A DNA stretch of 64,000 nucleotides, from the NCBI GenBank assembly GCA_051294905.1, contig CM119379.1, forward strand, positions 20,026,001-20,090,000. Reading direction: 5' to 3'. This DNA comes from Botryllus schlosseri. Its lineage: Eukaryota. Below the pieces are notes generated by a model. That model made no database searches. It was not told where the DNA came from and saw only the letters and a program-made list of their open reading frames with translations. The position numbers and the translations under genes were made by a program. Shown here piece after piece: positions 1 through 64,000 of this stretch; within the stretch, counting starts at the first letter, position 1; the number at the start of each line of letters is the position of its first letter.

Positions 1-184
1 TTTGATGATATTTTTGTTGGCGTTGCCCCTGTTTCAGATGTGTTTCGTTACAGACTATGGGAACACAAAATACACAGTTCAAAATAACTGATGAAGATTG
101 ACAATGTGCAATATAAGAAGGGTGAATACGTTAGGTGGATAATTATTGTCATGGTATTGTAAATGAAAAATCAAGGGCATCAGC

Positions 185-617
185 CAGGGTTGTAATGACT
201 CAAGTCACGACTTTCTAATGACTCAAGTCATCTTCTCGAAATATGGAAATGACTCTATTCACACAGATTGACTCGACTTGGACTCGAGTCATTGCGCATG
301 ACTCGGACCAAGTCATATGACTAGAGTCTCAGACGGCCAAGACCGACTATGCATGGTTATTACGAAGAATAGTAAAGTAACCACACCGTTGGTATTTCGC
401 CTATTGGTACTGGTACTTGAAAATGTGACCAGAAACCGTTGAAAGTGAGGAAATTAGTATATTTTAAATGAAAATCATTCGAGACTCAAGTCATAATACC
501 ATGACTCGGACTCGACGCTCTGCAGTGAACTAAGATTGACTCGACTTGACTCGAGTCAAAACTTTAAAAGTAAGATTGACTTGTGACTCGGAGCCTTGCG
601 ACTTGGTTACAACCCTG
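185..617. mobile_element. hAT-like MITE (433 bp), 30 bp downstream of the lectin gene stop codon
   Basis: Perfect 11-bp TIRs CAGGGTTGTAA (185-195) / TTACAACCCTG (607-617). Perfect 8-bp TSD GCATCAGC (177-184, 618-625). Many internal GACTCGAGTC-like palindromic subterminal repeats. Confidence 0.9.
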
Positions 618-647
618 GCATCAGCTCTGTTCCACCAACTCATCGAG

Positions 648-1057
648 TCACACTTGCCTGAAGCACCACACTACTTTGGCATTAGCATTTGAAGTATTGC
701 ATTGGAACATTCCATCCGCATTAATTGTTTGAGCACACGCGTCGTCTCGGAAATTCATAATTCCCATTTGGCCTCCGTCAAGAGTAGCTCCACAAAAACA
801 ACCGTCCTGCATTCCGGTTTTTATCGCAGCTTTCAACTCGATTCCCCTCGCAATACGCCCGCCTGCAAGAGATGTCTTCTTCATAAAACACAGCCATCGA
901 ACATAAAACCCAAACGCCTCACCGTGCAAGTGACACGCAGCTGCCATTTCCTCATTATCAGCAAACACCTGATCGTCGGGCAGTTCAAAGAACTCGCAGC
1001 TATCCCCGGTTGCGGACATTGGTCTGTACCCAGCTTTTACGACAGCAAATACGTTTT
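648..1057 (-). CDS. Last two exons (923-1057, 648-862): Link-module-like C-terminal domain
   Basis: Removing the 60-nt GTGAG...TTGCAG intron (863-922) gives AAACHLHGGRIARGIELKAAIKTGMQDGCFCGATLDGG...DAC...VVWCFRQV*. This resembles the Link module pattern AC...GAxLATxxQLxAA..G.D.C..GWL.DG...C...YCF, though it lacks the conserved Trp. Confidence 0.6.
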
Positions 1058-4000
1058 CTGAGATGTAAAATAAAGAAATGACTGCAGATTCCTTGAAATG
1101 GCGAATGGTCAACAAGTTAATGTATTAATATTAACGAAGCAGTTTCCAACAGAACGTAGGTATTGGCTCTGGATTAGCTTTAAATATCTTAACAAGTTCC
1201 ACACTAATGCATAAACAAATAAATGCTAACCTGATGGTCTGTGCCACTCATCACAAAGATACCTAGTAGTTGTAGTTTGGTACATGGACGAGCAATTGTA
1301 TTCATAGTATTTCCCGGCAAGATGTGAACGATCATAAGGTTCAATCTGCAGGCGGGCAGTATAAGGGTGATGATTTGGATTTGTACAACTGCTGAAAGCT
1401 ACATACCTTATCGAAAAGAATGCTATAGGAATATTTTCGAAGCTTGATATGATACGGGTTTTTGGAACGACACGTCCAATGCTGCAATTCATCGGTGTAG
1501 TTGCAATTAAGCACTCTTAATCCGGGTATGATATCTGAACAGACATACTGGTTTGGATACCTTTACGAAAAACAAAAATTAACCTATATGCACAGCAATA
1601 TCAATCACAGATTGGACAAGACCCTTAGATATCTACCTTGCAGAATAAAAATCTCATTTACCTGACTGTGTATCCCCTTCCACTTGGAACGGTGCGGTCA
1701 AGCACAGTCCGGTTTGCACATGCATGAGATGATAGGTCGAAACCCACACCCATTCTAACCCACCAAGATCATTATATTCACAAGATTTGCTGTGAAGCAA
1801 TTATTGAATTTGATGTCGAACGGTTGATATTTGAATGAGCATACCTTCTCGCATAGTGATGTTTAGCATATGCAGATCTTACGTTCCCGTACGAATGCTT
1901 TTCGGGATCACCATACAAGCATCGACGTTTGTACGGGAGTACACTCATTTCGTCATCATCTGATTCCAAGTTAGCGATGAGTATTCCATCTAATTACAGA
2001 CCAACATAAGACAAATAATAGATTGGTGTACTAGAGCATATTACCAGTGATAAAATTGTAAGGTTGAGTTAATGGTATATCAGTACCGTTAACATTCCAC
2101 ACCCAATTTCTTTTCGTCGCATCAACTCGACGAGAACTTGTGAATCGGTCTTCAAGACCTATCCAAAATCTGTATGGAAAATGCCATGTTTTATTAAGCT
2201 ATTTAATTAAAATACGTCAAATTAGTCACACTTAAAATTATTCAGCATGATTTTACCACCATGATATCAGAACTATAGAATATTATATGTTATAACAGGG
2301 TACACAAAAATGGAAAAAGGAAGTTTACTTTGAAGTGTAGTGATATTCATCGTCGGTGTGATTTAAAGCCATATCCCGAAAAAACTCGCCAGTCACATTG
2401 TCTGGTATAGCCATAAGCCGACTGAAATAGAAAAACACAGCGTTATGTCGCCAATTTTGTACGAAACATTTGAAACTGACCTTCCAAAACTAGCACAATT
2501 AGACTTTGCCTTCTGATAACTCGTGGCATAGGGAGATACAACTTTCTTCTCCGGGTCATGTTGCAAGTATACGCACATATCGCGATGGAAATAGTCATGC
2601 GAGACCGGATAGTCACAATTTTCTACTCAATACAAATTACGATGAATAAAGAACTTGATGCATTTTGTTGAAAAACCAACGAAATGCCATACTTTTCATA
2701 CAAATGAAGGAGTATTTTGTGGAACAACTCTCCTCAAACCATTGCATGTTAGTCTCGGGGTCCATTGCGACACAATCCTTTCCCTTATTGGTTACACCAC
2801 CCGGTGAGCTTTCACCGCCAGGCCATAGATTTACATGTCTGTCCTTATCGAAAGGCTGTCCAGTAATCCACATGAATGTACCTGAAAGTATCCTCAGGTA
2901 ACAGTTTTATAGATCACGAGAGGTGAATTGCAAGAAATTAGGTATGCTATATAAGAATTGGGACACGAGTAACTCATTCGTCTGCAAAATTGAGACATTT
3001 CAACCAAGCGCAAGCTGTTGAACAAATACCTAAATACCAAATGTAAGGCCGAACCTACCTTCCGCACCAATATCGTCCATTCCTATCCACCAGTGAGTAG
3101 TACCAAAAACTTCCTTGGCTTCTTCTATCTTTTGTTTAACATATTCTAATATTTCTGGCTTCGTAATCTAAACAGTTTGTGTTCAACATTGACAAGAAAA
3201 CCAAGAGCGAGCTCGAACATGTTTAACAGTACCACAATAAGTACGGCGTCGTTCCTCACGCAGTACGCAGAGGCCTGCTGATAAGTCAATAGCTCCGGAT
3301 GGAACAGCAACTCAACTATTTTATCATCAGTTACATTCACCGGATTGAATTCTACAAAAATACGTTCGAGTGATTGCTATACTTAATGCTAATCATATCG
3401 TCTCATACTAGGAGGATAGCACATTTCGGTGTGGACATTGTGATCAGGATTACTATCAGCATGAGCTTTGATGTCTTTGAATACGTTCAGCAATTCAAGG
3501 ACCGTCATGTGATTGAATAAGTTGTAATCAAGAGTAGGGCCGTGTCCCTTCTTTTCACATCCAGCCTACAAGAAAACATGCCGTTACAGCGAAGCTGACA
3601 ATGTACACAAATATATGTAAAAAACTAACCTCAACAAATGTATTGTTCACACATTCATCAGGAAGAGGTGGGTTATATGTGCACCCAGGCAGAAGTTCTT
3701 CAATACAGAACGCAAATCAGTTAGCGCGTGACATGGTCTATTACTATAGACCGCGAGAGTCAGAAACGAATCGTCTCATCGCAAAAATTTAAGGAAACGC
3801 CGCATTATTGGTTCTTGGTTTAAAACAACATAGTATGCGAATATAGAACCTCACCTAACAAACACTCACGATATATCTACCTCTAAAATTGGGCACGTGT
3901 GCGGAGAATAGGAGACTACATGACATGAGCTACGGTATCAAACATTTTGACCGAATTTCGTGAAATTTTGATTGTACCTATGAATAAACAATGTATGTAT

Positions 4001-7000
4001 TCCTACTACATAAATCTAGTTTACTGGACCACGGCCTGACATATCGATCTCGATTTGACGCATGCCACATTTTCTTTGTCACCTGTCCTTTTATATTATC
4101 GTCTTTTACTTTTCATTCAGTGTGCATGCCTCCTTTTTTACATCGCCTAGGCCCGGGTGGGTGTCGGATTTCGAAGACTACTCCAAGTCGTTTCGACACC
4201 TTCCTATCGTTCATTGTATCGCAGTCTTGTGGTGTGTGGAAATGATTAAATTTTTAGCAATAACTTGAATTAATTAGTTACTATCATGATCTTAGTTCCA
4301 TTACGTGAGTATTCGGAATGCTACCCTGGCTAAATATACAAATGAGGGGATCGTGTACCGTACATGGACGCAATTGCGGGCAAGCACATCCTTACAGATC
4401 TTAGTGTTTCAAACTTGTGAAGCTGCTAATCGGAGAGTAGTGTTAACAAATCAAAATATATGGCTATTCAAAGTTGTATAAACTCGACTGTCGATTGGAT
4501 TTATCCAACACCAGTTTCTCACCTGTTTCACATATGAACGGGAATCTTTTGATACAGTGATAGTCATTCCACATTGGCGGGTCCACCAGCAGCTTAATCC
4601 CACCGCATTGCTCATCACACCATGCATTATTCGGCTCGGCATACCTGTGACCTTGCAGATGCCAGTTCTCAAACGGATACGTCCCTACATAAATATGTAA
4701 ATAAACGCGTACAACAGTTGAACAAAGCTTAAAAACAATCACTAATCCTACAGTACGGAACACATACCTTTTTCGCACATGAGTGGTAAACGAGTCTGGC
4801 AATTGATGTCAATCCATTTCATTTCATGGTTAATGGCGGCACAGTGTTGCCGATTTGCAAGTAAGTCACCATCTGGGTCTGACCTGACTCTCCAGTTTGT
4901 GTAAGCTATTGAATAGTTAGATAGTGAACAAACATCCGTGACTAGTGTTGGATTTCCTTGGTAAACACTTTGATATCGCAAAAGAAAAATCGCTACATTA
5001 AATGTCTTCAAAACGTAATAAGTACTCACGAGCAAAATTTCTAGGATTTGGAACAACTAGTGCCATCTTCCTGTACCAAGCATAATGAATAAACACACGG
5101 CGATTCCTAGAATCGCGCCAATCAGAGAGATCTGTCGGGTCTTGTACCAAGTAAAAATAGTATTTGTCCACATCCAAACCCGATCCATCATCAATGAAAG
5201 CGAAATGAAGCTCCTGAAAGATTTCGTCGCAATGTAACATTTGAAAATGAAAATCTTCAAGAGCACGTTACTTTGATTTTTTGCCCGATCGCATTGTTGA
5301 TTTCTTCTGAGTCAATGTTAGCAAGAGTCCCGTTTATATTCTCACAGGTGGCGGACGAGTCGTCGAAATTACCGAAAGTGTCGTTCCACAGAAACCACCA
5401 AACGCCGTCCTTTGTAATATTAGCCGCGTAGCGTGACAGCGTACCGTTCAGACTCATATCTTGACATAAAATCACAGTATCTCATCGAAATAATCCTTTT
5501 GTGGACGCAAAGTACAAACTTGCCTCCAAGATTTAGGGAAAAGTTGACGGTGGAATTATCGCGGAACTTCCAAACACCTTCTTCATTCAAATCCGACATG
5601 CCAATCCATATTGCAACTGCAAAAGACATCAGAATACCAGATAAGCAACAGAACTGGCTATAAATCATATTCCCACTTTTTGCAAATACTATGAGATGGA
5701 AATATATATATTTAATCATATGGAAATGCCAGGTGTAGAGGCTGTTAATTACTCCCATGAATGCTTTTGTATATCATTTTGCAGTGTAACAATCAAACTG
5801 GCCAAGGTGGATGCCAGATCAAGAGACCATAATTCGATTCGGCACCCTCCTATCTTTTCATTAGATTTCATTGTCTCTTGTATATCACATTGTACATGCT
5901 GTGAGTGTCTTGGACTGATGAAAATATAATCTGACGATTCAATCATAAATAATCGTCAAATTATATATTCATATGATCATGACACACACACTGTACAATG
6001 CGATCAGACACAATATGATGTAAATTATTGATTAATATTACGATGAATAAAAACATGGGAAAGAGTTGAAACGAATTGGAGTTCTCAAGAGGCATGCATA
6101 TTGAACGAAAAGTAGCTTGCAGGATAAAATAACAAAACAATCATTTACAATGTAAAAATGAGTGACAACATTTTGACCATTCAGCGAGCAGATCAGAGAA
6201 CTTCTAGCAATCAACTGAACAGCATCCACTTACTGGTATCATTCTTCAAGTCCAGCTTCGGAAAGTTGGACGTCAGAAAATCCATTTTCTTTTGATCCTT
6301 GGGCATTGCAAGCATCCCCCAGGCATCTAAAGCACAAGACATCAACGTACTACACGGTATACTTAGAGAACTCTCTACATACGTTCACAATAGTCGGCTG
6401 CACCTTGCCAAGGAATGGACTCGTTGAAGTAAAGTATCGCTTTGTCGTTGTCTTTCGTTTCAAAGTTTGCGTAGATGCCTTAATGAAACAGATTACAGGA
6501 GGGTTTGTAAGATTTTAACAAGGTTTCGAACTAACCTGTCGGAACACTGCAGTTCTGCCCTTTGTAATATTGGGAGCATATGCACCGACCGTTTACGCAT
6601 TGCTGGTGATCGCTACATGCTGATTCGCAAGGTTCATCTGTGTGCAGACAACAGATAATACATATTAACATACATTGTCCCCACTTTGAGCATAAATTAA
6701 TTGATTTTATGACAAAAGGTCCGGCATACGATATTGGATATGCTTATAGAAACAAAAACATATCAACCGAGCAAGAATTGCATAGCAGGTTTTGGAATTA
6801 ATACAAGTGGTTTTCAATGAGTCATAAATCTAGTAACTAAATTACAAACTCACTTTCTCTGACCACATACTGAGCTGGATACTGACAAGTCACTAAAATA
6901 TAAAATAGTTGTAACAATAGCAATACAAGAGCACAAGAATAAAATCAAACCATCCATGCACATAACAGGGTATGTTTCATTGCAGTCCCGAAGACTCCAA

Positions 7001-10000
7001 GTGAAATTATCGGCCGTCCCAAAAGTCCCACAATGTCTACTGGCATGGTTTGGCACAAAGCTTGCGTCCCACTTGTGGTAAGAAGAATTGACATCAAATT
7101 CCACAGCATTCGCCCACAGGAAATCGCCTTCGTTTTGGTGATAGGGGGGGGGGGGGAGAGAAAGATAAATCACCGGTAGATTTTCTGGAAAATCTTCAAA
7201 TGCTTACCTTCGGTTCGTAAGTCGTCAAGACCAAGCCACCATCGTTCATGCTCAAACAGGAGATTTGCGTTGCGTAATTTTCGTTCTAATTTTGCCTGGA
7301 CAGTAGCATCTCGAATCTGAAAGATTAATAATGAAACAACAGGCATATCGGTTGAACTGTGAAGGCATGAACCGTGGAAGCTCCGGCCTGAGAGTTTGAA
7401 ATAGGGGATACTTCCCCACATAGGAACAAGCGAATGTCAAGCAAATTTACAATGGCCGTTATGATGGACTACAATGACGTGATAACTGATCCTATGTCAA
7501 ACTTAACTTGCTTATCCACCAAATGCATAATAAACAACTATAGACTAAAAAACTTTTATGATTATTTGGAACATAATCAATCAGTCATGATACATTGGAT
7601 GGAATAAATAAAATACCAATGTTGATAAGAACAAACTTACCGAGAATTGCATGAGCGAATTCATAGATCTACAATATTCCATGGCTTCTATGTAGGTCTT
7701 GTTACGAATATTGAAAAATATCTTCAATCCGTCATCGATTTCAACGAATCCTAGAGAAATGTTGGAAGTCAGAATTTCAAACTAGAAAACCACGCTGCTG
7801 AGTCGAGCTACCTGGCGGATAACATGCCTCTGCCTCAATTCCGTCAGTGCTGTCGGCGTCAGCTTGAGTTTTGATATCACGAAATTCGTTGATGACTATC
7901 CACAAGTTTCTGGACATGTAAGATTCCATCGGTCCAGTCGGGATCATACCCTCAACTATGTTACATCCAATCTGGGTATAAGAAGATATTCGCCAAACAG
8001 TTGATATGAACCCGACTGATCAAAGTAAGCTTACGTATACGTAGAGATCTTCGAGGCATGTTAAATTGTGGCGTGGTTTGTATTTGCAACTAAGCGGGAA
8101 AGCTACAAAAAGAGAAGGTATTAAATTTTAAGCATTTGACATACTAAGATGATTACATACTAAAATAATCAGCAAAGGGTCGATATCCCACAAATATTAC
8201 CAATCAAACTTACTGAAACCATAGCATTCCATTTGTACTGTCTTGTTGAGAGCCATCAATTCCAATATTTCCTTGTAATGCGAACTCACGAAAAAGTAAC
8301 TCCGCTCGACTGGTGAAAGCGACAACGGATAGCCGAGACCCATCGGTATGCATTCCGTTATGTTCACCCACATCAGATGCAGGCAGGAATTGGAATGGAT
8401 GGGCCAGTAGGGGCATCCTTCAATAAGTTCTATTGCAAAACGATGATACAAGTATTGAAAAATACAGACAAAAGCACATTATACTTACCTATGCCATAGC
8501 AATCAAGTTGATTCTTTGACGAGCCAGAGTCAGCCAAATCTCGGATGAGTTGGATATAATTAAGAACATCCCTGTTTCAATTTAAATCATGATTAACTGT
8601 CCTAGGTACGAGTAGTCCTATATACATTGCCCGGATATTGAACCTACGTAAAGTGAGTGAAATTCACAAAACATATCCAAGAACGCAAGCTAATATATAC
8701 AAATATATTCAGTTACACATTTTTGACATCAGTAATAACATCACACCTTTGGTTCATTGGATCATATGTTGCGTCTTTCACGGTTACATTCAATGTAGGG
8801 GGGAATTCTCTGCCATCTGGAGAGCATCTAACGACAGTCAGCCATATGTAGTCGATGCATGAGTCATTCATAGGCCCATAGAACTTGTCGCAATTATCGT
8901 AGTAATCTAAATTTTTTTAAATTTTTATGCAGTGTTAAACAAAGACATGAGATGAAATTAACTTGACAATATAGATAGAGTTGAAGATTATTCATGATTT
9001 AAGGAGACAACTTCAATCATATTTTGAATTTGGAGATGATGATTCCTCCCATAAGTTCAAAGTTGACAATTGGTCCATTACTAATAGCTTGCCGTAAGAG
9101 TCAAATCTTAAATCATACCTATACCGAAGCAATTCAACTGGTCCTTGACATATCCCATGTCGGCGCGCTTTCTTGATGCATTCATAATATCAATTATATC
9201 CCTGAAAATAGGATTAACATTGCAACAAATATAGATTATCGTGGGAAATGGACATGCTGAGCAGGGCTGTAACCAATTCACAAGGCTCCGCGTCTCACTT
9301 TTATAGTTTTGACCCGAGTCAAGTTTGAGTCCAAGTCAACGAGAAGAGGGTTGAGTCCGAGTCATGGTATTATGACTCGAGTCCGAGTCCAAGTCATTGC
9401 GTATTGACTGCTCAGTTTTCAGTTAAAGTCTGTTTTACAAGCTTATCTCGTCTTCTGGATCATACAGGCTCGGTCGCACTTCTCTCATTTAGCTTCGTGG
9501 TGTAGTTCGTTAGGCGTTAGGTGTTTTACAGTTTTGAAAAGTGAAGCAAAATTTTTTGGAAAAAGTAGGAGCTGCCAACCGGTTAAATTTATAATAATCG
9601 TCAGATTGTATTTTTATTTGATCAAGACACACACAATATACAATGCGATACACACTGACGAAAATTTCACAACAATATTTCTATACTATATTACTATCAC
9701 ACCACAAGCTATGTTAGTGATTAGCAGTAATCTGACCTAAAATATCGACTAGTGGCAAACATAAAATCAACACAAAAGTGATGAAATGCTTGTCTGTCGA
9801 GGTAACGAAAGATCTCACCAGAGATTTGTAGTGTTTAGCACAGTTAAATCTGGATCGCTCAAATTTTCTGGATGGGCATAACCTTCTTCCACACATTCGG
9901 AGTCAATGAATATTCCAGTGAAGCAGTCCAGGCTATTCGGGCCAAGAAACCGTTGACAATCGTCAGGGAATACTAAAAGTGCAGAGGTGGGTGAGGGAGT

Positions 10001-13000
10001 TATAAAGTTACAATGCATACGTGTATATTACCTCTTCCGTAGCACGCAACTTGAGCCGTTGCGTTCCAATTGTTGGCGGGGTACCAGTACGTTGAATTGA
10101 AGAACGCGCTGACTTCTCTGAATATATTTGCAAACACAATAACAGAGCCTGAGCTATATATTTTTTACGTAAAAATATCGGCACCAGTAAAGCATAGTAG
10201 GTAATTATCGGTAATTTCAATGACATTGTCACTAAACAGTGAGGAACGTCTTCAGTGCTATTGGATTGATTTATGAGGAACATAGAAGTTCGCACTTAAA
10301 GATTAATTGCAAATGAATGAAAATAATATGGGTCTATTTACTGCCACTAATAACAAGTCTGCAAAAATATGCTTTTCTCACAATTCTGAAATCCTGCGGG
10401 CTCTAATTACGAATGTGACCATATGTTGATAAATGATATGATCTAAGACTGCTAGATTACATAAATATAATTCGTTGAGCAAATTACAAGGACTAATACA
10501 CCCCACCTGTACAGGGTTGATTAGGTATTATCGAATGTCCTTAGACACGGCAAAACACAGCAATATGCTTTCCATTCAAGCTTGATCCAATTTTGGGTCT
10601 AACCAGAAATAAAAAGACTTCACAAATTTATGACATCCCAAACCTCAGATCAAGATCAGCAACTTTCCAATATTCGGCACTCGTAAGCTTAGGCGGGAAT
10701 TTGGCGCCTTCGCTGATACAGCCAACTGATTCCCAAATAGTGATCAAACACTCCACAGAGTGCGGTCCGTAATATGATGTGCAATTCGCAGGATACTCTA
10801 AAAGGCAACGATTGTGAGGTGTCAATAGTAGGGAATGGACAACAAAATCGTACTCATTCCAAAGCACAGCCACTGGTCAGCCACACTTGCATTGTCTGCT
10901 CGTTCAGCGGTAGCATTCATCAGTTCAGACACTTCCCTGAAAAATATAAGTATGAAAAACAGTTGAACACACTGCTACTGTATATGTATTATGTTTACCA
11001 TCTCAGTTTCATCTGACCAGAATAATAGAAACTAAAAATACACATATATACATAGAAAACTAGTGTGTAGCTGTACAAAAGTTAGTCCTGTTGGATAAAT
11101 TCACAGAGTTTCTGAAAACTACTATTACTCCTCACCAAAAGAAGTTGTATTAGTATGGCATTTTTTATATTCACAGCAGTAACAACTAGAAAGACACTTC
11201 AAGCAAATAACATATTGTGGTGAAGCATCTTCATTGTGTTGAATAGTTGTGAAACCATCATGAACAAACGAAACTGTTTCAGCAATATTCCTCTTTTTAG
11301 CCTCAGCTGATAACTGCATGCTGTTCAGAATTATAGCAACTTTTCATTCACTGCGCATGCCCCGCTCTTTACTTTGCTTAGGCCAAGGTGGGTGTCTAAT
11401 TTAAAGACAACTCCGAGTCTTTTCATTATATCGCTATCATGTGGTGTATTGATTTGATAAAAATTTGTTAACAAACAGAACTGAAAGATATGTAGGTTTC
11501 CTGATTCTGCAAGATGCTTTTAGATACTGTTACTTGCATATAAACATTCCCATTCATCGTTATAAATCTTGGTTTACCAATCTATAATTAGGGGAGGGCA
11601 AAATCGAGTACCTGAGTGATTCGATTCTGAATCACGTATTATGCTTCGAGTCGAGAATCACTCACTATGATGCCATAACAGAATTCAAATATCATCACAT
11701 ACGGTCTATCTACGGCGATACGGCCTATCAAGGTTTCAAGGCTTCCATAGTGGAAAATGATATCGAAACTATAATTCTTATTGATTATTTAACTTTCAGT
11801 GGCGAGGAGCGTATAATTTCAGTACTCTTTAACTACTTGACTCGAATAATTGAATTCCTATCTTAACATAATTTGAGTTCTTGCATAAATATTGTTCATT
11901 AGAGTTGATTGCATCCATTTCCAGCAGTGAAGCCATGTCAATCTGAGCCACTTCTATCATGGGCTGCTAGCATTGCTACCTGATGTTGCTAGCATTGTAA
12001 ACGTCCCATAAATCCGATGTGATGTTGTTTGGATCTCCATGGCCCACAGGCAGACAGGTAGACACGTTCCACAAACTTTCAAGGCACTCCAGCGGATGAG
12101 GACCATAATATTTCAAACATCCGTCAGGATATACTGAAGAAAAAGGAGCTCTTTTTGCAAAGATATGCACCGGTAAACACCAAACACATACCCAGTCCAT
12201 AGCAATCCAGCTGTTTGCTAGCATTGTTGCTATCCGCTTCCAAACTGATATTATCAAACGTTTCGTAAACATCTCTAAAATATTTACATTTCAAGTGTAC
12301 ACACAATTCGTTTCAGATTGAAGCGAAATAATGACAGCCTGACATGCAAACCTTAAATTTGTGACATCATAGTTGTCAAGCTCTGGCTCCTTCAACTTGT
12401 CAGGATGCTTCTCCCCTTCTTCCGTACAATTGGAAAGATCCCAAATAGTATGCAGACATTCAATAGGATGTGGACCGTAGTAATTCGTGCAGTTGTTGTA
12501 GTATACTACGCAGAGCGGTATTAGAGTCAATTTAAAGATTAAATCACAAACACTGGCATACCCATCCCAAAACACTTTTTCTGATCTGCAACGCTTGCAT
12601 TATCTGCTCTTGTTGCTGTATCGTTGAAGATTGTTTCAACGTCGCTGGAATATGGACTAATGAGATAAACTAGTAAAAAATACTGTATTCGTATATTCAT
12701 TTGTAATACTAATGGCAAAAATAAAAACCAACATCAACTACAATTATGTACATAAGATGACATTACAGATACAATTACTGAACTGGATATTACCGTGAGG
12801 TAATCATTTCACATCACATAGGTAGAGATAATTTGCCCCTATAGAATTGCAACACTTTGGCTTCCACTCAGCCAAATGATACACAATAGGCGTCACATAT
12901 TTTACCGGATATTTGTAGAGTTCAGAACAGTCAGTTCAGTGGAATTCAATTTTGACGGGTGTCCTGTCCCTTCTTTTAAACAAGTAGCCGAAGTCCAAAT

Positions 13001-16000
13001 TGTTTTCAAGCATTCTGGAGGATGCGGTCCATAGTACTTGGTACATCCATCAGGATACACTTAACATAGGATAAGTCAAAGGAATGATACGACACCATAA
13101 AATGAGTTTCACCCTACCCATTCCAAAGCACTGAAGCTGTTTGGTGGAGTTCCCACTATCTGCCGAGTCCCGTATCTCATCAAACGCTTTCAAAACTTGC
13201 CTAAACAAACAGGTGTCCTATCGAAAAAAAGCACATACACCACAATGCAAAACTCACCTGATGTTCATGTCATCATATTTGTCTAACTCAACAAGGGATA
13301 ATTTCCACGGATACTTCGTACCGTCAGGAATGCATCCAACTGATATCCACATTGTTTCCAAGCATTCAATGGGATGAGGCCCATAGTAATTGACACAGTG
13401 CTCAGGAAATACTGAAATATCATTCGAATACATGGACACAATGTAAAAAAGTGGGAAAGTACAATTGAAACTGTAGCCGACATGAGACGGATAGGTGTAT
13501 TAGTTCTAAATTGAAGGTTTATGCCATGAGAGAACATGCAAGTAGTTTTGCATGTACGTAAAGTAGCTCACATCGACTGAGATATTAGCAGAGTCAGTAT
13601 GCAATACAACAAATTTGCGATAACTATACCAGCGCAAATTTTCACATAATTTGTGACGCTAATTACTGGAAGTGTCCAATTAAGTGTCGGACTATCCATA
13701 CTCTGAGTTCTCAAACTAATTCGGGGACCGGGAAGAGTTTATCAATTCAACACAAGGTATACTACACATTATACTATGAAACGACCGACCGCTGATAATA
13801 ACATGTGCCTTGACACATTTGCGATATAACGACAGTCAAGAAAGCAAAAGTCCAAATATAGCAGCAAACCGATATGTAAGGCAACTTTAATTTATACCAT
13901 AGAAACCTAGTTTCATATGAAATTACCCATTCCAAAACAATCCAATTGATCCTCGACACTTCCGTTATTGGCTTGGGCAGCAGTGTTGTTATATAAATCG
14001 ATGAGTTCACTGAAATTATGTACAAGTTGGCACCCCATGATTACACATATAAAAGCAAAAATCTCCGCCATACCGAAGATTCAGCTCGTCCTGTTCGGTA
14101 TGCTGCGTGGCTGTAAGATTTTGAGGATAGTGATAGCCCTCAGGCAGACAGGAAGACGAATTCCACACGGTTTCCAAGCACTCCATTGGGTGTGGCCCAT
14201 AGTATTTTTCGCACCCATCGGGATATACTGATGAAAGTAACCCATTAGCACACTCTCTAATAACGTAATCGCAGAAAGGTTGGGTTACCAATGCCAAAGC
14301 ATTCCAATTGTTTTGTTGCATTGCCTGAATCTGCCAGTTCACGCGTTTCATTGTAGATAGACATCACTTGCCTGTTAATCCAAGATAGTATATTCTCACG
14401 TTCAAACAGGGTTCAATACTGAAATCCTGATGTTCAGGAGTAGACAGAATTCCCAAGAGTTCAAGAGTACAGATGAGTTATATTGTCCCTAGTCGAAAAC
14501 GGCACGATGTCTGGCATTCCAAGCACACCGAGCCACAAAGACTATGTTAACAGATGTCATGTTGAAAGTTGCATTTTGAATAATCATTCATTAGTGTTAA
14601 GTATTTCCTAGTAGACTTGCAATTGACAAGATTAGCATCAAGTCAAGTTGCAATATTCACCAATATTCAACAGATGGGCATTACTGAGTGAATTAGCTTT
14701 AATACAAAAATGATATTGTAATTGAATGCGATAAACTCACTGTGAACAAAATTATAATATTCCATAGACAAAAATCAGTTACTTCTAAAAACTAGGCATA
14801 AGCGACATACTAAAACTGCATGGGGAAATGAAACCGAAAATGCTACCCTAAAATTTGATTTGAATATAACAAATCTAGTGACCCACCTTAGGTCTCGCTT
14901 ATCAAACCGCTCATGCTCGTCCTCTGAAATGTTGTGAGGATACTTGGTACCCTCAGGCAGGCATTCCACATCAACCCAAATCGTTGCCAGACATTCCGGT
15001 GGATGAGGTCCATAATAGTTTATGCAATCCTCCGGATAAACTGACGAACATATATCTGCTTACAACCACATTAATAGGATAAAAGTAATAACCTACTTAA
15101 ACCAAAGCAATCAAGTTGACTTGCAACACTTCCGTTATCGGCTTGTTCTGCTGTATTGTTATATAGCTCGATCAAGTCTCTGTGAAATGAGTGTTATTGT
15201 GTTACAATATCTCATCAATGAACCTAGCCAGAAAAACGTGGATCAACATAAACATACATTCAACAGTAGATCTCAACAACGTTCCAAGTCCCTAAACTGT
15301 GTATTGAAAATGCTATTGTTAGAGTCTAGAATTCCCAGCGGAGAGCGTCTGTCTTAGTAGTCAACTTTATAGAGATGGGGCTCAATTATTTGCGGATAAA
15401 AAATGCCGTCCCAGATGATAATATTGATACATTTGATAATGTAATTAGTGCATAATATTTACATACTGCATTGATTGAGGAGACCAAGAATATTCAAACC
15501 TCGTGTATTTATTGCGTCTTATTCTAGATATCGACTATCACATCCCATCGTAATTTACTTCAAGTAACAAAAGCCAAGATTCCAGAGAATTGGGAAGACT
15601 CATTTCCTAAACCTACTTGAATCAACGTCTGAATAAACTTGGTATGTATGGAGTAATATTTGTGGATTCTAGAGGATCTCGTATGCACAGGACAGGTTAT
15701 GTAGCAAATCAGCTAAAGCCAATACTTTGGTTAGCTCCCAGGAACATAAAAATTGCTGCAATACAGTTATTTTTTGTAAAAATCCGGGTATAGTTTCTGT
15801 ATAGAGGGCTCAGAGCGATATTTCAAATTCTGAAAAGAGATTGAGGCTAGTTTGAAACTCTATGTATAGTTGCTATAGTCGCTACTGTACGAAATGCATA
15901 TATTACAAAACTGAAAAAAAATGTCTACCTTATGCTCATAGCGTCTTGAATAGCATGCTGGCTGGAATTCAACTTCTCGGGGAACATGTGTCCGAAGTCC

Positions 16001-19000
16001 AGACATGTTGAATGGTTCCACATTGTCACAAGACATTCAACTGGATGAGGACCATAATATGACGTGCATCCATCAGGATATGCTAAGAATTTTATTAAAA
16101 AAGAACAATTAGAATGAAGGTCATAGACGATCAACCATCGCATCATACTTATCCCCAGACATTCCATTTGTTTAGTAACATTTCCACCTTCGGCCAATGT
16201 GAAGGTGCGATTATACAACGAGATAATTTCCCTACAGAAAACATTAAGAAAGTAGCGCTAGAATAGGTGCAGCTGGTCACATCATACCGTAGATTCATAA
16301 CATCGAACTTGGATAGTTGAGTCTCATTAAGCTTCAATGGATATCGGGTCCCATCAGGCAAACACTGCTGTTCCAACCAGATTGTCACAAGGCATTCGAC
16401 ATCATTGGGACCATAATACTTTGTACAGTTATCTGGATATTCTAAATGAGAACAGTAATGGAACAAAAATTAGGAAACAATCTCTTTTAACACACAATTC
16501 ACAAGTCGGAATATGAACCAATTAAAAACAGCAGCAATAAAAAAAACACAACTATACCCATTCCGTAGCATATCATCTGATGAGTAGTGTTTCCTTGATC
16601 CGCCAAAATAGTCGACAGATTAAACGATGCTATCACGGGTCTGCAAAATGTAAAATCAATCGTTTCACTGGTTTGCGTCACATGACTAAAAAAAGATGAT
16701 TAAAAAAAGCTGTCAAGAATACACAAGTCTGCATTGACATAACATCTTCTCCGCCAGGGATTCAAAAACATTGATCACACATTCAAAGAAAACAACATCT
16801 ACCTGATACCCATTCCAGTGAAATCGCTCACAGCGCCAGTAGATAACTTCGGGGGATATTCCGTTCCGTACGAAAGACACCTTACAGATTCCCATATCGT
16901 TGAAAGACAAGCCACCAGGTACCCGCCATAATACGTAACACATCCGTCAGGGTACGCTGCGACGATTGAAGTAAATATATATACAACTGATGAATAACTA
17001 ATAACAAACAACTCAACTCACGTAGTCCAAAGCATCGCAACTGATGAGTGACATTTCCCGAATCCGCAGACAATTTGGTCCCATTGAATTCTCTAATTAT
17101 CTCTCTAAAAGTATCAAATGTATCTCAATAATAACCAGGAGCAATTATATCCACGAATTCTCACCGGAGATCCATTGAATCATGGCGATCCAATTCACTA
17201 TCATTTATCCTTGCTGGATATGCCGTCCCTTCCCAGATGCAGTGTGCATAGTACCAGAGGGTGATCAGACATTTCAAAGGATGCGGTCCATAATACTTCA
17301 CACAATGAGTTGGGTATTCTGTCAGTAGTCAATGAGAATCACAACTACCACTTTGTAACAAATAAATTCCGTATTACCCATTCCAAAACAGTACGTCTGG
17401 TTAACTAAACTCCCATTGTCTGCAGATTTCATTGTTGCATTGAAAAACCCTTGAATTTCTCTGCAATAACAACACAGATTAATTCGAGTTCGAATTGATA
17501 AAGACGACTCCAAGACCTGAGATTCCACGTGTCAAGTTCGCTCAAGCGCGTGGACGATAGTTTTGGGGGGAATTTGTATCCTTCGGGAACGCAAGTAGAT
17601 GTGTCCCACATCGTTACCAAGCACGGAACGGGATGAGGGCCGTAGTATTTTGTGCAATTTTCTGGATACTCTGGACGGAACAAAAAAAAATTTCAAATTA
17701 CAGACCTATGAAATCACGGACCGAGGCCAACTTACCAAGACCGAAACAATCTAATTGACTCTGGACATGGCCCTGGTCAGATAGTGTTCTTGTTATATTG
17801 GTCTCGTTGATCACCTCTCTGAACGAGAATTAATCATTGCCTATTGGACATAGATTTAATATAAAGTAATCTATCAAACCTCAAATTAAGTCCGTCAATA
17901 CGAATATGTTCCGTCTCATTGAGCTTAATCGGGTAGCGATAACCTTGATAAACGCATTCCGCGGTGTCCCAGATGGTCTCTAAACATTCCGTTGGATGCG
18001 GGCCATAATATTTGGTACAGTTGTCGGGATAGACTGAAAAAGCTTAGTATGAGATTGTGTATTTTTCAGTACCCTTTCGACCAACTCACCCATTCCAAAG
18101 CATCTCATCTGATACGGTACACTGCCGTTATCGGCACTGATAATTGAGACATTGAAGAGCGCAGTCAGCGGCCTGAAAGAGAAAGAGGATGAGGAGTCTG
18201 CCATTCTTGCGATGCAAAACCCTGAACAGTCTCCCTGTATCCAGATTATAACTGCTAGTACTGCTAGTAAATGCTCTGACTGAATGTGAATATTGAACAT
18301 TTTGACATCGTTATGAGACTACAACTAGTAGAGGAATGGTATTTAGCCTTGAAACTGATAGCTACATAAATCCAAATCAAGGCAAGTAGAATAGACCATC
18401 TCATTGCACTCATGACTACCAAAATTAAAGCTCACAAAGATGGACACTTTACCTTATGCCCATTCCGGTAAAGGAGTTGACCTCGGCCGAAGACAGCTTT
18501 GGGGGATATTTGGTCCCTTGCGGCACGCATCTAACGTTTTCCCACACAGAAATAAGACACGGGACGGAGTACCCTCCGTAATACGTCACACACCCATCGG
18601 GATACTCTGAATTGAAGCGATAAAGCGTTCAGGTCACCTCCACGAACAAAAGCAGAATGAATTACCAAGGCCAAAACAGCGATACTGATCCGTCACATTC
18701 CCGGAATCTGCTGATGACTTGGTGCCGTTAAACTCAGAGATGATCTCTCTGTGAACAAGCCGTTGAAATACCGTTTAGCTGTCACATAAATATAATCTGA
18801 TACCTCAAAGTCATCGAATCGTGTCGTATCAATTCGCTAATCGGAATCTTTGTAGGATATGCGTCGCCCTCCTTTATGCAGTGGGCATAGTACCATAGAG
18901 TCTTCAAGCATTCCAGAGGATGTGGTCCGTAATATTTAGTGCAGTTTTCAGGATATTCTGATGAGAGTGGCAGGAGTCAAAATAATAACATTATCGAGTA

Positions 19001-22000
19001 CGAGAATATTATTGACAGTCGTGTTCAGATTGAATAGTAATCGCATAAAGCAAAATTCCATCATACCCATTCCAAAGCAATACGTTTGGTTGACAAGACT
19101 CCCATTGTCAGCGGAAAATGCTGTGTCGTTGAAAAATCCAGAGATCTCCCTAAAACACGATAGTTTGCACCCATATTATATACTTCTCTCGAGACATTCT
19201 TGATACCTGATATCCCATGTGTCGAGTTCGCTCAAGCGGCCCGGAGTAAGTTTGTCTGGATACTTGTAACCTTGCCAAACGCAGGTCGCTGTCGTCCACA
19301 TTGTTATCAAGCAACCGACTGGGTGAGGACCATAATATTTGGTACAATTATCTGGATAAACTGAAACATACGACAACAACATAGCAATGTAACAATTAGC
19401 AAAGGCAACTTATTGTTTACTCACTGAGACCAAAGCAATGAATCTGACTTGGCACGTCCGCATTATCAGCCGATTGCCTCGTGGTGTTGGTCTCATTTAT
19501 AACTTGCCTGAGATATATGCAGTTAGTTGTTGGTATTTTAAGCAAGGTCAAAATTAGACTTTCCCAACCTCAAATTAAGTTGATCAATGCGAGCATGTTC
19601 CGTCGCATTTAACTTTGGAGGAAACCGCGTACCGACCGGAAGGCACTGGACGCTTTCCCAGATTGTTATCAAGCATTCTGTGGGATGTGGCCCGTAATAT
19701 TTGGTGCAATTATCCGGGTAAACTGGTGCGAATTACAAACTATTTATAAAAGAAATGACTCGACTTCTGAAATACCATACCCATTCCGAAGCATTTGAGT
19801 TGATGAGCTACGACAGCATTATCAGCAGCACGGGCTGAACTATTGAATTGAGCGATGACAGGCCTGAAACAAAGATGTGTGATCTGACTCTATCATTGGT
19901 CCTAAAAGTTGGCAATTTTGAGAGATAAGGTGGCCGATAGGGGACGTTCGGCAAATTATGTTTGGTTAACAGTGAAAAAAGTAGATAAACCGCCATGAGT
20001 ATTAGAGAAAAGTAGAATTGATGATGACCTACAGTTATTAGGGGGTGATGAGTAAAAAGGTTTAGATACCACTGCTTGCAATCATTCCAGATTCCAGGTT
20101 GTGAATAGAGATGTACCTTGCATCGTCCGATTTACACAAACAATTGAATCCTATGTGATTTACACCTAAACTGTTAGCAAGAAGCTATTTGGAATTGTAA
20201 ATAAGCCCTCAAAGTTTAAGAAACAGGGAATTCTTTTTGAAATACACTTTGAGCATACAATGTGACAAAAAGCACACCTATATTTATTGTTAGAAACAAA
20301 AAAGTGAAGAGTATCATTATTGGTGAAGTCAAGTTAATTCAAAATATAGCTCACAAATAATCACAAACATAGATATTCACATACCTTATACCCATTCCGG
20401 TAAATTCAGCCACTTCACTGCTAGAAAGTTTGGGTGGGTATTCAGTTCCTTGGAATACACATCTTACCATACCCCACATGCTTACAAGGCATGGAATCGG
20501 ATATGGGCCATAATAGGTGACACAGCCCGTTGGATATTCTGAAAACCACAAAAGGAAAGGGATCTAAAAACGATGTTTTGTGGTAAACATCTCAAATATT
20601 ACCGAGTCCGAAACATCGCAGCTGGTTGGTTATATTACCAGAATCGGCAGATGACTTGGTTCCATTGAATTCATTTATGATTTGTCTTTTAAAATATGGT
20701 ATTTTTAGGAGAATATTTGGCATAGCAATTTCTTTACATACCTAAGGTTCATGGAATCATGTCTCACTATTTCACTAGAAGGTATTTTCGTTGGGTAGGC
20801 ATGTCCTTCAACAATGCAATGTGCATAGCCCCATAGTGTTTCCAGACATTCCAAAGGATGAGGGCCATAATATTTTGTACAATTTGTAGGATATTCTAGA
20901 AAAAAAGAACTGAATTTGAGAGCAAAACCACATATCTGGCATAGGAGTCTCTTTACCCATTCCAAAACAGTATGTTTGATTCACCAAACTTCCATTATCG
21001 GCGGAAAACATGGTTGCATTGAAGAATCCAGATATCTCCCTATACGGCAATATCCATTGAGAATTAGATAACAACTTATATATCCCGTTATTTTTACCTA
21101 ATGTTCCATGTATCAAGTTCATTCAATCTTGTGGTAGTGAGCTTCCGAGGATATTTATATCCTACTCTCAAACAGGTCGCAGTTAGCCACATTGTCACAT
21201 AGCAGTCGGCAGAATTCGGACCGTAGTATTTCGTGCAGTTATCAGGATATACTACAATGATACAAAAAAAATTTGTGACCACGCTATTTCATGAAGTTAT
21301 CAGGATAGACTATATTGTATTATATATCACGAAATTAATATTGAGGCGCCGAAAAATCCATTTCAACTCACCAAGGCCAAAGCATCGCAGCTGGTTAGTT
21401 ACATTCCCAGAATCAGCAGATGACTTGGTTCCGTTGAATTCATTGATGATTTGCCTTCAAAATTTTGTATTTCTAACCAATATGGGGCAAGAGGATTTGA
21501 TTATCTTACCGAAGGTTCATAGAATCATGTCTCACAAGTTCACTGGAACGTATTTTCGTTGGGTAAGCATACCCTTCAATTATACAATGCGAATATTCCC
21601 ATATTGTTTCCAGGCATTCCAAAGGATGAGGACCATAATATTTTGTACAGTTTGCAGGATATTCTGGAAGAACATTTTGAACTTACAGAAACAAAACGCT
21701 TCTTATTCACTCCTTACCCATTCCAAAACAATAAGTTTGATTCACTAAGCTTCCGTCATCTGCGGAGGCCATGGTAGCGTTGAAGAATCCTGATATTTCC
21801 CTATATCATTATGTTTAAAGAGAATGCCAGCCAACTTCATACTTACTGCAACATTCTTACCTGATGTTCCATGTATCAAGCTCACCCAATCTCGGAGCTG
21901 ATAGCTTCCGAGGGTATTTGTAACCTTCCCTCAAACAGGTCGCGGCTATCCACATTGTCACATAGCAGTCGACAGAATTCGGACCGTAGTATTTCGTACA

Positions 22001-25000
22001 GTTATCAGGATATACTACAATAAATACAAGACAAATTACCACAAAAATTAAAAATTGGTATTTATGACACCACAATGAAATGTAGGCTATCGGATGAAGT
22101 TTATTGTGTGGTGATGCGATGCGTCTCCGCCTGGGCCGCAAGGTATTTGAAATCAGGTTGTTATGACATCTAAGCAGTGCGGAGCAGTTCCTTCAATGCT
22201 GAAAAATTTCAGCTCAGTAATCCCGTCAACGTTTTCTTGGCCAAACTAAGCAGTTATTGCTAGCCTTTACAATACAAATGGAAGAGCCATATTCATATTC
22301 ACCATTGCTAGCCCGGAAATGATTGTAACCTGCGCTGGCGTAATTAATTACCAATTTCATTGTTGAACACAATGATTTATCATTGATTGATGACCGTTGA
22401 CCAGGCATCCATTGTTCAATTGCAAAGTTCTATCGCAAGTCTCGCGTAAACCATAAGGAAGGAAAGTACGCAACAACAATACGCATATCATCAATACTGA
22501 ATAAAAATATATCAATTTATATTCAGATCAAACAAAATGTTGAAACTCATGTGCAATCATTAGAGAGCTGCAATCAAAGGTTGAAACAGCCGCAGTTTGG
22601 CTACCCCTGGACTATATTATAATATATATTACAAAATTGATAACTGAGGCACCAAAAAATTCATTTCAACTCACCAAGGCCAAAGCATCGCAGCTGACTG
22701 GTTACATTCCCAGAATCAGCAGATGACTTGGTTCCGTTGAATTCATTGATGATTTGCCTTCAAAATATTGTATTTATAACCAATATGCGGGCAGGAGGAT
22801 TTGATTCTCTTACCGAAGGTTCATAGAATCATGTCTCACTAGTTCACTGGAACGTATTTTCGTTGGGTAAGCATACCCTTCAATTATACAATGAGCATAT
22901 TCCCATATTGTTTCCAGGCATTCCAAAGGATGTGGGCCATAATATTTTGTACAGTTTGCAGGATATTCTGAAAGAACATTTTGAACTTACAGAAAAAAAT
23001 GTTTCTTATTCACCTCCTTACCCATTCCAAAACAATAAGTTTGATTCACTAAGCTTCCATCATCCGCAGATAACATTGTGTGATTGAAAAATCCAGACAC
23101 CTCTCTGGCAAAAAGGATTAAAATAATACAAAAGTAAAATGAAATCATTAAAATACTCCAACCTGATATTCCAAGTATCGAGTTCCGCCAGTCTAGCCGA
23201 TGTGAGTTTTCTGGGATATTTATACCCTTGCCAGACACAAGTGGCCATTGTCCACATGGTAACGTAACAGTCGACAGAATTTGGACCATAATACTTTGTG
23301 CAGTTTTCAGGATAAACTGTTAAAAAATATTCACTTGCCACAAAATGTACCGCGTGGTAGGGAGATGCTATTCACCAAGGCCAAAGCAGTGCAATTGACT
23401 GGCAGTGTCTCCTTCATCAGACAAGGCCCGTGTTGTGGAGGTCTCATTTATAACTTGCCTGCAAAGGAAACATTTGGTGCCATGCAAAAAGTGTAACTGA
23501 CAGAGCCATATACCGTAGATTCAGGCCGTCAATGCGGATGTGTTCAGAAGCATTCAATTTCTCGGGGAAACGCGTCCCTTCATCCAGGCAGTCCGCAACA
23601 TACCATATGGTTTCCAAGCATTCCACAGAATGTGGTCCGTAATACTTTGTACAATTATCAGGATAAACTGTCAACAATAATCACTCAACACAAACGGTAC
23701 CGATATGGTAGGGGAATACTTCACACATTCATTAGGATACACTACAAAAACTCAATTTAACAGGTTGATGCGGAATGGTAAAGAAACCCCCCATACTCAC
23801 ACATTCCGAAGCACTTCATTTGATGCGGAGAGCTTCCATTATCGGCGGAAAGTGCAGTACTATTGAACAACGAGATGAGGGGCCTAAAGGAAAATTGTTT
23901 AGACAAGTGAATAATTTACGTGATTTCAAACGGACGAGAGAGAGACATGCGGAGTAACAGTGAAAGGTACAACAGAACCAATCTACTACCTTAGTCCCAT
24001 CCCGGTGAAAGAGTTAACGTCGGCAATAGGCAGTTTAGGAGGATATTCAGTGCCTTCAGGAAGACACCTCACCATATCCCATATCGTAACAAGACATGGA
24101 ACGGAATATCCTCCATAATATGTGTCACATCCAGAGGGGTATACTGAAAATGTATCAAACATGACGTGGTCAAGAATGTTACAACGACACTTCGTAACAC
24201 TGCTAAAGGGTTGGCAACATTAATTCTAGATTAATAATGCTAGACTTGTGGGCCAGGTCTCTGCTGAGGCCAAAGGTAGAGTATGAAGGAACACTGATTA
24301 TGAATAAAAATCATGTTTGCTCAGACATAGACTCAATTATTATGAAAATATTATGCTATTCCAATATCTTTCCATATTTCAACAACGAATAAACACGTGG
24401 CTTCAACAGATTAGGATTGCAAATGATTTTAAAATCAGTATCAAGGATGATCAAGTTGTCCCAATATGCATGCAAGCCATAGAGTTTCTCACCGAGTCCA
24501 AAGCATTGTAGCTGATGAGTTGTGTTTCCAGAATCAGCAGATGTTTTTGTCGAATTGTACTCCCGGATTATTTGCCTGAACGAAGTACATTTATTACTTC
24601 GACCAACACAAGTAACTTGACCCTCCACCTTAGATTCATGACCATCTGTCTTCTCATTTCACGTGATGAGAGTTTTGTCGGATAAGCGTCCCCTTCAGGT
24701 ATGCAATGTGCATACTCCCATATAGTTTCCAAACATTCCAGAAAATGGGGACCGTAGTATTTTGTACAATTGTCCGGATATTCTTCTCATGAAACTTGAG
24801 TTAGTATCATCATACTGGACAAAATATTGTCTGATCATACCCATTCCAAAACAGTAGGTTTGATTCACTAGACTTCCATCGTCCGCAGAAAACATGGTTT
24901 CGTTAAAGAATCGGGAAACCATTCTAAAACACAGCATTGCGGCATCAGGGAAATATCGCTCGGAATGATTTTGCTATAATAGCAATACCTGATGTTCCAA

Positions 25001-28000
25001 GTATCAAGTTCCGCCAGTCTGGGAGCCGACAATTTTCTTGGATATTTATACCCTTCCCTTACGCAGGTGGCAATTGTCCACAGGGTGACGTAGCAATCCA
25101 CAGAATTTGGACCATAATATTTTGTACAATTCTCAGGATAAACTGTCATAAATAAGATTTAGATATTTGATGTACTAACACATAACACAATAAATCGCGA
25201 TAGCTGTATGAGATATGCCTCATAATAAGTATCGCATTCAAACCGATATTATGTGATTATACGAAGCGTCATAACGAGCCATAAAAAAGAATAAATATGA
25301 AATTCCTACCTAGTCCAAAACAACGTAATTGGCTTGTCGCATTTCCAGAATCGGCATCGGACTTGGTTGCGTTGAATTCACGTATTATTTCTCTAGAAGA
25401 CCGCTGTGTCAGCAGATCGGTTTTCAATGTGTCCATATATCTGGTTACCTTAGATTCATAGAGTTATGTCTTGCCACTTCAGCAGACGGGATCTTGGTGG
25501 GGTAAGCAACACCTTCGGATATACAATGAGCATTGTCCCATATAGATATGAGGCATTCAATGGAATGGGGGCCATAGTATTTAGTGCAGTTCATCGGATA
25601 TTCTAAGAATAAAAAGTTGGTAAAGTGCTGTGAAAAAAGAAAGCAATTTTATATTACCTATTCCAAAACAATAAGTTTGATTCACAAGGCTACCATTATC
25701 AGCCGATTGTGCGGTTGCGTCGAAAAAGCTGGAAATCTCTCTAAAAGACCAAAATATGTTAAAATGAATAGCATGAAGATATTTTATAAACAGATCTCGA
25801 TATGATTCAGGAGTGAATCGTATGAAGCAGTCGGAATTTACAACAGGTGGAAAGGCACATGACCCAGTACAATACCCTAACAAATACTAAGAATAGTAAT
25901 ATTTTGAAACGGGAATATTTTGAGATAAAACTACTGAGTACAAACAACACAATCATTACCTGAGATCCCATGAGTTCAGTTCGATTAGTCTTGCGGATGA
26001 TAACTTTTTGGGATATTTGTATCCTTGCCGTAAGCATGTGGCATTAAGCCACATCGTAACCAAACAATCAACCGAATGTGGGCCATAATATTTGGTGCAA
26101 TTTTCAGGATAAACTAACAATAAACAGATGCTCGTTTCATGAAGATCGCACACAAAATTAAATACTTCATTACCTAATCCGAAGCACTCCATTTGACTAG
26201 TGCTATCTCCATTGTCAGCATTGTCCCTTATTGTATTTGTTTCATTAATTACCTCTCTACAAAAATGGGATGTTACTGAATGTAGCATGAGGTAATATAA
26301 CTGTATCTAGCATACCTCAGATCCAGAGTATCGATACGAGCATGCTCGGTGGGAGACAGCTTCACAGGAAAGCGCGTTCCATCAGAAAGACATTCAACAC
26401 TTACCCAAATCGTTGTTAGGCACTCAATTGGGTGTGGGCCGTAGTAATTTGTACAGTTATCGGGATAAACTGCCCAATTTAAGAAGATCATCACAGGATA
26501 TGTTGAATGACGAGCAAAAAATATACCTACCCATCCCATAACACTTAATTTGATGAGTTACATTGCCGCTATCAGCAGCAATAGCAGAATCATTGAAGAG
26601 ACTGATGAGAGCCCTGCATAATAACAAATCGGTGTCACTAATATGATATCCAGTGTTTTTATATAAAGTAAACAACTGCATAAAGTCTCCAAGATAGTAT
26701 GGATCATTGAAATTTAAATAGTGCTCATTTTTATTGACGTTTGTGCCTCCTTGCAGCTGCGATGAAACTTATTGCAACCCTAGCTATATGGAGTTAAGCT
26801 ATAATAATATACCTACTCGACACACAAACAATTTTTAAATTGGATAGCATTTTGGAGGTACAGAATATGCAATTCAATAGCATATCCAAATTGAAATCAG
26901 CCCGAATATTTTCCGATGACACTAGTCAGCAACTAGTAGAGAATTGAACATTTGAAATTTTGAATAATCACAGTGAATAGAGCGCTGAGCCCAATGTATT
27001 ATTTAGACAGTACACAAACTCCAACCAAGACTATGTCTATAGAAGGAGTACTAAAATAATACTTTAGGCTCAGCGTTCTCTTAACCCCCATTATTCAAAA
27101 TTTCTTGTCGCTGCCACGCTATATTTTGTGATACAATTGTTGAGATATACAATGTTGTTCCCAATTCTCCACTAGTACCTGAAGATCACCAATGACGAGG
27201 GTCAGCCATGTTCGGGTGCATTTCAATATGAATATTCTATCCAAATTTTATATTAACCCGCCTTATGCCCATTCCAGTGAAATAATTGATGTCCGCAGGA
27301 GTCAATTTTGTTGGATGTCCAGTTCCTTCTGGAAGACACATCACTCTATTCCATAGTGTGGTGAGACATGCTTCTGAATAGGCACCGTAATATGAAGAAC
27401 AGTTGGAAGGATACTCTGCAACGGAAAAAAAAAGACGTAGAATTAAGGGATGAGTGAGCGTCAACAAGCCTCACTGATTCCAAAACACAGCAATTGGCTG
27501 GTGACGTTTCCCGAATCAGCCGATGACTTAGTCCCATTGAAGTCGTTGATAATTTCCCTATTAGGAGGTTTTTTCCGGATAACAAATGAAAAATCATGCA
27601 TCAACTTGAGAAATTGAAATGTACCTGAGATTCATAGAATCAAGTCTCGTCAATTCACTAGGTTGTAGCTTGGCCGGATATCCGTGTCCTTCAGATTTAC
27701 AATGAGAATTGTTCCAGATAGTTTCGAGACACTCCAAAGCATGGGGACCGTAGTACTTTGTACAGTGCGTTGGGAATTCTAATCATCAAAATATCACAGA
27801 ATTTAAAGAGAACGGACCACTAAGCAAAAGTTTACCGATTCCAAAGCAGTATGTTTGATTCACCAGGCTTCCATTATGAGCAGATTGTGCGGTCGCGTCA
27901 AAGAAGTCGGAAATCTCTCTAAGAGACCAAAATATGTTGAAATGAATAGCATGAAGATATTTCATAAACAGATCGCGATATAATTCAGGAGTGAATCGTA

Positions 28001-31000
28001 TGAAGCAGTCGGAATTTACAATAGGTGGAAAGGCACATGACCCAGTACAATACCCTAACAAATACGAAGAATAGTAATATTTTGAAACGGGAATATTTTG
28101 AGATAAAACTACCAAGTACAAACAACACAATCATTACCTGAGATCCCATGAGTCCAGTTCAATTAGTCTTGCAGATGATAGCTTTCTGGGATATTTGTAT
28201 CCTTGCCGTAGGCATGTGGCATTAAGCCACATCGTAATCAAACAATCAACCGAATGTGGGCCATAATATTTGGTGCAATTTTCAGGATAAACTAACAATA
28301 AACAGATGCTCGTTACATGAAGATCGCGCACAAAATTTAATACTTTATTACCTAATCCGAAGCACTCCATTTGACTAGTGCTATCTCCATTGTCAGCATT
28401 GTCCCTTATTGTATTTGTTTCATTAATTAACTCTCTACAAAAATGGGATGTTACTGAATGTAGCATGAGGTAATATAACTGTATCTAGCATACCTCAGAT
28501 CCAGAGTATCGATACGAGCATGCTCGGTGGGAGACAGCTTCAGAGGAAAGCGCGTTCCATCAGAAAGACATTCAACACTTACCCAAATCGTTGTTAGGCA
28601 CTCAATTGGGTGTGGGCCGTAGTAATTTGTACAGTTATCGGGATAAACTGCCCAATTTAAGAAGATCATCACAGGATATGTTGAATGACGAGCAAAAAAT
28701 ATACCTACCCATCCCATAACACTTAATTTGATGAGTTACATTGCCGCTATCAGCAGCAATAGCAGAATCATTGAAGAGACTGATGAGAGCCCTGCATAAT
28801 AACAAATCGGTGTCACTAATATGATATCCAGTGTTTTTTAATAAAGTAAACAACTGTATAAAATCTCTAAGCTCGTATTGATCATTGAAATTCAAATAGT
28901 GCTCATTTTTATTGACGTTTGTGCCTCCTTGCAGCTGTGATGAAACGTATTGCAACCCTAGCTCTATGGTGTTAAGCTACAATAACATATCTACTCAATA
29001 CACAAACAATTTTTGAATTGAATAGCATTTTGGAGGTACAGAACTTCAATATGCAATTCAATAGCATATCCAAATTGAAATAAGCTCGAATATTTTTCGA
29101 CGACACTAGTCAGCAACTACCGTAATTTTCCATGTATAATGCGCAAAATTATACCGATTTTTTGCCCTAAAATAGGGGGGTGCGTATTATACATGGGTAC
29201 AGCAAGCCTTGAAAAAAAATACTTCAATCAAAAACTTGAAATCACACCTTTCTTCATGCTTGTTTAAATCGCGCATCACCTCTAGCCATTGGGCCCCGTA
29301 ATTCGTATTATCAAGTGTAACGCGCTGCCAAATAGAGAAGCGTGTTGCCAATTAACGAAAGCGTGTTTCTAATTAACGAGAGTCGTCTGCAAAGCACGCG
29401 ATCGCTTGCTGAGTTGGTTTGCCGTTTGTACGCGAGCGAAAATAGGTCGCTGATTGCTACAAGCGTGCGCGGCAATCCTTGCTGATTCATCGCGTCAACG
29501 ACAGGCCTTAACAATCGCATACACGAGAGGCCATGCGCGCAAGATATAATCGCTCGCGTAATCAGTCGCATCTCCAACTGGACTGGTACGCCCGACATAA
29601 CCGTTGGCCTGAGCAATCGCATCTGTAATTGTAATAGGCCACGTGCTCAAGATGTCGTGTGTCGCTAGCCTGAACTATCGCGCCCCGACCTCACAGGCTT
29701 TGACTTCTATCTACTCTCGTTTAGAGACAATGCCGGTAATTGTATTATGATTAGCGATCATTATGTCATGATTGTTTGACAGTGACATAGCAAAACAGAA
29801 CAACATCGAATACTAAACCGCAACTATTCATGTACTCATGTACTGCGAATGCAGAATGCGTACTATACATGGGTAGAGGCTTTTTCCCAGAATATACACG
29901 TCATTTTAAGGGTGCGTATTATAAATGGAGGCGCACTATATTCGGAAAATTACGGTAGTAGAGAATTGAATATTTGAAATTTTGAATAATCACAGTGAAT
30001 AGAGCGCTGAGACCAATGTATTCTTTAGACAGTACACGAACTCAACCAAGACTATGTCTTTAGAAGGAGTACTATAATAATACTTTAAGCTTGGCGTCCT
30101 CTTCACCCCTATTATTCAAAATTTCTTGTCGCTGCCACGTTATATTTTGTGATACAATTGTTGAGACATACAATGTTGTTTCCAATTCTCCACTAGTTTC
30201 TGAAGATCACCACTGATGAAGGTCAGCCAAAAATGTTCGGGTTCATTTCAATATGAATATTCTATCCAAATTTTATATTAACCCGCCTTATGCCCATTCC
30301 AGTGAAGGAATTGATGTCCGCAGGAGTCAATTTTGTTGGATGTCCAGTTCCTTCTGGAAGACACATCACTCTATTCCATAGTGTGGTGAGACATGCTTCT
30401 GAATAGGCACCGTAATATGAAGAACAGTTGGAAGGATACTCTGCAACAGAAGAAAAAAAGACGTAGAATTGAAGGATTAGTGAGCGTCAACAAGCCTCAC
30501 TGATTCCAAAACACAGCAATTGGCTGGTGACGTTTCCCGAATCAGCCGATGACTTAGTCCCATTGAAGTCATGGATAATTTCCCTATCAGGAAGTTTTTT
30601 TTGGATAACAAATGAAAAATCATGCATCAACTTGAGAAATTGAAATGTACCTGAGATTCATAGAATCAAGTCTCGTCAATTCACTAGGTTGTACCTTGGC
30701 CGGATATCCGTGTCCTTCAGATTTACAATGAGAATTGTTCCAGATAGTTTCGAGACACTCCAAAGCATGGGGACCGTAGTACTTAGTACAGTGCGTTGGG
30801 AATTCTAACCATCAAAATATCTCAGAATTTAAAGAGAACGGACCACTAAACAAAAGTTTACCGATTCCAAAGCAATATGTTTGATTCACCAGGCTTCCAT
30901 TATGAGCAGATTGTGCGGTCGCGTCAAAGAAGTCGGAAATCTCTCTAAGAGACCAAAATATGTTGAAATGAATAGCATGAAGATATTTCATAAACAGATC

Positions 31001-34000
31001 TCGATATAATTCAGGAGTGAATCGTATGAGGCAGTCGGAATTTACAATAGGTGGAAAGGCACATGACCCAGTACAATACCCTAACAAATACGAAGAATAG
31101 TAATATTTTGAAACGGGAATATTTTGAGATAAAACTACTAAGTACAAACAACACAATCATTACCTGAGATCCCATGAGTCCAGTTCAATTAGTCTCGCAG
31201 ATGATAGCTTTCTGGGATATTTGTATCCTTGCCATAAGCATGTGGCATTAAGCCACATTGTAACCAAACAATCAACCGAATGTGGGCCATAATATTTGGT
31301 GCAATTTTCAGGATAAACTAACAATGAACAGATGATCGTTACATGAAGATCGCACACAAAATTAAATACTTTATTACCTAATCCGAAGCACTCCATTTGA
31401 CTAGTGCTATCTCCATTGTCAGCATTGACCCTTATTGTATTTGTCTCATTAATTAACTCCCTACAAAAATGGGATGTTACTGAATGTATCAAGAGGATGT
31501 ATAACTGTATCTATCATACCTAAGATCCAGAGTATCGATACGAGCATGCTCGGTGGGGTTCAGCTTCGGAGGAAAGCGCGTTCCATCAGAAAGACATTCA
31601 ACACTTACCCAAATCGTTTTTAGGCACTCAATCGAGTGTGGGCCGTAGTAATTCGTACAGTTATCAGGATAAACTGCCCAATTTAACAAGATTATCACAG
31701 GATATGTTAAATGACTAGCAAAAAATACCTACCCATTCCATAGCACTTCATTTGATGAGTTAAATCGCCGCTATCAGCGGCAATAGCAGAATCATTGAAG
31801 AGACTGATGAGAGACCTGCATAATAACAAGTCAGTGTCACCAATATTATATTCAGTATTTTATATAAAGTGAACAGCTGTACAAAATCTCAAAGCTTGTA
31901 TGGATCATTGAAGTTAAAAGAGTGCTCATTATCATTGACTTGGTGGATCCATGCAGCTGTAATCAAACTTATTGCAACCTCGACTCTATGGTGTTAAGCT
32001 ATAATACTGGTCAACAAAATGAAAATCAAATATTGGGCAGAACATCTATGAGCCTTTTCGGGGTTTGTAAGGTGGCTGATTACGGAATATCATATAAGTT
32101 TTGCCAGATTTGCTCAACCTTAGGAAATATGTATATATCCAAAAAGACTAAATTACTGTAGTTACCACCTAAATATTTCACTTGGTAGGAATAGTATCTT
32201 CATTACCTTTATACTCCACATAAATAGAATTGACTATATAAATAACCCCCATGTCGTCCTCCATTATTCAATCAACATGAACATGGCCTGATTCGAGATC
32301 TTTGTTTGTCAAAAAAGCAGTTTGTCAAGACTAAAAACTGTACTTTTCATGACGGAAATATATTTTTCCTATACCAGATGTTGATTCTACCAAGACGAAA
32401 GAGGAGTACAATGTTATCAAATTTGTCCTTGAATTGCTTAACTACAATACTCATATGCGTCCGATCTCTCATGACAAGTAAATAGACAAATTTCTGCCGA
32501 GCCAACAAAGTGGGGATACCTAGTATCCATATCGAACAGGAATGGTGAGGCTGTTATCTTTGATGGAACTTCATATATTCAAATATGAATGAAAGAATAT
32601 AATATCATACTGTTAAAGAGCTCAGTGCATGGAATTTATATCAAGCGTTGTGAAAGATCACAAACCACCCAACTAAAAACAGTTGGCCTGAAAATTGGTA
32701 TCTGCATATGGAAAACTTGAAGCAAACATGAGCATTCAACTCCATCTCCTGCTCAGTCATCTTGATATACTTTCTGATCATCTTGATGATTAGAGTGAAG
32801 AGTGGGGCGAAAGGTTCCACCCAGACATCAAAACAACAAAAGAAAGATATCAGGGACGATGAGATGAACTTATTATCGCAGACTATTGCAGGACCCTTTC
32901 GAATGACTACACTAAATTGATAACTGGCAAAAATCATACAAAAAACAACTTTATTGAGATAAATGATTATTAATATAAATTGAAACTTATTATTTGGAAT
33001 TTACAATAGGTAGGTAACATAAAACTGATTGAACTAATGTAATTTTTCCTGATAATTCAGGTAAATACGTACATATATAGAATAGACGTTTATTTAGGAA
33101 CATGATATCCATGAAAGCATTCAACTCGGAAAAATCGAATGCCCCCAAATATATTAAATTTCTGAACTTTATAATACAACTGAGATCTTTTTTTCATCAG
33201 TCCATACAGCGAAAATATGAGATTTTAGTGAAAAATAGCCCCATATGTCGTCTCCAAAACAAGAGCCAATGTAAAAAAACTAAGGCCATATTCAGAATCA
33301 GTGCCCTTCAGAATACCCCAAACCACTCATAGTTTGTCTGTCTAAAAATATGTTCTGACCAGTGTGATATATCTATTCAATACAATTTTTAATACAATAT
33401 TTAAATTGAAGAGCATTTTGAAGGTACAGAACTTCAATATACAATTCAATAGTATATATGAATAGAAATGAATCCTAATATTTTCGGATGAAACTAGTCA
33501 GCTACTAGTAAAGAATTGAAAAATTGAAATTTCGAATAATCACAGCGAAGAGAGCGCAAAGCTCAATGCAGTCTTTTTAGATGGTACACGAACTCCAACC
33601 AAGCCTGCGCTAACAGGAGTTCATGTACCTTCTAAAAATAGTACTTTGAGCTCAGCGTTCTCTTCACCCCGATTATTCAAAATTTCATGTCGGTGCGACG
33701 TTATACTTTGTGATACAAATGTTGAGATATACAATGTTGTTTACAATTCTCTACTAGTTGCTGACGATTATCCCTGACAAGTGTCAGCCGAAGATGTCCG
33801 GTTTCATTTCAATATGAATATTCTATTCAAATTTTATATTAACCCGCCTTATGCCCATTCCAGTGAAGGAATTGATGTCCGCAGGAGTCAATTTTGTTGG
33901 ATGTCCAGTTCCTTCTGGAAGACACATCACTCTATTCCATAGTGTGGTGAGACATGCTTCTGAATAGGCACCGTAATATGAAGAACAGTTGGAAGGATAC

Positions 34001-35207
34001 TCTGAAACATAAAAAACTGATGCAGAATTGAAATATGAGTGAGCTTCAACAAGCCTCACTGATTCCAAAACACAGCAATTGGCTGGTGACGTTTCCAGAA
34101 TCAGCCGACAACTTGGTCCCATTGAATTCGTTGATAATTTCTCTATGAGGAAGTTTTTCCAGGATAATAAATGAAAAACCATACATCAATTTGAGAAATT
34201 GAAATGTACCTGAGATTCACAGAATCAAGTCTCGTCAATTCACTAGGTTGTAGCTTGGTCGGATATCCGTGTCCTTCAGATTTACAATGAGAATTGTTCC
34301 AGATAGTTTCGAGACATTCCAAAGCATGGGGACCATAGTACTTTGTACAGTGCGTTGGGAATTCTATCCATCAAAATATCACAGAATATAAAGACAACTG
34401 ACCACTAAACAAAAGTTTACCGATTCCAAAGCAATATGTTTGATTCACAAGACTTCCACTGTCAGCTGACATAGCAGTCGCATTGAAGAATCCAGATAGT
34501 TGTCTGAAAATAATCGCTACAGCTCGAATCATGCTTACAAAAATTCAAGAAGACACCAAAACCTGATATTCCAAGTGTCCAATTCCTTCAACCGCTTGTT
34601 TGATAACTTTCTTGGATATTTATATCCTTCTTCAAGGCAAGTTGCAGTTGTCCATATTGTCACCAAGCATTCCACTGGATGAGGACCGTAGTATTTCGTA
34701 CAACCGTCAGGGTAAACTTCAAAATATTCAGTTTTAGAAGAAGAGTTTTGATATTATAATTAAAAGTTTACCAAGACCAAAGCAGTCAACTTGACTCTTT
34801 TTGTTAGCATCATCAGCTGAATACCTTGTGTACTCAGTTTCATTTATGACTTGCCTAAAACATACACACACGATATAATATCACATCATCAGCGACTACA
34901 AGAACTGCTTGCCTCAAGTTCAGGTTATCAATACGTGCATGTTCAGGCGCAGGCAATTTCACAGGAAAACGGGCTCCTTCAGCCAAACATTCAACAATGT
35001 CCCATATTGTCTCCAAACATGCTGTTGGGTGCGGGCCATAATATTTCTCGCATTCATCGGGAAACACTGCATAAAACTGTCAATGGATCCAAATAGAACA
35101 TAGTATTGAAGTCATAATATCTACCCATTCCGTAGCATTGCATTTGATGAGTCCCATTTCCGTCGTTGGCCTCGAATGCAGAATTATTGAAAAGAAGGCC
35201 CAAGGCT
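648..35207 (-). CDS. Giant multi-exon secreted-type protein, block I: 45 canonical + 3 divergent 4-Cys repeats, C-type lectin domains, ricin-type Cys-rich domain, Link-like domain. 5' end unresolved.
   Basis: Manually spliced exons have canonical acceptors and donors and matching intron phases through the C-terminal region and the repeat exons I translated. Stop TGA at 648-650. No in-frame stops seen in those exons. One acceptor in CTLD-3 is ambiguous. Confidence 0.85.
1231..1959 (-). CDS. Four exons (1845-1959, 1662-1789, 1407-1534, 1231-1345): ricin-B / mannose-receptor-type cysteine-rich (beta-trefoil) domain
   Basis: Spliced: KRRCLYG...KSCEYNDLGGLEWVWVSTYHLMHVQTGLCLTAP...VLNCNYTDELQHWTCRSK...MYQTTTTRYLCDEW. 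Cys spacing, the WVS..LM.V...LCL segment and a QxW motif match the CysR domain of the mannose receptor family. Exon lengths fit the phases. Confidence 0.8.
2045..2622 (-). CDS. N-terminal half of a C-type lectin domain (CTLD-5); exons 2481-2622, 2329-2421, 2045-2169
   Basis: Spliced: NCDYPVSHDYFHRDMCVYL...YQKAKSNCASFGSRLMAIPDNVTGEFF...FWIGLEDR...NWVWNVNG. No C-terminal CTLD half follows. Confidence 0.7.
2693..3351 (-). CDS. C-type lectin domain CTLD-4 (exons 3202-3351, 3059-3145, 2693-2881)
   Basis: LTYQQASAYCVRNDAVL...HWWIGMDDIGAEGTFMWITG...DCVAMDPETNMQWFEESCSTKYSFICMK. WIG motif and Cys pattern present; no EPN/QPD. Confidence 0.85.
3409..3697 (-). CDS. Divergent 4-Cys repeat D1 between lectin domains (exons 3630-3697, 3409-3565)
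   Basis: ELLPGCTYNPPLPDECVNNTFVE|AGCEKKGHG...LLNVFKDIKAHAD...EMCYPP. Same four-Cys spacing as the array; phases 1-0-1. Confidence 0.7.
4120..4260. repeat. Dispersed intronic repeat; second diverged copy at ~11345-11470
   Basis: TCATTCAGTGTGCATGCC...TAGGCCCGGGTGGGTGTC...GACTACTCC aligns by eye with TCATTCACTGCGCATGCC...TAGGCCAAGGTGGGTGTC...GACAACTCC. Confidence 0.6.
4523..4684 (-). CDS. C-terminal half of CTLD-2, carrying EPN and WND motifs
   Basis: 162-nt phase 1-1 exon: GTYPFENWHLQGHRYAEPNNAWCDEQCGGIKLLVDPPMWNDYHCIKRFPFICET. Confidence 0.85.
4768..5459 (-). CDS. C-type lectin domain CTLD-3, lying between the two halves of CTLD-2
   Basis: FDDSSATCENINGTLANIDSEEINNAI ... YTNWRVRSDPDGD...HCAAINHEMKWIDINCQTRLPLMCEK. 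Internal splice sites near 4957-5100 are ambiguous. Confidence 0.75.
5524..6478 (-). CDS. N-terminal half of CTLD-2 (exons 6383-6478, 6234-6326, 5524-5616)
   Basis: IPWQGAADYCEHAWGMLAMPKDQKKMDFL...AIWIGMSDLNEEGVWKFRDNSTVNFSLNLG. The last exon ends at an AG|GCAAGT (GC-type) donor. Confidence 0.8.
6951..7750 (-). CDS. C-type lectin domain CTLD-1 (exons 7641-7750, 7208-7316, 6951-7127)
   Basis: KTYIEAMEYCRSMNSLM...RWWLGLDDLRTEGDFLWAN...RHCGTFGTADNFTWSLRDCNETYPVMCMD. Exon lengths fit the phases. Confidence 0.85.
7144..7156 (+). repeat. G13 homopolymer (poly-C on the transcribed strand) in a CTLD-1 intron
   Basis: Directly visible run of G. Confidence 0.9.
7812..8102 (-). CDS. Divergent 4-Cys repeat D2 (exons 8035-8102, 7812-7971)
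   Basis: FPLSCKYKPRHNLTCLEDLYVY|IGCNIVEG...NLWIVINEFRDIKTQAD...EACYPP. Same 68-nt first exon and phases as D1. Confidence 0.75.
8214..8429 (-). CDS. Divergent 4-Cys repeat D3, a single 216-nt exon
   Basis: EGCPYWPIHSNSCLHLMWVNITECIPMGLGYPLSL...VQMECYGF. Phase 1-1, no internal intron. Confidence 0.7.
8489..16082 (-). CDS. Repeat units 1-10: individually diverged A+B exon pairs nearest the lectin head
   Basis: A exons near 8747, 9822, 10636, 11980, 12351, 12903, 13258, 14070, 14887 and 15929 (e.g. VYPDGCEKYYGPHPMECLETVWNSSSC...), each with an 83-89-nt B exon (e.g. SELIDLYNNTAAQANNGSVEDQLDCFGM). Confidence 0.85.
9262..9405 (-). mobile_element. Truncated inverted copy of the 185-617 MITE family
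   Basis: CAGGGCTGTAACCAATTCACAAGGCTCCG... and GAGTCCGAGTCATGGTATTATGACT match the reverse complement of the right end of 185-617. Confidence 0.75.
16149..25602 (-). CDS. Repeat units 11-31: E-T-H-G higher-order repeat with internal (T-H)n expansions
   Basis: 21 A exons of ~154 nt and 21 B exons of ~83 nt, with conserved YYG[PAG], Cys, Trp, [YF]PxK[LI] motifs and AG|GT phase-2 donors. Confidence 0.9.
22100..22609. mobile_element. Probable hAT-like insertion remnant
   Basis: About 500 bp absent from the paralogous intron at 21260-21370. Ends in GTTTGGCTACCCCTG, a hAT-type right TIR. Left TIR and TSD not found. Confidence 0.5.
25658..34420. repeat. Recent tandem triplication of a ~2.2-kb tetramer (25658-27835, 27836-30861, 30862-34420)
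   Basis: Exons and introns are near-identical between copies. Copy 2 exceeds copy 1 by ~850 bp, matching the 838-bp insertion including its TSD. Copy 3 carries ~1.4 kb of extra intron sequence. Confidence 0.9.
25658..35207 (-). CDS. Repeat units 32-45: three near-identical tetramers, two units of a 'starter'-type tetramer, and its leading B exon (35125-35207)
   Basis: A exons near 25959, 26315, 27257, 27625, 28138, 28493, 30283, 30651, 31164, 31519, 33849, 34210, 34563 and 34913. Reading frames are open in those translated. Confidence 0.9.
29120..29955. mobile_element. Non-autonomous Tc1/mariner-pogo-like element, TA TSD
   Basis: TIRs CCGTAATTTTCC / GGAAAATTACGG flanked by duplicated TA. 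Empty sites visible in the paralogous introns (26931-26940; ~33501-33510). Confidence 0.9.
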
Positions 35208-37318
35208 CTGAAGAAATAAAGTGAAATTGGTGCAAACCAAGTCTTACAAAATGCTGAAATTAAATGTGTACATAAAACAGAAAATACAAACGAAACACTC
35301 ATCAGATAAAGTTCGAGATAGAAGCCGGCAACACAATGGTATGGAAAACGAGAATAAATGGTTGCAATATTTCAACATTTCTTCATCAGAATCAAAGCTG
35401 GAAATCACTCTTCAGACGTGAGAACTAAATCTCAGAGGATCAATATTTCCAGGACTTCCTCCAAGTCACATGAATTAGATATCCGTTCATCTTCTGTTTT
35501 CGAAGGGGCACATCAGAAGGCAGCAGACATGTGCACCAGGTCATCAATTCCTAATTCGCAAGCTTCATGCGGTTGCTTGTATGGCTCTTGGCGTTAAGTT
35601 GCTGAAGTCTTTCTAAGTCGTAACGCTGCATAACCCTATGTATTCACTCTATTGACACAGCGCGCTCTGTCTTGAAAAATACACTAATTACAGAAACAAC
35701 ATCTTGGGTTCTTGGACTCTGACTGAGTGATCCCAAACTACACTTTCACTGGTTTCTAAAGAGGCTATGCAACTAGTACCATAGAAATAAATCATAGAAT
35801 TCGAAAATTGATTGTGCAATTCTGTAATAGAAAACAATTATCATTCATGAGTAAATGTTGAGTAATAAAGTAAAGTAAATAGGAATCATGTTTCATGGGA
35901 GTCCTGAGACTAAGCAACCTCTCCAAACCATTCTAGGTTTGCTTTGTACTGTATACTCTTGAATACTCAATACTAATCAAATATAGTACTCATATATAGT
36001 GTTTTGATAAACAAATTCACATATATCTAGAGTAGCGTTTCTTACACTTTTCCGAACAAGTACCACCAATTTGTATTTTACTGCGCTGCGTACCACGATG
36101 CTCCTGAATGACCAATACCGATATTTATAAGTTATTGACATTGTGATTAAATTCGATAGATGCAACTGTTTCTTTTGCAAAAGCATGTCAATCCAGAGTG
36201 TGACATTCTTACAGTAGAGAATGTAGAGGGCTTGTTCTGGCAAACGAGGATGTCTTTTCTGCATGATTCAGATGCCGTTCAAGGTGCCTTTTTAAGAAGC
36301 TTGAACTCATGGCCTCGTTAAAACAGGTTTTAATACAAACCACAAACATCATTCTTCGTATTTGGTTGCGATGAATCCATACTTTTTGTGTTCTGGATTA
36401 TAGTTTCATTCCGACATGCTGCATACTGTACTAATGAATTAGTCAGTTGGTCATAGTAGCGTATTTAGTCAATCTCATTAGTTGCTTAGTTTTCTATGTT
36501 TTGACGCCACTGCTGACATGATTCTTATATTGTGTATTCACAGTGGTTTTAGCTACAGCAAATTGAAGAATAAGTACAATTAACAAAATCGCCGTACTTT
36601 TCGTGTACCATTGCAAAGGTCTCGTGTACCACAATTTGAATTCCACTGACCAGTGTTCCTTGACCTTTCTAGCCCTTGTACCTCTTCTGTTTCCAATATA
36701 ATTTCTCGCACACACTGTCTATGATCGGAACAGCATTTAGTCAGACCACAACCAAATTCTGGTCTTGAGCCCACATTGGGTTCTGAACATAACTTCTGAA
36801 ACAGACCATTTTCGCGCTACCATTTATGCAGGAGATTCAAAAATTAATACATTCTTTCGGTATTGAATTAAGGTCGGGATTACTCAATTCAAGACCTTAA
36901 TACTTCTCCATTTATTTCCATTTTTGTCATACCCAAGCTAATGAAGAATTTTTTTTAAATGATTGAATAAATTCTACCAAATACATTGGTACTTATATAT
37001 ATGACCATTCATTTTTTATCCTCTCACAGCGCATGTGATCAGATTTTCCGTTGACTGGTAGAGGTGATGGAGGTGATGACTTCAAAAATTTGGGGTACAA
37101 CTTTGTCCATCTTAGGCCATGTTCTATTTTTCATGACACACAGTTATTTGTGAGTATGCATTGTTAGTAATTACTTTGTCGAAGCACGTTTATTTCGGGA
37201 AGGATTGTTGCTACTTAATGATATTGATATCACTCACACGTACTTGGCCAAACTTACAATAAAATTCATTCGCATTTGCATCACAGGGTTAGTGCCAGGC
37301 GATATCACTAGTAATTAG

Positions 37319-38971
37319 TAGGGCAAGTTTTTGCCACTTTTGCCACTTTTTTTTACAGCTTCCAGCAGATTCCTAATTACTCAAAAGTTGTGCAGTATGG
37401 CGTTCTAAGCTGTGTGGAGGAATCTTATATTGCAACTATTGGCAACTTTCCTCCATTTTTTTCATGCAACTTATTGCAATTTTTCAATTCTTCATGTTAC
37501 TCTTTTTCGTTTTTTCATGCAACTTTTTTCGATTTTTCATGCAACTAATATTTGGAACCATAGGCGCCGGACGCTAATTTTTCTTAGGTATGCGGGTTTG
37601 ATGACGTCACAAAGGTATGGCGTGATAATGTGACATAATTGATAATTAGGGTTAATATAGCATCGATTCATTGGGGTAAAATGCATGCGTAAATGCCGAT
37701 TATACAATCTCCACGTGTCGACGAACTTACTCGTATGGTAAGCTTGTCAACGAGTCCGGAAGTGCTGTCAAACTGTCAATTACCGAGTTCATTAAATCTC
37801 GCGAACAATTAAATACGCCGCTTATAAACACGTACTACGTAACCTCGTCGACGATTTTCGCAAGTATAAATGTCCGAATTGTTATGGAATCTGTTCTATC
37901 ATGGCACCGATTTCAGGTGGTTCAAACCTTTCTCGTCGTACACAACTCAAGCCTTGACACACATCTTCTGAAGGTTATGTTCAAGTACTAGCGGAATTCA
38001 ATTACGCATGCACGCCTGCACCATCGCACATGTCTGTGGACATTCGATGTCTCGCTAATAAGCATACACTTAAAGGTATTGTCTCCAAGCCATTGAGAGA
38101 TAGAGGCCAAAGCATGCTAGGCCTTAGACGCGATAGTTGGCCAGCGATAATATCTTTTGTACCCGGCGTATTGCAGATGCGATTGTGTAGGCTTGCGACG
38201 ATATCGTGCACAGCACACCAAGTCAATGCAGATGCGATTGTGCAGGTCAACGTGGTATAGTGCGCACCGGGCCTATTGCAGACGCGATTCTTCAAGCCAG
38301 AGGAACTAGGCTTGCTGAAGACGAGATAAATCAGGCCAGTGAAGATTGCCAAGCGCACGGCAATGAATGACCTAATTTTGCGACCATCTCAACAGGAGAT
38401 CGCGTCGCGCGATATTATGCACAGACGAATCTTGCTAATTGGCAACACGCTTCTCGCTAATTGGTCGTGCTCACCGGGTTACCTCGCTCACATAAGCGGC
38501 AGTAGATAATCTCGTTAACATATTTACATCGCGATTTGTTCGAAATAGCACAATTGACGACCATGCCGATACATGGCTAACGGAATTCTAGGTATGCCGC
38601 ATACCTACAAAAATGTCTAGGTATGCGCTGCATACCTTGCATACCCAGGTTCGGCGCCCATGTTTGGAACAATAGGCTATGTAAATACATCGCTTGATTA
38701 TTTCACTGACGTTTAATTATATTTTCACCGGGTCAAATTTTTCAGGTGATTGATTTTTTTGGAGTCGCCAAAGCTGAGTTTTGCTACGGTGCCTTGCATA
38801 CGGGTCGGTTTGAGTACCGTATCTTATACCCTACTAATTTCAAGGAACTTGTCCATAAATGGAAATTTTGAGTGTAACTTTTGTGCAAAATGAATGCGAC
38901 TTTTTAATGCAACTTTTGTGAAAAATAAATGCAACTTTTCATGGATTTGACTGCAACAAAAACTTGCCCTA
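37319..38971. mobile_element. Outer hAT-like MITE (host of a nested element)
   Basis: TIRs TAGGGCAAGTTTTTG / CAAAAACTTGCCCTA. TSD GTAATTAG / GTAATCAG (1 mismatch). ATGCAACTT subterminal repeats on both sides. Confidence 0.85.
37559..38662. mobile_element. Inner non-autonomous DNA transposon nested in 37319-38971
   Basis: TIRs CATAGGCGCCG / CGGCGCCCATG (1 mismatch). Perfect 8-bp TSD TTTGGAAC (37551-37558, 38663-38670). Subterminal GGTATGC/GCATACC repeats. Confidence 0.85.
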
Positions 38972-39815
38972 GTAATCAGACTATACCAATAGGCAGGTTC
39001 TGCGCAATATATAGCTGGAAGGCAGAAGATCAATGTACTGGAGAAATAAAATCGTGCATGCGACAATACTTCATTGCTGCAGATTGAGATTTACCTCTCA
39101 CAATCTGTAATAGTTGGCGCTGTCAAAATCTAAGATTGCCAACATGATAATGAATTTGTAAATTTTACAAATACTCAGCTATTGACAGGTATTATTTCAT
39201 GCTAACACCTTGTCTTCCTGTCTAACAATCTCTGCAATCCATCCAATTTCCTATGATAGGATGAAGTAATTATATGTTTCTATTCAGGTGCCTCATATAT
39301 TTTTGTGAAACTTCATGACTATCTTCTTTGGTAAACTAATGATTCTACTGCCTCAAACAGTTACAAAAATCGAGAGTGACTAATGTACTAGGAATTACAT
39401 ATTAACAAGGTAGTTATAAGGTGCACACTCCACAGCCTACAATCTGCACGGAACCCATACAAAATTATTTCTTTTAACTGAAATAGATGCACGAAGAAAA
39501 TAATTGGAGTAATGACCATTTAAATAATCACCTAAAACATTATAGAGATTTAGTCTACCAATTACTGTCCAGCGATATAAAATAATATACCTATATTTGT
39601 AATGCCCCTAAAGAATGACATCTACAAAATTCGATTACAAACTGTCATAATTCACATTACGTCACACATTCACATCATGCACTCATGGTATGCATATGCA
39701 CAGATCGTGCATATGTATATCGTGATTCGATGTGTAGGCCTATCCCGCAAAAACTTCAAAGACAGAAATATAAGTCCTATTCCTAATTCATTCATTTGTC
39801 ATTGAATAGTCTTAC

Positions 39816-42800
39816 CTTATATCCATTGTGCCAAGTTCTTTCAAGCGGGAAGGCGAGAGCTTCCTGGGATACTTCTGCCCTTGCCAAACACAAGAAGCGA
39901 TAGACCATATCGTAACGTAACAGTTAACAGGATTCGGACCGTAGTATGTTGTACAATTTACAGGATAAACTGTCACCAACAAAAAATATTAATACCATAT
40001 AACTAAATTAGACCGATAGCTAATAACTACCTAGACCAAAGCAGTGCATTTGACTTGTGCTATCACCGTTGTCAGACATCCTTCTTGTCGTGTTGGTCTC
40101 ATTAATCACTTGCCTGTGATCAGTGAAAGAGTATGTGTAACTTGACGTATCTTTATCTTCGGATATAGATCTAGGCTCATTTAATTGTAGGCTTATGTTG
40201 TGTGCAAAACATCATGTGTAACCTACATAAAATAGCAATTGTTAATGTACCTTAGATTAAGGGAATCGATACGAGCGTGTTCTGTAGAATCCAATTTTGT
40301 AGGATAACGTGTGCCTACATCCAGGCATTCGGCAGTTTCCCATATTGTTTCCAAACATTCTGTCGGGTGCGGACCATAATACTTCAAGCAGCCATCAGGA
40401 TATACTGCATGAATTATCATATTTTTTATCAGGATCAGTATTTAAAATATGATTACGGATAATAACCCATTCCAAAACACTTGATTTGATGAGACACGTC
40501 GTTGCTATCAGCAGATATAGCCGAGCTGTTGAACAGATCCAGAAGAGGCCTGCATGTAAATAATTAAATGTCGGTAAATTGATATCATGTAACATAGTCA
40601 CAATATCATAAAATTTCCGTTGGACAAGGAAAAGTACAAGGCAATTCAATTACTCTTAACCAACATTAATCATTGAAGCATGCAGTTTTGAAATATCTCA
40701 CCTCAAACCCATACCAGTGAAAGAATTTACTGCAGCAGATGAAAGCTTCGGTGGATATTCACTTCCTTCAAGCAGGCACCTCACCATACCCCATAATGTT
40801 ACAAGACACGGAATTGAATGGGCCCCGTAATATGTATCACATCCGGAAGGGTACACTATCACACAAAATATAAGTCCGATATAGAATACTTGTTTAAAAT
40901 CAAATGAATCTCACCAAGTCCGAAACAACGCAATTGACTAGTTCTGTTCCCAGAATCTGCAGTTGATTTGGTACCGTTGAATTCATCAATGATTTGACTG
41001 AAAGACCCAATGATCATTTGAGTGATCAATTAGAAATATAAAAAAGAAAGTTCACAAACCGAAGATTCATTGAATTGTGTCTTGTCAATTCACTGGAGGG
41101 TATTTTTGTCGGATAGGCATTTCCTTCTGGTATACAATGAGCATAGTCCCAGAGCGTTTCCAGGCATTCCACGGGATGCGGTCCATAGTATTTTGTACAG
41201 TGTGTTGGATATTCTTAATATACAGATACTTGGAAATCATTTTTATAATCCAGCAACAGATTCGAATTTTACCCATGCCAAAGCAATATGTTTGACTCAC
41301 AAGGCTTCCAGCATCAGCCGATAACGCAGTTGTATTGAAGAAGGCAGAGATTTGTCTGTTATATGTATACCTCAAGCAAGTGATAAGTTTTCAACATTAG
41401 GAGCTCACCTAATGTTCCATGTGTCAAGTTCCTTAAGTCGGGATTTTGCTAGTTTTTTGGGATATTTGTATCCTTGGCTTACACAAGTAGCGGTTGTCCA
41501 CATAGTAACCAAACAATCAACAGGATGAGGACCATAATATTTTATACAATCCTCTGGATAAACTGAAATGAAAAATGTAACAATAAATACAACCATGCTG
41601 GAGTTAAATGGCGCTTACCAAGACCGAAGCATTCCATCTGACTTTTACTATCTCCACTGTCTGATAATCGTCTCGTGCGATTAGTTTCACCAATCACCTG
41701 CCTGTTGCATGTTGGCATATGTTGAGGATTAAAAAACGTAATTTGCAAAACATTATCAACATCACCTTAGATTTAGATCATCTATACGTGTGTGTTCGGT
41801 AGAATTTAATTTCGATGGAAATCGTGTCCCTTCGGGGAGGCACTTAGCAGTATCCCATATAGTCTCCAAACAAGTGGTAGGATGTGGACCATAATACTTC
41901 TTACAATTATCAGGATATTCTGCAAAAAAACAACTCATGCACAAATAATACTAAGAATTGATGAAAGCATATACATACTCATTCCAAAGCACTTCATTTG
42001 ATGAGACACATCTCCATTGTCAGCAGAGATAGCGGATTTATTGAATAAGGCAATAACGGGTCTATAAAACAATAGCAGAAATTTTAAAGTGCGACAGTAC
42101 ATATTGATATATAATATAAACTAGGTTATTCAGTATGGTTTGACCTTTCGGCCATCTCTAAAACGGTATGCGCATTGTGGCATTACAAACTTACTCACAC
42201 TGACTTATGAAATGGACCAAGTTAAACAAAAACAACCATACAATCGTTATTATCAAATTTCTGACCATTGGCACAATCAGGTGACAGTGTATGAAGATTT
42301 TAAATAGCCGGATGAAGTTGAGGATAGCATTTTACAGTAATGGAAATTCTGGATAGTGTAACGGAGTTAATCTATTACCAATAGAACCTTATTGGCTTCG
42401 TGGTCCCCTTTGGACCGTTAAGGGACACTCGCGGACCCCCAAGCTTTAGCTAAAATTTTGCTCTATTATCGTGCAACCGTCATCTATGTTGTCCAAATAT
42501 TAACTATAGGTTAGTGCTAAACAGCAGCAAAATGACCCTTCTTTGAAATAAAATCATACTATTTACATCGAAATTGTGAAGACTTTTATTATTTCAAAGC
42601 GAATTCTGTGGCCCCATTTCTCGAAATACACTGCTGTGTATCGAAAATCTGCATCGTCGATATGACATGAGCGAGCGCGGAAAATCCATTTATTTCCACA
42701 AAGATGGGTGTTGTGTTGGCGAATGTATTAATGTGTCACGCTTCTCACGTCACATTTTTATCTAGCAGCTCATCTTGAAGTTACTCTGGAACAGCCGCTA

Positions 42801-45800
42801 TGTAGATCCCAGGAGACAATGAAATTTTTTGCAAATTAATTTATTCCAAAACCCCAATAAAACATCTATAAACAGCAATATGTTTTTATCAGTAGGCTAT
42901 TGACAACATAGCGATTAAAATGAGTTTGCACAACAGAACATTTCGTCTCAGACGGTCATTCTGTTCAAGTGACCCCTGAAGTTTTAACTGTTATGAAGCG
43001 AAACTGCTTTATGATTTCTCTAATTTAAAAATATACAAATTAGGTTTTCACACATTTTGCAATTTGGAGGTTCTGCAGACCCCCAGAAATTGCTTTGCGG
43101 ATCCCTAGGGGTCCGCGGACGCCCGGTTGAGAATCAATGCAATAGATGGATAAGTCTTTAAGATGGATGGTTAGTAGTTTCACAGAATTTTAATACTGTA
43201 GTAGAGTCTGGTAAACATTTAAACAAATGCTCGACAGTGAACATACGGGAGATGCTCAGCAGGTCAATGAGTCTACAAGAATAATTCACTTTATTGCCTA
43301 GATGTCTGTTGTAATTTTAAAATGAAAGGCAAAGGTTTTAGTCTTGGCACAAGCACGTTTCCAAGTATTGGAGTTTTTTCTGCGTTCTTTCTCACCCGAG
43401 TTGCTGTTTATAGAGAAGCCTTACAAAAACGCCCAGAAGGATGTGAATAATGACACCAACAGGAGAAAGAGAGCCGTAGAGAACAAAAGTAGCAAACACA
43501 GAGATCATGACCACCATCAATCAATGTCACTGTGACATCAGGCTTCAAAATCAATAGTAAATTGATAGTCCGCACATGGTCGTTTCAACTTCCACATGGC
43601 TGTTCACTGCAGCACATTGTATAATACGTGTCGCAAGTGGATGGAAATAACAGTAGTGTTTGTTGGATTTTGCAACCGCAGCGAGCATTTGATCATTTTG
43701 AAAATGCAAGGTTTATTGTTCCATGAAAAGTGACAGCCGACAATGCTGTGCGCTTTCAATATCAGTTGAGTGACATCTGACTCAATTTCAGTAGCGAACA
43801 AGCACATTCGAGTCACGGCATATTTGAGTCTCAATGACGATGATGGCTGAGGTTAAACTTTATTGATTTAAATAATATATGTCAATGTCATAACAATGTG
43901 TCACTCACAATGTCTCTCTTAATTCACCATTTACTTGATCAAATCAATATTTACAATGTGTAAATCAGGGGTATCAAACTCAACTGACGTCGAGGGATTG
44001 ATTCAACAATTCAGATCGCTCACGGGCCGCACCAAAATTCCTTAATCCCAAAATACCTCAAAATCCATACTCTAGGTTTTCATTAACCAGCCTATATACA
44101 GAATAGTATAGTACATTATATTACATATCATATGGATTTTATTCTAGCTTAGCATTCTTCGCAAACATTCTAATTAGAAATATTGCAATGATTGGGCGGC
44201 TGAATACAGTTATAAACCAATAAAACGGTACCTCTAACGATGACATAAGTTGGCATACTTCTATGCTTCTTTCGATTTAGTGATATTTTGGCAATAAACC
44301 TGTGTATGCATTGTGAGGAAGGATTTAACTGTAAACGAGGACATTGGAATTTGCTTTGTATGATTATAACGCGATTCGGTTTCTCACAAGGCTGGAGAGC
44401 TCTATTATATATTCAATGTAGCCTGCATATTGGGGTTTTGCATCAGCGTTTTCGCTTCTGTGAATGACTAGTTAATAGTAGCCTTGAAGTACTACTTATT
44501 GGAAGCAAGACCTATTTCTTACCAAAAATATCAACATTTGTTGGAAATGAGGCTGGATAACGCACAAAATTTTAAATCTTCTCAGAATTGCTTCGTGGGC
44601 CGTATGTTTGACACCCCGGGTGTAAATGAAATGAACAGTATTCATGTCAGTCAAATGAGTTGTCATTATGTTGATTTGCTACCAAGTAAGTGATTATACA
44701 CCCAAAATGAGTAACAATGTATAGTAGAGTCGGAAATTGCATTTACCTCAAACCCATTCCAGTAAATGAATTGATAGCTTTTGGTGCCAGTTTCGGTGGA
44801 TATTCAGTTCCTTCTGGAAGGCACCTGACACTACCCCATAACGTGATGAGACAGGGGTTCGAATAGCCACCATAATATGTGTCACATCCAGAAGGGTATT
44901 CTAACGGGTAAAATCTTGAAAATAAATACACTACCATATGTAAACTGAGGAAGTCTCACCAAGTCCAAAGCAACGCAGTTGGCTAGTCCTGTTCCCAGAA
45001 TCAGCAGATGATTTGGTATTGTTGAAGTCATTGATAATTTGCCTGGCACAGCAAAAATAATCATATGAGTATTCAGTTAGGAATATTCATCAAATTCATT
45101 GATATTTTTTGCAGAATATCGAATTACCTAAGATTCATGGAATCGTGTCTTCTCAGTTCTGCGGAAGATATCTTGCTGGGGTATGCATCTCCCTCATATA
45201 TACAATGAGCATAGTTCCATAGAGTTTCGAGACATTCTATGGGATGGGGACCATAGTATTTTGTGCAGTGCTCCGGATATTCTAAAGACAATTTCTAATA
45301 GCCACCAGGAATGTAGAAATAAATAAATAAAAATTACCCAATCCAAAGCAATAGGTTTGGTTTACAAGACTTCCACTGTCAGCAGATAGTGCAGTTCCAT
45401 TGAAGAAACTGGATATCTCTCTGTTACATGTGTATGTTGAAGAGATGGTAAAGATCTGATGAGCATGATTTCACCTAATATTCCATGTATCAAGTTTCTT
45501 CAGTCTTGCAGAGGAGAGTTTTGTTGGATGTTTGTATCCTTGGCTGACACAAGTAGCAGTTGTCCACATGGTGACTAAGCAATCAACGGGGTGAGGACCA
45601 TAATACTTGATACAGGAATCCGGATATACTGATATGAGAATATTGTCAAAATTATATCGGGAATCTAGACACAAGTTAATGTCGAATACCAAGACCGAAG
45701 CATTCCAGCTGGCTTATACTATCTCCATTGTCAGACAATCTTCTTGTGGTATTACTTTCCCTTATTATTTGCCTAATGTACGGTAGAATTTGATTATTGA

Positions 45801-48800
45801 TTAATGTATATCGACAAATAGGATTAATCGCACCTTAGATTGAGATTATCTATTCGGGCATGTTCAGAGGCATTGAGTTTGATAGGAAATCTCGTTCCTT
45901 CTGGGAGGCACATAGTTGAGTTCCATATCTTTTCCAAACATTTCGTAGGATGAGGACCATAATACTTTTCGCAGTGATCAGGATATTCTGTTCGGAAGCA
46001 ACTTATATACAAATATTTTCAATGAAAGCGTAAATGATATACTAACTCATTCCAAAGCATTTCCATTGATAGGAGACGTCACCATTGTCAGCGGAAATTG
46101 CCGAATAATTAAAGAGCGCGGTAAGAGGCCTGCATAGCAATCGATCAAAGTTTCATAAAATGATTGTATTCAAAATAAATAGCCACATAAGCTGTATATT
46201 ATGCAATTAATTAAAGCATGGCTTGTTGGTAAAATTGTAACTGATATGGTCATCCTGTTCAGCACGATCAACAGCTGTATATGAAAATAAGAACATGTGA
46301 GCATACAAATATGTGTTATTTTAAATTATGGTATTAAAATGGAGCCTGTCCTTTGATATTTGAGGCCAGGTCATGGTATGGTATGGAATTGAATGAGAAA
46401 TTTCCATATTCCATACCTGACTCAATCGCTCCATACCATATTTGATACTTTTCCCATACTTTCCCAAGTTGCACAGCACCTTTCAGAAAACATTCTATTT
46501 TCGATGCTTGGAAATTTCTGACATTTATATTCCGATTATTTTGGATGATATTATCCATTTAAACGGCCCAATGCACCAATTCTAACCCCAATTTCTTTGT
46601 ATCATATGTCAGCAATGTAGATTGACAAATCATCGAAGACAGAAAGTAAAATATATACCAGGTTATTTTGGAATCTCAAGAAAAGATCATGACATTTAAA
46701 ACTAGTGTGGCAACGCCATGCTAATACGGAGATATCATCCACAAAATATCAAAAAAGAAAAGCATTGTCCCGTTAAGACATATCTTGGAAATTAATTTCA
46801 CAACATTACAATCATTGTCGGTTTTGCGACAGCGGATCAAATGTCCCATTCCTTTGGCAAGGTGTGGGTCATATACTCATTAGCTTCCTTAATCAACAGC
46901 AGGCTCTCCATTCTTTCATCAAAGATAATCAGACTTATTGAAGTTGCAATTCGTGTTGGAGGCTGTCATAGTGTGACGTTGCTTCGAGACAAAGCCAAAT
47001 ATTTTGAATTAAAATGATGCTTATGTCAAATATATGTTGTGTGATGGTCATCTGAGCAAAGAGCAAGAAATGACCTCTAAATTCAACAAATCGATTTTAA
47101 TATCCACCGCGAGTCTACAATTTTAAAACTGTTCTTGGTAGTTTACAGAATGGAAGTTACACATCGTTGAACCGATAAGGGAAATATAAGCTGTAAGATC
47201 GAGAGTGGTCGAATATCATTTTATTTTATTCAGATTGGAATAACTATCGTTAATATTATTTGGTTCATATGAGAATTATAAAACTTTTTTCTCTTTATAT
47301 AGATGTCGACGGGCGTGGGGGTCCGAGTCGGACTTCGAGATAAGAACATAGACTTGTCGGTGAATGATTTTCTGAGGTATGAAATAAGAAATTAGAAATT
47401 TCCATACCATACCTGCACTAATCCATATTTCATACCGAAATTTCGTTCCATACCATACCATGCAACTCCTTGGTAAATTTTATGTATGAATATATAATAA
47501 CTATTGTAAAACATTGATCCAAATGAAGAAGACTAATGAGGATGTATAAAAGTAGGGGGAATAAATGAATGGAACCTATATGACATACAAGAAATAAATA
47601 GGAGTTTCAATAAAACCAAATAAGCAAAACGTACATAAAAGCTTTTACCATGGCATATGCTAATTATATACCAATATACTAAGCAATTCTATTTAACGTT
47701 AAACAAAAGACAAGAACAATATTGACAAAGTTCTGAAATATAAAAATAGATCACCTCAAACCCATTCCTGTGAACGTGTTGACTGAGGTTGGAGTCAGCT
47801 TTGGTGGATATTCCGTTCCTTCTGTAACGCACCTGACACTATCCCATAGTGTGATAAGGCATGGGATTGAATAGGCACCATAATATGTTTCACATCCAGA
47901 CGGATATTCTAACGGAAGAATATTGATAAATAAATCCACCACCATATTCAAACTGAGTGAGTCTCACCAAGTCCAAAGCAACGCAGTTGGCTAGTTCTGT
48001 TCCCTAAATCAGCAGAAGATTTGGTACTGTTGAATTCATTAATGATTTCCCTGACATGACGGATGATGATAATATCAGAAATCAAATAGGAATATTCAAG
48101 ATACCATATACCAACCGGAGATTCATTGAATCGTGTCTTGTCAATTCACTGGAGGGTATTTTTGTCGGATATGCCGTTCCTTCCGGTATACAATGTGCAT
48201 AGTCCCAGAGCGTTTCCAGACATTTCAAAGGATGTGGGCCATAATATTTTGTACAGTGCGTAGGATATTCTTAATATATAAACTCTTGCAAAAAATCCTT
48301 AAAAATCCACCAACAGATCCGAGTATTACCCATGCCAAAGCAATATGTTTGACTCACAAGGCTTCCAGAATCAGCAGATAATGCAGTTGCATTGAAGGAT
48401 GCAGATATTTGTCTGTTATATGTGTAACTCAAGCAGATGATAACTTTTCAAAAGTAAGATCTCACCTGATGTTCCACGTATCAAGTTCCTTCAGCCGTGA
48501 ATTCGATAGCTTTTTAGGATATTTGTATCCTTGGCTGACACAAGTGGCAGTTGTCCACATGGTAACCAAACAATCAACAGGATGAGGACCATAATATTTG
48601 ATACAATCTTCTGGATAGACTGAAATAAATAATGTTAAAATAGTAAAAAAATCATGCTGGTGTGAAATAGCACTTACCAAGACCGAAGCATTCCATCTGA
48701 CTTTTACTATTTCCACTGTCTGATAATCGTCTCGTGGTATTAGTTTCTTCAATCACCTGCCTAATATGTAATAGCTTATATTCAGTTTGAGAAACGTAAT

Positions 48801-51800
48801 TTGCAAAAATAATATTAATCTACCTTAGATTGAGATTGTCTATACGAGCGTGTTCGGTAGAGTTTAATTTAGATGGAAATCGTGTCCCCTCAGGAAGGCA
48901 CTTAGCAGTATCCCATATTGTATCCAAACAAGTGGTAGGATGTGGACCATAATACTTCTTACAATCATCAGGATATTCTGCAAGAAAAAACTTGTGCACA
49001 AATATTACAAAAAAATGCTGAAAACATACACATACCCATTCCAAAGCACTTCAACTGATGAGACACATCTCCATTATCAGCAGAGATAGCAGAGTTATTG
49101 AATAAAGCAATAACAGGTCTATAATACAACAACAGAAGTTTTTAAGCACAATGCTATATCAATCTTTCAATAGTAAATTTGTTATCAACCATGGTCGGAC
49201 CTTAAGGACCACCTATATCACCAGACTGTTTAGAGTCAAGTGTACCTGTTTGATGCTGGTGTGATCAGACTAGATGACCTTCACGGTCTTATCGATCATT
49301 CCTATCTAATACCGAATACTGTGCATGCATATTTTCTGTACCACCACCACTGCCGTGTGTTGTGTATTTTGGTTGGATGAAAATAAAGACTCTCCCTCTC
49401 CCTAATGTACAGGTTGGTGTTATAAATTTACTCACACCAATAAATGAAATAAGCCAAGCCGGCTGACTGCCCGATCGTTGATTTCAAGTTTCAGCCAATT
49501 GGTACAATTTGGTGGGCACTATATGTTTTTAAATAGCCGTGTGACATCGTGGACTGAGTTCAAGAGTCATACAAATTTTGGTGAGTGCTACAGAGTTACT
49601 AATCCATCATCAATAGATGACAAAGATTTAGGGTGCTGGATTAGTATATCAGCAATGATAATGAAAGATGGATAGATAATGACCTAGAAATGTCAAGATC
49701 AATGAGATCGTGAACACCATAGACCTAACTGTGACATCAGGCAGCATTAATAATACCGAGGAGGATGTTATATTGATAAACAGCATATGGTCGATTCGTC
49801 ATCCTCCAATCTGTTCAATATATTGCATTCAGTCAGGTATGTCACACTGTACATTACATGTAGTGAGTGGATAATAATAATTGTATCGCTTGGTAAATTT
49901 CCCAACCGCGGCACAAATTAGTAATTCACCGCATCATGAGTTACTGTCATCATAGTAAGTTCCATACTAAGTGTCAAATGAGAATTCAAGTTCATTCGAG
50001 ACACATCTCATTTGAGAGACAAAGGCCAATGATGGTTGTGGCTTGACTCGTTGAATCAAATAGAATGTATCACAATAATGCGTCAATGAAATGAATTTAT
50101 GCCACTCAAATGAGCTGCCTCCATTTTAATTCACTAGTCAGTGCCTAAACAACCGACAAGCGTAATGCTGCATAGAAGAGTCAAATTATGTATTCACCTT
50201 AAACCCATTCCGGTGAACGCATTAATATCTTTCGGTTTCAGTTTTGGTGGATACTCAGTTCCCTCTGGAAGGCACCTGACACTATCCCATAGTGTGATAA
50301 GACAGGGGTTAGAATAGCCTCCATAATATGTGTCACACCCGGGAGGATATTCTAACAAGGAAAATATTGTTAAATATATTCACTACCGTATGTAAACTGA
50401 GTCTGAGTCTCACCAAGTCCAAAGCAACGCAATTGGCTAGTTCTGTTCCCAGAATCAGCAGAAGATTTAGTATCGTTGAATTCATTGATGATTTCCCTGA
50501 GACAACAAATGACGATAATACAAGAAAATACTTGGGCTTATTCATAAAACAATTTACGAACCGAAGATTCATTGAATCGTGTCTTGTCAATTCACTGGAA
50601 GGAATTTTTGTCGGATAAGCATTCCCCTCCGGTATACAATGAGCATAGTCCCAGAGCGTTTCGAGACATTCCAAAGGATGCGGACCATAGTATTTGGTAC
50701 AGTGCATTGGATATTCTTAATATTAAAAGACTTGAAAATATCCTTCATCATATCGTAACAGATCTGAGTATTACCCATGCCAAAGCAGTATGTTTGACTC
50801 ACAAGGCTGCCAGAATCAGCCGATAATGCAGTTGTATTGAAGAACGCAGATATTTGTCTGGTATGAGTGCACACTTAGGCAAGTGATCACTTACCAAAAT
50901 TAGAATCTCACCTAATGTTCCATGTATCAAGTTCCTTCAGCCGTGAATTCGATAGTTTTCTAGGATATTTGTATCCTTGGCTTACACAAGTGGCAGTTGC
51001 CCACATAGTAACCAGACAATCGACAGGATGAGGACCATAATACTTGATACAATCCTTTGGATAGACTAAAATGAAAAATGTATTGACAATAAAAAAAATC
51101 ATTATGGACTGAAATGACAGATACCAAGACCGAAGCATTCCATCTGACTTTTACTATCTCCACTGTCCGATAATCGTTTCGTACGATTAGTTTCAGCAAT
51201 CACCTGCCTGATGTACGATGACATATATTGATGATTCAAAAATGTAATTTGCAAAATATGATCAATGTCACCTTAGATTTAGATTGTCTATACGAGCGTG
51301 TTCAGTAGAGTTTAATTTAGATGGGAATCGTGTCCCCTCTGGAAGGCACTTGGCAGTACTCCATATAGTCTCCAAACAAGGGGTAGGATGTGGACCATAA
51401 TACTTCTTACAATCATCGGGATATTCTGCAGCAAATAACTCATGATTAAATATTACAACCAATTGCAGAAAACATATACCCACCCATTCCAAAGCACTTC
51501 ATTTGATGAGACACATCCCCATTATCGGCAGATATTGCAGAGTTATTGAATAGAGCAATAACAGGTCTATAAAACAATGGCAGAAACAGAAAGTACAATG
51601 TTATGTCAATAATTCTATAATTAGTAGGTTGGTAATTGCGTAACGGTTAGGATTGAGAACAATGATTCAGGTACTCGAATCTGCATCGAGTATTTGTTCT
51701 AATGATTCGGGTTGATTTTTTAGTACTGAAATTATACACTTATTGCTATTATGAATTAATTTATCAATTAGAACTCTTGTGTCGATAATATTTTCCACTG

Positions 51801-54440
51801 TGCGACAGCGTGGACCTCGATTGGTCGTATCACAGAATACTAAACATGTAGTACAAAGCTACAAATATTATTGGAAATGACATTTCTGTGAAGTCGAGAT
51901 CAACCCACAGCCTTGTTAAAAGGTCAAATTAAATAGGAATGGTAGAAAAAATACCAAGTAAGTTTTCAGATGATGTACAACGAGCAGTATATTCTCTGTG
52001 GTTGCATGAAACGTACATGTTTGAGCTTTCCATATCATTCATTCTGTTGTGGAGTTATGAGTGGAACCCTAATACTCGATTGAGAATCGAGTCAGTCAGG
52101 TGCCCGATCTTGTCCAGCGCTAATCAGGGCACTCTGTGGACCAGCAATTGAATATTTAAATGGGAAATTATGGCACTGTTTAAAAGAGACACCAAATTAT
52201 ACTCGAGCTGATTGTACAGTTTGTATTAGAAATTTAAGTCAAACATCAGCCTGATCGCGATTATCGACCTTCTGACGATTAGTACAATTGAGTCATTGAC
52301 ACATTCTAATAACAACAGGATGTTTAGGATATTATTTCATATTGGACTAATGGTATGTGCACAAGAATTAGCTCTGAACCAACTATAGTCAACAAACTGT
52401 TATTTTGTTTGAAGATGCAGTCTCATCACATCATATTCACTCTTGATAGGTGAAGTCATAGTCGCACAGAAATGCATTTTACTACATGCCATTAACATCA
52501 ATTCGCCAACCAACACAATAGGTTCTCACGTCACATCTAGTTCTCATATCATGGCAATTGCTTACTAATGACAAAGGCATTGCTACATTTCACAATTACC
52601 GATCACAAAGCATTGTTGGAGTAACGATTGTGTCTAAGATAGAATTACAATTTACAAGCATACAGTATCCCAATGTTCAATTTAGCACACCGATTAATAA
52701 AACTAAAACGAAATTTGCTTACAATTATTGTGGCTGTGGGAATACGGCTTCAGAGCTTAATGGCAAAAATATGTTGATTTACTGAACATGAACCTATATT
52801 GATTGTCTAATAAAGAGAAGAAAAGGTGTTTGCTGAGATGATCATTGGCACGCCGGGCTAAAAACAAATACATGAAGTGCAAAATTGTCTGGCAATTATT
52901 GCTGATACATTTCCAATGAACTTTCGGTTATGGCGCATACCCACAATAATTGCAGTAATAGCCTATGCACGACATACCTGGCATACCCTGGTGCGCCGTG
53001 AGTGTCACTCAAATGAGCATAGTAGTTATATACACAATAAGTTTACCACTGCAGACGGAAGTAGGAAAATGTGTTTACCTCAAACCCATTCCCGTAAATG
53101 AATTAATCGATTTTGGTGTCAGTTTCGATGGATACTCAGTTCCTTCAGGAAGACATCTCACCATATCCCATAACGTTACTAGGCAAGGCTTCGAATACGC
53201 ACCATAATATGTGTCACATCCAGAAGGATACTCTGGTGTACAAAAAGTAATCACAGAAGCAATATAATGATGTATTAGTAATATTACTCTCACCGATTCC
53301 AAAACACCGCATTTGGCTAGTCCTATTTCCCGAGTCTGCCGACGACTTTGTTACATTGAATTCGTTTATAATTTGCCTAGTAAAATTTATATATTCATAA
53401 TAAGGACATTGAAAAACAAATATTAATCTGTACCTGAGATTCATGGCATCATGCCGTGCCAATTCACTAGAAGAGATTTTTACAGGGTGTGCGTTCCCTT
53501 CAGATATACAATGTGCATAGTTCCACAGTGTTTCAAGACATTTCAGAGGGTGTGGTCCATAGTATTTTGTACATTTATTGGGGTACTCTAAAATCAAAAA
53601 AGACACAGAATACAGAACAAGTCTGAATGGCAATTTCTTCATTACCCATTCCAAAACAGTAGGTTTGATTGACAAGACTTCCACTATCAGCAGATAATGC
53701 GGTATCATTGAAAAATTGAGATATGTTTCTGAAATATATATATAAAACTCTATATGCGCCAAAATAATGCTGACTAGAACAGCACCCAATACCTGATTGT
53801 CCACGTATCCAGTTGATTCAGACGCGTTTTAGATAGCTTTTCAGGATACTTATATCCTTGCTCAACACAAGTTGCAGATATCCACATTGTCACCAAACAT
53901 TGCATTGGATGCGGACCATAATAATTTGTACAACCATCAGGATAAACTTGAAGAAAAGACTAATATTAGATGAGAAGTCGATATGCTATTAGCAAGAAAT
54001 TACCAAGTCCAAAGCAATCCACTTGACTTTTTCTGTTACCACTGTCAGCTGTATTCCTTGTCGTACTGGTCTCATTGATTACTTGCCTAAAGGACATATA
54101 CTGTATTGAATATTTCTACCTCATAAAACAGAGTGACCTCTCACCTCAAGTTTAGGCTATCAATACGTGTATGTTCTAGAGCAGGAAGTTTGGAAGGATA
54201 ACGGGCTCCTTCGGCCAAACACTCAGCAGTGGACCATATAGTCTCCAGGCATCCTGTCGGGTGAGGACCATAATACTTTTCACATTCATCAGGAAACACT
54301 GCAATAAATTGCTGATGAAACGAATATCGTTGTTGATTATTAATTCAAAATACTGACCAAGTCCATAACACTCTTGTTGATGCGTTACATCTCCGTTGTT
54401 GGCCTCATACGCAGAATTATTGAAAAGATCACCCAATGCT
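39816..54440 (-). CDS. Block II: 22 repeat units (five tetramers plus E and T). Either a continuation of block I across a 4.6-kb intron or a separate paralogue.
   Basis: A exons from 39816 (VYPVNCTTYYGPNPVNC...) to ~54145 (VFPDECEKYYGPHPTGC...), with a leading B exon ending at 54440. Same splice phases as block I. Confidence 0.85.
42386..43139. mobile_element. hAT (Charlie-like) MITE with a deleted left tip
   Basis: Right end GGGGTCCGCGGACGCCCGGTTGAGAATCAATG. Left end AACCTTATTGGCTTCGTGGTCCCC...CGCGGACCCCC. Flanks share CAATAGA. Confidence 0.65.
43966..44619. mobile_element. hAT-like MITE (654 bp)
   Basis: TIRs CAGGGGTATCAAAC / GTTTGACACCCCGG. Perfect 8-bp TSD GTGTAAAT (43958-43965, 44620-44627). 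Confidence 0.85.
46367..47472. mobile_element. MITE-like element with CCATAC subterminal repeats
   Basis: Inverted ends CATGGTATGGTATGGAA / TTCCATACCATACCATG. Outer tips degenerate; no TSD found. Confidence 0.55.
51647..52122. mobile_element. Degenerate MITE-like element; related sequence at ~59050-59120 and ~11590-11670
   Basis: Shared CAGGTACTCGAAT / ATCGAGTACCTG motif and weak inverted ends. Boundaries approximate. Confidence 0.35.
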
Positions 54441-55883
54441 CTAAATGAATTAGTCAATATTGTTACAGTCGAATAGAATTACAGATTGGAAAACATTAAC
54501 AAGACACATGTAAATCAGATAACATGACGAGGTAAATTTTCAAAATGTGTTGGATTTTACAAATAATAACGTAATTATAACAGTAAACAGTAAAAATATC
54601 AAAACATTCATTAAAATTGAGGAGCCGTTGATTGTGCATTTAGGTCACTCTTCAAAAAGAGCATCACGTTGTAGACGATCCAACAGTCAATAATCTTTGA
54701 ACTTGTTGAATGTCTTTTGAATCAAAATCTTTGGTCTTTAGTCTTCCAGTTGAGAAGTAATTGCCTCCATACTTCAGCATCCGGATCCCTATGCTCATGC
54801 TCAGTTTGAGGAGCAGAATATATCTAACCGTGCAAAGCCTGACTAGGTACAGCCTTTATTTTCACATATCTAACTGATGACTAAGCAGCTCGAGATCTTC
54901 AATTTGCCCCTATATCTGCTGCCACCATGGCTGAGAAAAAGGCAGCACCTGACTGATTCGATTGTGAGTCCAATATGAAGCAAAATCGAGACTTATAGCA
55001 GAGATATCCCTGACTTTTAGTAGGTCTTTCTATACATTACGAATACACAGACACTATTCCAAAAGAAACTTTGTATTTGTTCACTATAACTACGTAACTA
55101 CGCATTGTTACAACGTCACGAATCCATCATTACTTGCAAGAAATGAAATTTTCAGGAATACACGTAGCCTTTCCAACACGCTTTGGTTTCTATGATATAT
55201 ACTTCATTCCTCCAATGGGGAGAAGAAAGAATCGAAACAAGAATTCTTGTATATAAAATAATTCCTATCCAAGAGCACAAAGATTCGCATTAACATTTTT
55301 CTGCACTCATGTTGCATTTATAAATGTACAATGCTGTAAAATATAAGCCAGTGGTTCTAAATCTGTCTTTCCAAGTATCCAAGTGAAAATTTCTGCATCT
55401 TCAATAGGATATCGATGGGTTCATGATATCACTATTGAATCTTAATCGCCGGAGTCTCGGTATATAATACATACTCTCTACTGATTGATTCCTCTACTTT
55501 TTCTAAATGAGTCCCAGCTCTGCCAAGAATTCATTGGGTTTTTTACTCGATATTAGATTTAACTGGTAGTTATTTGCTTAACTATATATGCTATGAAGCT
55601 CGCACATAGTAAAAGGCCGACATGGGCATTGCACGATCCACCGGGCCAAATGATGCTATGAACCTATATGATATACATGAAATAAACAAGAGTTTCAATG
55701 CAACTCTAAGTATTGTAACTTGAAGAAATGAAAATTTAATCCAGAATTTCATAGAAACTTTTACCGAGGCACATGTTAAATATATACCAATATACTAATC
55801 AACTCTATTCAACGTCGAACGAGGATTTTTTTTTAGATACAAGACCAAAAATGACCAATTTATAAAACATAAAAATAGCTCAC

Positions 55884-58800
55884 CTCAAACCCATTCCTGT
55901 AAACACGTCGACTGAGGTTGGAGTCAGCTTTGGTGGATATTTAGTTCCTTCTGGAACGCACCCAACACTTTCCCATAGTGTGATAAGACATGGGATCGAA
56001 TAGGCACCATAATATGTTTCACATCCAGATGGATATTCTAACAGAAGAATACTAATAAATAAATTCACCACTATATTTGAACTGAGTGTGTCTCACCAAG
56101 TCCAAAGCAACGCAATTGACTAGTTCTGTTCCCAGAATCAGCAGAAGATTTGGTACTGTTGAATTCATTGATAATTTCTCTGAGACGACGAATGACAATT
56201 ATACAAGAAAATACCTAGGCTTATTCACAATACAATTTACCAACCGAAGATTCATTGAATCATGTCTTGTCAATTCACCGGAAGGAATTTTTGTTGGATA
56301 AGCATTCCCTTCCCGTATACAATGAGCATAATCCCAGAGCGTTTCCAGACATTTCAAAGGATGCGGACCATAGTATTTTGTACAGTGCGTTGGGTATTCT
56401 TAATATATAAAGACTTGAAAAAAAACCTATAACATCCACAAACAGATCCGAGTATTACCCATGCCAAAGCAATATGTTTGACTCACAAGGCTTCCAGAAT
56501 CAGCAGATAATGCAGTTGCATTGAAGGACGCAGATATTTGTCTGTTATATGTGTAACTGAAGTAAACAATAAGTGTTCAAAATTAAGATCTAACCTGATG
56601 TTCCACGTATCAAGTTCCTTCAGCCGTGAATTCGATAGTTTTCTAGGATATTTGTATCCTTGGCTAACACAAGTGGCCGTTGTCCATATAGTAACCATAC
56701 AATCAACAGGGTGAGGACCATAATATTTGATACAATCCTCTGGATAGACTGAAAAGGAAGATGTTGAAATAGTATAAAAAAAACATGCCGCAGTGAAACA
56801 GCGGTTACCAAGACCGAAGCATTCCATCTGACTTCTACTATTTCCACTATCTGATAACCGTCTTGTGGTATTAGTTTCTCCAATCACCTGCCTAATATGT
56901 AACAGCATATATTGAGTTTACAAAACGTAATTTACAAAGTAATATTAATCTACCTTAGATTGAGATTGTCAATACGAGCGTGTTCGGTGGAGTCTAATTT
57001 AGATGGAAATCCTGTCCCCTCAGGAAGACACTCGGCTGTATTCCATATAGTCTCCAAACAAGTGGTAGGATGTGGACCATAATACTTCTTACAATCATCA
57101 GGATATTCTGCAGCAAAAAACTCGTGCACATATATTACAAAAAAAATAATGAATACATACACATACCCATTCCAAAGCACTTCATTTGATGAGACACATC
57201 TCCATCATCAGCAGAGATAGCAGAGTTATTGAATAAAGCAATAACAGGTCTATAATACAAAAGTTTTTAAGCGCTATGCTTTAATATTAATTCAATAGTC
57301 AATTGGTTATCATCTATCGTCGGACCTTTAGGACCATTTATATCACCTAATGTTCGGGTTGGTAGTACAAATTTACTCACACTGAGACATGAAATAAGCC
57401 AACCCAGACTATGATGGTTGAAGTTTGACTTATTGAATCTAATAGTATGTATATCGATGATGTGTCACTGAACTAAAAAGCATTTCTGCCACTCAAATCA
57501 GCTGTCATCATCTTGATCTACCACTCGTTAATTAAACAAGCGACAAGGTTTATGATGCCTAAAAGAGTCAAATTATGTGTTTACCTTAAACCCATTCCGG
57601 TGAACGCATCAATAGCTTTCGGTTTCAGTTTTGGTGGATACTCAGTTCCTTCCGGAAGGCATCTGACACTATCCCATAGTGTGATAAGACAAGGGTTAGA
57701 ATAGCCTCCATAATATGCATCACACCCGGGAGGATATTCTAACACGAAAAATATTGGTAAATATATTCACTACCATACGTAAACTGAATAGGTCTCACCG
57801 AGTCCAAAGCAACGCAATTGGCTAGTTCTGTTCCCAGAATCAGCAGAAGATTTAGTACCGTTGAATTCATTGATGATTTCCCTGAGACAACAAATGACGA
57901 TTATACAAGAAAATACTTGGCCTTATTCACAAAACAATTTACGAACCGAAGATTCATTGAATCGTGTCTTGTCAATTCACTGGAAGGAATTTTTGTCGGA
58001 TAAGCATTCCCCTCCGGTATACAATGAGCATAGTCCCAGAGCGTTTCAAGACATTCCAAAGGATGCGGACCATAGTATTTGGTACAGTGCGTTGGATATT
58101 CTTAATATTAAGACTTGAAAATATCCTTCATCATATCATAACAGATCCGAGTATTACCCATGCCAAAGCAGTATGTTTGACTCACAAGGCTTCCAGAATC
58201 AGCCGATAATGCAGTTGTATTGAAGAACGCAGATATTTGTCTGTTATGAGTGCACACTTAGGCAAGTGATCACTTATCAAAATTAGAATCTCACCTAATG
58301 TTCCATGTATCAAGTTCCTTCAGCCGTGAATTCAATAGTTTTCTAGGATATTTGTATCCTTGGCTTACACAAGTGGCAGTTGTCCACATCGTAACCAGAC
58401 AATCAACAGGATGAGGACCATAATACTTGATACAATCCTTTGGATAGACTAAAATGAAAAATGTAATATTAATAAAAGAAATCATTCTAAAGTGAAATGG
58501 CAGATACCAAGACCGAAACATTCCATCTGACTCTGACTATCTCCACTGTCCGATAATCGTCTCGTGTGATTAGTTTCACCAATCACCTGCCTGATGTGTG
58601 ATGACATATATTGAGGATTAAAAAACATAATTTGCAAAATATGATCAATGTCACCTTAGATTTAGATTGTCTATACGAGCGTGTTCGGTAGAGTTTAATT
58701 TAGATGGAAATCGTGTTCCCTCAGGAAGGCACTCAGCAGTTCCCCATATAGTCTCCAAACAAGGCGTAGGATGTGGACCATAATATTTCTTACAATTATC

Positions 58801-60874
58801 AGGATATTCTTCAACAAAAAACTCAAAATCAAACATTGCAACAAATTACAGAACACATATACACACCCATTCCAAAGCACTTCATTTGATGAGACACATC
58901 TCCATTATCGGCAGAGACTGCAGAGTTATTGAATAGAGTAATAACAGGTCTATAAAACAATATCACAGACTTCAAAGTACAATGTTATGTAAATATTTCC
59001 GTAATTAGTAAGTTGGTGTCCGAATATTGTCCGAGTATTGTGTACCGGTTAGGGTCGCGAACAAGGATTCAGGTACTTGAATCGGCATCGAGTATTTATT
59101 CCTATGATTCGAGTTGATTTTTTAGTACTGAAATGTTAGACTTATTGCCATACGGAATTAATTTATCAACTAGAACTGTTGTGTCAATACTACATTCTAC
59201 TGTGAAACAACGTGGACCTCGATTGGTCATATCACAGTATACCAAACATGTTGTACAAAGCTACACACATCATCGGAAATGACATTTCTGTTAAGTCGTG
59301 ATAAACCCACAGTGGTGTTACAAAGTCAAATTTAATAGGAATGGTCGAAAAATATCAAGTTAGTTTTCATAAGATGTAGAACGAGCAGTATATTCTCTGT
59401 GTTTGCATAAAATGTACATATTTGAGATTTCTACATCGTTCATGTGAAATTATGGCACTATGTAAAAGAGAAGCCACATTATGCTTTTCATTATTATTTA
59501 TTTACCGTAATCCTAGTCCGGTGAAAGAATCGATTGCACTTTTCGCCAACTTGGACGGATATTCAGTTCCATCAGCTACACACCCAACACTATCCCATAG
59601 TGTAAGAAGGCAAGTCTCAGAATATGCTCCATAGTAAGTATCACAGCCTCCCGGATACTCTATTCGAGAAATTGTATATAATAGGGATAGTCTTCTACTA
59701 GAACTGTTCCTCACCAAGCCCAAAGCAGCTCATCTGGCTTGCTGCAACGCCAGCATCTGCCGAGGTCTTCGTCCCATTAAATTCAGAAATGATTTGTCTG
59801 AGGTAAACATTTTAGTTTTCATGAAAAAGTACCCTGTCAAGTTGAAAAATACCTGATGTCCATTAGTTCAAGTCTTGAGCGTTCAGCAGTTGAAATCATT
59901 GCAGGATAGGATTTTCCATCAGTAGTGCAATGAGCATAATCCCAGAGTGTTTTAAGGCATTCCAAAGAATGTGGACCATAATATTTTACGCATTTTGAAG
60001 GATATTCTGAAATCAAAACTCACTACAGGACAGCGATAAGCTAGTTTAAATATTTTATACATTACCCAATCCATAGCAGTAAGTTTGATTTACAAGACTT
60101 CCACTATCAGCAGACAGTGCGGTCCCATTGAAATAACCTGATATCTGTCTAAATAAGAAACTATAAATCATTACCAAATTCAAGATCCAAGCACACGACT
60201 GAAAACCAAAACCTGAGGTTCCACGAATCCAGTTCTTTCAATCTTGCAGTAGAGAGTTTTTCAGGATATTTATATCCTTGTAGAACACAAGTTGCAGATA
60301 ACCACATTGTTACCAAGCATTCAACTGGATGGGGCCCATAGTAATTTGTACATTTATCAGGATACACTTTAAAAGAAGGATATTTAATAAACAAACTTCA
60401 TCACTGATTGCTCTAAGACTTACCCAGACCAAAACAGTCAATCTGACTTTTTTTATTACCTAAATCGGACGCACTCCTTGTGGTGCCAGTTTCATTCATT
60501 ACTTGTCTGGTAGAAATATACAAGAAAAGTAAAATGCATATGACAGACATTTACCAATCAGGGTAGCAATTACACACCTCAAATTTAGTTTATCGATGCG
60601 TGTATGATCCGCAGCAGAAAGCTTGGTAGGATGGCGTCTACCATTAAGCAAACATTTTGCGGAGGCCCATATTGTCTCAAGGCACTCTGTCGAATGCGGG
60701 CCATAATACTTTACACATAGGTCAGGAAACTCTGTGGAAAATTTCCATTAAAACAAATATCAATCGAAATAACTTGAGTACTGACACTAACCGAGCCCAT
60801 AGCATTGCAGTTGGTGAGATACATGTCCATTATTGGCTTCAGAAGCTGAATTGTTGAATTGAACACTCAATGTC
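55884..60874 (-). CDS. Block III: 12 repeat units (three E-T-H-G tetramers) plus a leading B exon. Upstream exon not found.
   Basis: Example exons: T 58295-58448 (154 nt) and B 58158-58240 (83 nt), separated by a 54-nt intron. Leading B exon RTLSVQFNNSASEANNG ends at 60874. Confidence 0.85.
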
Positions 60875-61925
60875 CTGCAAAAAAGTTGTAGTAAGAAGTC
60901 GTCATTATAGTATCTAGTCACACAAAATTGACGCAACAATATTCCAATTAGGCAAGTATCAGCAAAATACAGGAAAGTGAGAGTTAAAAGGTATCATGCA
61001 GCTTGTAATTTCATCTTCTTCTGTTTTTGAGCCTTTTATTTGAAATGCTTCTGAAAATTAGCAATTCTTCTCAACAGCTTGCTCAATTTCATGTGAATGT
61101 AAGATGCATTTATCGTCAATAGAGCTAAATACAGTTTGATCAGAAATGAAGCACGCACGGACTATCATTCAAAGTGCTAAATCGAAAAAATTACATATCC
61201 AGTTTTACGAATACATAAGATTACGGTACTGCATCAAGTCTACAGCAAAATTCCAGCTAACAGTCAATGCCATGAAAGATCATTCAAAATGATTCGCTTT
61301 CTAGATTGTTGCTCTTTTCATTGCAGGATCTAAAATCACAAACAAATTCCAAAGTTTAATTTTGTTCAATAGCATTTGAAATAATCCTTTACATTCAATA
61401 GATTTGGTGAAGGTAAAACCGATACGCATCAATAGGCATACCGCTGAAATTTTTTTTCGTTAGCAGCATTTGCAATGTATAGGCCTAAGCATGTGCATAT
61501 ACTGGTGTGAGCTATTATATTATTCCTGAAAAAATATAAAATGAAAGCGTATTCGAGTAAGCTTCTTGGAGGTACAGAACCTGAATATTTTTGGCTTCCA
61601 CTCATTAAGGCTAATCTTAACCAACTAGTGGAAAATAGGAAAGAATATTGTGAAGCAACAATAGTACCGGTATCACAAAATATTTCTCTATGAAATATTG
61701 CTAACAAAGAAAGGTGGCACATCAATTTCCCAGGTTGCAATTCCGGTACGTTTACAGTAATATATTTGGTGTGTCAAGACGGTTCTCAGCGTCACACCTG
61801 TGTGTAGACAGTACACTACAAAAAATAATGAGACGATTTTGGTCTTATTGTCTTAAAGTGACTTTTTATGAAAAAATGTCTTAAAGACCAATCGGTCTTA
61901 AAGACTAATCGGTCTTAACAAGAAT

Positions 61926-62039
61926 TTTTCGTCTCAAAATTAAGATCGAAATTGCTTGAAAATAAGACTTTTTTTTATAAAAAGTAAATTTACGAGTTTT
62001 CGTCTCAAAATTAAGATCGAAATTGCTTGAAAATAAGAC
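61926..62039. repeat. 43-bp direct repeat, two copies (61926-61968, 61997-62039), inside the CACTA element
   Basis: TTTTCGTCTCAAAATTAAGATCGAAATTGCTTGAAAATAAGAC occurs twice. Confidence 0.9.
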
Positions 62040-62682
62040 CGTTGTCGCTTAAAATCAAGAGACAAATTACATCAAAATACTCCGAGTGCTTTGGGGGTAT
62101 TCACATGTCAGTGTTAGGCTCTGCATGAAGGGAAGCCTAACATACCTGGATTTGCAATTCATTAGATAGGCCTACCTATTACATAACATTATCATTGTAC
62201 ATTCCACTTACCACTTTGTATACAATCCTCAAAACAATATATAGTTGAATTAGAGTATATAATAGTATTTGTGGTGGGTGCGACATGCCACCACCATTGT
62301 GTCAGTGAAAAGTGACAAGGTACAGTACTTTGAATTCTTGTTCTGGCGCAAATGCATTCTGCATTTGACTTATTTGAAGTGTGACATGTGACCAGCGAGA
62401 AATGGACAAACATGGCACCACCAAATACGTTTTGGCTCTCTGCTCTCAAGCCACCGCTAGATTGTATTTGCAATGACCTTTGATGGATCAAAATTTGTCA
62501 AAGAAAGCTAATTATGTCTTGTGCTCCTGGCTCATGACAGTTTACCATTCTGATTTATAAGACCATGGACCATGATGTTTCTTGATTAGCAAAATTTGTC
62601 TTAAAAACAAGACCAGAAAAACTGATACATCAAAAACTGTCCAAATAAGCACAATGTGTCTTTTAAGAAGTGTTTATTGATC

Positions 62683-63055
62683 TCAGTCTTAAGACCGAAT
62701 AATCTTGACAATTGAATATGGTCTTCAAAAGCTGAATCAGTCTTAATTTTAAGACCGAATAATCTTGACAATTCAATATGGCCTTAAAAAGTTTGATCAG
62801 TCCTAATTTTAAGACAGAATAATCTTGACAATTCAATATGGTTTTATAAAGCTGAATCAGTCTTAATTTTAAGACAGAATAATCTTGACAATTCAATATG
62901 GTCTTAAAAAGTTTGATCAGTCTTAATTTTAAGACAGAATAATCTTGACAATTCAATATGGTCTTATAAAGCTGAATCAGTCTTAATTTTAAGACCGAAT
63001 AATCTCTACAATTTAAAATGGTCTTGAAAAGCTGAATCAGTCTCAATTTTAAGAC
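62683..63055. repeat. 60-bp tandem repeat, ~6 copies, inside the CACTA element
   Basis: Successive 60-nt lines start AATCTTGACAATT. Units largely alternate GCTGAATCAG / GTTTGATCAG, and each holds the near-palindrome GTCTTAATTTTAAGAC. Confidence 0.95.
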
Positions 63056-64000
63056 TTCATTTCATCAGTAAGACTACATTTGCTGAAAATGAGAGCAAAT
63101 CTTCTCAATGTCTTAAATTTGAGACCAAAATTACAAATTATTTTTTGTAGTGTAGAACCTTTGGCGTGCACCGCCAATATGGAATCGGTGTCTCGTGCAC
63201 ACTAAAGATTCCACTGACTACACACAGGTGTGACGCTGAGAATCGTCTTGGCACACCAAAGATATTGCGCTTAACGTACCGGGATTCCAACCAGGTACAC
63301 CAGACACCGATTCCATATTTGTCAATTTCTTTACGAATTGAAAGCAAAAAAATAGAAGCCAAAATGAAAGCACTATTGGTTAACCACGATTTTTTAAGTG
63401 ACAATCAGGACTGCCCTTTGGATTGCCACATTCACATTATCTGGCAATATATCCGGATGCTTGATGTCTGGTCGATCAAAATTGTCAATACTTTTGGAGT
63501 AGAATGTCACTTTCAGGATAGAAACTCTTTGCGGCCGCTAAAAATCCCAACATACGTTGATCTGTATATCACTTCAAATAAGCAAAACAAAAATAAGATT
63601 TTGTGGGATATTTCATTCATGCGGACTCTTTTGGGCTTTGATCCTGGTCTTCATTTCCTATTTGCTACATGACGAGAACAACCAATGTGATGTATACGTT
63701 GATAGAAAGCTCTAAAACATTCATCACGGCCTACGATTGGAAAATAGGGCCACAGCGAATCAAGGCTACAAGCCTACAGCTTGACGGTATCAACTGTCAC
63801 AATTATTCTAGACATGTTCTCTTGAACTACACAATTGCTACTTCTGATTAATAATTAAAATAATAATAAAGCCGTTGTTCTGCCCATCAGACACCCCCTC
63901 GATATCTTCCGTAAATCATCACGATTAACGTTGGAGCATAAATTCTAGAATGCATAATGGCGGGAAAGTATCCACTCCAACAGAGAAATGTTTTCCGGAT

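Follow-up and report, generated by a model that had tools for sequence, protein, structure and literature searches.

A C-type lectin domain probably nested within the long-loop region of another in a Botryllus schlosseri lectin gene

We analyzed a stretch of 64,000 nucleotides of the Botryllus schlosseri genome (GenBank assembly GCA_051294905.1, contig CM119379.1, positions 20,026,001 to 20,090,000; hereafter the window, whose numbering is used throughout). Its minus strand carries a very large multi-lectin gene whose product is probably extracellular. Along this strand, three exons for the N-terminal 60% of a C-type lectin domain (CTLD; 6478-5524) are followed by three exons for a complete CTLD (5459-4768) and then by one exon (4684-4523) that supplies exactly the remaining C-terminal 40% of the first domain. 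We refer to these parts as the outer N-half, the inner CTLD and the outer C-half (Table 1). An earlier note, made from the DNA letters alone, had described a second CTLD that stops at 5524, a third at 5459-4768 and a lone exon at 4684-4523, and these coordinates and the accompanying motifs were confirmed to the base. The same note had stated that both junctions are in phase 1 and that skipping the inner domain would restore an ordinary CTLD. Indeed, 5524/5459 and 4768/4684 are both phase 1 junctions, and the cassette between them measures 510 nt or 170 codons, so that the frame is kept if it is skipped. The codon formed across the upstream junction is G/AT, encoding Asp, and the donor following 5524 is GC (AG/GCAAGT) instead of GT. 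The acceptor of eC at 4905 was placed by frame, pyrimidine tract and gapless homology. The introns that border the cassette are 64 nt (upstream) and 83 nt (downstream) long. They are too short to accommodate hidden exons that would finish each half separately, and this possibility was excluded. When the seven exons were compared with the window by tblastn, no further copy of them turned up.

Table 1. Exons of the split outer CTLD, of the inner CTLD and of the preceding EGF-like domain, in order of transcription.
Feature	Position	Strand	Content	Evidence
EGF-like exon (EPCESACSDHQQCVNGRCICSQYYKGQNCSVPT)	6536..6637	minus	directly upstream of the split CTLD	translation; X1 joint 6854/6637
Outer CTLD N-half, e1	6383..6478	minus	beta1 and alpha1, Cys C1 in ADYCE; phase 1 at both ends	homologous exon in paralogues L006, L007, L008 and L012
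Outer CTLD N-half, e2 (AWGMLAMPKDQKKMDFLTSNFPKLDLKNDT)	6234..6326	minus	alpha1-alpha2 region	X1 joint 6234/5616
Outer CTLD N-half, e3 (WIGMSD...WKFRDNSTVNFSLNLG; ending ...AIWIGMSDLNEEGVWKFRDNSTVNFSLNLG)	5524..5616	minus	phase 1 end	Pfam Lectin_C positions 42-64; X1 contig 5550-5616
Inner CTLD, eA	5272..5459	minus	beta1, alpha1, Cys C1 in SSATCEN; phase 1 start	Pfam profile positions 4-33; X1 record 5, 5271-5457
Inner CTLD, eB	5030..5213	minus	divergent WIGL-equivalent, YYFYLVQD...DWRDS	X1 joint 5212/5271; aligns gaplessly with the Styela and Logan modules
Inner CTLD, eC	4768..4905	minus	YTNW..DPD..C..WID..C..LMCEK; phase 1 end	Pfam profile positions 67-107; X1 record 4 on 4767-4894
Outer CTLD C-half exon	4523..4684	minus	TYPFENW...EPNN...WND...FICET; long-loop region, beta3-beta5; EPN, Glu(+6), WND, Cys C2, C3 and C4	Pfam profile positions 69-107

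The lone exon had been taken for the exact missing half of the interrupted domain, and profile searches agree with this. The outer split domain matches the whole Lectin_C profile (PF00059, 107 positions) as two complementary pieces, with e3 and the C-half exon of the window lying side by side on it (Table 1). On a local CTLD HMM the N-half of the window takes positions 1-77 and its C-half 79-128. A relative from Styela is divided in the same manner on Pfam Lectin_C (N-half 2-64, C-half 66-106), and its inner domain matches positions 4-107 (E 5e-9). The outer domain contains the canonical cysteines and a WIGL-type motif: C1 (ADYCE) and WIGM in the N-half, and C2 (E.CG), C3 (WND..C) and C4 (FICE) in the C-half. 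These cysteines would form the canonical disulfides C1-C4 and C2-C3, and an extra Cys (AWC) in the outer C-half is found in one subfamily only. On its own, each half gives only a weak Pfam score (E 0.017 and 1.9e-4), and the joint folding of the halves is a prediction. Both points would suit a relic, in which the outer N-half and/or the C-half exon are leftovers of a decaying CTLD that are translated only as linker and never assemble, the inner CTLD being the sole working domain.

EPN together with WND is known as the Ca2+-dependent mannose/GlcNAc-type site of CTLDs. The earlier note had restricted this pair of motifs to the split domain, and when the window was scanned for motifs in all six frames, EPN...WND was detected in the 4523-4684 exon only. 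All five ligands of Ca2+ site 2 (EPN, the Glu six residues on, and Asn-Asp of WND) are present in this exon, and EPN, Glu(+6), WND and three cysteines are invariant in 12 of 12 aligned outer C-halves from at least three sources. Such invariance agrees with the sugar specificity that the note had assigned from standard knowledge, and the outer domain is a candidate Ca2+-dependent mannose/fucose/GlcNAc-type sugar binder. The inner domain is a CTLD by profile, carrying DPD in the window and (E/D/Q)P(N/D/E) elsewhere, while W-I/V/F/E/T-D replaces WND. Because the Asn of WND is absent, any Ca2+/sugar site of the inner CTLD would be non-canonical, and this domain probably does not bind sugar in the canonical manner.

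The same architecture recurs in the genome. Five loci, the window copy and four paralogues, lie within ~180 kb on one chromosome, and in each of them e1-e3 of the N-half, eA-eC of the inner domain and the C-half follow one another in identical order and in open frames. Phase 1 was found on both sides of the insert at every junction read (upstream in four copies, downstream in five), and the upstream junction codon is G/AT (Asp) in all four copies checked. Only the window copy has a GC donor. In all copies the N-half retains Cys C1 and the WIGM motif. An EGF also precedes the module in paralogue L006 and in Styela P0001 and P0021, and the conserved module can be written as EGF-(N-half, inner CTLD, C-half), judging from the sequences compared.

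The arrangement is also found beyond this genome. The whole module is contiguous in two gene models of Styela clava (XP_039270628.1 / XP_077971250.1 and LOC120346535), and in Phallusia mammillata (CAB3262894.1) the inner C-terminus is followed by the outer C-half. In addition, the intron-free Logan contig L011 (2,937 nt) carries an uninterrupted 908-aa open reading frame with N-half, inner domain and C-half. No matching DNA was found for it in the genome of the window, so it stems from another species, and a search with its module for further relatives returned itself only. As the order of seven parts recurs in four paralogues and three other species, the arrangement is far beyond chance. On alignment, the window and Styela share 45% identity in the N-half, 47% in the inner domain and 80% in the C-half. 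These comparisons indicate that all three parts are under constraint and that the nested arrangement is ancient, and the gene family that keeps the insertion appears to extend across ascidian groups that are only distantly related. The Styela orthologue measures 4,991-7,864 aa and additionally contains discoidin, sushi, ricin-type, other lectin and PF24562 modules.

This conservation bears on the idea of a relic. The supposedly decaying C-half is the best conserved part, its Ca2+ site and cysteines do not vary among the 12 sequences, the N-half keeps C1 and WIGM, and five paralogues as well as other ascidians keep every part open. The halves are moreover predicted to pair with a canonical disulfide and strand pairing (see below). 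We regard decay as very improbable. Since nesting of like in like is unusual, we also considered that a mis-assembly or a mis-called exon might have turned two tandem CTLDs into apparent nesting. Nothing in favour of such an artefact was found: the same order is present at independent loci of the genome and in three other species, several exon joints are confirmed by spliced contigs, and the bordering introns are too short to hold the missing halves. We consider it effectively refuted.

Evidence for expression comes from one run of low depth, X1 (~2-7x), whose RNA nature we infer from its spliced contigs. X1 contains the spliced joints 6854/6637, 6234/5616 (CT..AC, equivalent to GT..AG when read on the minus strand) and 5271/5212 (GT..AG-type). 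The last of these is carried by record 5, in which 5271-5457 is joined to 5212. Record 4 comprises eC (4767-4894) and a remainder of 86 letters that, by bin depths, fits 4599-4684 exactly. Thus, the last inner exon is spliced to the EPN exon in X1. Near the upstream junction the X1 contigs reach 5550-5616 and 5271-5457, and the 5524/5459 joint lies beyond the reads and contigs examined; we infer the splice from 5524 to 5459 in B. schlosseri. With regard to a single mRNA, the joint of eC to the C-half and joints within the N-half and within the inner domain are seen in the window species, and in other species all parts are contiguous in gene models or in the contig. The bulk RNA runs X6, X8 and X10 showed zero depth on the gene, with reads only on two intronic repeats, and a search of transcript-derived open reading frames for matches to the open frame of exon 3 gave no candidate.

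We wondered whether the inner CTLD might instead be a regulated cassette, with some tissues or stages joining 5524 to 4684 to give an ordinary EPN/WND domain. Such a splice switch may coexist with the nested form. Its appeal lies in the 510-nt cassette with its 1-1 phases, which are kept in the paralogues wherever a junction was read, and in the skipped form of 147 aa, which gives a single end-to-end match (1-128, 151 bits) to the local CTLD HMM, a model seeded from this same sequence. In addition, the shared donor is of the weak GC type in the window copy, and introns of the GC-AG type are enriched at sites of alternative splicing. However, the other three copies checked use ordinary GT donors, and phase 1-1 symmetry is the default of shuffled extracellular modules and is unspecific for skipping. 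At the ~2-7x depth of X1 no 5524/4684 joint was seen, and one contig running from eC to the C-half fully accounts for the bin depths at 4470-4863. Contig depth in X1 is 5.9 for inner exons eA-eB versus 6.9 for the N-half and 6.4-6.5 for the downstream exons. In the other species, every gene model and transcript-like contig that we found likewise includes the inner domain, and this domain is conserved as much as the outer N-half. Taken together, we think a splice switch quite unlikely.

Whether the two halves could come together was explored by fold prediction, using Styela sequences and not the window's own protein. When N-half and C-half were given to ESMFold2 as two chains and with no alignments, the pair scored 0.77 compared to 0.55 for the best control; 51 of 78 solved complexes reach the mark applied, as do 2 of 108 mismatched pairs. 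Three runs shared at least 89% of contacts, with a partner pLDDT of at least 62, and the contacts include Cys31-Cys51 as well as beta1 (15-18) with beta5 (49-52). This result may stem from the predictor having memorized the CTLD fold. MAFFT placed 62 of 62 canonical CTLDs across the split and none on the inner domain. Using this alignment, AlphaFold2 modelled the nested form with a pLDDT of 80.7 and a pTM of 0.67, a model that is not independent since the alignment already paired both halves; with an alignment of five sequences the pLDDT was 32.6. We discarded an alignment with single-exon fragments, in which inner exons fell on the outer C-half and exon 1 of the N-half was scattered. VIA-align matched the model to the collectin-11 CRD (4yli_D; Z 20.1, rmsd 1.2 Å, 122 residues, 30% identity) over the model range 5..324, which spans the insert. 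The earlier note had named failure of the halves to assemble as grounds for giving up the idea; in both predictions they pair, and the halves are predicted to form one canonical CTLD with beta1-beta5 pairing. We rejected a crossed arrangement in which the outer N-half pairs with the C-half of the inner domain, since the two parts of the inner domain adjoin directly with no linker and both predictions pair outer with outer.

The earlier note had left two readings side by side, a domain inserted into a domain or a splice switch that controls the sugar-binding site. The first is favoured by conservation among paralogues and species, by spliced contigs, by contiguous models and contig and by two fold predictions; no positive evidence emerged for the second. 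We conclude that the locus most likely encodes a protein module in which one domain is constitutively inserted in another. This has the appearance of a functional protein design, and of neither an accident nor mainly a splicing switch.

In such a module, a complete and divergent CTLD of ~170 residues, encoded by a three-exon cassette of phase 1-1, would have been inserted in a phase 1 intron of the host CTLD. The host would be interrupted where its long-loop region begins, 19 residues ahead of EPN. Packed around the C1-C4 disulfide and the beta1-beta5 pairing, the host N-half (beta1, alpha1, alpha2, beta2) and C-half (long loop, beta3-beta5) would form one canonical Ca2+-dependent sugar-binding domain of mannose/fucose/GlcNAc type. 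Because the N- and C-termini of a CTLD lie side by side, the inner CTLD would project from the host loop as a second globular lobe. Functional coupling between the two lobes is conceivable. The nested pair might act as a natural domain-insertion switch, in which sugar binding by one lobe is altered by ligand binding, a change of conformation or the sensing of pH/Ca2+ in the other, or might offer a composite binding surface, with optional skipping of the cassette as a second layer of control; we put this forward as speculation and think it rather unlikely in this form.

If correct, the CTLD fold tolerates an insertion of 170 residues beside a sugar site that is kept invariant, which bears on lectin engineering and on domain-insertion biosensors, and the nested module represents a defined system for testing the coupling of two lectin lobes. 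It would also mean that phase 1-1 module shuffling can land in another module's own intron and then persist across a gene family. Annotation pipelines will mis-describe such proteins as partial CTLD, CTLD and partial CTLD.

Insertion of one extracellular domain into another has precedents. In integrin beta the I-like domain sits in the hybrid domain, which sits in PSI, and laminin and perlecan carry L4 inside a laminin-type EGF. These cases follow the same principle, with a module whose termini are adjacent placed in a host loop and a host that is discontinuous in sequence, but there host and insert come from different families, whereas here both are CTLDs. The long-loop region is also opened in snake-venom C-type lectin-like dimers of the factor IX/X-binding protein type, which exchange it between two chains, in contrast to the insertion within one chain proposed here. 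A literature search on nested, split or inserted CTLDs and on the three LOC names returned nothing relevant, and as far as could be found, CTLDs are described only as continuous domains, single or in tandem. Lectins are unmentioned in a 2026 survey of domain insertions (PMC13114784).

With regard to known lectins, the outer domain resembles collectin-11/CL-K1, SP-D, DC-SIGNR, langerin and MBP in its WIGx motif, four canonical cysteines, EPN, Glu(+6) and WND. Collectin-11-type CRDs are continuous chains, in contrast to the outer domain, which is broken by a 170-residue CTLD 19 residues before EPN and whose sugar binding is a prediction. No discontinuous CTLD was found among the solved structures in the hit list. 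Top Foldseek matches of the two-CTLD model were members of the mannose-receptor family (MR, Endo180/uPARAP, DEC-205, PLA2R), which likewise have several CTLDs in one large extracellular chain, only some of them sugar-competent. However, this family arranges its CTLDs strictly in tandem, as CysR-FNII-CTLD(8-10)-TM. Membership of this family was rejected: here the CTLDs are nested, an EGF precedes the module, and the Styela orthologue is a protein of ~5,000-7,900 aa with discoidin, sushi, ricin and PF24562 modules. A tunicate CTLD of known structure, TC14 of Polyandrocarpa misakiensis (1BYF), aligns with the outer domain of the model with Z 16.8 and rmsd 1.9 Å over 117 residues, although TC14, unlike the nested module, is a small lectin made of one domain with an uninterrupted chain.

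Reading the minus strand bore out every element that the earlier note had listed: the N-half of an outer C-type lectin domain (CTLD), an inner CTLD and a lone exon carrying the outer C-half. The inner CTLD is complete but divergent and spans three exons; the acceptor of the third, at 4905, was inferred from frame, a pyrimidine tract and gapless alignment to relatives. Phase 1 had been claimed on either side of the inner domain, and both junctions were confirmed. The cassette measures 510 nt, and the module comprises 317 aa with it; without it, the module would be a 147-aa ordinary CTLD. A six-frame motif scan likewise found EPN...WND, held to be unique to the C-half exon, nowhere else in the window. 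Extra exons completing each half separately were ruled out: the flanking introns are so short (64 and 83 nt) that hidden exons are impossible. We consider it likely that the gene constitutively encodes the nested module, the outer lobe being competent for sugar binding and the inner lobe non-canonical.

Exons of the split CTLD (window positions) and its four paralogous loci (all within G000:C9 20.03-20.21 Mb)
Feature	Position	Strand	Remark
EGF-like exon	6637-6536	minus	directly before split CTLD
Outer N-half exon 1, IYANFETK...ADYCE	6478-6383	minus	translation
Outer N-half exon 2, AWGMLAMPK...	6326-6234	minus	translation
Outer N-half exon 3, AIWIGMSDLNEEGVWKFRDNSTVNFSLNLG	5616-5524	minus	translation
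Intron, 64 nt, GC donor AG/GCAAGT...AG (GC-AG)	5523-5460	minus	exactly at host-to-insert junction
Inner CTLD exon A	5459-5272	minus	translation
Inner CTLD exon B	5213-5030	minus	translation
Inner CTLD exon C	4905-4768	minus	translation; acceptor inferred
Outer C-half exon, TYPFENWHLQGHRYAEPNNAWCDEQCGGIKLLVDPPMWNDYHCIKRFPFICET	4684-4523	minus	preceded by 83-nt intron
Paralogue L006/L010	20.03-20.21 Mb	minus	tblastn; EGF before module in L006
Paralogue L007	20.03-20.21 Mb	plus	tblastn
Paralogue L008	20.03-20.21 Mb	plus	tblastn
Paralogue L009/L012	20.03-20.21 Mb	minus	tblastn

The outer pieces are exact complements. On the Pfam Lectin_C profile (107 positions), exon 3 of the window matched 42-64 and the lone C-half exon 69-107, and the inner-CTLD pieces matched 4-33 and 67-107. 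The N-half, inner domain and C-half of a Styela relative matched 2-64, 4-107 and 66-106, respectively. A local HMM assigned 1-77 to the N-half of the window and 79-128 to its C-half.

The earlier note had offered two readings, a domain-in-domain insertion or a splice switch controlling the sugar-binding site. RNA evidence for this species comes from X1, a run available as contigs whose RNA label is a guess. The contigs leap over introns bounded by CT..AC (GT..AG when read on the minus strand), so they derive from spliced RNA. The joints listed include 6854/6637, 6234/5616 and 5271/5212 as well as several further up- and downstream. One contig (record 4, 214 nt, depth 2.31) comprises 4767-4894 and 86 further letters. 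The bin depths of 0.81, 1.34 and 0.36 were reproduced exactly only with these letters on 4599-4684, indicating that splicing joins the last exon of the inner CTLD to the EPN exon. The bin 5455-5651 was fully accounted for by one contig ending at 5550 and another starting at 5457; the 5524 donor junction therefore lies outside X1 coverage, and X1 holds no contig with the skip joint 5524/4684. Contig depths were similar for the N-half (6.9), inner exons A-B (5.9) and downstream exons (6.4-6.5), which argues for cassette inclusion as the main form. Depths and missing skip contig both speak against the splice switch as the main form, and an additional regulated isoform skipping the cassette seems unlikely to us. 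Three bulk RNA runs gave zero reads on the lectin gene. An intronic repeat at 4018-4250 and 5900-5939 was abundant in every RNA run, X1 word depths reaching the thousands; its reads were all just partly alignable, with a poly(A) continuation after 5939, and it is likely to be a short dispersed element that is transcribed but lies outside the lectin mRNA.

Whether the halves assemble was examined by fold prediction on Styela relatives in place of the window's own spliced protein, and the predictions join both halves into one CTLD. AlphaFold2 with five sequences reached a pLDDT of just 32.6. ESMFold2, given the two Styela halves as separate chains without alignments, scored 0.77 versus 0.55 for the best control. 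This pass may reflect a remembered CTLD fold, but the question under test was precisely whether the two halves can make up a single CTLD between them. Of 78 solved complexes, 51 attained that mark, as did 2 of 108 mismatched pairs. The runs agreed on at least 89% of contacts, and partner pLDDT was no lower than 62. Contacts of highest confidence were canonical (Cys31-Cys51, i.e. C1-C4, and beta1 15-18 with beta5 49-52), among them those between the WLG strand and the core of the C-half. MAFFT placed 62/62 ordinary CTLDs across the split and none on the contiguous inner domain. With this alignment, AlphaFold2 yielded a model that is steered by it and thus not independent (pLDDT 80.7, pTM 0.67; both lobes confident, linkers weak). 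Single solved CRDs superposed on the model range 5..324, i.e. across the insert (VIA-align), the best match being collectin-11 (4yli_D; Z 20.1, rmsd 1.2 A, 122 residues, 30% identity). TC14, a lectin from a tunicate, superposed at Z 16.8, and fragments of the mannose-receptor family were the top Foldseek matches. That the halves are relics which fail to assemble is very improbable in our estimation.

A search of the 495.5-Mb genome containing the window (G000:C9:20026001-20090000) identified four relatives of the C-half exon within ~180 kb. By tblastn, each of these loci has the complete set, from N-half exons 1-3 through inner exons A-C to the C-half, in unchanged order and as open frames; we give practically no credence to an artefact. 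The nested design is older than the duplications behind the five local paralogues. Insert junctions were phase 1 wherever read (upstream in four copies, downstream in 5/5), and the upstream junction codon was G/AT (Asp) in 4/4 copies checked. The three other copies checked use a GT donor there, which leaves the window copy alone in having GC. The five loci lie on both strands, all with an EGF-nested-CTLD module. In L007, non-cysteines occupy the Cys C2 and C3 positions of the inner CTLD.

An exhaustive protein search with the 53-aa C-half exon, plus source look-up, retrieved Styela clava XP_039270628.1 (4,991 aa; isoform X2, XP_077971250.1, 7,864 aa), Phallusia mammillata CAB3262894.1, a 2,937-nt Logan contig (SRR32906204) filled by a 908-aa ORF, and short contigs. 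A separate search added a second Styela gene, LOC120346535. In all the long sequences, N-half, inner CTLD and C-half follow one another without a break, and the window module aligned with them end to end at 52%, 44% and 38% identity. No DNA match to the Logan contig was found in the window's genome; the contig is therefore from another species, and transcript-like. Judged by these nearest proteins, the window's genome is probably that of an ascidian. The nested design is present in Styela and Phallusia, which belong to different ascidian groups. Besides the CTLD module, the Styela orthologue (4,991-7,864 aa) contains discoidin, ricin, sushi and PF24562 families. Its inner CTLD (P0001, residues ~1195-1245; also P0019) carries ~45 extra residues between Cys C2 and WID that are missing from the window, the second Styela gene and the Logan contig; the gene model may contain an additional exon here, or may have retained an intron. 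A representative search also matched, in seven stretches, P0007 (1,789 aa), labelled as a Clostridia metagenome bin; this is odd for a bacterium and may reflect eukaryotic contamination of the bin or lateral acquisition.

Most likely, a three-exon phase 1-1 CTLD cassette entered the host CTLD at a phase-1 intron. An intron at a similar position, separating the WIGL/W.W.DG part from the long loop, is found in many animal CRD genes. With its termini next to each other, a CTLD is well suited for insertion, and the long loop is a tolerant place in the host to receive one. Nested extracellular modules are known from integrin beta subunits and from laminin (L4 in LE). Domain insertion is common, with 20% of multidomain proteins in a 2026 survey that leaves lectins unmentioned (PMC13114784). 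Our full-text literature search returned nothing on these genes or on a CTLD with a further domain interrupting it; domain insertion itself is known, and this form of it is without match in the literature searched.

Identity between window and Styela was 45% for the N-half, 47% for the inner domain and 80% for the C-half. EPN, the Glu six residues on, WND and three cysteines were invariant in 12/12 outer C-halves. In standard CTLD terms, EPN, Glu(+6) and WND supply every ligand of Ca2+ site 2 in mannose-type CRDs. The outer lobe probably mediates Ca2+-dependent binding of the mannose/fucose type; functions beyond this would be conjectural. The inner domain has DPD in the window, (E,D,Q)P(N,D,E) elsewhere, and a W-x-D lacking Asn, which speaks against canonical sugar binding by this domain.

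Follow-up and report, generated by a model that had tools for sequence, protein, structure and literature searches.

Background

Lecticans (aggrecan, versican) have an N-terminal Ig domain with two Link domains, a central GAG region and a C-terminal EGF-CTLD-Sushi end. Members of the mannose-receptor family carry an N-terminal CysR domain, FNII, 8-10 CTLDs, a transmembrane segment and a short tail. Gel-forming mucins and VWF-like proteins are recognized by VWD-C8-TIL assemblies, PTS regions and a C-terminal cystine knot. Other giants are built of small disulfide domains in tandem, such as hyalin (HYR), SCO-spondin and hemicentin (TSR), mucins (CysD, VWD) and the larvacean oikosins.

The window, i.e. 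the whole stretch of 64,000 nt of Botryllus schlosseri DNA analyzed here, holds a tandem array of a four-cysteine module that runs into a C-type lectin head. Very probably this is a genuine giant gene that is expressed and whose modules form a new domain family. It follows the same design principle as the giants just named, in which tens of Cys-stabilised modules, multiplied exon by exon through tandem duplication, form fibres or matrices. Unlike in hyalin, SCO-spondin, hemicentin, the mucins and the oikosins, the repeat is (as modelled) helical, and it has no Pfam match to those families. With the lecticans and the mannose-receptor family the locus and its Styela clava ortholog share the character of a large extracellular mosaic that draws on EGF, C-type lectin, Link, Sushi or CysR domains and in which an extended region, the long spacer in the centre, bears the lectin modules. 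The domain order differs from that of lecticans, however, and the place of their unstructured, GAG-bearing spacer is taken by 79 folded domains of predicted helical structure. EGF and CTLD are present, whereas the Ig-Link G1 region was not found in the window, outside which the N-terminus lies; Link appears only as a sub-threshold match (E 6e-04) in the ortholog, and at the C-terminal side. No FNII match was obtained, the window shows no transmembrane segment, and CysR occurs only in the ortholog, where it is located after the CTLDs. The window tail and the last 4,465 residues of the ortholog gave no Pfam match of the mucin or VWF type, and neither VWD nor PTS regions were found there.

Organization of the array

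The giant gene is on the minus strand, and the array is read from position 60874 down to 8489. The features are listed in Table 1. The coding content of the array is 79 tandem modules of 79 aa and one leading orphan B exon. Each unit is encoded by an A exon, which reaches from 14 nt 5' of Cys1 to 140 nt 3' of it, and a B exon, which reaches from 70 nt 5' of Cys4 to 13 nt 3' of it; together these make up 237 nt. Only two exons depart from the standard lengths, being longer by 3 nt and 6 nt. Counts of the motif C-x2-[YFH][YFH]-G are 77 for the three frames of the minus strand and one for the plus frames; the motif is real, strand-specific and far more frequent than expected by chance. The final exon totals come from an HMM rescan that went beyond the simple motif search, and the A-exon count reaches 79 because the rescan recovered one divergent unit. 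The limits of the array and the number of A exons given in an earlier note, which had been made from the letters alone, were reproduced exactly by this rescan. That note had also described the exons it translated as stop-free and the repeats as adding up to about 6,200 aa if all blocks splice together. Spliced in silico, the 159 exons add up to 18,815 nt; these read as 6,271 codons, none of them a stop.

Table 1. Features of the array and of the lectin head, in window coordinates
Feature	Position	Strand	Remarks
First exon in window	60792..60874	-	B exon without A partner
Module array	8489..60874	-	79 A exons of 154 nt and 80 B exons of 83 nt (159 exons)
Longest intron	35208..39815	-	4,608 nt; 3' of the A exon of unit 34; reading phase kept
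Four-unit superrepeats, units 39-48	25658..31673	-	Recent duplication; three of the four GC-AG introns
Transcript-covered stretch	14001..19990	-	15 joints on predicted introns; 24 predicted introns in stretch
Divergent unit	9819..10117	-	B exon 10117-10032, A exon 9972-9819; missed by motif, recovered by HMM
Last array exon	8489..8571	-	
Divergent module copy 1	8214..8421	-	A and B parts fused in one exon
Divergent module copy 2	7813..8106	-	Between array and first CTLD
C-type lectin domain (CTLD) exons	2640..7421	-	About four CTLD C-terminal halves
EGF-like domain	6531..6671	-	Teneurin/tenascin type; PF23106, E 1.3e-05
Divergent module copy 3	3392..3690	-	Amid the CTLDs
Last coding block in window, Link-like	651..1124	-	Colinear with residues 4705-4817 of Styela P0155; ends at stop codon

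Since the first exon lacks its A partner, the gene extends upstream of the window. Neither an A-like exon nor a signal-peptide exon was found in 60875-64000, and the window holds no signal peptide or start codon for the giant gene.

Four introns of the array are GC-AG; all others have GT-AG splice sites. Most introns are about 60 nt long. Exon phase and frame are maintained over every long intron, and no recognizable coding ORF was found within the long introns, the longest included. Units 39-42 and 43-46 share 97% identity in their exons and 95% in their introns; exons are thus more conserved than introns between the superrepeats. The copy number within these near-identical blocks depends on the assembly. 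Compared pair by pair, the units average only 48% identity, so unique sequence makes up most of the array.

One public run has transcript contigs with 15 listed junctions, each of which coincides with a predicted intron. Wherever such contigs exist, the blocks are joined as predicted, which bears out the earlier suggestion that they splice together; a lack of transcripts had been named as a sign of decay. The contigs cross no intron longer than 515 nt, and hence not the 4.6-kb intron. Three bulk RNA runs, of which 6-13% was scanned, yielded zero reads from the array, and expression is therefore restricted or low. A search for a further public RNA-Seq run carrying array sequence found none.

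Module sequence and predicted fold

The first 78 units were examined residue by residue. Each contains exactly four cysteines, at module positions 6, 17, 27 and 76, which agrees with the conservation previously noted among otherwise differing paralogs, and two disulfides are presumed because these cysteines are invariant. The consensus reads Y-P-x2-C, YYGPH, C-L-x-T-x-W, G-x3-P-x-K-L, A-D-x-G and Q-x2-C-F-G. Its Trp (W22) is invariant, and other non-Cys residues, with many aromatics among them, vary little or not at all. The module had been thought to end in FGMG. The C-F-G part of this ending stands, but its final Gly is partly an artefact, since the last Gly codon is split by an intron and the mature protein reads ...C-F-G-x followed by x-Y-P... 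of the next unit. An N-glycosylation sequon is found at position 59 in 65 of the 78 units. Ser and Thr make up 16% of the array, and a PTS tract is absent. Between units, dN/dS is 0.10-0.27 in every dS bin, whereas a value near 1 had been put forward as the mark of decaying DNA. The array is under purifying selection.

AF2 models reached a pLDDT of 97.3 and a pTM of 0.85 for a single unit, and a pLDDT of 97.1 and a pTM of 0.85 for three units. The model shows a compact domain of four helices. Both it and the dN/dS values are in keeping with the proposal, made from the letters, that the unit is a folded domain with disulfides and under selection. The pTM of the three-unit model predicts a fixed inter-domain geometry and so lends support to the idea of a rod.

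The module had been said to belong to no named family, and HMM, Pfam and Foldseek comparisons with one- and three-unit models left it without a named match. In Pfam-A, one window unit matched zero families at E<=1; when 84 ascidian units were scanned, no family matched two or more of them (best E 0.026). The module profile matched no PDB sequence (best E 0.44), and Foldseek gave no match in the PDB for the single-unit model (best E 3.7) or the three-unit model (best E 3.8). The profile made from window references covered A exons only. The wide fold search with VIA-align peaked at Z 4.2, under the usual noise level. The Swiss-Prot fold search found no match to the module and the BFVD search found nothing. 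The ESM Atlas was queried by feature, using a read-through unit as well as the module region of the viral protein described below, and gave only sub-threshold, unrelated clusters; its shape search reached TM <=0.58, to AAA-lid-like helices. A literature search found no account of the module.

Lectin head and ascidian homologs

Three divergent module copies had been reported among the lectin domains and were all recovered (Table 1). Because copy 1 fuses both parts in a single exon, the domain order is A then B. The lectin domains, previously placed at one end of the array, form the C-terminal head. This head belongs to the C-type lectins by its PF00059 profile matches and its EPN and WND motifs. 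The CTLD at about 4700-4530 retains both motifs ('AEPNN...WNDYHC' is read directly) and, judged by motif, would be of the Ca-dependent mannose type. Against Lectin_C (PF00059) the CTLD exon fragments of the window gave E-values of 8e-05 to 7e-04, with one above the cut-off; taken singly they score near or below the Pfam gathering threshold.

The profile search returned 505 homologs. All named ones are 'uncharacterized protein' models from ascidians (Styela clava, Ciona intestinalis, Phallusia), and the top Styela proteins have 25, 13 and 10 matching stretches. The models of all three genera share the 79-aa module and its cysteine positions, and the family is conserved over ascidian orders. The locus is a member of this unnamed family (Styela LOC120345301 and relatives), with which it has its invariant columns in common. 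Module sequences are therefore already in databases as uncharacterized ascidian gene models; what is new is a domain family outside the current domain and structure libraries.

The S. clava model XP_077971250.1 (LOC120345301 isoform X2, 7,864 aa; P0155) contains 45 units with an exact period of 79 residues by local HMM. Its Pfam matches are Lectin_C (1.2e-32, three stretches), EGF, Link-like, CysR, Sushi and F5/8C. Window positions 8913-657 are colinear with its tail of EGF, CTLD and Link-like domains. It differs from the window in having 45 instead of at least 79 units, in its identity (about 35-80% per exon, about 50% across the array), in the ABCD four-unit superrepeat, which is not seen there, and in the additional CysR, ten Sushi and F5/8C domains, which are absent from the window.

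Giant-virus-like protein

P0149, a giant-virus-like protein of 702 aa, is encoded on Logan contig L001 (GC 23%) next to a dNK/thymidylate-kinase gene. Two tandem modules adjoin its PA14 domain and retain, in register, the four cysteines, GPH, CL, W, G..P, AD and C-Y-G; the match to the module has E 1.4e-9 in hmmsearch and 96.5% probability in hhalign. Unlike the Botryllus array, P0149 is intronless, has two modules rather than 79, carries a four-residue insertion ahead of Cys4, and joins its modules to an N-terminal membrane anchor as well as to PA14. AFDB structural neighbors (cluster entries A0A6C0JBU9, A0A6C0K3U4 and others) have TM 0.69-0.78 by query, and Link or TSP1 labels occur on AFDB neighbors. 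A homolog search with the module region of P0149 returned only P0149 itself, and viral and metagenomic contigs scanned for its relatives yielded none.

A wider reading would make the module a new extracellular fold common only to tunicates and giant viruses (Imitervirales-like), passed between virus and ascidian in either direction and then multiplied in ascidians to about 80 copies, which form a stiff glycoprotein rod of about 0.2 micrometre that possibly binds a cellulose or glycan matrix. This is considered unlikely. If true, it would mean that the module was transferred horizontally between the ascidian lineage and a nucleocytoplasmic large DNA virus, and the virus link, if upheld, would make this a rare extracellular animal module that giant viruses have as well.

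Interpretation

Taken as a whole, the data are best explained if the array forms the main part of a single, very large ascidian gene that lies on the minus strand and is expressed, and this is probably the case. That the 52-kb array is instead two or more adjacent paralogous genes split at long gaps such as 35208-39815, or a set of cassettes joined in subsets, is improbable. Similar arrays are divided in the Styela annotation (the neighboring LOC120346536, -538, -544 and -548), and the transcript evidence stops short of the long introns, but phase and frame are preserved over each of these, no start, signal-peptide or terminal exon lies inside the array, and Styela XP_077971250 runs from its 45 units directly into the lectin tail. 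Joining in subsets is further opposed by exon length, as neither 154 nt nor 83 nt is divisible by three and the skipping of a single exon breaks the frame. Decaying or non-functional repeat DNA, or a copy number produced by the assembly, is a reading now largely refuted and hardly credible. The near-identical 3-kb superrepeats, which assemblers may miscount, and the three RNA runs with zero reads speak for it; the low mean identity between units, the conservation of the family across ascidian orders and the dN/dS values well under 1 speak against it. A pseudogene was dismissed because the frame is open, transcripts are spliced and dN/dS is low.

The role of the single giant gene is more tentative. 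Its product would be secreted, and consecutive modules, if packed at the fixed geometry of the predicted model, would form a stiff, heavily N-glycosylated rod, on the order of 0.2 micrometre long at a rough estimate of about 3 nm per module. The rod may serve as spacer or scaffold for the multi-lectin C-terminal head, which in turn may cross-link or agglutinate glycans in an extracellular matrix, e.g. tunic or mucus. A stalk-and-lectin-head cross-linker of this kind is conceivable, at somewhat less than an even chance. It is a little more doubtful that the module itself is the binding unit, for glycan, cellulose or chitin, repeated 79 times for avidity with its aromatics (YP, YYGPH, W22) as the binding face. 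Ascidians make a cellulose tunic, PA14, which adjoins the viral copies, is a carbohydrate-binding domain, and both the strict conservation of non-Cys residues and the Link or TSP1 labels of structural neighbors are consistent with binding. On the other hand, the fold is unlike any known CBM or lectin, and the conserved aromatics are explained equally well as core or inter-domain contacts behind the rigid three-unit model.

The gene may encode a structural lectin of an ascidian secretion, with tunic, mucus net, adhesive and humoral agglutinin as candidates. Defining a new domain family, which has a very confident predicted fold, would put a name on hundreds of ascidian sequences that are now orphans, as well as on some from giant viruses. 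The 159 exons of two fixed sizes are among the longest regular exon-by-exon arrays, and the locus is a clean case of tandem duplication building a giant matrix protein.

Structure of the array

The gene encodes a protein of at least 6,271 residues, described here as a glycoprotein, in which 79 compact helical four-cysteine domains are followed by a lectin-rich tail. The motif C-x2-[YFH][YFH]-G has 33, 24 and 20 matches in the three minus-strand frames versus 0, 0 and 1 in the plus-strand frames, so the array is a minus-strand gene. Exon borders come from reading the DNA and from a splice-site test of each copy. The A exon (154 nt) starts 14 nt before the first cysteine codon and ends 140 nt after it; the B exon (83 nt) reaches from 70 nt before the fourth cysteine codon to 13 nt past it. 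One A plus one B exon amount to 237 nt, exactly 79 codons. Array introns are in phases 1 and 2, and skipping of an A or B exon alone therefore breaks the frame.

A simple motif search overlooked two B exons and one whole divergent unit, which an HMM rescan recovered. In all, 79 A exons and 80 B exons lie between 60874 and 8489; the A exon count and the limits are exactly those of the earlier note, which had also described the exons it translated as stop-free. The 159 exons joined (18,815 nt, 6,271 codons) contain no stop codon. The introns are GT-AG apart from four GC-AG (donors at 34913, 33848, 30287 and 27262, minus strand). Three of these four share the donor AAG|gcgggt, all in D-type units of recently duplicated superrepeats, so duplication of the unit carried the rare splice site with it. 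Median intron length is 60 nt; 18 introns exceed 500 nt, the largest (39815-35208) measuring 4,608 nt.

Units are arranged as a four-unit superrepeat, ABCD, with the long introns mostly after the A exon of D-type units. Within 25658-31673, where copy number depends on the assembly, superrepeats of ~3 kb (units 39-42 and 43-46) show 97% exon identity and 95% intron identity; expansion of the array is ongoing. The first 78 units examined contain four cysteines without exception, and 65 of these 78 carry an N-x-T sequon at unit position 59; the whole array holds 190 sequons. Of the proposed unit ending FGMG, C-F-G is kept, but the final glycine is an intron-split codon, and the mature junction reads C-F-G-x / x-Y-P.

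Gene ends and C-terminal tail

The first array exon in the window is a B exon with no A partner, and positions 60875-64000 contain no exon-like sequence and no signal peptide; the 5' part of the gene thus lies outside the window. That stretch is made up of a 60-bp tandem repeat (62689-63055, 6.1 copies, 89% matches) and other non-coding sequence.

Downstream of the array lie the three divergent module copies that had been reported beside the lectin domains. In the first, a single exon holds A and B fused, establishing that A precedes B in the domain. The remaining tail features are summarized in the table. EPN and WND are also kept in the Phallusia counterpart of the CTLD that bears them; the other tail CTLDs are without both motifs. 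Either the Link-like stop ends the gene, or splicing from a donor ahead of it continues into exons past the window start.

Features of the array, the tail and the giant-virus-like relative
Feature	Position	Strand	Remarks
Divergent unit	10117-9819	minus	recovered by HMM rescan
CTLD C-terminal halves, about four	downstream of array	minus	Lectin_C, E 8e-05 to 7e-04, single exon fragments
EGF domain	6531-6671	minus	PF23106, E 1.3e-05
CTLD with EPN and WND (AEPNN...WNDYHC)	4530-4700	minus	sequence reading
Link-like last block	651-1124	minus	stop codon at about 651
P0149 gene	L001:1401-3509		intronless; 5-kb contig, 23% GC

Selection and expression

Nei-Gojobori dN/dS between paralogous units was 0.27, 0.20, 0.17, 0.10, 0.18 and 0.27 over dS bins from <0.05 to 2.5; as had been proposed, the unit is under selection. 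Between superrepeat copies, exons are 86-97% identical versus 70-95% for short introns. Four runs were compared with 14001-19990, a stretch without repeated 31-mers. Contigs of the public transcript run X1 (2015) hold intron-less joined forms of this stretch. All 15 listed joints fall on predicted introns: 8 agree to the base, 5 agree with an equivalent cut shifted by one base, and 2 show two letter changes at the exon border. The introns removed include one of 515 nt and one of 280 nt. Three bulk RNA-seq runs, of each of which 6-13% was read, gave no reads on 14001-19990, so the gene is not expressed everywhere. The open frame, dN/dS (0.10-0.27, well under 1), exons more conserved than introns and the spliced contigs rule against a pseudogene or decaying DNA.

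Relatives of the module

A profile of 51 A-exon peptides was searched against 1.84 billion representative proteins and matched 505 at E<=1e-3 and 110 at E<=1e-10. All named matches are ascidian 'uncharacterized protein' entries. Styela clava has several loci, with 25, 13, 10 and 8 units; Ciona intestinalis has 5 units, plus a 1,141-aa member, and a Phallusia mammillata member combines a CTLD with three modules. The Styela proteins (P0001-P0004, P0151, P0154) hold 8-25 units per locus, some with a Sushi domain. Their loci are consecutively numbered (LOC120346536, -538, -544, -548), at least two on one 23.8-Mb chromosome, and annotation may have broken one or two giant genes into these pieces.

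In Styela XP_077971250 (7,864 aa), an array of 45 units, each precisely 79 residues long, starts at residue 21 and is about 50% identical to the window array; like the latter, the model opens inside a B exon. After its array follow EGF, three CTLDs (1.2e-32), a Link-like stretch, CysR, ten Sushi and F5/8C. Residues 3418-4817 are colinear with window 8913-657 (35-81% identity per exon), which makes the window gene its ortholog-like counterpart in another ascidian. Past the point of the window's Link-like stop, the Styela model runs another 3,000 residues (CysR, 10 Sushi, F5/8C).

P0149 (702 aa), matched in two stretches at E 1.4e-9, stands apart from the ascidian proteins: it combines a membrane anchor at the N terminus with a Cys-rich stretch, two modules in tandem (about 236-399) and a PA14 domain. 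Its gene neighbours encode a deoxynucleoside/thymidylate kinase, a DUF7197 protein and a rhodanese; judged by composition and gene content, contig L001 looks like part of a mimivirus-type giant virus. The P0149 modules align full length with the ascidian ones, with all four Cys, GPH, CL, W, G..P, AD and C-Y-G in register (hhalign probability 96.5%, E 7.7e-10).

Predicted structure

AlphaFold2 modelled one unit, with 84 aligned units, as four helices (residues 15-24, 40-47, 51-66 and 70-77; pLDDT 97.3, pTM 0.85). Three consecutive units gave pLDDT 97.1 and pTM 0.85, so the model is confident of the domains' mutual arrangement, which is taken to favour a stiff rod over flexibly strung beads.

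Pfam had no match for one window unit or for 84 homologous units scanned singly, nor did PDB sequences for the A-exon or whole-unit profile. Fold searches of the PDB with Foldseek (best E 3.7), of Swiss-Prot AFDB and of BFVD gave no match, and VIA-align against 48,161 chains reached Z 4.2 at best, under typical noise; the three-unit model had no PDB match. The only real structural neighbours, from AlphaFold DB clusters, are eight A0A6C0-series proteins (TM 0.61-0.78 by query, probability 0.92-1.00, 14-22% identity), mostly labelled uncharacterized and otherwise Spondin-like TSP1, DUF7495 or major-capsid-protein N-terminal domain. These are described as metagenome proteins. A weaker ninth match (rank 12, TM 0.52) is labelled Link domain.

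Proposed function and novelty

The protein is probably secreted, because its recognisable domains are all of extracellular types and cysteines and sequons are conserved. The array would form a rigid N-glycan-coated rod, ~0.2 micrometre long if each unit spans about 3 nm, and the C-terminal head, with its EPN-type CTLD, would bind glycans, the molecule cross-linking or agglutinating within an extracellular matrix or secretion. Of the rod tipped with a lectin head that had been proposed, the lectin domains are present in the C-terminal tail, and the three-unit model suggests the rod. As a serious alternative, the module may itself be the binder of a polymer such as cellulose or a glycan, with repetition raising avidity; conserved aromatics in the module and the company of PA14 in the viral protein and TSP1 among the AFDB neighbours speak for this. 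That the array comprises several genes, a reading that survives at the longest introns, is unlikely, as phase is continuous along it and there are no internal start or end exons.

Giant extracellular mosaics that join lectin modules to tandem arrays of cysteine domains are a familiar kind of protein, and this is one of them. A literature search found no description of the module or its ascidian relatives, whose sequences are already public, but solely as uncharacterized models. The repeating unit, which the earlier note could assign to no named family, nevertheless forms a family not described before, whose predicted fold is unmatched. Within the reach of the tools used, its kinship with a giant-virus-like protein is new.
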